In this document: in pieces, positions 1-48,607 of the stretch
How the letters are laid out: each line of letters begins with the position of its first letter
How positions within the stretch are numbered: position 1 is the first letter of the stretch
Virus record (IMG/VR): IMGVR_UViG_3300031992_000025
Coordinates: 97,932 to 146,538 of that record
Reading direction: 5' to 3' (one strand)
Length of the DNA: 48,607 bases
DNA from: a virus
Taxonomy: Duplodnaviria; Heunggongvirae; Uroviricota; Caudoviricetes
The notes under the pieces: model-generated
What the model was told of the DNA's origin: nothing
Seen by the model: only the letters and a program-made list of their open reading frames with translations
Databases searched by the model: none
Program-made: the position numbers and the translations under genes

Positions 1-1
1 A

Positions 2-1234
2 AATGGTGACGGCTGACAAACTAATAATATACATTTATCAACTAAGATGGTAGAGGCCGACATTAAAAATGTGCCTGTAGCAAAATTAGACGCCTGGGAT
101 TTAAAATATTGTTTAGATAATAATTTAGATAGGTTTGATTGGGCTGATACTGCTAAGGGAAAGGGTGTAATTTATTATATGAAAGATGAGTATAATAATG
201 AGTGCCCATATGATTTTAAAAATATATTATTTACAAATGATAGCTATGGTATTGATAGTAGCTATACATTTAGCTCATCTAATAATGAAGATAGGTCAAT
301 ATCAACTTGAGCTTGCTATAATAATACTATAAAGTCAAACACTTCTGGTATATCTCATTACTTGCCTCGTAATATTTTTTATCATTTTAGCAATATATAT
401 GGAAATTATATAGGTAAGAATAGCACAGATAATTTATTTATTAGTAATGGCGGTAATAGCACATATAACAATAAAATAGGTGATAATTGTAGTGTAAATA
501 AAATATATTATGGTAGTGCTTCTAATATAATTGGTAATAGCTCTAGTAGCAATACTATTCAGTATAATGCCTATAACAATATAATAGGAAATAATAGCTC
601 AAATAATTATATTTATCAACAATCAAGTTATAATGTAATTCAAAATAATGCTAGTGGTAATACTCTGAATAGACAGTGTAATTATAATATTATTGGTGAT
701 GGTTGCTATAATAACTATCTTAACACTGGCTGTGAAAATAATATATTTTTAGAGCAAGCGCATGATAATGTATTAAGCAATAATTCAGCATACAATAAAT
801 TTATTGGGGCATACAGCAATAATACTGGTCAAAATTGTAAGTATAATACTTTTGAACAGTATGCTAGGTCAAATACTATTGGTAATTACAGTGAAAAGAA
901 TACATTTAAACAAGATGCTAATAATAATATATTAGGTACTTATGCTTTAAATAATATTTTTGGGAATGGTGTTCATCATACATATTTTGGGACATCTGGC
1001 TCACAAATAAATTATGTTAAAAATGTTATAGTTGATAGCGAATGTAGCTATATTAACTTAACGCACACTTCAGATTCTGGTAGTCCAGGAACAAGTAATT
1101 ACTTACAAAATATTCATTTACATATGGGTATTAATGGAACTTCTGGCACAGCAAAAAATATTTTAATTAAAAGAAATTTAAGCTATGAAACTGAAGTTAA
1201 ACCAGCAGATGCAAAGGAGATCATTTTAGAATAA
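2..1234 (+). CDS. 5'-partial virion/tail-fibre-type protein with Asn/Gly-rich beta-helix repeats (TGA=Trp readthrough joins track ORFs 47..310 and 362..1234)
   Basis: Frame 2 is open from the window start to TAA 1234 except TGA at 14-16 and 308-310. It has about 11-aa repeats (NNIIGNNSSNN type) and a YYMKDEYNNECPYDFKNILF motif of a kind seen in phage fibre-like proteins. Confidence 0.65.
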
Positions 1235-1236
1235 CT

Positions 1237-1653
1237 ATGAAATATTTAATGGGTTCAAATTATTTTTTCTCAAAGTACAAAGACTTTACTCCTCATGATT
1301 TAGATACAATTGAGCTAGTAAATACAAAAGAATTTAGGTACAAACGTATAATTAGGGGTCAGGGTAAAGACATTTTTCAGCTTAGAAGAAAGCCAAAAGA
1401 AGAGCTAATCCAAGATGCATTAAGATCTAATTTACCAATGGTAATTGGCAAGTTTTTAATTCCCGAATTTAATGAAGAAATTGGCTTTGTAGTTGATGAT
1501 TTAAGAGAATTAAAACCATTAATTGACAAAATTGATGATAAGCATAAATATGAAAAAATTATTTATGATGCTTATTTAGAAAATGGCAAATTTGAATTAA
1601 CACAAGAGCAAAGAGATGCAGCTTACGCAGAATATAAAAAATACAGAAGCTAA
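1237..1653 (+). CDS. hypothetical protein (138 aa)
   Basis: ORF follows the previous stop and ends TAA; no recognisable motif. Confidence 0.7.
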   Translation: MKYLMGSNYFFSKYKDFTPHDLDTIELVNTKEFRYKRIIRGQGKDIFQLRRKPKEELIQDALRSNLPMVIGKFLIPEFNEEIGFVVDDLRELKPLIDKIDDKHKYEKIIYDAYLENGKFELTQEQRDAAYAEYKKYRS

Positions 1654-1657
1654 TTTT
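1649..1657 (+). promoter_or_regulatory. variant of late-type motif (GCTAATTTT)
   Basis: Resembles GCTAAATTA and lies just upstream of the AGAGGA RBS and the tail-fibre ATG at 1680; it has mismatches. Confidence 0.35.
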
Positions 1658-1679
1658 AAAAAGTAGAGGATAAGAGAAT

Positions 1680-4600
1680 ATGGCAGGAACTAAATATATT
1701 GAAGGCAGTTTAAACGTTACTGGTTCAGTTACATCAACAAGTAATCCACTAGAAGTAACAGCTAATAGAGTTACTTCTGTTTCAGCATTCTCAGATGACA
1801 ATCATTATCCTACAGCAAAAGCTGTTAATAGCGCTATCACCACAGCTATTAACGGAATTCCTGCATTTATGTTCTATAAGGGCACAGTCGGTGATAATGC
1901 TACGATTACATGAGCTAATTTACCTGCTGCGGCTACTACTAATTCCGGACATACTTATAAGGTAATTACTGCACATACTGCTGACACAAAATGTGCTGCC
2001 TGTAAAGTTGGCGATACAATTATTTCAAATGGTAGCACTTGAAATGTTATTCCTTCAGGTGATGATGTTGAAGACACCTGAAGAAATATTAAGGTAAATG
2101 GGACTGAATTTTTAGGAACTGGCTTATCTACTGGTGCAGTTAATTTTGTAAATGGAACTAATGTTACTATTACTACTGAGACAGTGAGTGGTTCTAAAAA
2201 TATTAAGATTTCATCTTCTGACCAATATACAGGAACAATTACAAAAGTAAAAACTACTGCTGGAGCTCATACTGCTATTGATGTTTCAAGTGGAGCCGCA
2301 ACTTTTAATATTCCAACAAAGACAAGTCATTTAACCAATGACAGTGGTTTTGTTACTTCTAGTGGTGTTACTAAAATTACTGCTGGAACTGGTTTAAATA
2401 CTACAAGTAATGATACTACTACTGATGGTGGCAATATTACATCTACTGGAACATTGTATTTAACTAAATCCGGAGTTACTGCTGGCACATATCAAGGACT
2501 TACTATAGATAAATATGGTCGTGTTACAGCTGCTTCAAATCAAGGATATCTAACAAGTGAAGTAGATACTCTTGGTACAGTATTAAATAGAGGTAATACA
2601 GCAACTACTGATATTAATTTTAATAATAAAGATTGGTATAATGCAGGTGTCCAAAAGACTGCTTACGATTATAATACCAATCAAAATCCAGCCACACAAT
2701 ACTGGTGGTATAAAATTACTCCTCCAGCAAGTAATGCTTCAGACAGATATTTCATTGCAGTAGAAGGAGATGTTAATTATCCAAGAGGTAGAGGTAATTA
2801 TATTTTAGATGTTTCTAACTATAATAATGGAACTTCTTATAATGTATCTCTTACAAATCTTGGCTCAACAAATAATAGTGATGGACACTTATTAGCTGTT
2901 GCAATAGATGGAAATGGTAATGTTTATGTGCAAGCAAATGCTGCCTGAACAAGCTATTTAAGATTTATTAGACATGGTGCAGCTACAACTCAAGCATATA
3001 CTCAAGTAGGTAAAGCTGCTTTTGGCACTGCATCTGGTTTTACCTCATTAAAAATGATTAAAGATGCTGGTTGCATTAGATTAAATGCAGGTAGTATTGA
3101 TAATACTGCTTCAAATACTGGACAAGCGCAAGTATTTGCAGATGTATTTATTGAAAATGGTACAAAACTTTCTAGTAAATATTTGACTACTCACCCAACA
3201 ATTACTTTGTCATCAAATTCTACCTCTACTCCTGCTAAGTTATCTTATAATGGCACCTTTACGGCAATTACAAGTATAACACAAGATGCTAATGGGCACG
3301 TCACTAAGTTTAATACTGCAACATATACTTTACCTGCGGATAGCAACACAAACTATTACCATACTCGAGTATATAGCTCTGGATTAAAAGTTAGTACTGG
3401 TACTGGAGTTAGTGATATGTATATTCCAGATGCATCTACAACACAAAAAGGTGTAACTCAATATACTGCTGCTAACTTAAATACTTGGATTAACCAATTA
3501 TCTACAGGAGATAGTGTTCCAGTAGATGCTGATTACTTCATCTCACAATATGTCGGTGGTGGTACAAGCACTACTACATTCCATCGTAGACCAGTATCAA
3601 AGATCTTTGATTATGTTAAAGGTAAATTATCAATTTCAAGTTCTAATAATACCGCACAATGGGGTAGTGCTGTTGTAGTTGGTACTGTTGGCGGAACTGA
3701 GCTTAAATTTACAATGCCTAACAATCCAGATAATAATACTGCTCATAGTCATAGTGCTGGAGTTGGTTTAACTGGAAGTGGAACTGCAGGAACAAGTGGT
3801 ACATATTCATATAAGGTTAATCTTGTTAATGAAACAGCAGCTTCAAATGCAGCAACATACGAAGCTGGTGGTACAAGTAAATTCTATGCAGTTCAATTAG
3901 ATAAAAACAACAAACTCGGCGTTTATGTTCCATGGACTGACACCGATACAAATACACATAATTCTCATAAAATCAATTCTGGATTAAAGTCTGACGGCAC
4001 TACTGATATTATGAGTGCTTCAGCTAGTTCTGGTGATATCACATTAGGTGATTCTGGAGTAACTGCTGGTGCTTATGGGGATAGCACTGCTCAAACACCT
4101 AATTATGGTGCAACATTTAAAGTTCCTTCAATTTCTGTTAATGCTAAAGGTATTGTTACCGATATTGGTGAGCATACTGTTCAAATCCCTGGAAATGAAG
4201 CCAGCAGTAATAGAGAGTTAGTCACATATACTTCTGGTGGTAGCTATACTATTCAAAATACAAAAGATTATTTATTTACAGAAACAGTTTCAGGGGCATT
4301 AAATCTTACTTGTGAATTTACCTCCAATTTTAATTCTGTATATCATATATTCTTATATGTAGGAGAGTCTGTTCCAACTGTAACTTTAGATACCACTGTA
4401 TCTGGTGGTAAGCCGATATTTTTAACTGATTATACTCTTTCAAATTTAAGTGTTTTATCATGCTATGAAATAACTATTATGGGTCGTTTTGTATATATTT
4501 ATAAACTTACTTACCCAATGTTTAACTTCTCAAAAAATTATGTCATACGTTTTCCTAATACTATTACATCATATGATGCCTACCAAAGCTTTACTCCAAC

Positions 4601-5192
4601 GCCTACAATGACTTCTGGTGGTAAATCTGTATCTACAGCTGTTTATATGAACCAAGATTTTGAAGTAACTATACCTACATCTAAGCCTTATACATTTACG
4701 ACAGCTGTATTCAAAAGTTCAGATGGGAATACTACCCTTTATTCAGTACCTTCAAGGATCCTTAGTGATAACCCTAGATCATTTGTAATACCTAAAAGTG
4801 TAATAAGTAATGATATTAATCAAGATTTTATAATGAATCTAGGTTTTGTATTAGATACTTATACTTTAACAATACAATGCCAAGGTGATAGTGTTCCGCG
4901 TTCTCAACTTACTGGACACCTTTATGGTTATAGTATTACCCGTAGTCGTTGGGTAGAGCTAACTAATTTTAGTTTGAGTACGGCTAGTACAACTGTAACT
5001 GCAATTTATTATGCATATTATAAGCTAGAAATATCTGGATTAACTGAAGGAACAGACTATACAAAAACAATAACAACATCTAATTTAACTACAACTACTG
5101 CTTATGAGAGTGCTGTTTATTATAATGGAAACAATACAGGTACTAATGCCAGTATTACTATTGCTATTACAGAAGTTTCTGCACAGGCATAA
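1680..5192 (+). CDS. long tail fibre/adhesin-like protein, 1170 aa with 4 TGA=Trp
   Basis: Track ORFs 1680, 2184 and 3054 share a frame and are interrupted only by TGA (1911, 2040, 2079, 2946). Thr/Ser/Gly-rich, with repeated fibre motifs SGVTAGTY..IDKYGRVT, SGVTAGAY..VNAKGIVT and ITQDANGHVT. Confidence 0.75.
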
Positions 5193-5210
5193 GTAAAAAA
5201 ATAAAATAAA

Positions 5211-5220
5211 TTGTATAATA
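5211..5220 (+). promoter_or_regulatory. TTGTATAATA promoter (-10 like)
   Basis: Recurrent intergenic motif; ATG lies 5 nt after TATAAT with no SD (probably leaderless). Confidence 0.6.
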
Positions 5221-5224
5221 TTGT

Positions 5225-7201
5225 ATGAGAAATTTAAGAGTTATTCCAAGCGAAGATGCTATTGTTTTAAATAAAGCGCCAGTTTTAATAGAAACTGTTT
5301 TTGGACCAGCTGGCAGTGATATTATATCTGGGACAAGTTATAGCACAGGATTGGAGACTACAGTATTTATTAATAATGAAGCAAAACCATTTAAAATTAC
5401 CTATAGTTACAATAAATTTGGGCCACTTTATACACAAACTTCGACTGCTGGGGAAACTATAACTATTTCTTTGATAATAGACCTAAATGACTGTGGATCA
5501 TTGATGGCCGGTTTATTTAATACTAGATATTATACTACACGTTTGTATATTTATAGTATAACGCCACTAGATGGTACGACTTATGATGCTACAACAGCAG
5601 TTGTACGTTTTAGGGGGTACAAACCTGGTGATAGTGCAGATTTAGTTTATCTTTATAGCATTAACCAGACAGATAAGATGCTCTTTGGGGATAAGGAAAT
5701 TATATTTAATATAAGAGATGCCTTGGGTCCAAATATGGATGGCAGTAGTTCAAAAAATTGTCATATATATAATCCACGTAATAAATGGATCATAAACGGT
5801 TATTCAAGGGCAGGTAGTAGAACTGACCCTGTAGTAGTAGTTGATGCAGTAGATGAAACAACTATTTTAGATTATTTATGTGGAAATGATATAATTATTA
5901 GTGATGGGGCTATAAATACTAGTCAGTATGTTTCAAATACTCCAATAGCTTGATCAGCACTGTTAAATTCAGTTTCTTTGGGGGCTATAAATGAAACAGT
6001 ATGGGCCACATCTAAAATGACAAATGGTGCGGCTATTAATGGACAGACTTTAAGTTGAACAAAGCCATTAAAGCAGCTTTATTTATTAAATGGTACTATA
6101 TATGATCCGTTTGATAATGTTACTATGACTCTTAGCACAACTAATAAGCAGATTACTTTAAGTGGCGGGTCTAGCGGTACAGGCAGTGATCATAGTACAG
6201 ATACTTTTTCAGCTTCATTTTTATTATTATATACTGATGGCACCCAAGATAGGTTAAATTTAACTATGCCGGTAGATCATTATTATGATGCCCCATGTTT
6301 AGTTGCTGGTACAATAGTTAAGACACAGGCTGGAGATAAAAAAATTGAAGACATAATTTATTCAGACTTATTATTAACTTATGACGTATTTCGTGGTAAA
6401 TTATGTTATCAGCATCCAGCATTCATCAAAAAAGAGCATAATACAGAACAGTATTTATTAATTACTCTTACAGATAATACAGAAATAAAAATAGTACGAG
6501 AGCATAATTTTTATGACATTAAAAATAAAGTATTTTTAGATATTACAGATTATAATTATGATAAGTTAGACCTAGACAATATTTTATTTATGCATATTAA
6601 TGAGGATGGCAGTTTAGGCACTATTGGAATTAAATCTATAAAACCAATTGCTGATCATGTTACATTTTATACACTATTTACAAGTGGCACAATGTGCTAT
6701 TTTGCAGGAAATGTTTTAAATGGAAGTCCATATTTTAATTTTTTAGGCGGTATGAAAGACAATGATACATTAAATACAAATTTAATGGAAATAGCAGATA
6801 CTACAATGGGTCAGCTTCCATATCAGTCTTTTAAAGAAAATTTTGGTGCTTTATATGAGCCATTATATAAAAGTTGTTTATTAAACTATATTGGAATAGG
6901 CCTTTTGAGCAATCTTCATGAACAAACTAAAGAGGCAATCAGTGCGCATACAACTAATGATCCAGTTATTCGTTTCCGTGAAATAGTAAATACTTTTTGG
7001 GCAGATTTACAAACTTATGATAATGACCTTTGCTATCTTACTTTTAGATATAAGAATGGTACTGAGTCAAAAATACAAGCAAAATTTAAAGATACAATCT
7101 TAATTCCATTTGGTACATTTTATAATGTAGGAGACCGTAAAATATATCATAAAGATGATGCTTATATGGTTGAAATGAACACAGTATTTGAGGAGATATA
7201 A
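5225..7201 (+). CDS. 658-aa protein with internal Hint (intein-like/BIL) domain; 2 TGA=Trp
   Basis: Track ORFs 5225 and 6125 are in one frame, broken only by TGA 5951 and 6056. Hint motifs are P-CLVAGTIV..GDKKIEDI (6296), IVREHNF and YFAGNVLN (to 6721). Confidence 0.7.
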
Positions 7202-7407
7202 TGCAAAAAACATTTATTAATGGACTAAACTTATTTGCAAGAAGTGTTTGTATTGTTAAAGAATCTAAAACGCAACTACTAAATGTACAATTTCATTTAG
7301 CGCATCATTGTAATTTAAATTGTAAATATTGTTCAGCTACTTGTTTCGATACTTTATACTTACCAAGCAAGTCTGAATTAAAGAAAGGTGAATGAATAAA
7401 AGAATAA
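7201..7407 (+). pseudogene. truncated radical SAM-like fragment (68 aa)
   Basis: CxxxCxxC motif FHLAHHCNLNCKYCS, then TAA at 7405 even after TGA readthrough; no TIM barrel follows. Confidence 0.5.
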
Positions 7408-7411
7408 TCTA

Positions 7412-8434
7412 ATGTTACATTTAAGTTTGTTAGTTGGTAAACTTCACAGAGTGGCTAAGCAACCAAAGTCTTTTTTTGAATATTTTCTTCCAAAAAGCGA
7501 ACAAAAATATTTGCAATTTAAGCAGCCCACATTAACAGTTGGTATTTTACATTATAATGAATCAGTAAGTCTAATAGAAAGGGCTGTAAAATCTATTACC
7601 GTACAACATCTTTCTGTTAAAATAAAAATTTATTGTGATGGTGGCGCCGTTAAACTGCCAAATATGCCCGGCACTGAAATTAAATATCTTAAAAGACATG
7701 CTGGTCCTGGGTATGTTAGAAATAATTTAATTAAAGATTGTGATACTGACTATATTACCTTTTTAGACGGAGATGATGTATTAAATCCAGGTGCTATTAA
7801 AGTTTTTTATGATAGTATTAAAAAATATCATCCTGATTTGGTCTATACTACTCGACAAGAGGAGACTTCAGCAGGACAATACATCAAGCATCCTGATTTA
7901 TTTTGCTTAACAGTATGTCATGGTAAAGTATATAATGTAAATTTTTTAAAAACTAATAAAATTATTTTTAGAGAAGATATAATTCTTTGTGAAGATATGT
8001 ATTTTAATTTAGAAATATATAATAAAACAAGAAATATTTATTTTATAAATAAAAATACTTATACTTGAAAATATAATCAAAATTCTTTATTACGTTCACA
8101 AGGAATTGATACATCAGTAGATTCATCATATGTTTGTTTCGATCAAAATTTAAAAGCTTTAAATTGATGGCTAGATAACATAGAAACTAATGGGTATGTT
8201 AATAGTGCATTACATATTTTTGCTCATAATATTTGGTATTATAAAACTCAATTATCAGTCTATAATTCAGTAGAAGAGCATGATTATTATATTAAAAGAT
8301 TTTTTACAGAGCACGTTAATAGACAATATACTAAAAAAGAATTAAAGATAGCTGATAAAATTGGTAAGCGACTAAACTTACTAATTAGAAAAAAAATTCC
8401 ATTATTTAGCTCACAGTATAAAAAGTATAAATAA
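7412..8434 (+). CDS. family 2 glycosyltransferase, 340 aa with 2 TGA=Trp
   Basis: VGILHYNE, GPGYVRNNLI, YITFLDGDD (DxD), EDMYFN and YTYTW(TGA) motifs. The frame continues through TGA 8066 and 8165 to TAA 8434. Confidence 0.8.
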
Positions 8435-8437
8435 AGT

Positions 8438-8460
8438 AAAGCCTCTATTCGGGGGCTTTT
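8438..8460 (+). terminator. intrinsic terminator
   Basis: AAAGCCTCT-ATTC-GGGGGCTTT hairpin with G-U pairs and a T tail just after the GT2 stop. Confidence 0.55.
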
Positions 8461-8491
8461 AATTTATTAGCCAAATAAAGGCTCTTTTTTA

Positions 8492-8501
8492 TTGTATAAT
8501 A
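8492..8501 (+). promoter_or_regulatory. TTGTATAATA promoter
   Basis: Recurrent motif followed by a GAGGT RBS; heads the thyA/folA operon. Confidence 0.65.
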
Positions 8502-8516
8502 TATTGAGGTGTTTAT

Positions 8517-8882
8517 ATGAAGACAGAAGAATTTAATAAAATTGTTGAAGGTCAATTAGAAAGAATTAGAAGTGTCTTAGTTAAAAAAGCAGATGAATAT
8601 AATTTAGAAGAAGACCGTTTAGGCTTCTTTAAGCGTTCGGCAGCTTTTGCTCAAGAAACTCCTGAACAAGCTCTCTATGGGTTCCTTTTGAAGCATTTAC
8701 AAAGTATTACAGACATGGTAATGAGTGGTAAAAGTTATTCAGATGATTTATGGAAAGAAAAGATTACAGATACAATGAATTACCTTTGTTTATTACTTGG
8801 TTTAATTGAAGATACAGGTAGAGCTAAACAAAAACCTGGCCCAAAAGCTCAAAGAATTAGATTAGTTGAGGAAAAGAAATAA
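8517..8882 (+). CDS. DUF1599-like (nucleotide-modification-associated, all-helical MazG-like) protein
   Basis: KKADEY..DRLGFFK..LLKHL..EKITDTMNY pattern recalled from the family. Confidence 0.5.
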   Translation: MKTEEFNKIVEGQLERIRSVLVKKADEYNLEEDRLGFFKRSAAFAQETPEQALYGFLLKHLQSITDMVMSGKSYSDDLWKEKITDTMNYLCLLLGLIEDTGRAKQKPGPKAQRIRLVEEKK

Positions 8883-9385
8883 TGAGTCAAGAATATACAC
8901 AATATATAGTAGAGCATAAAGCCAACGTCGAAAAAGCTTATAGATGGCTTTTTCAGCATAATATCTTAGATATTCATACAGCTAGACCCACACAAATTAT
9001 AAATCATGATTTATCTAAGTATCAACCAGAAGAATACGATGCTTATGATAATTATTTTTATGGCACTAAAACTAAAGAAGTAAAAGAAGCATTTGATTAT
9101 GCGTGGCTTCATCACATTCATCATAACCCGCATCATTGGCAATATTGGGTATTAGTTAATGATGAAGATGGAACTAAGGCTCTTGAAATGCCTGAAGAAT
9201 ATGCTATTGAAATGGTTTGTGATTGGTGGGCTTTTTCACATAAATCTGGCAATCTAAAAGAAATTTTTGATTGGTATAAAAGTCATAAAAAGAATATGAT
9301 TTTACATGAAAAAACTAGAAAATTCGTTGAGGATTTATTAGATAAAATTAAAGAAATTTTGGAGACTGAAGATAATGCTGAATAA
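8882..9385 (+). CDS. DUF5662-like HD-related protein
   Basis: HDLSKY..EY and AWLHHIHHNPHHWQYW..EMP..EMVCDWWA motifs. Confidence 0.6.
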   Translation: MSQEYTQYIVEHKANVEKAYRWLFQHNILDIHTARPTQIINHDLSKYQPEEYDAYDNYFYGTKTKEVKEAFDYAWLHHIHHNPHHWQYWVLVNDEDGTKALEMPEEYAIEMVCDWWAFSHKSGNLKEIFDWYKSHKKNMILHEKTRKFVEDLLDKIKEILETEDNAE

Positions 9386-9578
9386 AGATTTTTATAATAA
9401 ATTGCCTGGATTTGTTTGTGAGATACTTGATGAACTTATTGAAAAATATAGTGAAAAGTCTTGGTTTGAACAAGCTTGGAATGAATATAGAGAATATGTT
9501 TTAAGTGTTGAAGATATTTTTGACCTTAAAATGCCTGGATATGTTTTTAATAAATATGTAAAAGCGGAGGAAAAATAA
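9375..9578 (+). CDS. hypothetical protein (67 aa)
   Basis: Overlaps and is coupled to its neighbours; GGAG RBS. Confidence 0.65.
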   Translation: MLNKDFYNKLPGFVCEILDELIEKYSEKSWFEQAWNEYREYVLSVEDIFDLKMPGYVFNKYVKAEEK

Positions 9579-10423
9579 TGGCATTAGCAGACAAGATTTT
9601 TAAAGAAGAAGTAAATAAATTATTAACAGAAGGTTTTAATGATAAAGATTATGAAGTCAGACCTAAATGGCCTGATGGAACACCAGCTCACACCATTAAA
9701 ACTTTTTGTGCTATTAGACGCTATGATTTAAGTAAAGAATTCCCAGCTCTAACACTTCGCACACAAGCATTTAAAGGCGTCGTAAGAGAGCTTTTGTGGA
9801 TGTGGCAGAAGAAATCTAATGTCGTTGATGAATTGGGCAAATCGGCAGCTATTTGGCGCGCCTGGGAGCGTCCTGATGGAACCATTGGCAAAACATATGG
9901 CTATCAATTAGGAAAAGTCTCACATTACTCTTATGGCGATTTAGACCAAGTAGATAATTTAATTTATTTATTAAAGAATAAACCAATGGACCGCAGAATG
10001 ATTGTTACTATGTGGTGTCCAGAAGACTTACATGATATGGCACTTCCTCCTTGCGTCTATGAAAGTATTTGGGACGTAACTGATGGAAAGCTTAATTGCA
10101 CACTAATTCAACGTTCCGGTGACCTTTTAGCAGCAGCTTGCTCTGGTGGCTGGGACACAATGGAATATGCTATTCTTCAACATATGCTTGCACAAGTCTG
10201 TGGGTATAAAGTTGGTGAATTAGTTCATATCGTTAATAATTTACATATTTACGATAGACATGTCGAAGCAGTCAAAAAGGTCTGTGAAAACCCAGAATAT
10301 GATGCTCCAACTTTATGGATTAACCCTGAAGTAAAAGATTTCTATGCTTTTACAGAAGATGACTTTAGATTAGATAATTACCAATCAACAAAGCTTATGG
10401 AAAAGTTTGAGGTGGCAGAATAA
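9578..10423 (+). CDS. thyA: thymidylate synthase
   Basis: MDRRMIV, MALPPCVY (catalytic Cys), IQRSGDL and NNLHIYDRH motifs. Confidence 0.95.
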   Translation: MALADKIFKEEVNKLLTEGFNDKDYEVRPKWPDGTPAHTIKTFCAIRRYDLSKEFPALTLRTQAFKGVVRELLWMWQKKSNVVDELGKSAAIWRAWERPDGTIGKTYGYQLGKVSHYSYGDLDQVDNLIYLLKNKPMDRRMIVTMWCPEDLHDMALPPCVYESIWDVTDGKLNCTLIQRSGDLLAAACSGGWDTMEYAILQHMLAQVCGYKVGELVHIVNNLHIYDRHVEAVKKVCENPEYDAPTLWINPEVKDFYAFTEDDFRLDNYQSTKLMEKFEVAE

Positions 10424-10671
10424 TGGTTGAATACACAGTTGATACATTAGTTCATTTATATGATAGCTTAAATGGTCAGATTGAGTGTGTTAGAAGCGAT
10501 TTAGAAGAATTTAATCATATTGGTTTTAGCCCAAATCTTACAGAGGAATATAGAGCTGAAATTGAAGCGGCTCATGCAAAAACAGAAAAAAGACTTGAAA
10601 AGCTTACCAGTATGAGAGATGATGTTGAAGAGCTACTTAATAAAATTTTAAAAGTAGAGGTCAATGAATAA
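10423..10671 (+). CDS. hypothetical coiled-coil protein
   Basis: TAATG-coupled ORF with GAGG RBS. Confidence 0.7.
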   Translation: MVEYTVDTLVHLYDSLNGQIECVRSDLEEFNHIGFSPNLTEEYRAEIEAAHAKTEKRLEKLTSMRDDVEELLNKILKVEVNE

Positions 10672-11048
10672 TGAAAGAAAATATTGATATTAAACAAAAT
10701 ATTGCTACAATGCATCATATAGAGCGAGTTTCCTTTCCTTGTCCTAAATGTGGTAAAGAAGCAGAAGCTGATGTAAGCATAGTTTTATCATCTTATCCTA
10801 GTCAATATAGCTATTATTGCCCACATTGTGGTGCTCATGGTTCAGTATTATGCTCAGAAGTTGACAATTATTGCTTTGATAAAAAAGTTTGGGAAGCCAT
10901 TGGCTCTACGAGATTACATGGCACAAAGTGTATTATTTGTGATGAAGAGACTACTTTTGCAGGTGAAATTGACCACCCACATATTTGTAATAATTGCAAA
11001 GAAGCAATTATTGCTATGAGAAAGGCATTAGGCACCTGGCATGATTAA
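10671..11048 (+). CDS. multi-Zn-ribbon protein
   Basis: CPKC, CPHC, CIIC and CNNC pairs. Confidence 0.7.
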   Translation: MKENIDIKQNIATMHHIERVSFPCPKCGKEAEADVSIVLSSYPSQYSYYCPHCGAHGSVLCSEVDNYCFDKKVWEAIGSTRLHGTKCIICDEETTFAGEIDHPHICNNCKEAIIAMRKALGTWHD

Positions 11049-11544
11049 AGGTATTGTTTGTGTAGCAAAAGACTGGGGAATAGGAAAAGCCAATGGCTTA
11101 CTTTTTAATCTTCCAGCAGATATGAAATTCTTTAGAGAGACTACAAAACATAATGTAGTAGTTATGGGGTATTCAACTTATCTTTCACTTCCAAAAAGAC
11201 CTTTACCAAATAGAATAAATGTTGTCTTGTGGGATAAAGCACCGCTTCCTGTAGAAACAAAAGATGATGCTATATTCTTTAATAATTTTGAGGCATTGCT
11301 TAGCTTTGTTAAAATATTAAGTAAAGAATATGATATATTTATTTGTGGTGGAGCAAGTGTCTATAGATTATTCTTACCCTATTATGATGAAGTTTTAGTT
11401 ACAAAAGTTGATGCAGAAGACAAAGAAGCAACAGCATTTTTTCCGAATTTAGATGAAGAAAAGTCGTATTATATAGATAGTGAACTTGGATCAGGAATTG
11501 ATAATGGTCTTAGTTATACTTTCTTAAAATATAAAAGGAGATAA
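11041..11544 (+). CDS. folA: dihydrofolate reductase
   Basis: WGIGKANGLLFNLPADMKFFR, VVMG, RPLPNRINVV and ICGGASVY motifs. Confidence 0.93.
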   Translation: MIKGIVCVAKDWGIGKANGLLFNLPADMKFFRETTKHNVVVMGYSTYLSLPKRPLPNRINVVLWDKAPLPVETKDDAIFFNNFEALLSFVKILSKEYDIFICGGASVYRLFLPYYDEVLVTKVDAEDKEATAFFPNLDEEKSYYIDSELGSGIDNGLSYTFLKYKRR

Positions 11545-11548
11545 TTAA

Positions 11549-12766
11549 ATGAGAGATTTTACAGATAGCTTATTTGAAGACTTAGTAGATAATAATATTA
11601 AAAATCTTACTGATGTGCCTGGTGCTACAAAGTTATTAAATGATGTAGTGGCACGTATTTCTTTAGTTTTATATAATGATTTTAATAAATTAGCTATTTT
11701 TTCAGAAGATGGTTTAATTGTAAACAATATTTGGGAGTATAGTTTAGTTTTTAATAGCTATGAAGAATTACCTTCTTTTATAAATTTCTTAGAAAAATTA
11801 AATAAATATTTAACAGACTATTATATAGGACATGATTATAGTTATATACGTCCAGTAAAAGATATTAAGTCCAATGAAAATAATATTTATACTGAATGGC
11901 AGCTGGCTGATAATGCCTCTCAAAAAGCTAAGGATCAGTTTAATAATGTATTAAGTTTTATTGAAGATAAAGATGCTTATCTAAAAAATTTATTAAAAAA
12001 AGTAATAAATAATGATAAAGTAGAAATAAGCTTAACTACTACTACTCCAACAACTTATACTAATAATGATTTTAATTTAACTATTTCTATTAAGATTAAC
12101 TTAGCAGCCTTTGACTCAGCTGTAAATATTTGTCAAGAGCTAGATACTGCAGACACAAAAGAAATATTAGCTTATTTAATAGCTAATCAGGCTAAATATT
12201 TTACAACTTCAAGTATTTTAGAATATATTAACAAGTATGTTGATCATAACTATGGAAAATACTTTAAAAATGGTGTCAGTTTGTTTCAATATCTGATTAA
12301 TGCACTCAATCAAGAAGTAGATTTAGTTGTTGCAAATCCTAAAAAAGTAAATCCATTTAAAAAAGATAGCTTAGGAAAATTATTGCCGAGAAAATTAGTT
12401 ACAGGCGACCCAGATTTAACGTTAAGCCTTAGTAATAATGAACTTACTGCTGATGCTAAAATTTATGGTGAAAATGTAGTTTCTCGTTATGAGACAAATC
12501 ATATAAGCGATTATTTATTTGCTGTTCAACAAGGTAGCAGTTCATACTGGGCTATTTATACAAAAGCAGATAATTATAAAGAAGAATATAGTCCAGCTGA
12601 AATAAAATTATTTGCAGATAATAAATTAGTATTTCCAAATATTACTTTAGTTAAATTTAGATCTGAAAATAATAGATCAATTAGTGCAGATAAAATTTCA
12701 GATGAGCAACTTCCTAAATTTGTTAGTGTAAATATTGAACAACTTAATATAGAAGAAAAACTATAA
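11549..12766 (+). CDS. hypothetical protein (405 aa)
   Basis: Long ORF with AGGAG RBS; Asn/Lys-rich with no recognised motif. Confidence 0.7.
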   Translation: MRDFTDSLFEDLVDNNIKNLTDVPGATKLLNDVVARISLVLYNDFNKLAIFSEDGLIVNNIWEYSLVFNSYEELPSFINFLEKLNKYLTDYYIGHDYSYIRPVKDIKSNENNIYTEWQLADNASQKAKDQFNNVLSFIEDKDAYLKNLLKKVINNDKVEISLTTTTPTTYTNNDFNLTISIKINLAAFDSAVNICQELDTADTKEILAYLIANQAKYFTTSSILEYINKYVDHNYGKYFKNGVSLFQYLINALNQEVDLVVANPKKVNPFKKDSLGKLLPRKLVTGDPDLTLSLSNNELTADAKIYGENVVSRYETNHISDYLFAVQQGSSSYWAIYTKADNYKEEYSPAEIKLFADNKLVFPNITLVKFRSENNRSISADKISDEQLPKFVSVNIEQLNIEEKL

Positions 12767-13260
12767 TGGCTTATTATATTAGCTACTTCCAGCAACTTAG
12801 ATTTTTTGATAAAACTTGTATTCCAATTGACACAAGTTTTAAGGCACCGTATTGGCTAGATCCAAGTAATGGCACTAAACAATATTTAAATGAAAATCAA
12901 GTTATGATTGGCATTAAAGAAGAAAGTTTTTTAATGACAGAAGATGAAATTCCAGAAGAAATGTGTGCTGGTAGGCCATGTCAGTATGAAAATAAGTGGC
13001 CTCATTGTCAGTTTTTAGAAGCTTATTGGAAGCATTTACAAAAAATAGACTTCGATGGCTATTTGATTCCAGAATTAAATAGAATAGCTGAAGAGGTCAG
13101 AAAAATTACTCATTATGAAGGTGAGCCAAAAATCATTTTAATGGTTCATGAAAAACCTGATAATCCGTGCTCAGAAAGAGGCCCATTAATTAGGCTTTTT
13201 AAAGAGCATAATATTGAATTGAAGGAATGGGCAAAAGAGAATTCTGGTTTAATATTTTAA
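12766..13260 (+). CDS. hypothetical protein, weakly DUF488-like
   Basis: YISYF..P.W and IILMVHEKPDNPCSER resemble DUF488-type motifs; family call is uncertain. Confidence 0.45.
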   Translation: MAYYISYFQQLRFFDKTCIPIDTSFKAPYWLDPSNGTKQYLNENQVMIGIKEESFLMTEDEIPEEMCAGRPCQYENKWPHCQFLEAYWKHLQKIDFDGYLIPELNRIAEEVRKITHYEGEPKIILMVHEKPDNPCSERGPLIRLFKEHNIELKEWAKENSGLIF

Positions 13261-13281
13261 GGGCTAAAAAGCTCTTTTTTA

Positions 13282-13291
13282 TTGTATAATA
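13282..13291 (+). promoter_or_regulatory. TTGTATAATA promoter fused to a short hairpin/T-tract
   Basis: GGGC-TAAAAA-GCTC-T7-ATTGTATAAT, with ATG 5 nt downstream. Confidence 0.6.
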
Positions 13292-13295
13292 ATAT

Positions 13296-13553
13296 ATGAA
13301 TATATTTTTAATTATAATTGGTGCTATTTTATTGCTCATTTGTGGACCATTGTTTCTGGCTACACATACAGCAACTAAAAATCAAGATAATTGGAATGAT
13401 TTTTATAAGTTAGTAGAAGAAAAAAATCTACCGGCTTCTGAAGATACTATTTACCATTTGGTGTGTAAAATGAATTTTTGGTTTATGCTTGGAGTTATTC
13501 TAGGTTTATTTTTATTAACAGGTGGTATTATATTACAAATAACACTAAAATAA
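13296..13553 (+). CDS. small membrane protein (2 hydrophobic segments)
   Basis: Hydrophobic N- and C-terminal stretches. Confidence 0.7.
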   Translation: MNIFLIIIGAILLLICGPLFLATHTATKNQDNWNDFYKLVEEKNLPASEDTIYHLVCKMNFWFMLGVILGLFLLTGGIILQITLK

Positions 13554-13566
13554 GAAAGGAAATTTT

Positions 13567-13746
13567 ATGAAGACAACATTAGTTTATGGGTTTACTACTG
13601 AAGAAATTGAGGCATTAAGCAAAGCAGGTAAAATTTTAGGCGAATTATCAGCAGCTTTTAATGAACCAAGTGATACTGAAAGAGCCTTAGATGAGACTAC
13701 TAAAGGGTTAATTGCTGCTTTAAAAGATGTTTTAGGAAGATTTTAA
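13567..13746 (+). CDS. hypothetical protein (59 aa, MKTTLVYGF...; not in ORF track)
   Basis: AAAGGA RBS, ATG 13567, TAA 13746; fills the operon gap. Confidence 0.7.
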   Translation: MKTTLVYGFTTEEIEALSKAGKILGELSAAFNEPSDTERALDETTKGLIAALKDVLGRF

Positions 13747-13748
13747 TT

Positions 13749-13889
13749 ATGACAAGTAGAGAGCAATATATTCGCAGAAGATTAATGGAATTAGCTTTAA
13801 TCGCAGAAACACGCACTTTAGATGATGTCGAAATGCGCGAAGAAGAAAGGCTTGAAAAAGAATTAGAAACTATTTCTGGAACCAAATAA
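13749..13889 (+). CDS. hypothetical protein (46 aa, MTSREQYIRRRL...; not in ORF track)
   Basis: ATG 13749; TAATG coupling to the next gene. Confidence 0.65.
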   Translation: MTSREQYIRRRLMELALIAETRTLDDVEMREEERLEKELETISGTK

Positions 13890-14260
13890 TGTCAGAAATT
13901 CATAGAAATTTAGAAGAAGTTACAAATAAAGCATTAAAAACAGGCGAAAAAATTGTAACTATAGATTGTCCATGCTGTGGTAAAACTTTTTATGCTACAG
14001 AAAGTGAAGCAGCTTATGAGCAAGCTAACCCAGCAGATACATCAAGTCTTGTTGGAATACAACTTGGTAGAAAATGTCCTTACTGTGGTTTTTCTGGCGG
14101 TTATATTGCTAATTCAATTAAAGATCAACAAGTAGAAAAAATGCGTGTTGAAATGCAGGCAGAGCAAATGGCCCAAGAAGCTGCTGATAAAAGGCAGGCT
14201 TCGTGGTCTGTAATAAATAATATGGGCATTAATTTTGTAGACCCAAAGGGAGAAGAATAA
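13889..14260 (+). CDS. Zn-ribbon protein
   Basis: CPCC and CPYC pairs. Confidence 0.7.
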   Translation: MSEIHRNLEEVTNKALKTGEKIVTIDCPCCGKTFYATESEAAYEQANPADTSSLVGIQLGRKCPYCGFSGGYIANSIKDQQVEKMRVEMQAEQMAQEAADKRQASWSVINNMGINFVDPKGEE

Positions 14261-15867
14261 TGAAAAATATTTTAGATATAACAAAAGGTCTTGGTATTCC
14301 TGATGAATATATAATTCCATATGGTTGGGACAAAGCTAAGATTGATTTAAAGTATAAAGAAGAATTAAAAAATAAAAAAGATGGCAAGTTAGTTTTAGTT
14401 ACTGCTATTACTCCAACAAAAGCTGGTGAAGGTAAAACAACAACTACTATTGGTCTTCATGATGGTTTAAGACGAATTGGAGTTAACTCATTAGCTGTTT
14501 TAAGAGAGCCAAGTTTAGGCCCAGTATTTGGAGTTAAAGGTGGTGCCGTTGGGGCCTTAAAGTCAACTATTATTCCAAGTGATGATATTAATCTTCATTT
14601 CACAGGTGATTTTCATGCTTTAACTTCTACCATTAATTTAATTGCAGCAATTATTGAAAATTCAGTATTTCAAGGTAATAAATTAAATATTAACCCAGAT
14701 AGAATTGTCTGGACTAGGGCCCTTGATATGAATGATAGGTCTCTTAGAGACATTACTGTTACAAGCTCTGACTCTAAGCATTCAATTACTCATAAATCAG
14801 AATTTGTTATTACAGTTGCTTCTGAACTTATGGCTATTTTCTGTATTGCTAATGATGAAGAAGAATTTTTAGACCGAACTGAAAAAATTATTGTTGCATA
14901 TACTTTTGATGAAAAGCCAATTACAGTTAAAGACTTAAATATTCGTGGTGCAATTAAAAAGTTAATGCATACTGCTATGAACCCAAATATTGTTCAAACT
15001 CTTGAAGAAAACCCTGTTTTAGTTCATGGTGGTCCATTTGCTAATATCGCTCATGGCTGTAATTCTGTAATTGCTACAAAACTTGGCTTAAAACTTGCTG
15101 ATGTAGTTGTCACTGAGGCCGGATTCGGTGCTGACCTTGGTGCAGAAAAATTCTTAGATATTAAATGTCAAAGAGCAGGTCTTAAACCAGATGCAATCGT
15201 CTTAGTTGCTACAGTTAGAGCTCTTAAACTTCATGGTGGAGTCAAATTTGATGACTTAGATAAAGAAAATGTTGAAGCAATGAAAGCTGGCATTTGTAAT
15301 CTTAAAAAGCATGCTGAAAATATGACTAGATATGGAGTGCCTGTTGTCATTACTGCAAATAGATTTCCAAGCGATACTGATGCAGAAATTGCAGAATTAA
15401 AAGCTTGGTGCATAGAAAATGGTTATAGATTTGCATTAAATGAAGGTGCTATTAAAGGCTCAGAAGGTGCTGTTGAATTAGCAACCACAGTTAAAAAAGT
15501 ATTAGATACTATTGAAGCAAACTTTACTCCTTTATACCCAATTGGTGATGAAAGCTATTCAATTAGAGATAAAATTGGCTTAATTTGTCAAAAAATATAT
15601 GGTGCCGGTAATGTCGTTTATACTGATTTAGCTAATGAACAAATAAATAAATATCAAGATATGGGTTATAGAGGCTTAGCTGTTTGTATGGCTAAAACTC
15701 CAAACTCTTTAACTGATGATGCAAAAGTCTTAGGCGCTCCAACTGGCTTTACTGTTACAGTTAGAGAAGTTAGACTTTCTGCTGGCGCTGGCTTTATTGT
15801 TCCACTTACTGGTGCTGTAATGACTATGCCAGGTCTTCCTAAAGAGCCACTTGCCTGTAAAATGTAG
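14260..15867 (+). CDS. fhs: formate--tetrahydrofolate ligase
   Basis: TAITPTKAGEGKTTT, LREPSLGPVFGVKGGA, LHFTGDFHA, HGGPFANIAHGCNS, VTEAGFG and TMPGLP motifs. Confidence 0.97.
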   Translation: MKNILDITKGLGIPDEYIIPYGWDKAKIDLKYKEELKNKKDGKLVLVTAITPTKAGEGKTTTTIGLHDGLRRIGVNSLAVLREPSLGPVFGVKGGAVGALKSTIIPSDDINLHFTGDFHALTSTINLIAAIIENSVFQGNKLNINPDRIVWTRALDMNDRSLRDITVTSSDSKHSITHKSEFVITVASELMAIFCIANDEEEFLDRTEKIIVAYTFDEKPITVKDLNIRGAIKKLMHTAMNPNIVQTLEENPVLVHGGPFANIAHGCNSVIATKLGLKLADVVVTEAGFGADLGAEKFLDIKCQRAGLKPDAIVLVATVRALKLHGGVKFDDLDKENVEAMKAGICNLKKHAENMTRYGVPVVITANRFPSDTDAEIAELKAWCIENGYRFALNEGAIKGSEGAVELATTVKKVLDTIEANFTPLYPIGDESYSIRDKIGLICQKIYGAGNVVYTDLANEQINKYQDMGYRGLAVCMAKTPNSLTDDAKVLGAPTGFTVTVREVRLSAGAGFIVPLTGAVMTMPGLPKEPLACKM

Positions 15868-15876
15868 GAGAAAACT

Positions 15877-16068
15877 ATGACAGTTGAGTTAACAAAAGAA
15901 GAATTAAAGCTAGTTAAGATGTGTGTTGTAGATAAAGGTGCAAAAATGCTTGCAAATTATTATAACCCAGAAGAGCAAGACACAAAATTTTTACTTAGAT
16001 GTAAAGAGCTATATCAACAATGTGATAAACTTCAAAAAAAGCTGGAGGCAATATATGCAAATAATTAA
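15877..16068 (+). CDS. hypothetical protein (63 aa)
   Basis: AGGAG RBS; lies between fhs and folD. Confidence 0.7.
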   Translation: MTVELTKEELKLVKMCVVDKGAKMLANYYNPEEQDTKFLLRCKELYQQCDKLQKKLEAIYANN

Positions 16069-16843
16069 AGAATATGTAGCTGCGAAAAAAGAAAGAATTA
16101 GACATGATTTAATTGGGGCAACTCCACTAAAGATGGTTATTGTTCAAGTAGGTCATGTCCCAGCATCTGATAGATATGTTAGAAATAAAGCCAAAGATGC
16201 TAATGAAGTTAATATTGACTGTGAAATTAACAACCTTCCAGAAGACATTCCAGAGGAGGAATTATTAAAGCTTTTACAAGGCTTAAACGAAGACGAAGGT
16301 GTTATAGGTTATTTAGTTCAATTACCGCTTCCAAAACATATCTCTGAAGAAAAAGTTAAACTTGCTATTGCTCCTGAAAAAGATATTGATGGCTTCCACC
16401 CATTATCTAAAACAGTTCCAGCAACTCCTCTTGGAATTTATAATTATTTAAAAGACATGAAGTATGAATTCAAAGGTAAGAATGCTGTTGTTATTGGTAG
16501 AAGCAATATTGTCGGTAAACCAATGGCGCAATTATTATTAAAAGAAAGTATGAATGTCACAGTTTTACATTCAAAAACAAGTGAAGCTGATAAAGCATTT
16601 TACTTAAAACATGCTGATTTAATTGTTGTTGCTACAGGCCATGAGCACACACTATCTTCTAAATATAAACTAAAAGCACGTGCAATAGTATTTGATGTCG
16701 GAATTAATGTCGGAGAAGATGGAAAACTTCATGGAGACTGCGACCCAGACCTTCATGTAAAATTCCAGAGTCCGGTCCCCGGTGGTGTCGGGCTTCTGAC
16801 AAGAATTGCAGTCATTGATAATTTAATAGAGCTTAGTAAATAA
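16055..16843 (+). CDS. folD: methylenetetrahydrofolate dehydrogenase/cyclohydrolase (start revised to 16055)
   Basis: YVRNK, LVQLPLP, EKDIDGFHP, PATP.G, VIGRSNIVGKP, DVGIN and PVPGGVGLLT motifs; GGAGG RBS before 16055. Confidence 0.95.
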   Translation: MQIIKEYVAAKKERIRHDLIGATPLKMVIVQVGHVPASDRYVRNKAKDANEVNIDCEINNLPEDIPEEELLKLLQGLNEDEGVIGYLVQLPLPKHISEEKVKLAIAPEKDIDGFHPLSKTVPATPLGIYNYLKDMKYEFKGKNAVVIGRSNIVGKPMAQLLLKESMNVTVLHSKTSEADKAFYLKHADLIVVATGHEHTLSSKYKLKARAIVFDVGINVGEDGKLHGDCDPDLHVKFQSPVPGGVGLLTRIAVIDNLIELSK

Positions 16844-16851
16844 GCTCTTTT
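16828..16851 (+). terminator. intrinsic terminator
   Basis: AGAGCTTA-GTAAA-TAAGCTCT stem plus T tract at the folD end. Confidence 0.75.
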
Positions 16852-16856
16852 ATTTT

Positions 16857-16868
16857 GCTAAATTATAT
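16857..16868 (+). promoter_or_regulatory. GCTAAATTATAT late-type promoter motif
   Basis: Occupies the same position before ATATTGAGGT as GTATAAT does at 8492; recurs at 19102, 23056 and 47745. Confidence 0.6.
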
Positions 16869-16882
16869 TGAGGTTTGTGCTT

Positions 16883-17602
16883 ATGGAATATAAAAGACTA
16901 AATTTTGAAGACTATTTTACAATTTGCTCACGTAATTGAAACCATATTGAAACTGATTTAGAGTTAGCAGAATATGAGCAAGTTAAATATACTTATAAAA
17001 AGCGTGAATTTATTGCTGAATATCAAGTAAGATTTGATGAAGCACGTAATTGTATTCAAGTTATTTTGCAAGAAACTAATGAACAATCTGATTGAATTGT
17101 TAATTTTAGTTTTCCAAAAAAGATTTATGATAAATTTACCTATGAAGGTGAAGTTATTCAGTTAAAAGCTCACGGTGGCTGGAGCAGAATGTGGCTTGCT
17201 CTCCAAGATATTGTTAGAGAAAAAGTCAGAGATTTATTATTAAAACACCCAGGCTGCTTTATTGAAGTATTTGGCTGGTCTCTTGGTTCAGGAATTGCAA
17301 GCTTAGCTGCAGAAGATATTCACTTTAAATTTGGAGTAAAACCTTATTTATATACTTATGGAAGTGTTAAGCCATTCTTTGGCAAAAAGACTTTAAATTA
17401 TGTTAGAAGTTGTTGTGAAAAAGCATACAATTTCTATGATCATTGTGATGTTGTTGGCTACATGGTGCCATTTTTAGGCTGAGGTGCAATTAATCATTAT
17501 AAAGTTAAATTAGAAAAGCATTTCTGCATTACTAAATTATTTAACCCAATGAAATATCATACACAATATCACACACCAGAGCTTTATACCGAGGTTGAGT
17601 AA
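16883..17602 (+). CDS. class 3 lipase-like alpha/beta hydrolase, 239 aa with 3 TGA=Trp
   Basis: SDW(TGA)IVN, AHGGW, nucleophile elbow GWSLG, YTYGS, DVVGYMVP and a C-terminal His. TGA at 16937, 17093 and 17480; TAA at 17602. Confidence 0.75.
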
Positions 17603-17604
17603 TT

Positions 17605-18009
17605 ATGGAATTTTTTGAAGCATTAAAAACATTTATTATTGATACACGTAGTGAAGGCTTAAAAGAAGTTACTGGCACCCAGTTAACAGATGAGTATTTT
17701 GCTCATAATGAGGGCCAGTATTCAAAATGGCACATTTCTGATATTGCAAGTGGTCTAGCTATAGCAGTTAAGCTTCCAACATTAGCGGCTTGTAAAGAAT
17801 GAATTAAAAATATTGATGATGAGACTTTAGCTAAGATTGAATCTGCAAAGTTAACTGACAAATATAAAGCGCAATGTGATAAAGTTGCAGCTTTTAAAAC
17901 TAAAACAGTTGAGTCATTTGATTTTATGGAAGCTTTTGAAGCCCTAGATGATTTAGAAAAAGATAGTGAACAAAAGTTATTTGGAGATGAACTAGGATGC
18001 AGCTTATAG
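17605..18009 (+). CDS. hypothetical protein, 134 aa with 1 TGA=Trp
   Basis: The frame continues past TGA 17800 to TAG 18009, filling the gap and overlapping the next start. Confidence 0.7.
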
Positions 18010-18782
18010 AGAGTTTACCAAAGATCTCAGAAAATAGGGTTATAGAGATTGTCCATAAGTGTATGGAGCAACTAAGTGCTATAAGCCCAGATTTTTTATT
18101 AACTACAGATGACTTTGAATTTGGCGGTTTATTCGAAGCTACTGGTCTTCAAGGTCAAACTAGTCTTGGACAAACTGATGGCAAATTTAAACAAGTAGTT
18201 ACTTTCAATGCAAATATGTTTAGAGAAGGCCTTGAAGATATTTATTTAAATACCATATATCATGAATTTTTACATGTTATTGTAAATAAATATATGATTT
18301 TAAATAATATTATTGCTTTAGATAAAAATGGTCAATTAAAAATTAATAATAAAAAATTTTTTGAATCCGTAGAAGATAATAAGGGTCATGGCGGACTTTG
18401 GCTTGAATACGCAGTCAGAGCAAATAAAGTTTTAAATTTAACTATTCCAATTACACCTTATTGCTCAGATGCTAGTATGCAAAAAGTGCTAGATTCAAGC
18501 TTAGACGATTATGAAGAGCCAGCAATTGAAATTGTTTGTCAAGATTGTGGCGCCGGTAATAAATTTTTAACTGTTAATGTAGAAGAATTGCCAGGTGGAT
18601 TTGGCCTACTTGCAATGTACTATGATACTGTGCATAAAAATATAAATCACTTCTGTAAAAAATGTAATGGAACAATGTATATTATAATAAGGGATCCAAA
18701 GTTTAAAGCATTTATGGACGACGCCTTAGATGCTCATGCTATGGAATTAATGTTGTATAAAATTACATCGCAGTTTGCATAG
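17997..18782 (+). CDS. SprT-like zinc metalloprotease
   Basis: TIYHEFLH (HExxH), GHGGLW and C-terminal CQDC/CKKC. Confidence 0.7.
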   Translation: MQLIESLPKISENRVIEIVHKCMEQLSAISPDFLLTTDDFEFGGLFEATGLQGQTSLGQTDGKFKQVVTFNANMFREGLEDIYLNTIYHEFLHVIVNKYMILNNIIALDKNGQLKINNKKFFESVEDNKGHGGLWLEYAVRANKVLNLTIPITPYCSDASMQKVLDSSLDDYEEPAIEIVCQDCGAGNKFLTVNVEELPGGFGLLAMYYDTVHKNINHFCKKCNGTMYIIIRDPKFKAFMDDALDAHAMELMLYKITSQFA

Positions 18783-18791
18783 GAGAGTACT

Positions 18792-19097
18792 ATGGACAAA
18801 ATATTTATAGAGCATAAAGACTATCTCCCAGATGGTTGGACATTTGAAAAAATTGAAAAATTATTAGAAGCAAAACAATTAAAGCCGCTCACAAAAGAGG
18901 CGTTATCTGAAATTGTTTCAGAAGAATGCTTAAATATGACTGAAGATGAGTTAATGGAATATCTTGCTAAATATGAGAAAGATAAGCAAATAATTCCACC
19001 TCATATGGCTACTTATCAGCCACAAATGTCATATGCAGAAGGTCTTGATGAAAACGATGAATTAAATCAAGATTTTCCAGAGCCAGAAGACAAATAA
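18792..19097 (+). CDS. acidic hypothetical protein
   Basis: AGGAG RBS; 101 aa. Confidence 0.7.
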   Translation: MDKIFIEHKDYLPDGWTFEKIEKLLEAKQLKPLTKEALSEIVSEECLNMTEDELMEYLAKYEKDKQIIPPHMATYQPQMSYAEGLDENDELNQDFPEPEDK

Positions 19098-19101
19098 ATT
19101 G

Positions 19102-19110
19102 GCTAAATTA
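19102..19110 (+). promoter_or_regulatory. GCTAAATTA late-type promoter motif
   Basis: Exact motif copy with no substantial ORF downstream before a terminator. Confidence 0.5.
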
Positions 19111-19258
19111 AATGAGCATATGAGTGCTCAAAACAAGATAAAATATCAACGATATTTAACTTAAAAGATACTGTAAATGATACTTAAAAAGATACTATTG
19201 CATTATTTATATTAAGTTGAATATCGCTCGAAAAAATTGAGCGATATTTTATTTTTAT
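19111..19258 (+). ncRNA. candidate structured small RNA (alternatively an origin/operator region)
   Basis: Lies between the motif and a strong terminator. 14-bp stem 19151-19164/19212-19225 enclosing three GATACT repeats; terminal hairpin 19220-19248. Confidence 0.35.
19220..19256 (+). terminator. intrinsic terminator
   Basis: AATATCGCTC...GAGCGATATT perfect 10-bp stem followed by TTATTTTT. Confidence 0.75.
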
Positions 19259-19280
19259 ACACATTTTAAGACAAATATTA

Positions 19281-19290
19281 TTGTATAATA
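19281..19290 (+). promoter_or_regulatory. TTGTATAATA promoter of the dut-dnaC-dnaB-primase operon
   Basis: Recurrent motif followed by an AAAGGA RBS. Confidence 0.65.
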
Positions 19291-19314
19291 TTATGATTGA
19301 AAGGACGCCTTAAT

Positions 19315-19881
19315 ATGCAATTTATTAAAACAAGAGATGTTAAAGACCCAGTTAGAAACCAATTAGAGAATGCTGGAATTGATTTTTATATTCCAGAAAA
19401 CAATGAAAAATTTAGATTATCACTTTGTGATAAAAATGCAACATTACGTATTGCAACATCAGTAGACGATCATGCTCATATTAAAGAGTATATAAAAGAA
19501 AATTTAAGTTATTTTACATATGATACCGGTATAATTTACATTGCTCCACACAGAGCTATTATTATTCCAACAGGTATTAAGAGTAAATTTGGTCCAGAAT
19601 TAGCTTTAATTGCTAATAATAAATCTGGCATTGCAACTAAAAAACAACTTATCTTTGGTGCTTCAGTTATTGACTGTAGCTATCAAGGTGAATGGCATAT
19701 TAATTTAATTAACACATCTGATGAATATCAGACTTTAGAATGTGGCACAAAAGCAGTTCAATTTATTCCACATTTGATTTCAACGGACCCAGTTGAAATT
19801 GTTGATTTGCCAGAAGAAGAGTTTTATACAGAAAAAACTAGCAGAGGCGACGGTTGGCAAGGCAGCACTGGTCTAAAATAG
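19315..19881 (+). CDS. dut: trimeric dUTPase
   Basis: AGIDF, IIPTGI, NKSG (RSG-like), VIDCSYQGE and RGDGWQGSTG motifs. Confidence 0.9.
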   Translation: MQFIKTRDVKDPVRNQLENAGIDFYIPENNEKFRLSLCDKNATLRIATSVDDHAHIKEYIKENLSYFTYDTGIIYIAPHRAIIIPTGIKSKFGPELALIANNKSGIATKKQLIFGASVIDCSYQGEWHINLINTSDEYQTLECGTKAVQFIPHLISTDPVEIVDLPEEEFYTEKTSRGDGWQGSTGLK

Positions 19882-19891
19882 GAGGAAGTCT

Positions 19892-20581
19892 ATGGTAGAA
19901 AATTGTCCATACAAAAATAAATGTAATGGTGTCGATTGTGACAAAGATTTTTGTATGCGTAAATATAGATTAGATTGTCTATATGATAAGTCTTTGTTAA
20001 CAGAAAAACAACGCCAAGTCGGTAAACTTTTTATTGATCAAGATGGCACAGACTTACATGAATTTCAACAACTTGCAAAATTAGAGCAAAATATTGATAA
20101 GTTCGTTGAATCAGGCGCTAGTTTATATATTCACTCATATAATTGTGGTAATGGAAAAACATCTTGGAGTATTAGATTAATGACGTCATATTTTGATAAA
20201 ATATGGTATAAGTCTAATTTTGATTGCCAAGCATTATTTATTAGTGTTCCAAGATATTTATTAGCTTTAAAAGAAAGTATTTCAGGTAAAAATGAATATG
20301 CTGATACAGTTAACAAACATGTTTTAGAAGCAGACTTGGTTGTCTGGGATGACATCGCTACAAAAATGGGAACTGAATTTGAGTTAAATCATCTATTAAA
20401 TATAATTAATACGCGTATGGACAGTGGTAAAAGTAATATTTTCACTTCAAACCTTGGCAATAAAGAGCTTATTAATGCTCTTGGTGAAAGATTAGCAAGT
20501 AGAATATGTAATAAGTCAATTGATATTGAGCTACACGGTGCTGACAAACGTTATTTAAGCGTAGTCGGAGGAGAAGAATAA
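19892..20581 (+). CDS. DnaC/IstB-like helicase loader ATPase with N-terminal Cys cluster
   Basis: CGNGKT Walker A, VWDD Walker B, FTSNL and RLASRI; adjacent to the helicase. Confidence 0.8.
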   Translation: MVENCPYKNKCNGVDCDKDFCMRKYRLDCLYDKSLLTEKQRQVGKLFIDQDGTDLHEFQQLAKLEQNIDKFVESGASLYIHSYNCGNGKTSWSIRLMTSYFDKIWYKSNFDCQALFISVPRYLLALKESISGKNEYADTVNKHVLEADLVVWDDIATKMGTEFELNHLLNIINTRMDSGKSNIFTSNLGNKELINALGERLASRICNKSIDIELHGADKRYLSVVGGEE

Positions 20582-20582
20582 T

Positions 20583-21899
20583 ATGACGTCACAATTACAA
20601 GTATTAAATAAAGTATTACAAACTAAAGACTTTTCATTGATTGAGTTAAATAATTTAACTGAAGACTTCTTCTTTAACTATAAAGCCGAGTTCAATTATA
20701 TTAAAAATCATTATGAAAAGTATCAAACAGTTCCAGATAAGTTAACTTTTATTAACGTTTTTCCGGAATTTGATATTATTGAGGTTACTGAGCCAGATAA
20801 CTATTTAATTGAACAATTATATAAAGATTATAACTCAAGCTTTATTGCTATGAGATTTAATAAAATTAAAGGTTTGATTGAGGCTGATAAAACTGATGAA
20901 GCTGTTGATTACTTAGTTAAATCTATTGATAGCTTACATCAAGGGTCTGCTATTCAATCACACGATTTACTTAATGATACAAGCAGATACGACCGCTATC
21001 TTGAAAGAGTTACAAACCACGATAAATATTATATTAGGACTGGTTTCCCTGAACTTGATAATATTATTGGCGGTCTAGATCGTGAAAATGAAAACATGGT
21101 TATTGCCGCTCGAACCGGTATAGGTAAAACTTGGACCTTATTAATCATGGCTGCTGCGGCAGTTCAACAAGGCTTAAGAGTTGGCATTTATTCAGGTGAA
21201 ATGTCTGTTGATAAAGTTGGCTATCGTATTGATACAATTATCGGCGGAATTAATAATAATGTTATTACCCGTGGCATTGATACATCAGTTCAAATGCAAT
21301 ATAAAGATTATCTTGAAAATCTAAAAAAAGGTATGTATTCTAAAGATGGTCGTGGAGCACTTAAAATCTTAACTCCAAATGACATTGCGGGTCCAGCAAC
21401 TGTTGCTGCACTCAGAGCATTTGTTGATAAAGAGCACTTAGAGATCTTATTCATTGACCAATACTCATTACTTGAAGATACAAGCCATGCTCAAACTGGG
21501 CATGAAAGAGTTGCTAATATTTCAAAAGCAGTTAAAAATCTTCAAGTTATGAAGAGAATCCCAATTGTTTCTGTTGCTCAAATGAACAGGACTAAGAATG
21601 ATGATGGTGAAAAAGACACAACCCAAATCGGTTTATCAGATAGAATTGGTCAAGATGCTACATGTGTTATTATGTTAGATAGAGAGCGTGAATATCTTGA
21701 TGAGAAGAAAACACAAGTCAAAGATGATAAACTTATTATGGACATTACCAAATCAAGAGATGGCGGCACTGGTAAATTAGTTTATAAAGCTAATTTCAAT
21801 ACCGGAAAATTCATTATTTTAAACCCAAGCGACCCAACAGATGCAAGTCGTTATGAAGTTAAAGAATCAGCTAATAAGGAAGACGGAGTATATTATTAA
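20583..21899 (+). CDS. DnaB-like replicative helicase
   Basis: TGFPELD, ARTGIGKT, YSGEM, FIDQY, AQMNR, QDA and KSRDG motifs. Confidence 0.9.
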   Translation: MTSQLQVLNKVLQTKDFSLIELNNLTEDFFFNYKAEFNYIKNHYEKYQTVPDKLTFINVFPEFDIIEVTEPDNYLIEQLYKDYNSSFIAMRFNKIKGLIEADKTDEAVDYLVKSIDSLHQGSAIQSHDLLNDTSRYDRYLERVTNHDKYYIRTGFPELDNIIGGLDRENENMVIAARTGIGKTWTLLIMAAAAVQQGLRVGIYSGEMSVDKVGYRIDTIIGGINNNVITRGIDTSVQMQYKDYLENLKKGMYSKDGRGALKILTPNDIAGPATVAALRAFVDKEHLEILFIDQYSLLEDTSHAQTGHERVANISKAVKNLQVMKRIPIVSVAQMNRTKNDDGEKDTTQIGLSDRIGQDATCVIMLDREREYLDEKKTQVKDDKLIMDITKSRDGGTGKLVYKANFNTGKFIILNPSDPTDASRYEVKESANKEDGVYY

Positions 21900-21902
21900 T
21901 AA

Positions 21903-22865
21903 ATGAGACAACTTATTATCGACAATTATGTAATTAATAAACCAATTGAAGAAGTCTTAAACTTACTTAGACTGTCTTTAACTAATGGTAAATTAAAAGA
22001 CATTGAAAATAAAGGCGATAATATCTTAGTCACTTGTCCACACCATGATGGTGGCCATGAAAATACTCCTGCCTGTAATATTTATATAGGCAATGATACG
22101 AAATTACCTTATGGCTACTTTAACTGCTTTGTTTGCGGTGAAAAAGGTTCATTCTTAAAGTTTGTTGCTGAATGCTTTGATGCACCAGAAAGCTATGCAA
22201 AGTCTTGGTTACTCAAAAATTTCGGCGGTGAACTAATTGCTAAAAATTTATTTATGGGTGAACCAATTGTCTTAAATAGAAACAAAGGCATTAAAAAGCA
22301 TTTAGATGAATCTATATTAGACCAATATCAAACTTGGTGTCCATATTTACATCAACGCAAGCTCACTCGTGAAACAGCTCAAAAATTTAATTTAAGATAT
22401 GATCCTAAGTACCGTCAAGTTATATTTCCATATTATAATGAAAAGGGTCAACTTATTACATTATTAAAGCGTAGTATTGACACAAACACATTTTTTATTG
22501 AAACTGGAATTACAAAGCCAGTTTATGGAATTAATAAAATTTTTCAAGATAATATTCATACATGTGTATTAACTGAAGGTTTATTTGACTGTTTATTAGC
22601 AAATCAATATGGTATACCAACAATTGCCACATTAGGAAATCCATCAGCTGAGCAGTTTGAACTAATAAATAAATCACCAATTTCAACAATATATTTGATG
22701 TTTGATAATGATAATGCTGGAAGGTCTTTTAATGAAAAGGCTCATAAGTATTTATCAAAAAGATTATTTATTATTGATGTAAACATTGTTGGTAAAAAAG
22801 ATATTGGTGAGCTATCTTATGATGAATTCTGGAAATTTATAAATATTGCTAAGGAGACTTTTTAA
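21903..22865 (+). CDS. DnaG-type primase
   Basis: CPHH..CFVC Zn finger, VIFP, TEGLFD and MFDNDNAG TOPRIM motifs. Confidence 0.9.
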   Translation: MRQLIIDNYVINKPIEEVLNLLRLSLTNGKLKDIENKGDNILVTCPHHDGGHENTPACNIYIGNDTKLPYGYFNCFVCGEKGSFLKFVAECFDAPESYAKSWLLKNFGGELIAKNLFMGEPIVLNRNKGIKKHLDESILDQYQTWCPYLHQRKLTRETAQKFNLRYDPKYRQVIFPYYNEKGQLITLLKRSIDTNTFFIETGITKPVYGINKIFQDNIHTCVLTEGLFDCLLANQYGIPTIATLGNPSAEQFELINKSPISTIYLMFDNDNAGRSFNEKAHKYLSKRLFIIDVNIVGKKDIGELSYDEFWKFINIAKETF

Positions 22866-23020
22866 TGAAAGCTAAAGAAGTTATGCAAATTTTGCAAATT
22901 ACACGTCCTACATTATGTAAATATGTAAAACAAGGTTTAATTAAGATAGACTCTTGTATTAATGGACAATATCGTTATAATGATGAATCAGTTTATAAAC
23001 TTGCAAATAATCAAAAATAA
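22865..23020 (+). CDS. small MerR/excisionase-type HTH protein (51 aa; not in ORF track)
   Basis: MKAKEVMQILQITRPTLCKYVKQGLIK..NGQYRY pattern; TAATG-coupled to the primase. Confidence 0.75.
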   Translation: MKAKEVMQILQITRPTLCKYVKQGLIKIDSCINGQYRYNDESVYKLANNQK

Positions 23021-23055
23021 TATTAAAAAACATTAAAAAACATTAAAATTTATTT

Positions 23056-23067
23056 GCTAAATTATAT
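23056..23067 (+). promoter_or_regulatory. GCTAAATTATAT late-type promoter motif
   Basis: Exact copy followed by an AAGGAG RBS. Confidence 0.6.
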
Positions 23068-23086
23068 GTAAGGAGCAAATAAAAAT

Positions 23087-23695
23087 ATGAAAAAATGAGT
23101 TGTTTACTGTCATCTAAATAAAATTAATGGAAAACGCTATATTGGCATTACAAGCAAAAAGCCAAGTTATAGATGAGATAATGGGAAAGGCTATTGGTCA
23201 AGTAGCATTTTTAATAAAGCTATTCAAAAATATGGCTGAAATAATTTTGAGCACATTATATTAGAAACAGACTTGACTAGAGATGAAGCTAAGCTAAGAG
23301 AGCGCTATTGAATTTCTTACTATCATACTTATATTAAAGACCCAGCTTGTCATGGCTATAATGGTACAGAAGGTGGTGATATTCCTTGAAATATAGGAAA
23401 ATCATTATCACCAGAACAAAAAAGTAAATGAGAAACTAGTATTAAAAATAATGCTAATTGATCACACAAAGGTCAAAAACGTAGCTCAGAAGTAGTTCAA
23501 AAAATTAGGAATTCTCATAAAAAGTATTCAAAACAAGTTTTATGTATAGAAACTGGTGAAATATTTGAATCAATTAAAGCTGCGGAACGTAAATATCATA
23601 ATAATCATATTAATGATTGCTGTAATGGTAAACGTAAAACTGCAGGAAAATTTCACTGAAAATTTATTAAAAACGACTCTAATAAAGTCGTATAA
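23087..23695 (+). mobile_element. free-standing GIY-YIG homing endonuclease, 202 aa with 8 TGA=Trp (absent from ORF track)
   Basis: VVYCHLNKINGKRYIGIT, RW..GKGY, AIQKYGW.NF, GYNGTEGG and a C-terminal NUMOD1-like VLCIETGEIFESIKAAER..CCNGKRKTAGKFHWKF. Confidence 0.88.
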
Positions 23696-23697
23696 TA
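23687..23697 (+). promoter_or_regulatory. GTCGTATAATA promoter variant upstream of ssb
   Basis: GTATAATA core overlapping the endonuclease stop codon. Confidence 0.5.
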
Positions 23698-23727
23698 TAA
23701 TATATGTGGTGGCTCACATTAAAAGGC

Positions 23728-23750
23728 TAAAAGATACTCATAAAAGATAC
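23728..23750 (+). repeat. TAAAAGATAC x2 in the ssb leader
   Basis: Copies at 23728 and 23741 directly before AAAGGAG; the same word occurs at 19162. Confidence 0.7.
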
Positions 23751-23767
23751 AAAGGAGAAAAAACACG

Positions 23768-24631
23768 ATGAGTCAATTTAATTACGATCAGTATCAAAAT
23801 GTTGTTAGTAGAGCACAATCTGCTCCAAGCAGCAACGCCGTGAAAATCGGTTTCTTCAAACTTAAAGATGGAGAAGAAGCATTAGTTAGAATTAATGTTA
23901 CTAAACTCGATGACCTTAAGTTTGCTACAGTTCATAAGCCAGTCTTTGGTAAGAAATTTGAAGGCTTAGGCACAGGCTTCACACCAGTTAGCTGTTTAAA
24001 TGAAGTTGGTTCCTACTCAGATGCTTGCCCATTCTGTAAAGCTGCTGCTGAAGGACACGAAGTTGTTGGCAAAGCTGCCAAAGTTGTCTATGTTCAAATG
24101 TTAGTTGCATATAAAGATGCTTCTACAGGTGCATTCTCTGCTGCTGTCCCAGTTGTTTGGGAACGTCCTGCTGGATTCTCTAAAGAATTAGCAAGCAAAC
24201 TCAGAGATTACGGAAGCTTAGCAGACCATGTTTTCAAGGTCAGTCGTTTAGGCGCTGGAAAAGATACTAAATATTCTTTAGATTACATTCCACTTTACGA
24301 CAAACCAGAAACTGTTACTACAGATTTTGGCGCATTCAGTAATTTCGATATTACAAAACATTCATTCTGGATCAAGTCAGCTGAAGATTTACAATATTTC
24401 CTTGACAATGGAACATTCCCAGCTACTGAACCAAAACCAGCTGAAACTTCAAGAAACTTAGAAAAAGTTATTCCAAACGCAGCTGAAGAAAAGAAAATTG
24501 AACAAGCTTTAGGTATCACACCAGAAGCTACACCAGCGCCAGCTGTTAAACCAACACCTGCGCCAGTTGCTGAGGAACCAAAACCAGCAGCTGAAAGACC
24601 AGCGAGAAACTTTAGCGGATTCTCATTCTAA
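23768..24631 (+). CDS. phage single-stranded DNA-binding protein (gp32-like)
   Basis: FFKLKDGEEALVR, Cys cluster (CL..CPFC), VWER, a Pro/Ala/Glu linker and an aromatic C-terminus; replisome context. Confidence 0.7.
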   Translation: MSQFNYDQYQNVVSRAQSAPSSNAVKIGFFKLKDGEEALVRINVTKLDDLKFATVHKPVFGKKFEGLGTGFTPVSCLNEVGSYSDACPFCKAAAEGHEVVGKAAKVVYVQMLVAYKDASTGAFSAAVPVVWERPAGFSKELASKLRDYGSLADHVFKVSRLGAGKDTKYSLDYIPLYDKPETVTTDFGAFSNFDITKHSFWIKSAEDLQYFLDNGTFPATEPKPAETSRNLEKVIPNAAEEKKIEQALGITPEATPAPAVKPTPAPVAEEPKPAAERPARNFSGFSF

Positions 24632-24654
24632 TTAAATTAAAATAAAAGGAGACT

Positions 24655-27600
24655 ATGATGGAAGGATTATTTGGAGCAGATTTTGATATTGACATTAAAC
24701 AAACTAAGTCTGATGTCAAGAAATTAGTCAAAAAAGCTTCAGGCGAGCCGAAAAAATCGGCAAAGTCTGATACAGAAAAGCTCTTAGCTTCAAAAAAACT
24801 TACCATTGAAGAGCGTCTTGCGATTATTAAAGAAAAAGTCATTAAGACCTTAGGATCACAAAGAACAAATACAGTGGTTATAAGAAGTCTTAATGACTTT
24901 TCTGCTTATATTGATGCTGCCATTCGAGCAGGCAGAATTGATATCGATACTGAAACCAATAACACTACTGATGCAATGAGCTCAGAAATGGTTGGTTTAT
25001 GTTTATATGTTCCAGGACAAAAGCAAGCTTACATTCCAATTAATCACGTCAATTATGAAACTGGTGAACTTTTGCCAAACCAATTAACTTATGATGACTG
25101 TAAAACTCAGTTGCAAAGGGTTTTAGATAATAAAATCAAAGTTATTATGCATAACGGCAAGTTTGACTATGAAGTTATTAATCATACTTGTAAAATTGCT
25201 GTTAAGCCTGACTGGGACACCATTATTGCTGCAAGATTAATTGATGAAAACCTATATAGCGATAAGAAAACTAGCTTAAAATGGTTATATGTCAATTTAA
25301 TTGACCCAAAGCAAGCTAAATATGATATTGAAGGCTTATTTGAAAATGTTCCTTATGCTTTCGTTGACCCAGAAATATTTGCTTTATACGCTGCTACTGA
25401 CTCAATGATGACTGATAAGATTTATCTTTGGGAACAACCATTTTTTGAAGGTGTTGATAACCAAAAACTTAAATGGTTATTTGAAAATATTGAAATGCCT
25501 ATCGTAGAAATTACTGCGAAAATGGAAATGCGTGGTGTTTGTATTGACGGTGATTTTGGTGAAAGACTTAAAAATAAATATAATACAGAATTATCTAATT
25601 TAGATACTAAAATTAATACTATTTTAGACTATTTGAAGCCAACTATTGAGGCTTGGCGATTGACACCAGAAGCCAATGAAAAAACTAAGTCTTATGTTCC
25701 TAAAAAAACTAAGATGAAGCAAGAAAAGATTGAAGAAACTTATAATTTAATTGATGCTGATGGTCGACGTTATAAAGAGTCAAAGACAAAAACTGAACAA
25801 TTAAAAGATCCAATTAATCTTAATGCAACTGTTCAATTAGCTATTCTTTTTTATGATATTCTATGTGTTAGTGAAGTTTATAAAAATGAAGACCGTAAAA
25901 CAGGCAAAGATGACCTTAAGGGTATTGCAGAGGCATTAAAACCATTAGTTACTGAGGAACAACAAGAAGCTTTACAAAAAGCAATTGAAGTCGATGCAGT
26001 AGATGATGAAGAAGATTTGACTCAAAAAGACTATGACCCAGAAACAGTAGAAGATATCAAGAGTCTTACACCTGAAAAGGCAGCTATTGCAGCAAATCTT
26101 TGTAGTTTATTGCTTGAACGTAGAGGACTTACAAAGTTAATTACTACATATATTGATGTTATTCCAGATTTAGCACAACATTGGGCTGATGGACGTATTA
26201 GATTCAGATTAAATTCTATGGGAACTGATACAGGTCGTTATAGTTCAGGTGGTAAATGGAAATATTTAGATAAAGATAATAAAGCTGTTACTATTTCAGG
26301 AATTAATATTCAAAATATTCCATCTCATAACCCAGAAATTCGTATGCTTTTTAAAGCAAAAGTTAATGAATATACTATTAATGTAAAAGCAAATGAGGGT
26401 GAGATTTTTGATGAGATAGAAGAGCTTGAAACAATAAAAGGTTTTGCTTTTATTAAAGATATTGTTGAAAATAATCTCAGTGTTTTAACAACTGATGGTG
26501 CTATTCTCAACATTAATCAATATAGTTATAATGAAGATAAGAAAGCATATAGAGTTACATTTGATGACAGTGGAACTATTAATGCTAAAACAAGATATAA
26601 GATTATCGGTTCAGACTATTCAGCACAAGAGCCACGTTTAACTGCTTTTATCAGTCAAGATAAGAAAATGATAGATGCTTATATGAATGGGCAAGATTTA
26701 TATGCAGTTATTGCACAATCTGCTTTCCATAACAACTATGAAGATAATCTTGAATTCTATCCAGAAGGAACTGTAATTGAAGAAAATGGACAAAAAATTA
26801 CTTGCGGTAAAAAAACTCACATGAATAAGCAAGGTAAGGAACGCCGTAAAGTTGGTAAAACTCTTCAATTAGCGGCTACTTATGGTATGTCTGGTGCCAC
26901 TGCTGGTATTAGACTTGGCTATTCAGGAGACCAGGCTAGGACTCAGGGGAATAACTTACTTAGAAAATTCTTTGAAGGTTTCCCAGATGTTAAGAGCACA
27001 ATAGATTATTCAAAAAAATTCTTAAAAGAAAATGGCTATGTTGAAGACTGGGCCGGTCGTAGAAGACATTTACCTGAAATTAATTTAAAAAAGTATGATG
27101 TTCATCTAAAAGAAAACAATGAATTTGCTAATTTTAACCCATTTTTAGGGTGTGCAAATAGAGATGACCAAAATGATGACTCTGTGAGATACTGGTGGTC
27201 TGTTGTTCAAAATAGAATCGATGCTTCTCAAGCTTTCCAAAGTCGTAGAGCTGAGAAGGAAGGCGAAGAATGGACACCAAATGGTGAAATGAGTAATAAG
27301 GCATATAGCATAATTGCTAAACTAGCCTTAGAAGGCAAGCCTTATGACCAAAAAGATAGACGTGGTAATTATCTAGTGCCACTACCATTAAAACCACTCT
27401 CCCCAGTAGTTATTACAGCTAATACTGGTAAGATTGCTCAAGCTGAAAGACAATGCTTCAATGCTCGTATTCAAGGTGGTGCAGCTTCTCTTACTAAGTT
27501 AGCGATGATTAATATTGATAGAGACCCGCTCTTAAATGAACTTGATGCACACTTAATTATTACAGTTCACGATGAAGTTTTAGTTGAGTGCCCAGCTTAC

Positions 27601-27870
27601 TATGCTGATCAAGTTGAACAAAGATTGCCTCAAATCATGATTGATACAGCTAAACCTTATATCAACGTCCCAATGAAGTGTGACCCATACAATGTTTCAA
27701 GATGGTATGCTGATGAAGCAGCTGTTGCTCTCAGAGATGAGTTTGAAAAATTAGAAAAGAAAAAGGTTCCACATGATATTGCTATGGAACAATTGTATAA
27801 TATACATAGTGAGTTAAGTAAAGCTGTTATTGATAATGCAATCAATAATGGTGCTGACTTAGAGTTTTAA
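24655..27870 (+). CDS. polA: family A DNA polymerase with 3'-5' exonuclease, no 5' nuclease domain, two insertions
   Basis: DTET, HNGKFD, YAATD, TGRYSS, NIQNIP, DYSAQEPR, K..QLAATYG, RIQGGAA and VHDE motifs. Confidence 0.93.
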   Translation: MMEGLFGADFDIDIKQTKSDVKKLVKKASGEPKKSAKSDTEKLLASKKLTIEERLAIIKEKVIKTLGSQRTNTVVIRSLNDFSAYIDAAIRAGRIDIDTETNNTTDAMSSEMVGLCLYVPGQKQAYIPINHVNYETGELLPNQLTYDDCKTQLQRVLDNKIKVIMHNGKFDYEVINHTCKIAVKPDWDTIIAARLIDENLYSDKKTSLKWLYVNLIDPKQAKYDIEGLFENVPYAFVDPEIFALYAATDSMMTDKIYLWEQPFFEGVDNQKLKWLFENIEMPIVEITAKMEMRGVCIDGDFGERLKNKYNTELSNLDTKINTILDYLKPTIEAWRLTPEANEKTKSYVPKKTKMKQEKIEETYNLIDADGRRYKESKTKTEQLKDPINLNATVQLAILFYDILCVSEVYKNEDRKTGKDDLKGIAEALKPLVTEEQQEALQKAIEVDAVDDEEDLTQKDYDPETVEDIKSLTPEKAAIAANLCSLLLERRGLTKLITTYIDVIPDLAQHWADGRIRFRLNSMGTDTGRYSSGGKWKYLDKDNKAVTISGINIQNIPSHNPEIRMLFKAKVNEYTINVKANEGEIFDEIEELETIKGFAFIKDIVENNLSVLTTDGAILNINQYSYNEDKKAYRVTFDDSGTINAKTRYKIIGSDYSAQEPRLTAFISQDKKMIDAYMNGQDLYAVIAQSAFHNNYEDNLEFYPEGTVIEENGQKITCGKKTHMNKQGKERRKVGKTLQLAATYGMSGATAGIRLGYSGDQARTQGNNLLRKFFEGFPDVKSTIDYSKKFLKENGYVEDWAGRRRHLPEINLKKYDVHLKENNEFANFNPFLGCANRDDQNDDSVRYWWSVVQNRIDASQAFQSRRAEKEGEEWTPNGEMSNKAYSIIAKLALEGKPYDQKDRRGNYLVPLPLKPLSPVVITANTGKIAQAERQCFNARIQGGAASLTKLAMINIDRDPLLNELDAHLIITVHDEVLVECPAYYADQVEQRLPQIMIDTAKPYINVPMKCDPYNVSRWYADEAAVALRDEFEKLEKKKVPHDIAMEQLYNIHSELSKAVIDNAINNGADLEF

Positions 27871-27880
27871 GGAGATATTT

Positions 27881-28180
27881 ATGGAAATAAACGGCAGAAA
27901 AACTAAACAAATTATTTATTGCTGGTTTGACCACTGCTTTTTAAGAGGAACCGGTATAGATAAACATATTATGGCAGCTATTGATAGCCATGACTGGACA
28001 CAATTTATAACTTACCAAGAAATCTTAAATAATATGGTTTCTGAAGGTCAGAATAATGAAAAATGGATCTATTTACCAGACCATGTTCATGTAGAATTTG
28101 AAGACGGTGAGTGGGAAATGGTTGATTTAACAAAAGAAATTTTTGAGCATATTGATGCTAATGAATATGAATGTGGTTAA
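27881..28180 (+). CDS. hypothetical protein
   Basis: AAGGAG RBS; 99 aa. Confidence 0.7.
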   Translation: MEINGRKTKQIIYCWFDHCFLRGTGIDKHIMAAIDSHDWTQFITYQEILNNMVSEGQNNEKWIYLPDHVHVEFEDGEWEMVDLTKEIFEHIDANEYECG

Positions 28181-28197
28181 TTTAAGGAGATAAAACG

Positions 28198-29325
28198 ATG
28201 ATTATCAAAACAAAAGATTTTGCCGAAGTTGCAAATAAGATTAAAGAAGCAGTTAGCTTAGATGAAAATGCAGCTAACTTAGAAGTAGTTGCTAAAGGAA
28301 CAAGTTTATTCTTAAACGTCACTAATAGAGAATTCTATGTTTCTGTTAAATATGACCTTACAGAAGAAACAAACTTTGCTGCTACGGTTGATGCTTCATT
28401 ATTCTTAGACCTTGTTTCTCAAATCACAGCTGAAACATTCAATTTAACTGTTGAAGGCCCAGCTTTAATTGTTGCTTCTGGTAAAAGTAAATATAAATTA
28501 CCAATGATTTATGATAATGATAAACTTATGAGTTTACCTGTTATTAAAATCGGCAATAAAACTGTTGAAATGCCAATTAGTTTTGACATTTTAGATAGTA
28601 TTTTAAATGTTAATAGTAAAGAAATTGCTAAAGTCAAAAAAATGGAAGTCAACGAACTTCAAAAGATGTATTATATTGATGAAACAGGTTGCTTCACATT
28701 TACAACTGGTGCCTGTGTTAATAGCTTTACTTTAGAAAAGCCTGTAAAACTCTTATTAAATGAGAAAATTGTCAAGTTATTTAAATTATTTAAAGATGAT
28801 GTTTTATTTAGCTTAGGCCAAGATCCACTTCCAAATGGAACCTCCCGAACTAAGATTACTTTAGAAACAGCAAATGTCTATTTAGCAGCTATTATTACAA
28901 GTGATGATGACTTAATTAATAAAGTTCAAGGTCCTTGTATTGCTACAAAACGTTTTATCTCTGAAGCTTATACTCACCACGTTGTATTATCTGCTAAAGA
29001 AGTATCTGCAGCCATTAATAGATTAATGTTATTCACAAAAAATAGCGTTGATAAAGCTAATATGGCATTTATTCAAGCAACCGTGGTCATTGATCCAGAT
29101 GAATTAGTCATCAAAGATAAGTTTGGTAATATGGAAACTGTTACTGTCGAAAACGGTAGTTATGTTGATGAAAGCTATACAATGGACATTAACTTAGCTG
29201 ATGTTAAATTAATTACTGATTCATGCAAGGGTGAGCATGTTACAATGAATTGTGGTAATCATAAGTCTGTTGTATTTGTCCGTGGAAATATCAGCAACTT
29301 AGTTCCTGAATGCAAGAAAGACTAA
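28198..29325 (+). CDS. beta-clamp (DnaN)-like sliding clamp
   Basis: 375 aa, beta-clamp size. LEVVAKGTSLFLNVTNREFYV, ATVDASLF and SGKSKYKLP follow the DnaN N-domain pattern; clamp-loader genes lie nearby. Confidence 0.7.
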   Translation: MIIKTKDFAEVANKIKEAVSLDENAANLEVVAKGTSLFLNVTNREFYVSVKYDLTEETNFAATVDASLFLDLVSQITAETFNLTVEGPALIVASGKSKYKLPMIYDNDKLMSLPVIKIGNKTVEMPISFDILDSILNVNSKEIAKVKKMEVNELQKMYYIDETGCFTFTTGACVNSFTLEKPVKLLLNEKIVKLFKLFKDDVLFSLGQDPLPNGTSRTKITLETANVYLAAIITSDDDLINKVQGPCIATKRFISEAYTHHVVLSAKEVSAAINRLMLFTKNSVDKANMAFIQATVVIDPDELVIKDKFGNMETVTVENGSYVDESYTMDINLADVKLITDSCKGEHVTMNCGNHKSVVFVRGNISNLVPECKKD

Positions 29326-29327
29326 TC

Positions 29328-29843
29328 ATGAGTAATTCAGTTTACGGAAAGAAATTTGAACAAAAATTCAAGGCTGACTGGAGGAAGTGCTTCCCAGGCA
29401 CTTTCCTTTTTAGGTTAAGCGACCAAGTTTCTGGCTATAAAACTACTTCACAAAACCCATGTGACTTCTTAGCAATGAATAATGGGTATTTGTGAATGCT
29501 TGAATGCAAAGAAACTAATGAAGGAACAATTAACTTTGCTAAAATACCACAACTTGATAGGACAGAAGGTTTAAAAGACTTTATTGGACTTAAAGATGTT
29601 CAGCCGTATGTTATAGTCTGGTTCAGAAAGTTTGATAAAGTTATTGCGGTTCCAGCTGCAGAAGCTTTAAGAATAAAAAAAGACGGTCATGCTTCAATAA
29701 GTTTAAAAATGCTTGAAGATAAATCGTATTATATAATAGAACTACCGTCTGTGAAACTAAGGACATTCTTAGATACAGACTATACATATTTAGTAAAGGA
29801 GGAAGTTCTCAATGAATGCAAAGCTCGAAAATGCTTTAACTAA
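29328..29843 (+). CDS. RecU-like Holliday junction resolvase, 171 aa with 1 TGA=Trp
   Basis: GKKFE, NPCDF and L-W(TGA 29493)-MLECKET join two track ORFs into one PD-(D/E)xK fold. Confidence 0.8.
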
Positions 29844-30348
29844 TGTAGAAACAACTTATGGCGAATTAGTAGAAATTGCTAATAGCATGTTAAAACCACT
29901 ATTTGACCCGATTAATCAGTTAGTTACTACAATTAATTCAACAATTAATGCTTTATCTATTGAACAAATCAGAGATTATATCTTACAGCTTCAATTAAAA
30001 GCATTTGAAATCAGTGAAACAAAAGAAAAAGCAGCCTTAAAAGCTGAATTAGCAGAAACTTTACAAAAAGAAAAGTTTGCTGTTAGTTTTAATAGTTTAG
30101 AAGGTTCAGCTGCTGTTAAAGAAAAGCTTGCTTTAGTTGAGGCTTCGCCTGAAGCAGTCTCAGAAACATTATACAATTTAGTTGCTAATTTACTCAAAAC
30201 TAAGCTTGATCAGTTACACCGTTTAGTTGATGCTTTGAAGAGTGTTTTAATGAGTAGAATGCAAGAAACTAAATTTATGAATATTGGCTCTTCTGGAGAC
30301 ATTCCTCCAACAGCAGGCCAAACATATCAAAATCCGACTAAGTTTTAA
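29812..30348 (+). CDS. coiled-coil protein, possibly a UvsY-like recombination mediator
   Basis: All-helical 178 aa protein upstream of recA; family call is inference only. Confidence 0.4.
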   Translation: MNAKLENALTNVETTYGELVEIANSMLKPLFDPINQLVTTINSTINALSIEQIRDYILQLQLKAFEISETKEKAALKAELAETLQKEKFAVSFNSLEGSAAVKEKLALVEASPEAVSETLYNLVANLLKTKLDQLHRLVDALKSVLMSRMQETKFMNIGSSGDIPPTAGQTYQNPTKF

Positions 30349-30350
30349 TT

Positions 30351-30578
30351 ATGACTAAAGAAAAATTTTTAGAATTATTAGCTCAAGCAAAAGAAGACGA
30401 AGAAGGTAGATTATATATAGACGGTAAGTATGATAATAAAATCTACTTTGGAACAATAACAACTATTTGTGAAGACATTTTTGATGAGCATGGTTGTGAA
30501 GACGATGAAATTTATGATAGGCATTGGTGGAATGATGACACATTAGAATGCTATATAATAAAAAATGAAAGGAATTAA
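30351..30578 (+). CDS. acidic hypothetical protein
   Basis: 75-aa ORF within the operon. Confidence 0.65.
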   Translation: MTKEKFLELLAQAKEDEEGRLYIDGKYDNKIYFGTITTICEDIFDEHGCEDDEIYDRHWWNDDTLECYIIKNERN

Positions 30579-30580
30579 TT

Positions 30581-31726
30581 ATGGCGAGTATTAAAGATGT
30601 TGTTAAACAATTAAATAAAGATTATAAAGATGATAACTTAGCTATTATCAGCAATATTAGACCAGAATATAAGAGATTAGCTTCTGGCGCATTAGGCATG
30701 GACTATGTTTTATTTGGTGGTCTTCCAGAAGGTAGACTTTGTGTTTATTCAGGACTTCCACATTCAGGTAAAACAACTGCTGCCTGCGCTGAATTAGGTG
30801 CTTATCAAAGAAAATATCCAGAAAAGACCTGTGTTTACGTTGATGTTGAGCACTCGTTAGACCTTAAATTCCAAGCTTTAATGAATGGTATTGATTTATC
30901 TAAACTTTACTATGTTAGCCCAAATGGCTTATCTGGTCAACAAGTATTAGATATGATCATTGAATTCCAAAAAGCTGACGATATTGGTATGATTATTTTG
31001 GACTCACTTCCAGCACTAATTCCAGCTGCTGTTTTAGAAAATGATTTAACTAAAGACTCTGGTATGAGAGCAACTATGGCTAAACCTTTATACCCATTCT
31101 GCGCTTCTATGGCAGATATGGTTGCAGCTAAAGGTAATATCTTAATTATGATTAACCAAGTCAGAGATGATGGTAAGACATTCACCGGTATTCAAAAATG
31201 GAAAGAGCCATGTGGTGGTGCTCCTGGATTCTATTCTTCAGTATCTGTTAGATTTGGTACAAGAAAATGGGTTCAAGGCGACAATATGGACGCTTGTGGT
31301 TCAACTAATGGTGAAGGTGCTGACGGTTTCAGACTTCAATTCAAAATTATGAAGAATAAAACAGCTCCATGTAATAGAGGTGGTGGTTTCATCACTTATA
31401 GATATGCTACTGGTTTAGACTGGGTTAATGACTTACTTGAAATTGCCTTAGCTTTTGACTTTATTCACAGAGTTAATAACGTCACTTATGAATTAATTAA
31501 TTTAGAAACTGGTGAGTTATATTCTGATGAAAATGGCACTCCATTAAGAGGTAAGAAACAAGACTTAATTGATTATATTAAATCAAATATTGCTTTCCAA
31601 AATGAATATCTTGCCATGTTAAATAGATATATTGGTGCTTCTGATGATACTTATGGTTCACTTCTTGATGAACGTGCAGCAGCTGAAATTGATAATCAAG
31701 AAGCAGTTGTTGAGGTTTCTGAATAA
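30581..31726 (+). CDS. recA: RecA-family recombinase
   Basis: GLPHSGKT, VDVEHSLD, IILDSLPAL, INQVR, GG..F and KNKTAP motifs. Confidence 0.92.
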   Translation: MASIKDVVKQLNKDYKDDNLAIISNIRPEYKRLASGALGMDYVLFGGLPEGRLCVYSGLPHSGKTTAACAELGAYQRKYPEKTCVYVDVEHSLDLKFQALMNGIDLSKLYYVSPNGLSGQQVLDMIIEFQKADDIGMIILDSLPALIPAAVLENDLTKDSGMRATMAKPLYPFCASMADMVAAKGNILIMINQVRDDGKTFTGIQKWKEPCGGAPGFYSSVSVRFGTRKWVQGDNMDACGSTNGEGADGFRLQFKIMKNKTAPCNRGGGFITYRYATGLDWVNDLLEIALAFDFIHRVNNVTYELINLETGELYSDENGTPLRGKKQDLIDYIKSNIAFQNEYLAMLNRYIGASDDTYGSLLDERAAAEIDNQEAVVEVSE

Positions 31727-31929
31727 TGTATACAACAGGCTTGACTGAACAAGAAAAAGAAAGCTTAATCAAATATATTTGTACTCAAGGTAGACTTGTT
31801 ATAAAAGATGGGCATAAAGTATTTGAATTCTTTAATACAGAGCTAGATGTAGAAAGTCAATTTACTGCTGGCCATTTATTAGCAAAAGCTATGCATAATA
31901 TTTTTAATCAACTAAATGGGGTAGAATAA
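31726..31929 (+). CDS. hypothetical protein
   Basis: TAATG-coupled 67-aa ORF. Confidence 0.65.
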   Translation: MYTTGLTEQEKESLIKYICTQGRLVIKDGHKVFEFFNTELDVESQFTAGHLLAKAMHNIFNQLNGVE

Positions 31930-32303
31930 TGGCTATTGGTCATAAAGAAAGAATTAAAGAAGGTCAGAAACCAACTCCTACAAGAGTCTATTCAAAAAAA
32001 CAAGAAACTGCTATTGCTAAGGCTACTGGTGGACAAAGGACTCCAAATAGTGGTGCAACTACCTGGTCCAAGGGTGATGTATTAACAGAGCAATTCTTGT
32101 TAGAAGCAAAAACTAAAACGACCCATTCTGATTCAATTAAGATCAACAAAGAATGGTTTGAGAAAAATAAACAAGAAATGGCGTTTATGGGAAAACCACA
32201 TTCTGCCATTGTCTTCAATTTTGGCCCAGGTGAAGAGAATCATTATATAATTGATGAATACCTTTTCTTGGAATTATTAGAATATTTAAAAGATAAAGAA
32301 TAA
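31929..32303 (+). CDS. PD-(D/E)xK resolvase-like nuclease
   Basis: SKKQE..IAK..GG.RTPNSGA..KGDV..LLEAKT motifs. Confidence 0.75.
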   Translation: MAIGHKERIKEGQKPTPTRVYSKKQETAIAKATGGQRTPNSGATTWSKGDVLTEQFLLEAKTKTTHSDSIKINKEWFEKNKQEMAFMGKPHSAIVFNFGPGEENHYIIDEYLFLELLEYLKDKE

Positions 32304-32322
32304 CGATAAAACTAATAAAAAT

Positions 32323-32355
32323 GGGCCAAAACACTGGCCCTTTTATTGTATAATA
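32323..32355 (+). terminator. terminator hairpin fused to a TTGTATAATA promoter
   Basis: GGGCCA-AAACAC-TGGCCC-TTTT-ATTGTATAATA. Confidence 0.7.
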
Positions 32356-32367
32356 TAAAGTAGAAAT

Positions 32368-32730
32368 ATGCGAGATCTTATTAGAAACCAATTAAAACAA
32401 TGTAATTATGCGGACTTATCACACTTTGATGAGACGACAGGTGTTTTTAATATTCCAAAATATTCTAAACCAAAGTTTGATATTGGTAAAATGTATATTA
32501 TTCAGGTTGCTAATGAATTAGTAGACAATAATAATTCAGTAATAGCAGCAAATTGGAACAGCGGAACTTCACCAAAAAGTCCATTTTTAAAAATATACGT
32601 TTCTAAAATGGTTGGAAAAATGATATATGTAGATAGTTTGGTATTCAACATGGAAACTAAATCTGATACGAGTATCATGTGGTCTGGCTGGCTTCCAACT
32701 GAACAAATTACACAAATAGCCACATTTTAA
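32368..32730 (+). CDS. hypothetical protein
   Basis: 120-aa ORF after the promoter. Confidence 0.7.
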   Translation: MRDLIRNQLKQCNYADLSHFDETTGVFNIPKYSKPKFDIGKMYIIQVANELVDNNNSVIAANWNSGTSPKSPFLKIYVSKMVGKMIYVDSLVFNMETKSDTSIMWSGWLPTEQITQIATF

Positions 32731-32741
32731 GGAGAACTATT

Positions 32742-33755
32742 ATGGGACAATCATTAGCTGTTAAATATCGTCCAAAAACACTTGAAGATGTCTGTGGACA
32801 AAGTATTACCGTTAAAATCTTAGAGAAAGCAATCGAGCAAAAGAATTTTAAACATGCTTATCTTTTTGCTGGTGATTCTGGGTGTGGTAAAACAACCTGT
32901 GCTCGTGCATTTGCTAATGCTATTAATCAAGGCTTAGGCCAACCTATTGAATTAGACGCCGCAAGCCAACGTGATATTGAAACAATTAGAGCTATTACAA
33001 ACTCAGCTAATGAAAGAAGTTTAGATAGTGAATATAAAGTATTTATCATTGATGAATGTCAATCTTATACAATTGTTCAATGGCAAGCATTTTTAAAAGC
33101 TATTGAAGAAACTCCTGAATATGCTATTTTCATGTTTTGCACGACTGAGCCAAATAAGCTTCCAGCCACAATCTTAAACCGTATTCAACGTTATAATATT
33201 ACAAAAATTGACGCTGAAACCATTAAGAATAGACTAATTTATATTTGTGAGCAAGAAGGCTTTACTAATTATGAAGCAACTTGTGATTTAATTAGCAAGA
33301 TTTCTAATGGTTGTATGCGTGATGCTATTATGAAGCTTGAACAATGCTCTAATTATTCAAAAGATCTTAGCCCAGAAAATGCTAAGCTTATTTTGGCAGA
33401 TATTTCTTATGAAGCAATGTTTAGATTAACTGTTGCTTTACAAGATAAGCAAGAAAACCAAGTTTTAGAGATTATTGAAAAGCTCTATAATAGTGGCAAT
33501 GATTTAAAGACATTTATTAATTCATATTTAGAATTCATTTTAGATTTAACTAAATATATTTTATTCAAAAATATGCAATTAACTAACATTCCTGCTTACT
33601 TAGAGCCAGCTGTTAAGCAAACCATTCAAATTAATGATAGCTTAAACTGGTTTAAGGCTTTTGCTGACTTACTACTTAACATCAAAACTGAAATTAAATA
33701 TGATACTTCTTATAAGTCAACAATTGAAGCATACTTATTGAGGGCCTGTAGATAA
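32742..33755 (+). CDS. dnaX: clamp loader ATPase, DnaX gamma/tau-like
   Basis: LAVKYRP..EDVCGQ, HAYLFAGDSGCGKTT, IELDAAS, KVFIIDE, FLKAIEE and MRDA motifs. Confidence 0.88.
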   Translation: MGQSLAVKYRPKTLEDVCGQSITVKILEKAIEQKNFKHAYLFAGDSGCGKTTCARAFANAINQGLGQPIELDAASQRDIETIRAITNSANERSLDSEYKVFIIDECQSYTIVQWQAFLKAIEETPEYAIFMFCTTEPNKLPATILNRIQRYNITKIDAETIKNRLIYICEQEGFTNYEATCDLISKISNGCMRDAIMKLEQCSNYSKDLSPENAKLILADISYEAMFRLTVALQDKQENQVLEIIEKLYNSGNDLKTFINSYLEFILDLTKYILFKNMQLTNIPAYLEPAVKQTIQINDSLNWFKAFADLLLNIKTEIKYDTSYKSTIEAYLLRACR

Positions 33756-34555
33756 TGAATTTAGTTATCGGACAAGAAAAATTAGTTAAAGCTTTAGAAG
33801 GCTATACTTTAGAGACCGCCCCTAAAACCATATTATTTTTGGGACAAAGTGGTTGTGGTAAATCTTGGATCGCCAATGCTTTTGCTAAACAATTAGATTT
33901 AGAAGTTGTTTTAGTAAAGCCTGATTCTACAGCTGAAAAACTTATTGAATATTACCAATGTCCAATTAATAAGATGTATTTAATTGATTTAAAAGACATT
34001 GCCGAAAAAGACCAAAATAAGTTTTTAAAGTTTATTGAAGAGCCTTCTAAAACTATGCATATCATCTTAATGGCTGAATCTACGGTTGGAATTTTGCCAA
34101 CTATTTTAAATAGATGTGTTAAGTATGTTTTTGAGCCTTATACTTCAGAGCAATTAAAGCAATTTGATTGGGCTGTAAATTGTAGTGAAGAAATAGCTTA
34201 TGAAATATGTAAAACACCTGGTCAATTATTAGAGCTTTCTGCTGATAACTTAGATCAAGCTCTTAATTTATGTAGAGCAGTTATAGGGTCAATAGATAGA
34301 GCAAATTATGCAAACACATTAAGTATCATTACTAAGATTAATGTTAAAGATGACGCCAAAAAAATTGACTTTAAGTTATTCTTTGACTTAATGACTTATG
34401 CTGCATTTGATGACTATAAGAAAAACAATAATGAATTAAGTTTTAAGATCTATTTATATACTATTAGACAACAAGCAAAAGCATTAAATGTCAATGTTGC
34501 AAAAGAAGCATTTTTATTAAACTATTTAGATAATATTTGGAGGTTAGCAAGATAA
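33755..34555 (+). CDS. clamp loader delta-prime (HolB)-like subunit
   Basis: IGQE, GQSGCGKS, FLKFIEEP, ILPTILNRC and TPGQ motifs. Confidence 0.75.
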   Translation: MNLVIGQEKLVKALEGYTLETAPKTILFLGQSGCGKSWIANAFAKQLDLEVVLVKPDSTAEKLIEYYQCPINKMYLIDLKDIAEKDQNKFLKFIEEPSKTMHIILMAESTVGILPTILNRCVKYVFEPYTSEQLKQFDWAVNCSEEIAYEICKTPGQLLELSADNLDQALNLCRAVIGSIDRANYANTLSIITKINVKDDAKKIDFKLFFDLMTYAAFDDYKKNNNELSFKIYLYTIRQQAKALNVNVAKEAFLLNYLDNIWRLAR

Positions 34556-35454
34556 TGACTTTAATTGATTTAAAGAAAAGTATTGAAGCTCAAAATATTC
34601 CAGATGATTTTATTATCTTTCTTTGTAGTGAAAATAGTTTCATTGCAGACCAATACGTTGATGCTATTTGTGAAATAAACAATTTAGTTAAAACCAGAAT
34701 TAATACACTTCAAGACCAGGCTTCTGCTTTATCATTAGTCTTAGGTTCAACTGATGAATTGAAAGTCATGAAAGTTGATACCTTTGAAGAGGTTTTAATT
34801 GATTATTCAAGCTTAAAAAATACAATAGTTATTTGTAATAAAATAGATAAAAAAGTCAAGCCATTGGTAGAAGACTATATCATTGAAATTGCCAAATTGG
34901 CAGATTGGCAAACTAAATCATATATCAAACTTATTTGCCCTGTTTTAAATGACGATGAATTAGACTGGCTATATCAAGCTACAAATGGCGATGTCTATAA
35001 AATGATAAATGAAGTAGACAAGATTAAGTTATTTCCAGTTCCAGAGCAAAAGTCAGTTTTAGATGCTATTAGATTTAGTCCGGACAGTGATCTATATTCA
35101 GTTAGTATTTTTGATTTAGCTGATGCAATTATTAGAAATAATAAGCCTTTTGTATTAGAATTCTTGAAACATGAAAATTTGAATTTTGATTTAATGCAAA
35201 TAGTTGGAGCTACACTACAGAAAGTTAAAAATATTATCTTAGTAACTCAAAACAGTGGTAAAACAGCCTCTGAAATTGGCATTAATGATAAATATATGTA
35301 TCGATTAAGAAAAGACTGGAGTAGCTTCCCAGAGAGCCGTTTAAAGATGCTATTGGAGTTTCTATCAAGTATTGATTTAAAGCTCAAAACAGGCGTGTTA
35401 GATATGTCTAAAGAAGCACAAATAGATTACTTAATTGCAAATACAATTTTATAA
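34555..35454 (+). CDS. clamp loader delta (HolA)-like subunit
   Basis: L..LY....GD...MINEVDKIKL and SIFDLADAI motifs; follows dnaX and holB-like genes. Confidence 0.7.
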   Translation: MTLIDLKKSIEAQNIPDDFIIFLCSENSFIADQYVDAICEINNLVKTRINTLQDQASALSLVLGSTDELKVMKVDTFEEVLIDYSSLKNTIVICNKIDKKVKPLVEDYIIEIAKLADWQTKSYIKLICPVLNDDELDWLYQATNGDVYKMINEVDKIKLFPVPEQKSVLDAIRFSPDSDLYSVSIFDLADAIIRNNKPFVLEFLKHENLNFDLMQIVGATLQKVKNIILVTQNSGKTASEIGINDKYMYRLRKDWSSFPESRLKMLLEFLSSIDLKLKTGVLDMSKEAQIDYLIANTIL

Positions 35455-35464
35455 GGAGATTACT

Positions 35465-36388
35465 ATGGCAGCAAATAACAAAATGTCTTATTCAAAAATG
35501 GACTGCTACAAACAATGTGGCTGGAAATTTTTACTTCAATATATTGAAGGTCCATATATTAGCACTCCTGGTATTGCATTAGATGTTGGAACTATGATTC
35601 ATGATACTGAAGAAAAAATTGCTAATGCTATTAAAGATGGCCTTCCAATTGATTACGTTGCTCTTAAAAATAATATTATTGTAAAGACAATAGAAATTGA
35701 GCATAAGTTTCCAAAAGACTTTTTAGAAAAAGACAAGACTGACAGACTCTATAAAGAAAAGATTTATGAATATCTTGAAAAAGGTATTTATCGTCTTGAA
35801 ACCTATATGAATGAACACCCAGAGCTTGAAATTGTCGGTGCTGAAATTCCATTTAAATATGATTTAATGGACTTTACTTTCTCAGGCAAAATTGACCGTT
35901 TATTTAGAAACAAAGTTACTAATGAATACATCTGTCAAGATATTAAGACCTGGCCAAAACCAGCTGATGATAAAGACGTTCCAACTCCACTTCAATTTGT
36001 AGTTTATACAAAAGCTATTAAAGAAATGTATGGCGTCTTAAATGAAGAAATCAGTTGTGCATATGATCTTCCATTCTGTAATATGATTCAAGCAGTTGGA
36101 ACAAAAGGCTATATGAACCGTGGTATGAAGAAAATTGAAGAGCTTCTTAATGGAATTAAAAACGGTGAATATAAGCCTAACCCAAGCCCACTCTGCCATT
36201 GGTGCACATATTGTGCTACAAACCCAAATCAACCAAAAGACCCAAATGCACATAATAGATGCCCATATCACTCACTTTGGACCAAAGAAAAAGAAAGCTA
36301 TGCTGTTGCTAACAAGTGGGAAGGTATGGAAAAACACAAAGAAATTTTAGAAAGTTATATTAAAAATGGCCCTAATTTAGCCGTATAA
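35465..36388 (+). CDS. Cas4/AddB-like PD-(D/E)xK exonuclease with Fe-S cysteines
   Basis: SYSKMDCYKQC, SGKIDR, QDIKT, QFVVY and PSPLCHWCTYC motifs. Confidence 0.8.
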   Translation: MAANNKMSYSKMDCYKQCGWKFLLQYIEGPYISTPGIALDVGTMIHDTEEKIANAIKDGLPIDYVALKNNIIVKTIEIEHKFPKDFLEKDKTDRLYKEKIYEYLEKGIYRLETYMNEHPELEIVGAEIPFKYDLMDFTFSGKIDRLFRNKVTNEYICQDIKTWPKPADDKDVPTPLQFVVYTKAIKEMYGVLNEEISCAYDLPFCNMIQAVGTKGYMNRGMKKIEELLNGIKNGEYKPNPSPLCHWCTYCATNPNQPKDPNAHNRCPYHSLWTKEKESYAVANKWEGMEKHKEILESYIKNGPNLAV

Positions 36389-36390
36389 TA
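36381..36390 (+). promoter_or_regulatory. CCGTATAATA promoter variant
   Basis: GTATAATA core overlapping the upstream stop codon. Confidence 0.5.
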
Positions 36391-36405
36391 TAATAAGGTA
36401 TAATT

Positions 36406-37221
36406 ATGCAACAAAATGAAATGTATGATATTATTGTATTAGGTGCCTCACCAGAGGGTATTGCTTTATGCGAATATATTAAAACAAAATCACCTGATAA
36501 GAAGGTTGCGTTAGTTAGTAAGCATTTTAATTTTGTAAAATCTAATAATAAGTTAGCAGATACAAAATTAATTACTGGCACATCAGTATACTCAAGCTTT
36601 AATCATGGGCTGGTTATTTTAACTTTAAAAGACAGTAGTTTAGTTGTTGGTAAAAATTTAGTTATTGCAACCGGAGCTGCTCCAATTAAATCAGGGGCCG
36701 ATAGATTTAAAAATAATAAAAATATTTGTTATAACCCAAGAGAGATTACGGTTAACCCAAAAAATAAACCAGCAGTAGTTTATGGAGATGGTGCTGATGC
36801 AGTTAAATTTGCTTTAACTATCGCTAAAAAATTTAAGTATGTATATCTTTGTAGCTCAGTTTTTAAGCTAGAATGTGATACAAAATTAATCAAAAAATTG
36901 AATGAAGTAGCTAATATTGTTCATTTACCAAATTGTCATATTGTTGGTAGCAAAAATGATAAGGAAGGTAAACTTTGTGAAGTTACTTTAAATACTTATG
37001 ATACAATTAAATGTGTAGCACTTATCTTAGCACTTGGTCGAACACCAGATGTAAATGGGGTAGATCAAAGAATGATTGAATTGGACCAAGATAAATATGC
37101 AGTAATTAATTCGCAACATCAGGTTATAAAAGTACCAAATATTTATGCAATAGGTGAATGCACAAGACACAATACAAAAAGGAGTATAACATTAGTTGGT
37201 AATCAATTACTAGGGAGGTAA
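36406..37221 (+). CDS. degenerate thioredoxin-reductase-like flavoprotein homologue
   Basis: YDIIVLGASPEG, LVIATGAAP, VVYGDGADA, ALGRTP and NIYAIGEC motifs; CxxC is absent. Confidence 0.7.
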   Translation: MQQNEMYDIIVLGASPEGIALCEYIKTKSPDKKVALVSKHFNFVKSNNKLADTKLITGTSVYSSFNHGLVILTLKDSSLVVGKNLVIATGAAPIKSGADRFKNNKNICYNPREITVNPKNKPAVVYGDGADAVKFALTIAKKFKYVYLCSSVFKLECDTKLIKKLNEVANIVHLPNCHIVGSKNDKEGKLCEVTLNTYDTIKCVALILALGRTPDVNGVDQRMIELDQDKYAVINSQHQVIKVPNIYAIGECTRHNTKRSITLVGNQLLGR

Positions 37222-37226
37222 TTTAT

Positions 37227-37790
37227 ATGTTGGACCAAGAAAAAATTTATCAAAATAAACTTAAGTATGTAGAGCTTTTAACAAAATTAAATGTAGATTT
37301 AACTGATTTTTCTAAGTTTTTAGATGCAGTTGATTACTATAATAAGCCAGCTTCTACAACTTATTTTAAAGCTTATCAAGGCGGTCTATGCCAGTATGCT
37401 TTAGACTTATACTATGAACTTGGTCAACTTGCTAATGCGTATGCCCCTGGAAAATATACTGAAGAAGATATTATTAAAGTAGCATTATTTAAAGATTTAT
37501 ATAGAGCTATTCTTTATGAAGAATGCGAAAAAAATGCTATTGTTGATGGTAAATGGCAAACAGTTAAAGGCTATAAATATAAAGAAGACAGGCCAACATT
37601 TGGCGACTTAGGTTTCAGTTCATATATGGTTGCTAAACATTTCTTTGACTTTACAGATGAACAAATTGAGGCGATTACTCAAGCTGATTCAAGAGAGCAG
37701 TATGCTGGTGATATTCATGACATTCTAAGGAGCTACCCATTAGTAACGCTTACTAAAATGGCAGACCTTGCTGCTCAATACTTAGACTAA
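37227..37790 (+). CDS. degenerate HD-domain protein
   Basis: PASTTYFKAYQGGLCQYAL and ALFKDL match the PAS..H...GGL..H / LLHD template with the His residues lost. Confidence 0.6.
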   Translation: MLDQEKIYQNKLKYVELLTKLNVDLTDFSKFLDAVDYYNKPASTTYFKAYQGGLCQYALDLYYELGQLANAYAPGKYTEEDIIKVALFKDLYRAILYEECEKNAIVDGKWQTVKGYKYKEDRPTFGDLGFSSYMVAKHFFDFTDEQIEAITQADSREQYAGDIHDILRSYPLVTLTKMADLAAQYLD

Positions 37791-37795
37791 AATAA

Positions 37796-37828
37796 AAGAG
37801 CTTAATGCTCTTTTTTTATTGTATAATA
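37796..37828 (+). terminator. terminator hairpin fused to a TTGTATAATA promoter
   Basis: AAGAGC-TTAAT-GCTCTT-T tract-ATTGTATAATA. Confidence 0.7.
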
Positions 37829-37835
37829 TAAATGT

Positions 37836-38867
37836 ATGAAAGTTTTAATATATACAGATCCGCACTTTTGCGAAAAGTTTTCCATCATTACTAAGATGGG
37901 AGACAAATATACTACTCGTTTAGAGAATCAAATTAAATCAATTAATTGGGCTGAAAATTTAGCTTATGAGAAAGGCTGCCAATATGTTATTTGTGCTGGT
38001 GACTTTTTTGATAAAGCCAACTTGACTCAACAAGAATTGACTGCTCTAAACGATATTCAATGGGCACCAATGTGCGCTCATTATTTCTTAGTCGGCAATC
38101 ATGAAAGTGAAGAAAACGATTTACACTATAATTCAACTGAGGTCTTACAACAAGATCGTAGAAGTAATTTTATTGTTGCTGAACCAAGACTTTTAGAAGA
38201 GCCTGGTTTTGAGCTTGCTTTCTTACCTTATATTACAGAAGCAAGAAGACAAGAAGCTAAAGATTATTTCCCAGAGCCAAAAGCTAAAAGACTATTAATT
38301 TCACACAATGACCTATTTGGAATTCAAATGGGTCCGGCTATTTCTACCGTTGGTTTTAAGCCAGAAGACTTAGCATCTATTTGTGATTTATGTGTTAATG
38401 GCCACTTACATAATGGTGTAAAGATTAATGAAAAAGTTATTAATCTTGGCAATTTAACAGGCAAAGACTTTGGTGAAGATGCTTTTAGATATAAGCATAA
38501 TGTAATGTTAGTTGACACCGATACAATGACATATGAGCTTATTGAAAACCCATATGCATTCAACTTTTATAAAATTGAAATTAACACAAAAGCAGATTTA
38601 GCTATTTTAAATAGATTATCTAGCAATGCAGTTGTTTCAATTAAATGCAGAGATACTATAGTAGCTGAATTAAAAGAGCTTATTATAACGCTACCAAATA
38701 TTGTCGAGTCTCGAATTGTAATTACAAGAGAAGTTGCTAATGGTGAAACTGCCGAAGACATCACAGACCTAACTGTAGACCAATATGTCAAGTTTGCTGA
38801 ATGCTGCAGAGAGAAGCTCGAAAATAATGCTATTCTTGAAGAAGAGCTCTCTGAAATACTAAAATAG
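37836..38867 (+). CDS. SbcD/Mre11-like metallophosphoesterase nuclease
   Basis: YTDPH, AGDFFD, VGNHE, ISHND and NGHLH motifs. Confidence 0.88.
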   Translation: MKVLIYTDPHFCEKFSIITKMGDKYTTRLENQIKSINWAENLAYEKGCQYVICAGDFFDKANLTQQELTALNDIQWAPMCAHYFLVGNHESEENDLHYNSTEVLQQDRRSNFIVAEPRLLEEPGFELAFLPYITEARRQEAKDYFPEPKAKRLLISHNDLFGIQMGPAISTVGFKPEDLASICDLCVNGHLHNGVKINEKVINLGNLTGKDFGEDAFRYKHNVMLVDTDTMTYELIENPYAFNFYKIEINTKADLAILNRLSSNAVVSIKCRDTIVAELKELIITLPNIVESRIVITREVANGETAEDITDLTVDQYVKFAECCREKLENNAILEEELSEILK

Positions 38868-38910
38868 CAAAATTAGATTTTAAAGTATATTATTGTATAA
38901 TATAAAGTAT

Positions 38911-39306
38911 ATGGTAGATTTTAAAATAAAATATAAAAATTTATACAATCAATACAATAAAAAATTATTAGCTGACCATAAAGCTAATTTTTCAGTTTTA
39001 AATAATAATATGAACTATTTTATTACATATTTAAAGCTTTTACGTGATTATTATTTATTAACTGATACACAAGCAGAAAGTGAAGATGAAATTAGTCTTA
39101 AAGCAGCTACTCTCGTTGCAGCTGTTGGTGAGTATGAAAAATATGAATCCTGCATCTGTAAATATTATAAGTCAACAGGTGAAAGACTTATAGAGGGAAC
39201 AGCTGAAGAAATTTCTAAAAAATACAACGACGAAAGAAATTTTCACTGAACAAATTTTTGGCAGTTAGTTATGACAAATATTGAAGGGTGGTCCGTTAAT
39301 GGCTAA
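38911..39306 (+). CDS. hypothetical protein, 131 aa with 1 TGA=Trp
   Basis: Readthrough at TGA 39247 extends the ORF to TAA 39306, overlapping the sbcC-like start. GCAAAATTA (38867) and TTGTATAATA (38893) lie upstream. Confidence 0.6.
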
Positions 39307-41173
39307 TTTTATAGATTTTGAAAAAGTAATTATTCATAATTTTGGTAGTTATGGTCATACGGAATTAGACTTAAAAAGCAAAGGTTTTTGTTTAGTTTCT
39401 GGACAAAATAACTTCAAAAAAGATAATGCGCTCTCAAATGGCTCTGGTAAGAGTTTTATTTGGAGTGCTATTTGCTATACAATTACAGGCGAAACTTTAA
39501 ATGGCTTACATACTAATTTAAAAAATATTAATATTGAAGATGATGATAAGTGCTATGTAAAATTAATCTTTAAAGTTAATGCTGATGAGTATGAAATTAC
39601 AAGACATGCTTCACCTAAATCAGATTTACAAATTATTAAAAATGGTGCAGATGTTTCTGGTAAGACTTACCGTGAAAGCGAAAAGAAGCTTGGCGATTTA
39701 CTTCCAGACTTAACTCATGATTTAATTGCTTCAACAATTATTATTGGCCAAGGTATGCCAAATAAATTCTCTTCATTTAGCCCAAGTGGTCGTAAAGAAT
39801 TACTTGAAAAATTAACTAAGTCTGACTTCATGATTGAAGACATTAAAAATAGAGTTACTCTTAGACAAAGTGAATTAAGCAGAAAAATTCAAGAATGTAG
39901 TGATAGTATTTTAGTTAATGGAACTAAATTATCTACTGCTAAAAAAGACTTAGAAAGAATTGAAAAAGAGATTGCTGAAACTGTTAAACCAGATTTTGAT
40001 AAAGACCTTAAAGAAAGTGATGCTTTATTAAAATCTATTGATAAAGATGTTACAAGATTAACTGAGGCAAGAAAAGCAGTTGATGCTCAAATTGAAATAA
40101 CAAATGGTGCGCTTCTTACTATCGCGCACGAAAAAGCTGAAAAACTACGCATGTTATCAGAAAGCTACCACACTGCAATTGATCCTGTTAATCAAGAAAA
40201 ACTTACTGCTGAAACCACTATTAGAAATTTAACTGCAGAAGTTAATAGATTAAAAGCAGTTAAAGATACTTGTCCAACATGTGGTCAAAAATTACCTGGA
40301 GCCGTTAAACCAGATACATCTAGTCAAGAAGCTCAAATTAAAACTCTAAATGAAAGTTTAACTCCTCTTAAAAATAGAATTAATGAGATTAATACTAAGA
40401 GTGCTGAATATAAGCAACAAATTGAAAACGAAGTTGCTGATAAAGAAACCAAATTAAATACTGAGATAGCTGGACTTAAAAAAGATAGAGATACCATTAT
40501 CAACGAACTAAATGATTGTTCCCAAAATTATAATACTGAAAAGGAAAGATATAGCAAACTTACTTTTGAAAAAGATAACTGGGACAAACACCAAAAATTC
40601 TTAAATGATTCTATTGCAGAATTACAAAAGTCTATTAATACATTAGACAACTTAGTAAATATTACTAATGATGCCAAAGTAGATTTAGAAGCTCACTTAG
40701 CAGTTGTTAAAAAAATGGATTCACTTGCTAAGAGAGACTTCCGTGGTTATTTATTAACAAATATCATTAATTATATTGATAAGAAGGCTAAAGATTATAG
40801 TGAAACTGTTTTTGGAACTAGAGACCTTAATGTTTATATTGATGGTAATGCCTTAGATATTTCTTATTGTAATAAAATGTTTGATAACTTATCAGGCGGA
40901 GAAAAACAAAGAGTAGACTTAATTCTACAATTTGCTATCAGAGATATGTTAAATGTTTATCTAAACTCTGGGGCCAATATCTTAGTATTAGATGAAATTA
41001 CAGACTTCCTTGATAAAACAAGTTGTAGCGCTGTAATGAAACTAATTGAAAAAGAGTTAAATACTATTGAGTCAGTATTTATCGTTAGCCACCATGCAGA
41101 TGAGCTTGGCCTTCCAGTAGACTCAGAAATTAAGGTAATTAAAGATACAAATGGCATTAGCCAAATTATATAA
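39299..41173 (+). CDS. SbcC/Rad50-like SMC ATPase
   Basis: NGSGKS, CPTCGQ zinc hook, LSGGE signature, LVLDE and IVSH motifs, plus coiled coils. Confidence 0.9.
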   Translation: MANFIDFEKVIIHNFGSYGHTELDLKSKGFCLVSGQNNFKKDNALSNGSGKSFIWSAICYTITGETLNGLHTNLKNINIEDDDKCYVKLIFKVNADEYEITRHASPKSDLQIIKNGADVSGKTYRESEKKLGDLLPDLTHDLIASTIIIGQGMPNKFSSFSPSGRKELLEKLTKSDFMIEDIKNRVTLRQSELSRKIQECSDSILVNGTKLSTAKKDLERIEKEIAETVKPDFDKDLKESDALLKSIDKDVTRLTEARKAVDAQIEITNGALLTIAHEKAEKLRMLSESYHTAIDPVNQEKLTAETTIRNLTAEVNRLKAVKDTCPTCGQKLPGAVKPDTSSQEAQIKTLNESLTPLKNRINEINTKSAEYKQQIENEVADKETKLNTEIAGLKKDRDTIINELNDCSQNYNTEKERYSKLTFEKDNWDKHQKFLNDSIAELQKSINTLDNLVNITNDAKVDLEAHLAVVKKMDSLAKRDFRGYLLTNIINYIDKKAKDYSETVFGTRDLNVYIDGNALDISYCNKMFDNLSGGEKQRVDLILQFAIRDMLNVYLNSGANILVLDEITDFLDKTSCSAVMKLIEKELNTIESVFIVSHHADELGLPVDSEIKVIKDTNGISQII

Positions 41174-41174
41174 T
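41160..41174 (+). promoter_or_regulatory. overlapping GCCAAATTATAT (late-type) and TATAAT motifs
   Basis: One mismatch to GCTAAATTATAT; TATAAT at 41169-41174; AAGGAG RBS follows. Confidence 0.45.
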
Positions 41175-41187
41175 AAGGAGTAGATAT

Positions 41188-42012
41188 ATGCAATGAAAGA
41201 AAGATCCAGATAAAAAATATACTGACCTCTGTATTTATATTGATGCTAATATTCAAAATATTGCTAACCCAGGTGAGCATCCCGATATTGAAAACACAGT
41301 ATATAATTATATCTGATTAGTTATTAAGGCACTAGCTATTAAAAAATGCATGTTTAATAACTTCCAAGATTATGACCCTTATGCATTCTATGGTGCAAAT
41401 CGAATATACTTTGCACTAAGAAAAAACATTTGAAACACGGGCAAAACGATTAAAGGTAAAGAAATTAAGCCAATTAAATCTTGTCTAAACTACATTAAAG
41501 CTCTTCTTTACCCAATGAAAATTGAGTACCAAAATGAAACATTTAGAGAAATTATTTCAGAAGAATTTGTTTCTAAAAAATTTGACTCTTTTACATTTAG
41601 AGAGCAAATGCGTAGTGGTGCAAGAGCAAGCCAAGGTGTTAATGAACAATTTAGAAGCTATGTGCAAGATGCATTTGTGCACATCGGTTCAATGGCTGAT
41701 GATGTATTAAAAAAATCACCATTTAGCCCAAGATCACTTGATTACAAAAAATTAAAAATATCATTAATGCTTAATGCAATTAACTCATTAAAGACTAAGA
41801 AAAAATTAGATTCAGATTTGCCTACAATTATTCTATGAAAACTTCCAAAGTCAATGTCAAGTTATGTTAGAATATTATTAAAAGAATTCTATTCAGAGAT
41901 TAAAACTGAGATTATGGAATGCCACAGAGCCGCAGATATTAGTGATGATGTGGTAGATAGAATGCTACAAAATGCTTCAGAAGATAGGGAGACATATGAA
42001 GACAAATATTAA
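41188..42012 (+). CDS. 274-aa protein with all 4 Trp encoded by TGA; candidate sigma-like/late transcription factor
   Basis: Open frame from ATG 41188 to TAA 42012 with TGA at 41194, 41314, 41431 and 41836, and an AAGGAG RBS. The CDS is well supported; the function is speculative. Confidence 0.6.
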
Positions 42013-42391
42013 AAATAATCTAAATGCACTTCATTTATCAGATATTTACTCTTTAATGTTATTTATTCTATATAAAGTGCAAGACATACCAGAATATGCT
42101 GTATTAAGTGAATTGTGCTATTTATTAGACGGTAATAACTTAACTAGACTTCTTACTTATTTTGCTGGAAAAACTATTACATTTCCAACTGAAGATGAAT
42201 TTGCTTCATTAACAAATGCATTATTATTATATAACTATGTTAATGTTGAAGGTCTAACACTTGTTGAAGGTCAAGCAAAATTAGAAGATGTTACGCCAAA
42301 ACAAATGGAAATTATTACAGATTTATATCTTAAAATATTACCTGTAATGAGACAATACAATATTGATAGGAGTCAATTAAGTGGCAAATAA
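41996..42391 (+). CDS. protein with a Mor-activator-like motif
   Basis: LTRLLTYFAGKTITFPT resembles the Mor/C family L...FGG..IYIP; GGGAG RBS. Confidence 0.45.
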   Translation: MKTNIKNNLNALHLSDIYSLMLFILYKVQDIPEYAVLSELCYLLDGNNLTRLLTYFAGKTITFPTEDEFASLTNALLLYNYVNVEGLTLVEGQAKLEDVTPKQMEIITDLYLKILPVMRQYNIDRSQLSGK

Positions 42392-42602
42392 TAAGTTTCC
42401 AGAAGAAGAGCGTTCATTTGAAACAAGACTTAAATTTATTAAAGAGTTATTTACCAATAAGTATGAAGACTACCAAATTATGGCACATTGCATTCAGCAT
42501 AAGCTAGACAAATCATATGAAGCATATGTGAAAAAAATTCATAAGAGCTCTTGGTTATTAGAAAACGAAGACCCAATGAAAATATTAAAAAGAATTGATT
42601 AA
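42381..42602 (+). CDS. hypothetical protein
   Basis: 73-aa ORF overlapping the upstream stop. Confidence 0.6.
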   Translation: MANNKFPEEERSFETRLKFIKELFTNKYEDYQIMAHCIQHKLDKSYEAYVKKIHKSSWLLENEDPMKILKRID

Positions 42603-42616
42603 GGAGAAAATTATAT

Positions 42617-42946
42617 ATGAGTGGACAACCAAATGTAATTAATGATATTGGAGCACTATTAAAACTTCCTAGCAAAGTTACAACAGAGCTCGTAGACAAA
42701 GCAAATCTTTGTATCGGAAGTATTATCTGTGATGCAAAGCTTGCTGGTGAACAAACAGTTATTATCAATATCGGAATTGGCACATTAAGTGTTGATTTAA
42801 TTGATATGCAATGTAAGTTTGTTCCAAGCAAAGATTTAAAAGCTACAATTAAAAGCAGCTTAAATGATGAAAAAGATCCTCTTGAATTAGAGCTTGAACA
42901 AACACTAGCTGAAAAATTATTAACAGTAGTTGACGAGGCAATTTAA
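42617..42946 (+). CDS. HU/IHF-like protein apparently lacking the beta-ribbon arms
   Basis: GEQTVIINIGIGTLSV then directly CKFVPSKDLKATI, compared with the HU template GEKVQLIGFGTFEV..arm..PKFKPGKALKDAV. Confidence 0.4.
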   Translation: MSGQPNVINDIGALLKLPSKVTTELVDKANLCIGSIICDAKLAGEQTVIINIGIGTLSVDLIDMQCKFVPSKDLKATIKSSLNDEKDPLELELEQTLAEKLLTVVDEAI

Positions 42947-42948
42947 TT

Positions 42949-43524
42949 ATGAGCCAGGTGAAGTTAGATCAAATAATAACGCCAGGTAAAACTTCATCAG
43001 ATAGTGTTGAGGAAAGCACAGCGTTAGTTGCTATAGATACAACTGGTTTAAATGCAGAATCTTTAGAGATTTTAAACCAAATTATTGTTGCTGAAGACAG
43101 GACTAAAGCAAAAGATTTAACTCAGCTTTTTATTGATAATCACAATAAAAAGACAATGGTTAGATTAGACAGCTTAAATGAGCTTCAAAATAAATTAATT
43201 GGTCAATTATCAAGGCGCGTTACTGAAAGACCAGATGAAATATCAAATCAAGAATTGATGCAAGCAGTTAAAATTATTCAAGACTTGATTGATAGAAGTA
43301 CTAAATCAATTACCGAGCCAGCCGATAAACCATTGATCCAAATCAATTCTCAAAGTAACTCTGTAAATGTAGGTGATGGTACAACTACTTATACAAGAGA
43401 GTCAAGAGACCGTGTTAGAAATGCAGTAATGAGTTTGCTTAGCAGTATTAATGATACCGTAGCAGACAAAGAAGTTATTGATACAGCTGATATACAAACT
43501 AAGGATGAAGACGACCATGAATAA
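42949..43524 (+). CDS. helical hypothetical protein, possibly terminase-small-subunit-like
   Basis: Helical core followed by a beta-strand-like IQINSQSNSVNVG; family call is weak. Confidence 0.35.
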   Translation: MSQVKLDQIITPGKTSSDSVEESTALVAIDTTGLNAESLEILNQIIVAEDRTKAKDLTQLFIDNHNKKTMVRLDSLNELQNKLIGQLSRRVTERPDEISNQELMQAVKIIQDLIDRSTKSITEPADKPLIQINSQSNSVNVGDGTTTYTRESRDRVRNAVMSLLSSINDTVADKEVIDTADIQTKDEDDHE

Positions 43525-43813
43525 TATTAAAGAAATTTTAAAAAAACTAGACATTCAAGAAACTGGCGCATATAAAGACCATTTTTATGTAATCAACTTA
43601 AAAGATAGTAATGATTATGCTAAAATGTATACTCAGCTTGATAAAAAAGCAATTAATACTGAATTCCCAGAATTTGCTAAAAATACTAATGAAGCAACAA
43701 CGAAGATCACAAATTATTTTGAGATTGATGATAATAATATAACTTATGATATATTTTTATTTGCTGACTTTAATGCAGATAAATATTATCTAAAAATTGC
43801 TGAGAGAGATTAA
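43517..43813 (+). CDS. hypothetical protein (start revised to 43517)
   Basis: ATG overlapping the upstream stop; 98 aa. Confidence 0.65.
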   Translation: MNNIKEILKKLDIQETGAYKDHFYVINLKDSNDYAKMYTQLDKKAINTEFPEFAKNTNEATTKITNYFEIDDNNITYDIFLFADFNADKYYLKIAERD

Positions 43814-44205
43814 TGATTTACGATTATAGTGGAACAAAAACATTCACGGCTTCATTAGTGGTTGATGATCCTGGAAACTGTGCTATCTGTGCTAATGGCT
43901 ATTATCCAACTAATGTTAAAGGATTAAAACTTCCAGGTGACTACTACTTAATAGTAAGAACTATTGATGGCATGACTACTATTCTTAAGTGGGGAGCTGT
44001 TACTGAACTTGCAGAATTAGTTAGTGGATACAGTTTAGATGTTAAACAGTTTAAATATAAAGAAAGCTCTATTCATAGAGAAATTCAATTATTTCTAAAT
44101 GATGGACAGAAGTTTATTTATGAAGCAAATGTTATAGACATTGATGCTGCATTAGAAAAAACACCAAAAGATTATAATTTTGTTGCAACACTAGAAAGGG
44201 CTTAA
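43813..44205 (+). CDS. hypothetical protein
   Basis: TAATG-coupled 130-aa ORF. Confidence 0.7.
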   Translation: MIYDYSGTKTFTASLVVDDPGNCAICANGYYPTNVKGLKLPGDYYLIVRTIDGMTTILKWGAVTELAELVSGYSLDVKQFKYKESSIHREIQLFLNDGQKFIYEANVIDIDAALEKTPKDYNFVATLERA

Positions 44206-44206
44206 T

Positions 44207-44569
44207 ATGGCAGTTAAAGACGTTAGAGAATACTATTATAAAATGCAAGCTCAAAAGCTTGAAATGGAAGCAGACTTAGCAGATTTTGAAGAAGCACTTA
44301 AAAATGGCTTCATTACAGAAGATCAGGTGCAAGTAGCAAGAGACGAGTTATTTCCGTTTCAAGTTAATTATGACAGATTAACCTATATAATGTATTTATT
44401 AGAGCTACCAAATCGAGATTCTAAAAAAGCAAAGCACAATAAGCAAAATAAAAAATTATTAGAAGAATTAAAAAATCGTAATGCTGATGAAGAATCTGTG
44501 CTTAATGAAAATAAAAGTGCATTAGATAGATTTAGAGCTGAACTTAAAAAGCTTGAAGAGAATAAGTAA
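44207..44569 (+). CDS. hypothetical coiled-coil protein
   Basis: 120-aa ORF. Confidence 0.7.
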   Translation: MAVKDVREYYYKMQAQKLEMEADLADFEEALKNGFITEDQVQVARDELFPFQVNYDRLTYIMYLLELPNRDSKKAKHNKQNKKLLEELKNRNADEESVLNENKSALDRFRAELKKLEENK

Positions 44570-44586
44570 TAACTTATTCTTTTTTT

Positions 44587-44610
44587 TAATAATTTAATAA
44601 TTTAATAATT
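44587..44610. repeat. (TAATAATT)x3 in an A/T-only intergenic tract
   Basis: Exact tandem copies, flanked by an AATAACTT/AAGTTATT inverted pair. Confidence 0.75.
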
Positions 44611-44630
44611 TATTAAAAGTTATTTTTTTA

Positions 44631-44640
44631 TTGTATAATA
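44631..44640 (+). promoter_or_regulatory. TTGTATAATA promoter
   Basis: Recurrent motif followed by an AAAGGAG RBS. Confidence 0.65.
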
Positions 44641-44662
44641 TATATGAATTAAAGGAGATTTT

Positions 44663-45451
44663 ATGGAAAAAATAATTACTGATTTAAGTATATTAGCAGA
44701 GCCATCTGAACCATTAAAGTTTTTAACTGAAAAGGGCATTGAAAAAGAAGAAGGCGAAAAAATTATCGCTAAAATTAAAAGTGCTATGGAAGAAGATAAA
44801 ACTATTCTAACTCTTACAGCACCTCAAATTGGAATTAAACATAAAATATTTTGTATCAGATTTAATGATACAATTAAAACATTTATTAACCCAATTGTAA
44901 CTAAAAAAGATAAATTTGTTGTTCGTCCAGAGACATGTGTGTCTTTGCCTGGGAAAGAAATTTTAATTACTCGACCAGAGGAAATTACAGTCGTATATTA
45001 TACTGACGAATTTAAGTATGAAGAAAATAAACTTTTAGGAGCTGCCGCAAGACTATTTGATCAAAGTTGCCACTTACTCGATGGTGTTACACCAGATGAA
45101 CTTGGTTTAGTCTCAGATGTTGCAACTGATGGTTCATTAGCAGACTGTTCAGAAGAAGAGATTAAAGAGCTTGTTGATTTTTATAAGAATAAATATATTC
45201 CAGCAAAAGCAAAAGCTTTGAATGAAGCTGTTAAAGCTGACCCTGAACTTGAGAAAAAATATAAAGAGCTACAATTTACTGAGAAAGTTATTACTGGTAA
45301 TGCTAGTATTGTTGGTAAAAATATTTCTGCTAAGGGACAAGCTGCAGCAGCATTATCAATTAAAAAAGCAGATCAATTTAATAAACAAATAAATAGAGCT
45401 CAATTAATGAAAGTAGCTAATAAAAGTAGAAAATATAAAGGCGGTAAATAG
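44663..45451 (+). CDS. degenerate peptide deformylase homologue with a long basic C-terminal extension
   Basis: LTAPQIG, FINP, PETCVSLPG, ITRPEEITV.Y and ARLFDQSCHLLDG match the Def motifs, but HExxH is lost. Confidence 0.7.
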   Translation: MEKIITDLSILAEPSEPLKFLTEKGIEKEEGEKIIAKIKSAMEEDKTILTLTAPQIGIKHKIFCIRFNDTIKTFINPIVTKKDKFVVRPETCVSLPGKEILITRPEEITVVYYTDEFKYEENKLLGAAARLFDQSCHLLDGVTPDELGLVSDVATDGSLADCSEEEIKELVDFYKNKYIPAKAKALNEAVKADPELEKKYKELQFTEKVITGNASIVGKNISAKGQAAAALSIKKADQFNKQINRAQLMKVANKSRKYKGGK

Positions 45452-45452
45452 T

Positions 45453-45665
45453 ATGAAGGAAGAATATATCAGAGATTTTAATAAAGTAATCATCGGCATT
45501 ATTCAAACTGATGCTGAAGGTAATCAAACAGGCAGACTGTTTAATAGTAGAAAAATTGTTGGTTATTACACCGTCAAAGATAATCGAACAAGAAACTTTT
45601 TACTTCAAATCGTTTCTGAAGGAAACACATTAGTTAATTTAATTTATAAAGAATTAGGAAGATAA
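45453..45665 (+). CDS. hypothetical protein
   Basis: 70-aa ORF. Confidence 0.7.
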   Translation: MKEEYIRDFNKVIIGIIQTDAEGNQTGRLFNSRKIVGYYTVKDNRTRNFLLQIVSEGNTLVNLIYKELGR

Positions 45666-45675
45666 GGGAGCTAAT

Positions 45676-45828
45676 ATGGAAAAGGATAATAAAAAAATTA
45701 TTAGTTTAGAAATTCCAGAAGACTTACGTAAAGCTTTACGTATTGAAGCCTTCAACAGAGACGTCACAGTCTCAGCATTAATTAGAGATATTCTTGCAAA
45801 GGAACTTAAAGTTACCCCTAAGAAATAG
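45676..45828 (+). CDS. ribbon-helix-helix (CopG/Arc-like) DNA-binding protein (50 aa; not in ORF track)
   Basis: IISLEIPEDLRKALRIEAFNRDVTVSALIRDIL pattern; GGGAG RBS; TAG at 45828. Confidence 0.8.
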   Translation: MEKDNKKIISLEIPEDLRKALRIEAFNRDVTVSALIRDILAKELKVTPKK

Positions 45829-45839
45829 GAGGCTTATAA

Positions 45840-47684
45840 ATGGAAGATTTAAAAAGTAAGAAATTACTTGTAATTGTCGAGTCTCCAAATAAAATATCAC
45901 ATATCAGAGACTATTTAAGAAAAGCTGGCTATCAAGTTAATGTTCAAGCAAGTGTTGGGCATATTATGCAACTTGGTAATGGTGGACCTTATGCAAACTC
46001 TGGTGTTAATCCTGATAAAGACTTTGAGCTAAATTTACAAGTTTCAGAAGATAAATATAAAACTGTTCAAGATTTAAAAGCAGCTGTTAAAACAGCTGAT
46101 TTAGTTTATCTTATGTCTGACCCCGATAGAGAAGGGGAAGTTATTGCTTGGAGTTTAATTAAGTTTTTGAATATTCCAAAGACTAAAATTAGAAGAGCTG
46201 TGACTCATGAAATCACTCCAAAAGCAGTTGTTAATGCTATTGAAAACCCAATTAAATTAAATGAAAATTTGGTTGATGCTGGCTTAACAAGATTAACATT
46301 AGATAAGATGATTGGCTTTAGATTAAGCCCAATTGCTAAAACTTATGTTGGTGCTAAATCAGTTGGTAGATGTCAATCAGTTGGTTTAAAATTAGTTGTT
46401 GATAGAGAAAGAGAAATTCAAGCATTTGTTCCAGAAACTTATTTTGATTTATATTTAAATTTTGTTAAAAATAAAACTAAATTTAAAGCTAAGTTTGCTG
46501 GGAATAATGAAATTGGAAATGTTGATCACTTAAAAACACAAGCTGAAGTTGACAAAGTTAAAAAGAATTGTAAAGGTGATTTTATAATTGAAGCGATTAA
46601 GCAAAAAGAAAAAGAAGAGTCACCAAAACCACCATTCTGCACTGCGACTTTCCAACAAGAAGCCGCAAGTAAAATTGGCTTAAAAGTCAAAGATGCGATG
46701 GCTGTTGCCCAAAAGTTATTCGAGTCTGGAAATATTACTTATATGAGAACTGATGATACAGTCTTTGCTGAAGAATTTGTTCCAGTTTTAAAAAGTTATA
46801 TTGAAAATACTTATGGTAAAAAAGCTTGGACTCAACCACGTGTTGGCAAAAAGCAAGAAAATGCACAAGAAGGCCATGAATGTTTACGTGTTACAGACCC
46901 AACATTAACTCCAGACCAATACAATAAAATTGATGCTAATAGCTTAAACCAAAAAGTTTATAAACTTATTTGGCAAAGGACTATTGCAGCTGCTTTACCT
47001 AATGCTAAGATTTCAGAAACTCAATACTTAATTGATAATAATGGTGAGAAATTTATCTTAGTCTCAAATGAAATTACAAATTTAGGTTATCGTGAAGTTT
47101 ATTCTTATAAAGACGATGACCAAGATGAAGATGGACCAGTTAAAGAAACCTTTAAAAAGGGTGAAATACTTAAAGATTGCACATTAGAAGATATTAAAAA
47201 AGAAACAAAACCAAAACCAAGATATACTGAAGCTACATTAATTAAAACTTTAGAAAAGAATGGTTGTGGTAGACCTTCTACTTATGCTACTATTGTTGAA
47301 ACTGTATTGAGCACCACAAGAGGCTATGCTGAGCTTCAAGAAAAGTCTATTGTTCCAACCGATAGAGGTATGCAGTTAGCAGCTTTCTTAGATCGTTCAT
47401 TTAACAATGTGATTAACTTAGATTATACAAGTGAAATGGAGAAATCTCTTGATAAAATTGCTGCTGGTAAAGAAAAGAAGTCTCAATTTTTAACTGAATT
47501 CTACAATAACTTAGAAAATACAATTAAAAATAATAAAGAAATTCAAACTGATCCACTGGCTGGTGAAGCAAAGGTATGCCCAGAATGCGGAGCTCCAATG
47601 GTAATTAGACGAAGTAAATTTGGAAAATTATTCTATGGGTGCTCTAAATACCCAAAGTGTCGTGGCATAATAAATATTAATTAA
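45840..47684 (+). CDS. topA: type IA DNA topoisomerase
   Basis: IVESPNK, SDPDREGE, SVGRCQS, ITYMRTD (catalytic Tyr), GRPSTYA and a C-terminal CPECG Zn ribbon. Confidence 0.95.
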   Translation: MEDLKSKKLLVIVESPNKISHIRDYLRKAGYQVNVQASVGHIMQLGNGGPYANSGVNPDKDFELNLQVSEDKYKTVQDLKAAVKTADLVYLMSDPDREGEVIAWSLIKFLNIPKTKIRRAVTHEITPKAVVNAIENPIKLNENLVDAGLTRLTLDKMIGFRLSPIAKTYVGAKSVGRCQSVGLKLVVDREREIQAFVPETYFDLYLNFVKNKTKFKAKFAGNNEIGNVDHLKTQAEVDKVKKNCKGDFIIEAIKQKEKEESPKPPFCTATFQQEAASKIGLKVKDAMAVAQKLFESGNITYMRTDDTVFAEEFVPVLKSYIENTYGKKAWTQPRVGKKQENAQEGHECLRVTDPTLTPDQYNKIDANSLNQKVYKLIWQRTIAAALPNAKISETQYLIDNNGEKFILVSNEITNLGYREVYSYKDDDQDEDGPVKETFKKGEILKDCTLEDIKKETKPKPRYTEATLIKTLEKNGCGRPSTYATIVETVLSTTRGYAELQEKSIVPTDRGMQLAAFLDRSFNNVINLDYTSEMEKSLDKIAAGKEKKSQFLTEFYNNLENTIKNNKEIQTDPLAGEAKVCPECGAPMVIRRSKFGKLFYGCSKYPKCRGIININ

Positions 47685-47698
47685 ATATTAATTAAAAT

Positions 47699-47724
47699 AG
47701 ACTGCTTTAAAGGCAGTCTTTTTA
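47699..47724 (+). terminator. intrinsic terminator
   Basis: AGACTGC-TTTAAAG-GCAGTCT-TTTT. Confidence 0.8.
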
Positions 47725-47744
47725 TTATTTGCTACTAATTAATT

Positions 47745-47753
47745 GCTAAATTA
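47745..47753 (+). promoter_or_regulatory. GCTAAATTA late-type promoter motif
   Basis: Exact copy after the topA terminator, ahead of a CAGGAG RBS. Confidence 0.6.
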
Positions 47754-47789
47754 ATTGATTTAATAAAGTTTAAAAACAGGAGATATAAA

Positions 47790-48607
47790 ATGGCAGGAAT
47801 TTTACCACAAGATAAAGTAAAAGAAGCTAAAGCTTGGCTCCACGATGTTTTTGTTTGAGGAGGGCTAGTTGCTACTCCAAAAAGATCTATTCCAATAGAT
47901 AAATATAGATATATGTATGGGACTCATGATGAAAACTTTAGAAAAGATGACCCAAAATATCGTGATGCTGCAAAAACAATTTGTGCTTGTATTACAAGTA
48001 GAAAAGTTGAAACACAAAGATTTTTAGCATTTGATGCAGCAATTAAACTTCTTTCACAATGCTCATTTTTACCAGATTTAACAGCAAATAGAGGCTATGT
48101 CAGAGAAACTGCAGATACACTCTGTGCTTTTATTGCTTGGTTTTGTGATGAGAATAAATTAGTTTATAATAACATAAATACATCTGTTGAAGAGATGAAA
48201 CAAATTAAAAATACATTAATTGGTAAGACTCTCTGAGACAGTTATTTATTTGCTAAAGACCATACACCAGAAAATAAGCCAAATAAGGGAACTGTTGATA
48301 CAAGTGCTCCTGCTAAACCAGCAGCTCAAGCTACACCAGCTGCAAGTACACCTGCCAGCAATAATGGAACACCAACTGCTACTACAGTAAAAACTGGTGG
48401 TCCTGCTGGACATACATTATATAGAAAGAATGCAAGCGGTATTTTAACACAGGGCAAACTTACTAATATTGCTAATGGTTATTATGTATATTGGATTGGT
48501 GGAGAATTTACTAATCCAGGAAAAACTCAACCAAAATTACATGTTAAACCTCAATATGGTAAAACACCATTAAAAGTTGATTTTGGTAGCGGCCAAGGAT
48601 ATAATGA
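47790..48607 (+). CDS. 3'-partial hypothetical (likely late/virion) protein with at least 2 TGA=Trp
   Basis: ATG 47790 with RBS; TGA at 47856 and 48234; Pro/Ala/Thr linker; the frame is open to the window end. Confidence 0.7.

Follow-up and report, generated by a model that had tools for sequence, protein, structure and literature searches.

TGA as a tryptophan codon and its uneven use among the genes of a sheep-gut phage

A genome in which some genes are intact only if a stop codon is read as sense raises the questions of which amino acid the codon specifies, why it is used in some genes and avoided in others, and how it is decoded. These questions are posed by the window analysed here, a stretch of 48,607 nucleotides (positions 97,932 to 146,538 of the record IMGVR_UViG_3300031992_000025), in which the initial annotation found 12 genes with a total of 31 in-frame TGA codons. 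The count is reproduced with table 4 ORFs on the + strand, after the exclusion as artefacts of five more TGA located in upstream ORF extensions (30524, 32679, 42551). The window covers the tail-fibre and replication regions of a rumen-type sheep-gut phage of ~244 kb, all of whose genes lie on one strand. The record and a second contig (IMGVR_UViG_3300028833_000101) combine into a nearly closed map of this length; within their overlap at one junction the two contigs differ by 5-18%, so that they represent different strains and the map is composite.

Gut and rumen phages in which TGA is translated as tryptophan, the Jade, Sapphire and Agate clades, have been described by Borges et al. (bioRxiv 10.1101/2021.08.26.457843; later Nature Microbiology), who found the in-frame TGA in structural and not in replication genes, noted that close relatives with the standard code exist, and reported a homing endonuclease inside early gene(s) that was preferentially TGA-coded. 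The model of a partition of TGA, including the homing-endonuclease case, is therefore already published, and the present phage is a clean further example of the phenomenon. What is new is the ~244-kb map without a canonical decoder, the arrangement tRNA-Trp(UCA)–Lon–TrpRS in two relatives, and the TGA-free capsid gene.

The amino acid specified by TGA

Gene calls and alignments together establish, at the level of sequence, that TGA stands for tryptophan in this phage. ORFs of 100 aa or more cover 0.667 of the 146.5-kb record under table 11 and 0.778 under table 4, in which TGA is sense, as compared with 0.71 when TAG or TAA is read as sense; in the joined contig the coverage rises from 0.654 to 0.874, the TAG- and TAA-sense controls for the record and the joined contig lying at 0.68-0.73. 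Every gene was said to end in TAA or TAG, which is so, but is true by construction under table 4. In alignments with homologues from 78 relatives, the codon opposite a TGA of the window is TGG in 50 cases, TGA in 18 and TTT/TAT in 37, and in the reverse direction a TGA in a relative stands opposite a TGG of the window 44 times. At the seven orthologous TGA sites that can be compared with the closest relative (PolA 93% identical), that relative has TGG five times, TGA once and TAT once, and there are zero sites with TGG here and TGA there.

Individual genes give the same picture. The gene of a 1170-aa protein (1680..5192, +), which has seven TGG, is open only if its four TGA (1911, 2040, 2079, 2946) are sense, and in the gene of a 658-aa protein (5225..7201, +) the TGA at 5951 and 6056 link two table-11 fragments. 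The class-3 lipase gene (16868..17602, +) contains TGA at 16937, 17093 and 17480; at its codons 76 and 205, TGG stands in seven of nine relatives and in the closest relative. The latter also has TGG in place of the TGA at 17800 in a 134-aa gene (17605..18009, +) and of the single TGA, at 29493, in the gene of a RecU-like resolvase (29310..29843, +; protein 97.7% identical).

It is extremely improbable that the interrupted frames are decaying pseudogenes or are completed by rare read-through. Short ORFs with a TGA near the end are ambiguous in this respect and nothing specific favours the idea, while frames with as many as 11 TGA (in 2457 codons) contain neither TAA nor TAG, relatives have Trp at the TGA columns, and the genes are conserved; read-through of eight TGA at a few percent each, as known rates suggest, would yield essentially no full-length protein. 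Two other assignments of TGA can be rejected. Glycine (code 25, found in Absconditabacteria/Gracilibacteria phage) would place GGN codons opposite TGA, and none is among the 15 commonest. Selenocysteine does not fit genes that have as many as 8-11 TGA, located at Trp columns, and tRNA-Sec is absent, the sole weak Rfam match in the search for it being a tRNA-Tyr gene.

There is a mild excess of TGA codons at most six codons from the gene end (odds ratio 2.3, p = 0.02). Only one such case can be tested clearly, the TGA at 39247 in a 137-aa gene (38893..39306, +), and it is sense, since a standard-code relative has W there and the homology continues beyond it to the end of the gene. A second case, the gene at 1243-2160, has W at the TGA column in the second contig and is consistent with sense. 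The weakest of the 12 TGA-bearing genes is a 68-aa ORF (7201..7407, +), whose TGA at 7393 lies four codons ahead of TAA.

Distribution of TGA among gene classes

The two contigs together contain 297 TGA and 765 TGG, so that TGA accounts for ~28% of the Trp codons (with the ~7-kb overlap counted twice), and its use is far from uniform: for the 60 genes that have four or more Trp codons, the TGA:TGG ratio is heterogeneous by gene (chi-square 204, 59 df, p = 7e-18), a value reached by 0 of 20000 permutations. The structural module of the joined contig has 134 TGA and 153 TGG (47% TGA), the tail-fibre block 46 and 95 (33% TGA), the small-gene block 9 and 88, and the replication module 18 and 108 (14% TGA), all 18 TGA of the last being within six of its 58 genes. 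No lysis genes were identified when structural/lysis enrichment was tested.

The contention that TGA use is partitioned by gene function is borne out, for TGA is missing from the genes of replication and nucleotide metabolism not only in this phage but also in its closest relative and in relatives at ~50% divergence, and it clusters in the genes of structural proteins, tail fibres and homing endonucleases, together with a few conserved odd ones (41188, RecU, PhoH). The TGG-only use ascribed to polA and thyA likewise agrees with the counts (TGA at 0 of 12 and 0 of 9 Trp codons), as does the predominance of TGA in the GIY-YIG gene (8 of 9) and its exclusive use in gene 41188 (4 of 4).

The window begins in the C-terminal part of a tail-fibre-region protein (2..1234, +), whose 902 aa begin 1475 bases before the window and are encoded with eight TGA and seven TGG, two of the TGA being in the window (14, 308); searches of Pfam and PHROG returned no match to it. 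A family-2 glycosyltransferase gene (7412..8434, +; Pfam PF00535, E = 1.2e-11) has TGA at 8066 and 8165 and two TGG. A TGA-free block (8517..16843, +) comprises thyA (9578-10423, nine TGG), formate-tetrahydrofolate ligase (14260-15867) and FolD (15938-16843). There is likewise zero TGA in the genes of the DnaC-like loader, DnaB-like helicase and primase (19892..22865, +), in those of SSB, PolA (24655-27870, 12 TGG) and the sliding clamp (23768..29325, +), and, with true starts, in those of the UvsX-like recombinase, clamp-loader subunits, exonuclease and SbcD (30581..38867, +), RecU being the sole exception among the annotated replication genes. The type IA topoisomerase gene (45840..47684, +), also TGA-free, is the last gene ahead of the structural module, as it is in the relative G003, and the first gene of that module (47790..48607, +), which is 3'-open, has TGA at 47856 and 48234 and runs on into the second contig.

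Whether a gene bears TGA or is free of it is a property kept between diverged relatives. All replication genes have 0 TGA both here and in G003, the RecU orthologue of G003 has three TGA and one TGG, and gene 41188 (41188..42012, +), which encodes 274 aa without a match in family searches (including Pfam and PHROG) and has four TGA and no TGG, has in G003 an orthologue, 50% identical, with five TGA and no TGG.

The record has three homing-endonuclease genes, each rich in TGA (TGA to TGG 8:1, 7:3 and 5:1), among them that of the free-standing GIY-YIG enzyme of the window (23087..23695, +; Pfam PF01541; eight TGA, one TGG). Its gene is an insertion that is absent from the closest relative (a gap of 1054 bases here corresponds to 214 in G005), and loose ends at 23005-23013, adjoining the insertion, are seen in DNA contigs from the source sample. 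These observations are what would be expected if TGA-rich genes, homing endonucleases above all, had been imported from heavily recoded phages together with the codon habit of the donor. Such an origin is nevertheless unlikely to explain the partition, because it does not account for TGA in the conserved, syntenic gene 41188, RecU, lipase and tail-fibre genes, nor for TGG/TGA flips in place, and because overall GC is the same in TGA-bearing and TGA-free genes (0.324 in both).

The further proposal of the initial annotation, that TGA gates the late genes, can be retained in part. The structural enrichment agrees with it, but in each of the three recoded genomes the major capsid gene has four TGG and zero TGA; in the present phage the protease gene and several large structural genes are also TGA-free, and RecU and PhoH bear TGA though they are not obviously late genes. 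Any gate is therefore neither complete nor restricted to late genes.

A promoter-like motif, the decoder and the proposed timing of translation

A strand-specific motif, ATTTGCTAAATTA, lies ahead of structural genes across the phage family, with 26 copies on the + strand as against 2.7 expected and one on the - strand; 22 of the 26 are intergenic. Its position and strand bias make it a putative promoter. The first gene 3' of the motif is TGA-bearing in 15 of 20 cases; among the 189 other genes, 47 bear TGA (Fisher p = 1.4e-5). In the window the late-type motif occurs as GCTAAATTA at 16857..16865 (+), 11 bases upstream of the lipase gene; at 23056..23064 (+), 31 bases upstream of the GIY-YIG gene; as the variant GCCAAATTA at 41160..41168 (+), 28 bases upstream of gene 41188; and at 47745..47753 (+), ahead of the first structural-module gene. 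The heavily recoded relatives G002 and G003 show the same enrichment of TGA behind the motif, which there precedes protease, sheath and portal-region genes, as it does in a complete relative; it also occurs in standard-code relatives.

In G002 and G003 coverage increases from 0.56-0.58 to 0.83-0.84 with TGA as sense, and the TGA share is ~49%, as compared with ~28% in the phage of the window. Each carries a module of tRNA-Trp(UCA), Lon and TrpRS that contains zero TGA and is in the standard code. Three other relatives (G001, G004 and G011c94) show no gain in density with TGA as sense, have no tRNA(UCA), and use TGA as the stop in 7-15% of their genes.

The suppression system that had been supposed for the phage itself was not recovered: ARAGORN, Rfam RF00005, PF00579 and PF00472 searches of both contigs, and hence of the ~244-kb composite map, found no tRNA(UCA), TrpRS or RF1/RF2. 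The sole tRNA-Trp of the phage is its own tRNA-Trp(CCA), and cytidine deaminase was not found in either contig. Suppressor tRNAs were found by Borges et al. (10.1101/2021.08.26.457843) in only 35% of code-4 genomes and were missing in 65%, so that such a tRNA is typical and not obligatory.

Taken together, the distribution of TGA and its link to the motif make it probable that the phage uses a partial code 4, in which late-type genes containing TGA are read after a decoder appears and early genes are kept free of TGA. Genes translated early would have to be translatable in a host that terminates at TGA, and those transcribed from late-type promoters would be translated once a TGA decoder is present, which in G002 and G003 would be the phage tRNA-Trp(UCA) with its own TrpRS. 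A change from TGG to TGA would then be tolerated in late-type genes because they are translated after the decoder is available, and it may also help to delay their proteins.

It is possible, though less so, that the partition is a by-product and not a gate, with AT-biased drift from TGG to TGA proceeding wherever a decoder is present and the demand for expression is modest, so that TGA marks tolerance and not timing. The absence of TGA from the major capsid gene, presumably the highest-expressed late gene, in all recoded genomes would fit this, as would the slightly lower GC3 of TGA-containing genes (0.191 vs 0.205, p = 0.036; lowest in the endonucleases), the TGG/TGA flips between genomes that are 93% identical, and the wide variation of the TGA share among related genomes. 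Drift of this kind is harder to reconcile with a TGA status that is kept at the gene level over ~50% divergence, including that of all-TGA genes like 41188, and with the tie of TGA to one promoter class. It also presupposes the same timing of the decoder, and so counts as a version of the main explanation, not as a rival in its own right.

No switch in the phage would be needed if the host were itself a code-4 bacterium and the TGG-only genes reflected expression level or recent history. The lack of a decoder in the phage would then be natural, and uncultured Bacilli MAGs are among the nearest cellular relatives of thyA. Such a host is nonetheless quite improbable, given that TGG is ~2.6 times as frequent as TGA in a genome of 33% GC, that the replication genes are still TGA-free in diverged relatives, that the sister phages stop at TGA, that the phage has its own tRNA-Trp(CCA), and that a 175-kb contig of a related phage has been binned with a Lachnospiraceae MAG.

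It is conceivable, although speculative, that the present phage reads ~300 TGA as tryptophan, and apparently continues to acquire them in comparison with its closest relative, with no canonical decoder at all. Decoding would then rely on something undescribed that acts with the dedicated late promoter as a two-layer lock. Candidate decoders are a non-canonical tRNA-like RNA from the phage tRNA island, a tRNA-Trp(CCA) that is modified or over-expressed and acts alongside a loss of RF2 activity, and a suppressor supplied by the host or a co-infecting phage.

Comparison with other recoded systems

With the TGA-recoded phages of Borges et al. the present one shares large size, AT-richness, an animal-gut habitat, the meaning of TGA and its partition, as well as relatives that use the standard code and a TGA-rich homing endonuclease among the early genes. 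It differs from them in the added link of the TGA class to a defined promoter-like motif, in a major capsid gene that is conserved as a TGA-free exception, and in a nearly closed map that lacks any known decoder component. The code-change operon described for Jade in the same paper (tRNA-UCA, TrpRS, RF1) resembles the module of G002 and G003, where tRNA-Trp(UCA) likewise lies beside TrpRS, in standard code and adjoining the tRNA cluster; in these relatives, however, Lon protease stands between the tRNA and TrpRS and RF1 was not found there, and the phage of the window has no gene of the operon. The crAss-like and Lak phages also reassign a stop mainly in late genes in standard-code hosts, but there the codon is TAG, the amino acid Gln and the hosts Bacteroidota, and the phages themselves usually encode tRNA(CUA) and sometimes also RF2.

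The genome and its relatives require table 4 gene calling, failing which ~10-25% of the coding sequence, including fibre and structural genes, is fragmented. The family contains standard-code, partly and heavily recoded members, a motif that marks the TGA class, and one member without a recognisable decoder, and these three features make it a test bed that would allow direct tests of timing as against drift, and of the reading of TGA without a suppressor tRNA gene.

In Mycoplasma and Spiroplasma, TGA is the main Trp codon genome-wide and RF2 has been lost. The meaning of TGA is common to both systems, but here it is a minority codon in certain genes, alongside tRNA-Trp(CCA) only; adaptation of the phage to a code-4 host of the Mycoplasma type was accordingly rejected, TGA being neither dominant nor genome-wide at 297 against 765 TGG.

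Genome context of the recoded genes

The window forms the end (bases 97932-146538) of the 146,538-base virus record G000, and its sequence is contained in sheep-gut metagenomes. Its GC content is ~31%, its long ORFs all lie on the plus strand, and a search of the INPHARED phages gave no near relative. Family searches assign to it a replication set (DnaC-like and DnaB-like proteins, primase, SSB, PolA, sliding clamp, clamp loader and topoisomerase), recombination and nuclease genes (RecU, a UvsX-like recombinase, an exonuclease and SbcCD), and thymidylate synthase, formate-tetrahydrofolate ligase, FolD and peptide deformylase. ThyA, the ligase and FolD constitute a folate/thymidylate set in a single phage module (9578-16843), and the ThyA protein shares 90% identity with its counterpart in G003, a heavily recoded complete relative with which most other shared proteins are only 30-70% identical. 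PolA is encoded by one gene of 1071 aa (24655-27870), as against two adjoining ORFs of 655 and 387 aa in G003 (L116:7779-10979), and the PolA match of several other relatives extends over 3.5-4.6 kb, which suggests inserted elements.

Large proteins that resemble tail fibres or adhesins, with carbohydrate-binding, BspA-LRR and Mtd_N domains, are encoded in the first 8.4 kb of the window and the preceding 25 kb. This block (G000 72.6-106.4 kb; window 1-8400) shows zero nucleotide similarity to its counterpart at 10-37.8 kb of the closest relative, G005, although both flanks are 75-93% identical, and it thus behaves like a swappable host-range cassette.

No head or tail genes were found on the G000 record. 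A search with its last ORF, which is open at the 3' end, led to a second IMG/VR contig, G013 (3300028833_000101, 104.7 kb), which begins with the 170 bases that end G000 (window 48438-48607; L377:1-170) and whose last 6.8 kb (97929-104702) aligns with the first 7.2 kb of G000 (1-7172) at 82-95% identity. The two contigs, for which CheckV estimates completeness at 64% and 46%, join into a circular map of ~244 kb that is a composite of two co-occurring strains. Portal, protease, major head and sheath genes lie on G013, whose ORF coverage rises from 0.654 to 0.874 under translation table 4, in which TGA is read as Trp.

TGA as a tryptophan codon

The 12 genes and 31 in-frame TGA codons originally counted by hand were reproduced exactly under table 4, as were the per-gene proportions of TGA among Trp codons (0/12 in polA, 0/9 in thyA at 9578-10423, 8/9 in the GIY-YIG gene at 23087-23695 and 4/4 in the gene at 41188). 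Automatic ORF calling gives five further TGA codons (at 30524, 32679 and 42551); these are artefacts that lie in upstream extensions overlapping the preceding gene. Coverage of G000 by ORFs of at least 100 aa increases from 0.667 to 0.778 when TGA is treated as sense, compared with 0.71 when TAG or TAA is so treated, and no gene requiring TGA as a stop was found in G000.

The identity of the encoded amino acid was evaluated by aligning table-4 translations with the regions around PolA in 78 related IMG/VR contigs. TGA codons of the window are aligned with TGG 50 times, with TGA 18 times and with TTT or TAT 37 times, while TGA codons of the relatives stand opposite a TGG of the window 44 times; glycine codons do not figure among the 15 commonest codons aligned to TGA. 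At seven orthologous TGA sites, G005, whose PolA is 93% identical, has TGG at five, TGA at one and TAT at one, and no site has TGG here and TGA in G005. One of the five TGG sites is in RecU (29310-29843), a protein 97.7% identical between the two genomes. The initial annotation's reading of TGA as Trp is therefore borne out by the alignment to TGG, TGA and aromatic codons and by the comparison with G005. The alignment of PhoH with solved structures is uninformative on this point, since the column in which its TGA falls is not one of conserved Trp.

TGA codons within six codons of a gene end are mildly overrepresented in G000 (odds ratio 2.3, p = 0.02). In one such gene (38893-39306), a standard-code relative has W at the column concerned and homology runs on to the C-terminus; judged by this alignment, the near-end TGA is a sense codon.

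Partition of TGA among genes and a promoter-like motif

The use of TGA is strongly heterogeneous among genes (chi-square 204, 59 df, p = 7e-18; the observed value was reached in 0 of 20000 permutations). The TGA share of Trp codons is 47% in the structural module of G013 (134 TGA, 153 TGG), 33% in the fibre block (46 and 95), 14% in the replication/nucleotide module at window 8.5-48.6 kb (18 and 108, with all 18 TGA confined to 6 of 58 genes) and 9% in the small-gene region of G013 (9 and 88). All three homing endonucleases of G000 are TGA-rich, with TGA:TGG ratios of 8:1, 7:3 and 5:1. The class of a gene, TGA-bearing or not, is kept in G003, where proteins are ~50% identical: every replication orthologue there has 0 TGA, while the orthologues of gene 41188, RecU and PhoH have TGA/TGG counts of 5/0, 3/1 and 6/0. 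The replication module of G005 likewise has 0 TGA, and coverage of its fibre block rises from 0.71 to 0.93 under table 4. The heterogeneity test and the preservation of the pattern in G003 and G005 together uphold the proposed partition of TGA by gene.

The motif GCYAAATTA (extended consensus ATTTGCTAAATTAWWTGA; also written GCTAAATTA), a candidate late promoter, was tested as a marker of TGA genes on G000. It occurs 26 times on the plus strand against 2.7 expected, and once on the minus strand; 22 of the 26 copies are intergenic, in a record of which only 11% is intergenic. TGA is present in 15 of the 20 first genes located within 100 bases downstream of the motif, compared to 47 of 189 other genes (Fisher p = 1.4e-5), and Trp codons are divided 49:58 between TGA and TGG in first genes after the motif and 104:451 elsewhere. 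Within the window, copies precede the lipase gene (16868-17602), the GIY-YIG gene, gene 41188 and the first gene of the structural module, and a copy at 19102 precedes a TGA-free gene; the motif count for the window alone (3 versus 1.1 expected) is not significant, and significance is reached only over the whole record. The same enrichment is seen in G003 and in G002, a second heavily recoded relative, where the motif precedes the head-protease gene, the sheath gene and a gene upstream of the portal gene. Standard-code relatives also have the motif, which is therefore a family-wide promoter-like element, most likely of the late class. Strain mixture has broken up the contigs from two DNA runs and one RNA-library run, in which no start, strand or expression level is visible; an RNA-library contig spans 23022-23432, which is not proof of transcription.

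The GIY-YIG gene and its own late-type motif form an insertion of ~840 bases between the primase and SSB genes (22866-23767) that is missing from G005 (52730-52944), so that provenance may contribute to the TGA richness of this gene.

It had been proposed that TGA acts as a gate on late genes. The partition is real and is tied to the promoter-like motif, but in each of the three recoded genomes all four Trp codons of the major head gene are TGG (G013 L377-L382 21192-22523; G003, reverse complement, 41280-42581; G002 33682-34998), amid structural genes that are TGA-rich; the protease and several large structural genes of the window's phage are also TGA-free, and TGA is present in RecU and PhoH. 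Overall GC is the same for TGA-bearing and TGA-free genes, and GC3 is slightly lower in the former. These observations, together with the insertion of the GIY-YIG gene, fit a tolerance model at least as well as they fit a strict regulatory lock; in the tolerance model TGA is accepted in genes whose translation follows the arrival of a decoder, and avoided in those whose products are required in large amounts.

The gate interpretation is thus partly supported, and it has already been published. TGA-to-Trp recoded phage clades of 150-210 kb have been described from animal guts, including those of cattle, with relatives of >90% ANI that differ in genetic code and with a homing endonuclease inside an early gene among the most TGA-biased families (Borges et al., bioRxiv 10.1101/2021.08.26.457843). 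Since that work and a 2026 survey of jumbo phages, which also notes recoded genomes without suppressor tRNAs, already describe such phages, the finding, though correct, is a rediscovery of what had been published. The present analysis adds the association with a promoter class, the conserved TGA-free capsid gene, a Lon-containing module in relatives, and a map close to closure from which every known decoder is absent.

Search for a TGA decoder in the phage and its relatives

Two heavily recoded relatives carry a probable decoder. In the complete genomes G002 and G003, where coverage rises from ~0.57 to 0.84 and TGA makes up ~49% of Trp codons, genes for tRNA-Trp(UCA), Lon protease and TrpRS stand in a row immediately upstream of the tRNA cluster and contain 0 TGA (G002:C1:229814-233241; G003 L115:7623-11155, minus strand). 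Lon is full-length (TIGR00763, 811 bits), and the TrpRS matches TIGR00233 with 304 bits. To our knowledge Lon has not so far been named among code-change genes, and an action of this Lon on RF2 would be pure speculation. A tRNA-TrpRS-RF1 operon is carried by Jade phages, and only 35% of code-4 genomes yielded a suppressor tRNA (Borges et al., bioRxiv 10.1101/2021.08.26.457843).

No tRNA(UCA) is present in the standard-code relatives G001 and G004 or in a 175-kb standard-code contig from a Lachnospiraceae MAG bin. Recoding and suppressor tRNA occur together across the four complete relatives and the 175-kb contig, and the window's phage is the exception. The search of its map for a suppression system found none: no tRNA(UCA), TrpRS, release factor or cytidine deaminase is present on G000 or G013 (~244-kb composite map). 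ARAGORN and Rfam at the gathering threshold detected no tRNA genes in the window, and the 38-gene tRNA cluster of G000 (44-62 kb, outside the window) includes tRNA-Trp(CCA) and lacks tRNA(UCA). Among five partial relatives the tRNA search gave no tRNA genes whatsoever. An anticodon-arm pattern for the suppressor tRNA proved unspecific in scans of IMG/VR; one built on the D arm matched only G002, G003 and one other contig.

Several candidate decoders were rejected. A low-threshold ARAGORN tRNA(tca) at genome position 40522 was discarded because it lacks a T-loop and lies within a 677-aa ORF that is conserved. The run that gave this hit also gave those at 129094 and 136457; it called 100 tRNAs, most of them false, and Rfam places no tRNA outside 44-62.3 kb. 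A Hirsh-type tRNA-Trp(CCA) is disfavoured by the ordinary U11-G24 pair of the phage tRNA, which is no nearer to the UCA tRNAs of relatives (59-66% identity) than to their CCA tRNAs. For C-to-U editing of the anticodon, a CDA-family deaminase is found in neither G000 nor G013.

The tRNA region of G000 also contains unusual elements, none of which has a UCA anticodon loop. Those at 45677-45764 and 47549-47660 (L003:6077-6164 and L003:7949-8060) pass the Rfam tRNA threshold with 37 and 32 bits and have normal acceptor, D and T arms, with 28 and 54 bases in place of the anticodon arm. The tRNA at 48045-48118 (Rfam 49 bits) has a six-base anticodon loop, TATTAA, to which ARAGORN assigns no anticodon, and at 60211-60279 and 62248-62316 (L004:1111-1179 and L004:3148-3216) permuted tRNA-like modules on a long stem give weak matches to the Y-RNA-like YrlA. 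In the standard-code relative G001, four tRNA genes (Leu, Glu, Gln and Asn) at 188.5-198.5 kb (L247) have 63-123 extra bases inserted in the anticodon loop.

Follow-up and report, generated by a model that had tools for sequence, protein, structure and literature searches.

Phage T4 transcribes its late genes with the host core polymerase from promoters, TATAAATA, that consist of one near-invariant -10-type element with no -35 box and are read by gp55 together with gp33 and the gp45 sliding clamp. In the large Firmicutes phage SPO1 of Bacillus, successive sigma-like factors (gp28, then gp33/gp34) redirect the host core polymerase; middle and late SPO1 promoters have two parts, -35 and -10, unlike the motif that we describe below, and recoding is not involved.

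Stop-codon recoding of late genes has already been published for gut and rumen phages of the Jade, Sapphire and Agate clades, which read TGA as Trp (Borges et al., bioRxiv 10.1101/2021.08.26.457843). The phage analyzed here resembles them in that TGA read as Trp is concentrated in structural, lysis-type and accessory genes and replication genes keep the standard code; also shared are a suppressor tRNA in part of the genomes and close relatives with and without recoding (10.1101/2021.08.26.457843). Promoters have 0 occurrences in the text of that study (10.1101/2021.08.26.457843). The present phage differs from those of Borges et al. in that a sequence-defined, putative promoter class delimits the recoded set and the candidate late factor is itself recoded. 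Such a class would allow early and later genes to be separated by sequence alone in uncultured phages and would improve gene calling in mixed-code genomes.

The window (the whole 48,607-nt stretch of DNA analyzed) is the last third of a 146.5-kb record of a large, uncultured rumen phage. The record has a non-coding fraction of 16% and is 64% complete, the whole phage being roughly 225 kb and its relatives 220-233 kb. Shine-Dalgarno sites and early promoters of the TTTACA/TRTG-TATAAT kind point to a host of Firmicutes type. Megablast and tblastn searches against deposited phages gave no match, and comparisons were made with 35 related loci and with a complete 223-kb relative (G003).

The initial annotation had proposed two promoter classes, and both motifs are real: in the whole record, TTGTATAATA (class A) occurs 49 times on the plus strand and never on the minus strand, and GCTAAATTA (class B) 24 times on the plus strand and once on the minus strand. 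Within the window, the class A form YYGTATAATA is found 11 times on the plus strand and 0 times on the minus strand against 1.24 expected, and none of 100 shuffles reached 11. All ten places originally given for class A carry the motif, one of them corrected to 23688 (not 23687), and an eleventh copy lies at 27793, within the PolA gene. Class A sites in the window have no -35 box, and TG directly abuts TATAAT. The ten sites are:

5211-5220, plus strand: class A site TTGTATAATA at a leaderless-type spacing, 14 nt from the start codon (ATG at 5225)
8492-8501, plus strand: class A site behind a terminator, with no -35 box
13282-13291, plus strand: class A site; the ATG at 13296 starts 14 nt on
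19281-19290, plus strand: class A site heading the helicase operon; the order class B then class A is kept in relatives
23688-23697, plus strand: class A site (TCGTATAATA) ahead of the PolA operon
32346-32355, plus strand: class A site behind a terminator
36381-36390, plus strand: class A site (CCGTATAATA), abutted by the sole minus-strand GCTAAATTA copy (36373-36381)
37819-37828, plus strand: class A site behind a terminator
38893-38902, plus strand: class A site heading a 131-aa gene, sbcC and a sigma-like gene
44631-44640, plus strand: class A site ahead of the deformylase-topoisomerase unit

A further group, class E, is found in the first 10 kb; these promoters do have a -35 box and, as TTTACA-N17-TGnTATAAT, fully fit the primary-sigma pattern of the extended -10 (TGnTATAAT) and the Firmicutes -16 TRTG kinds.

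Class B has four exact plus-strand sites in the window:

16857-16865, plus strand: class B site GCTAAATTA, adjoining the terminator at 16828-16856 and 26 nt before a lipase-like gene
19102-19110, plus strand: class B site 5 nt past the stop of gene 18792-19097, heading a conserved non-coding stretch
23056-23064, plus strand: class B site heading an inserted GIY-YIG homing-endonuclease gene
47745-47753, plus strand: class B site behind the terminator at 47700-47730, kept after the topoisomerase gene in five relatives

Together with the minus-strand copy at 36373-36381, which is probably a chance occurrence, these make five copies, four plus and one minus, where 2.1 are expected. Since 7 of 100 shuffles give at least as many, the window count is not significant alone. 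Of the 24 plus-strand copies in the record, 22 are intergenic against the 16% non-coding fraction (binomial 6e-16). The 35 related loci carry 82 copies on the plus and 3 on the minus strand, with 75 of the 82 intergenic, and the complete relative G003 has 35 versus 3. The motif persists across phages of 29-40% G+C and is kept where its flanks diverge, leaving footprints after the topoisomerase gene and at 19102. The sequence TATTGAGGT, reported behind both the class A site at 8492 and the class B site at 16857, is indeed present at both.

A degenerate GCY form of class B had also been proposed, along with variant sites at 1649, 38867 and 41160. Neither is supported: all nine positions of class B are invariant, one-mismatch copies show no excess, and intergenic one-mismatch copies number 8 on the minus strand against 10 on the plus strand. 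Two of the three variants are simply codons at gene ends. The plus-strand sequence GCTAATTTT at 1649-1657 has two mismatches and is the coding end of gene 1237-1653; GCCAAATTA at 41160-41168 (plus strand) encodes the final sbcC residues S-Q-I-I-stop, for which orthologues use other codons. The third, GCAAAATTA at 38867-38875 (plus strand), sits at the upstream gene's stop, ahead of a class A site. The 1170-aa gene at 1680-5192 (plus strand), with 4 TGA, does belong to a class B unit, whose motif is not at 1649 but upstream of the window (genome position 94349).

Class B resembles a promoter in being strand-specific, intergenic and conserved and in sitting 30-60 nt ahead of start codons, often right behind a terminator. 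A weak wwTG(a) follows 2-5 nt downstream, where transcription should start. GCTAAATTA could instead be the site of a DNA- or RNA-binding regulator in leaders (an activator, anti-termination, processing or translation signal) rather than a core promoter. Its strict invariance would suit a specific binding protein, and at 19102, where no terminator separates the motif from the preceding stop codon, read-through RNA would include it. On the other hand, at least 10 copies immediately follow an intrinsic terminator, and the 30-60 nt between them and the start codon contain nothing else that resembles a promoter; the motif is absent from the opposite strand in intergenic DNA, and it heads an inserted endonuclease cassette. 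We consider a regulator site an unlikely explanation.

If class B is a promoter, its design is of T4-late type. Both have one near-invariant -10-type element and no -35 box (none of the 24 class B sites has a -35-like hexamer at 16-18 nt), share a TAAAT core and, as it appears, the use of host core polymerase with no phage RNA polymerase, and head structural genes as well as free-standing homing endonucleases. Like T4, the phage has genes for a clamp (28198-29322) and a clamp loader (32742-33752) of its own. The difference is that class B is GCTAAATTA with TG-n geometry, not TATAAATA. Of the original proposal of a T4-like late promoter, the promoter-like placement and the T4-late-like build stand; lateness found no support, and sequence searches matched neither the gp55 family nor a Pfam sigma domain.

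The invariant form, (T)TTGCTAAATTA, parses as TG-n plus TAAATT, with TG at -15/-14 and with A-11 and T-7 in the hexamer. Because this is a canonical extended -10, host sigma-A alone might read class B, in which case the units would simply be weaker or replication-dependent and TGA would accumulate there, these genes being of importance only late. The complete relatives, in which no sigma factor or RNA polymerase is apparent by sequence, are consistent with this reading. What separates class B from extended -10 promoters, with which it shares the TG-n spacing, A-11 and T-7, is that its hexamer TAAATT, the C at -13 and the A that follows the hexamer are all fixed, with no degeneracy. Nine positions that stay invariant across phages of such different G+C contrast with the degeneracy of -10 boxes read by primary sigma factors, and a conserved protein with a sigma-domain-2-like fold exists (below). 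We regard recognition by the host primary sigma without a phage factor as unlikely.

The initial annotation further stated that all six protein genes behind the second motif carry TGA. With the variant sites unsupported, six of six shrinks to three of three, behind the exact sites:

16883-17602, plus strand: class-3-lipase-like gene, first in its class B unit, 3 TGA
23087-23695, plus strand: GIY-YIG homing endonuclease, 8 TGA and 1 TGG
47790-48605, plus strand: opens a class B operon that continues past the end of the contig; 2 TGA

The companion statement, that among the ten class A-led first genes only those at 5225 and 38911 contain TGA, is correct (2 and 1 TGA). Locally the contrast is plain, as the TGA-bearing lipase and endonuclease genes sit among TGA-free class A genes, and cross-tabulation of motif class with TGA genome-wide upholds the association: 16 of 20 class B units versus 7 of 44 class A units contain TGA (Fisher 1.3e-6). 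By codon, class B units have 87 TGA/149 TGG, with TGA in 26 of 47 genes; class A units have 18 TGA/283 TGG, with TGA in 10 of 117 genes. In relatives, TGA is found in 19 of 54 first genes of class B units versus 4 of 91 of class A units, and TGA/TGG counts in G003 are 338/117 for class B, 43/239 for class A and 2/39 for class E. Genes taken to be early, those of class A and, in G003, of class E, are nearly free of TGA. TGA codons are spread uniformly along genes in a position test, which showed no general 5' TGA "gate".

Endonuclease TGA codons 30, 51, 75 and 191 align with W in 79-119 of 120 homologues; four TGA at near-invariant Trp positions mean that TGA encodes Trp. A host that itself reads TGA as Trp (code 4) would require no code switch and hence no lock, and TGA-poor genes would reflect history or expression level. 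Two observations would fit such a host: none of the record's 38 tRNAs is a tRNA(UCA), and in L010, a distant relative, even the topoisomerase gene is written with TGA. However, a code-4 host sits poorly with the near absence of TGA from 117 class A genes and from the class E genes of G003; that complete relative has its own tRNA(UCA), while the present record is only 64% complete; and standard-code hosts were predicted for such phages in a survey (10.1101/2021.08.26.457843). We judge a code-4 host very improbable. Neither a custom scan nor BLAST, with an odd tRNA from the relative L018 and with the G003 suppressor tRNA as queries, found a tRNA(UCA) in this record; the gene is presumably in the third of the genome that the record lacks. 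In G003, tRNA(UCA) is directly behind TTGACG-N17-TTGTATAATA, an early host-type promoter.

The units headed by class B include long, conserved operons for large proteins of carbohydrate-binding and fibre type, and also nrdD, PhoH, lipase and homing-endonuclease genes. For the B-led genes, PHROGs and Pfam searches yielded hints of fibre-type and carbohydrate-binding functions only. Terminase and HK97-capsid Pfam models, used to look for B-led capsid and packaging operons, had no match in five genomes. nrdD and PhoH do not look late. Might class B and TGA together mark mobile or recently acquired cassettes, such as homing endonucleases and morons, that move with their own promoter among recoded phages? 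The endonuclease and its motif at 23056 are an insertion lacking in relatives, and other B-led genes encode a DUF559 endonuclease-like protein, PhoH and lipase. Against this, the carbohydrate-binding and fibre-type operons are long and conserved, the class B operon after the topoisomerase gene is conserved in five relatives, and relatives with the motif have almost no TGA. We consider mobile cassettes an improbable explanation.

As for what might read class B, one gene stands out:

41188-42012, plus strand: candidate sigma-like factor of 274 aa; the gene follows sbcC after 14 nt and lacks a separate promoter

It represents a conserved family with roughly 400 representatives, present in single copy in this genome and four relatives (G000-G004), and its one link to class B is co-occurrence in these five genomes. 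The gene has TGA at codons 3, 43, 82 and 217 and no TGG. In all recoded relatives it has 2-5 TGA, with TGA as codon 3 in four, and in G001, G002 and G004 it has none. The N-terminal domain was modelled with a pLDDT of 88. In VIA-align, 18 of its top 20 matches are sigma domain 2 (Z 5.9-8.2, 78-107 aligned residues), with ShbA at Z 8.2 and T4 gp55 (7d7d_F) ranked second at Z 7.5 over 102 residues; Z scores of 6-8 are middling for helical domains, and the sigma-like call rests on this fold ranking. Named weak matches in BFVD are mostly late sigma factors, and Foldseek against the PDB gave no significant match.

Sequence searches were negative. The protein has no Pfam Sigma70_r2 or Sigma70_r4 match, including with 32 or 62 family members, and none by PDB profile search or by hhalign against gp55; six-frame Pfam scans found no sigma domain, and the gp55 PHROG families phrog_234 and phrog_12791 had no match in G000-G004 at E<=1. 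As a control, T4 gp55 itself has no Pfam sigma match. The candidate differs from gp55 in lacking sequence similarity to its families and in having, at 274 aa, an extra C-terminal domain. Sequence searches of four relatives with a completeness of at least 91% detected no phage RNA polymerase. Nothing in this genome corresponds to a weak Sigma70_r2 match seen in G001 (E 0.0076), and an ORF at genome positions 1243-2160 has no Pfam or PHROG match. Class B is most likely read by a sigma-like factor of the phage, and on its modelled fold the 274-aa protein is the best candidate.

The motif had been described as co-selected with recoding. G001, G002 and G004 contradict this: motif B and the candidate factor are there, but TGA is nearly absent from the loci sampled, and the promoter class is therefore older than the recoding.

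The two motifs themselves, where they lie and how they are conserved, their association with TGA and the Trp meaning of TGA are observations; the promoter function of class B, its timing and its reader are inferred. We lean, with modest conviction, towards a single joint reading: class B would be a clade-specific later promoter used by host core polymerase together with a sigma-like factor from the phage, with TGA translated after a suppressor tRNA is made. Host RNA polymerase would be used throughout. Class E and class A host-type promoters would drive early genes, tRNAs and replication genes, all of which avoid TGA, and the opal-suppressor tRNA(UCA) would be made from an early-type promoter. 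The sigma-like factor, for which 41188-42012 is the best candidate, would direct the core enzyme to class B and its later set, which comprises operons of the tail-fibre type, genes for homing endonucleases and accessory functions, and a single small non-coding unit. TGA codons would pile up in class B units because these are translated after tRNA(UCA) has been made.

In recoded lineages the candidate factor itself requires read-through of TGA. The controls would then act in series, from code switch to factor to class B transcription, rather than as the two parallel locks first envisaged. A code switch upstream of the transcription switch, acting through a new, Pfam-invisible sigma-like family with early mRNA from a host-type promoter and, in recoded lineages, suppressor-dependent translation (TGA at codon 3), is a more tentative proposal, which we think possible but rather doubtful; if true, recoding would license late transcription. 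A concrete regulator is thereby named; should it read GCTAAATTA and be TGA-gated, the succession of steps during an infection with code switching could be tested directly in vitro.

A full-text literature search for the class B motif returned unrelated primer sequences only. Bacillus phage SP-15, which has an uncharacterised protein that is the nearest cultured structural match to the candidate, does not serve as a model for the motif, as it has no GCTAAATTA excess (2 forward, 1 reverse). Two sheep-gut metatranscriptome runs match parts of the window, as short assembled contigs only, one of which spans 23056; being assembled, they are uninformative on transcript 5' ends. The non-coding unit headed by the class B site at 19102 is the following:

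19111-19272, plus strand: conserved non-coding stretch between a class B and a class A site

It has inverted-repeat arms at 19137-19164 and 19212-19226, a terminator at 19221-19256, and three copies of GATACT, at 19167, 19179 and 19191.

The initial annotation described two promoter classes in this phage, one led by TATAAT (class A) and one by GCTAAATTA (class B), and tied the latter to genes with TGA recoded as Trp. Exact class B copies in the window (coordinates below are those of the window unless marked "genome", for the whole record) are:

16857, + strand, class B motif
19102, + strand, class B motif
23056, + strand, class B motif
47745, + strand, class B motif
36373, - strand, the single reverse copy

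The window count taken alone is not significant. Across the record, class B occurs 24 times on the + strand vs once on the - strand, and 22 of the 24 copies are intergenic, with just 16% of the record non-coding (binomial 6e-16). The start codon typically follows at 30-60 nt, and at least 10 copies have a hairpin plus T-run directly 5'. Class B copies have waTTtGCTAAATTAwat as their consensus and a weak TG(a) 2-5 nt downstream; no -35 box was found at class B sites in the record, and the motif can be read as TG-n-TAAATT, an extended -10 geometry. Intergenic copies with one mismatch are no more frequent on the + strand (10) than on the - strand (8), so class B is an all-or-none 9-mer. Accordingly, three sites previously taken as variants were rejected: 1649 differs from the motif at two positions and falls at the coding end of gene 1237-1653, 41160 spells the sbcC codons S-Q-I-I-stop, where orthologues use other codons, and 38867 has support no higher than the background rate.

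The motif is conserved beyond this phage. Across 35 related loci (~570 kb), it occurs 82 times on the + strand vs 3 on the - strand (75 copies intergenic), and in the complete 223-kb relative G003, 35 vs 3. The copy at 47745, after the topoisomerase gene, is retained in five relatives (73-90% topoisomerase identity) with diverged flanks. The endonuclease gene plus its own copy (23056) is an insertion missing from relatives. Five relatives also repeat the pairing of class B at 19102 with class A at 19281; the ~150 nt between them are non-coding and conserved, ending in a terminator with compensatory stem changes. This stretch (19111-19272) precedes the helicase operon, carries long inverted-repeat arms at 19137-19164 and 19212-19226 plus three GATACT repeats spaced ~12 nt, and could be a small RNA or replication-origin-like region. 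A more distant relative, L010 (IMGVR_UViG_3300021399_000368; 44% topoisomerase identity), contains neither motif in 17 kb; even its topoisomerase gene uses TGA (5 TGA, 1 TGG), so this lineage seems to be recoded throughout and to rely on different promoters.

The class A consensus is ttttaTTGTATAATAtaat. YYGTATAATA occurs 11 times on the + strand of the window and never on the - strand (expected 1.24), and 49 vs 0 times in the record. The ten class A sites reported earlier are correct, except that 23687 becomes 23688, and the eleventh copy lies within polA (27793). A TTTACA/TTGACA box at 16-18 nt accompanies 12 of the record's 55 intergenic copies, mainly near tRNA arrays; all ten intergenic copies in the window lack it and usually have a terminator just before them. 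A third flavour, class E (TTTACA-N17-TGnTATAAT), is limited to 11 sites in the first 10 kb of the record, all with a -35 box, and in form is a canonical Firmicutes-type primary-sigma promoter. This form and the phage's strong Shine-Dalgarno sites jointly argue for a Firmicutes-type host. At several places, class A lies only 12-16 nt upstream of the ATG, leaving no room for a ribosome-binding site, which suggests leaderless mRNAs:

5211/5225, 13282/13296 and 38893/38911, window, motif/ATG
genome 14130, 14633, 21969 and 33832, outside the window, motif

The record is a single 146,538-bp IMG/VR virus entry, classed as linear and 64% complete by CheckV, with ~31% G+C and 38 tRNA genes at 44-62 kb. 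Relatives reach 220-233 kb, one with terminal repeats. Every credible gene is on the + strand; those of the window include replication and nucleotide genes (PolA, DnaB, clamp, clamp loader, RecA, SbcC, topoisomerase, formate-tetrahydrofolate ligase, deformylase) and a few accessory genes (class-3 lipase-like protein, GIY-YIG homing endonuclease, glycosyltransferase). Sheep-gut metatranscriptome libraries contain parts of the window.

Judged by alignment, TGA is Trp: opposite endonuclease TGA codons 30, 51, 75 and 191, 79-119 of 120 homologues have W. We assigned each of 179 gene calls to the last intergenic motif upstream.

TGA by promoter class
Record, codons: class A, 18 TGA / 283 TGG; class B, 87 TGA / 149 TGG
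Record, TGA-holding genes: class A, 10/117; class B, 26/47
Record, TGA-holding first genes: class A, 4/41; class B, 13/17
Record, TGA-holding units: class A, 7/44; class B, 16/20 (Fisher 1.3e-6)
Related loci, TGA-holding first genes: class A, 4/91; class B, 19/54
G003, codons: class A, 43 TGA / 239 TGG; class B, 338 TGA / 117 TGG

Class E in G003 has 2 TGA/39 TGG. Within the window, with 41160 moved to class A, the eight class B genes hold 18 TGA/17 TGG and the 54 class A genes 10 TGA/103 TGG. The claim that protein genes behind class B carry TGA stands for the three behind exact sites (3, 8 and 2 TGA), six of six becoming three of three once the variant sites are dropped; among A-led first genes, just 5225 and 38911 hold TGA, as noted before. 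The neighbours of the B-led lipase and endonuclease are class A genes with zero TGA, so regional composition does not explain the link. TGA positions are otherwise even along genes. One exception lies outside the window (genome 32716-33564), where two neighbouring genes in a class A unit have 5 and 2 TGA and zero TGG; no recognised promoter of its own was found for this pair.

No tRNA(UCA) is present among the 38 tRNA genes of the 64%-complete record. G003 has one, tRNA-Trp-like and directly 3' of TTGACG-N17-TTGTATAATA, by its sequence an early-type promoter. The genes flanking it have no counterpart in the record; thus, the tRNA(UCA) gene of this phage may sit in the missing third of the genome. 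This placement fits the published model of a code switch in mid-infection (Borges et al., bioRxiv 10.1101/2021.08.26.457843). Some tRNA-like oddities were also seen: outside the window, at genome 48045-48118, a gene that scores 49 bits with the Rfam tRNA model and has a six-base anticodon loop, the same oddity in relatives L020 and L024 (14989-15062; ARAGORN), and, in the 220-kb relative L018 (16193-16281), an 89-nt gene with UCA within the anticodon loop (ARAGORN "tcac"), possibly an unusual opal suppressor.

Six-frame searches of the record plus four relatives at least 91% complete gave no match to T7-type RNA polymerase or the beta-prime domain, which makes the host core polymerase the likely enzyme at class B. 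The same searches gave no match to Sigma70_r2, r4, r4_2 or the gp55 PHROG family; however, T4 gp55, the T4 late sigma factor, itself lacks a Pfam sigma match, so this negative is weak. One candidate factor was found:

41188-42012, + strand, gene for a 274-aa protein, 14 nt behind sbcC in a class A unit

Despite its class A unit, all four Trp codons of this gene are TGA, codon 3 among them. The family is large and well conserved, without a Pfam domain, and single-copy in 5/5 genomes searched. An AlphaFold model of residues 1-125 (pLDDT 88), searched against 48,161 chains, retrieved sigma domain 2 as 18 of the best 20 matches, led by ShbA (Z 8.2) and T4 gp55 (Z 7.5 over 102 residues), middling values for helical domains; a search with the full-length model agreed with this. 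Named matches in a viral-model search were weak and mostly late sigma factors, Foldseek against the PDB was not significant, and no sequence method ties the family to sigma factors. The modelled structure is likely sigma-like, and we infer a possible role for the protein at class B promoters.

Each recoded relative examined has 2-5 TGA in its copy of the candidate gene, with TGA at codon 3 in the window, G003 and related loci L006 and L011, and zero TGA in related genomes G001, G002 and G004. Sampled loci of these three contain class B and almost no TGA, so promoter class and factor are older than recoding. This argues against the proposed co-selection of motif and recoding. In some lineages, class B genes later became recoded, and the candidate factor with them; where recoding exists, a serial arrangement is favoured.

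Class B resembles T4 late promoters in build, and we infer its promoter function and timing. The recoding pattern agrees with the one described by Borges et al. (bioRxiv 10.1101/2021.08.26.457843), whose paper does not deal with promoters. New here are the rejection of variant sites and the 9-mer's invariance, the association replicated in a complete relative with a suppressor tRNA, the evidence for a motif older than recoding, and a sigma-like, TGA-gated candidate.

Two further class B surroundings are worth recording. Before nrdD, outside the window (genome 17807-17947), a hairpin plus T-run lies 3' of the motif, and beyond it comes a second copy with one mismatch, GCTAAATTT, at genome 17872; this arrangement may be a short RNA or attenuator. 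At 23021-23055, a tandem AAAAACATTA repeat lies immediately 5' of the endonuclease cassette's class B motif.
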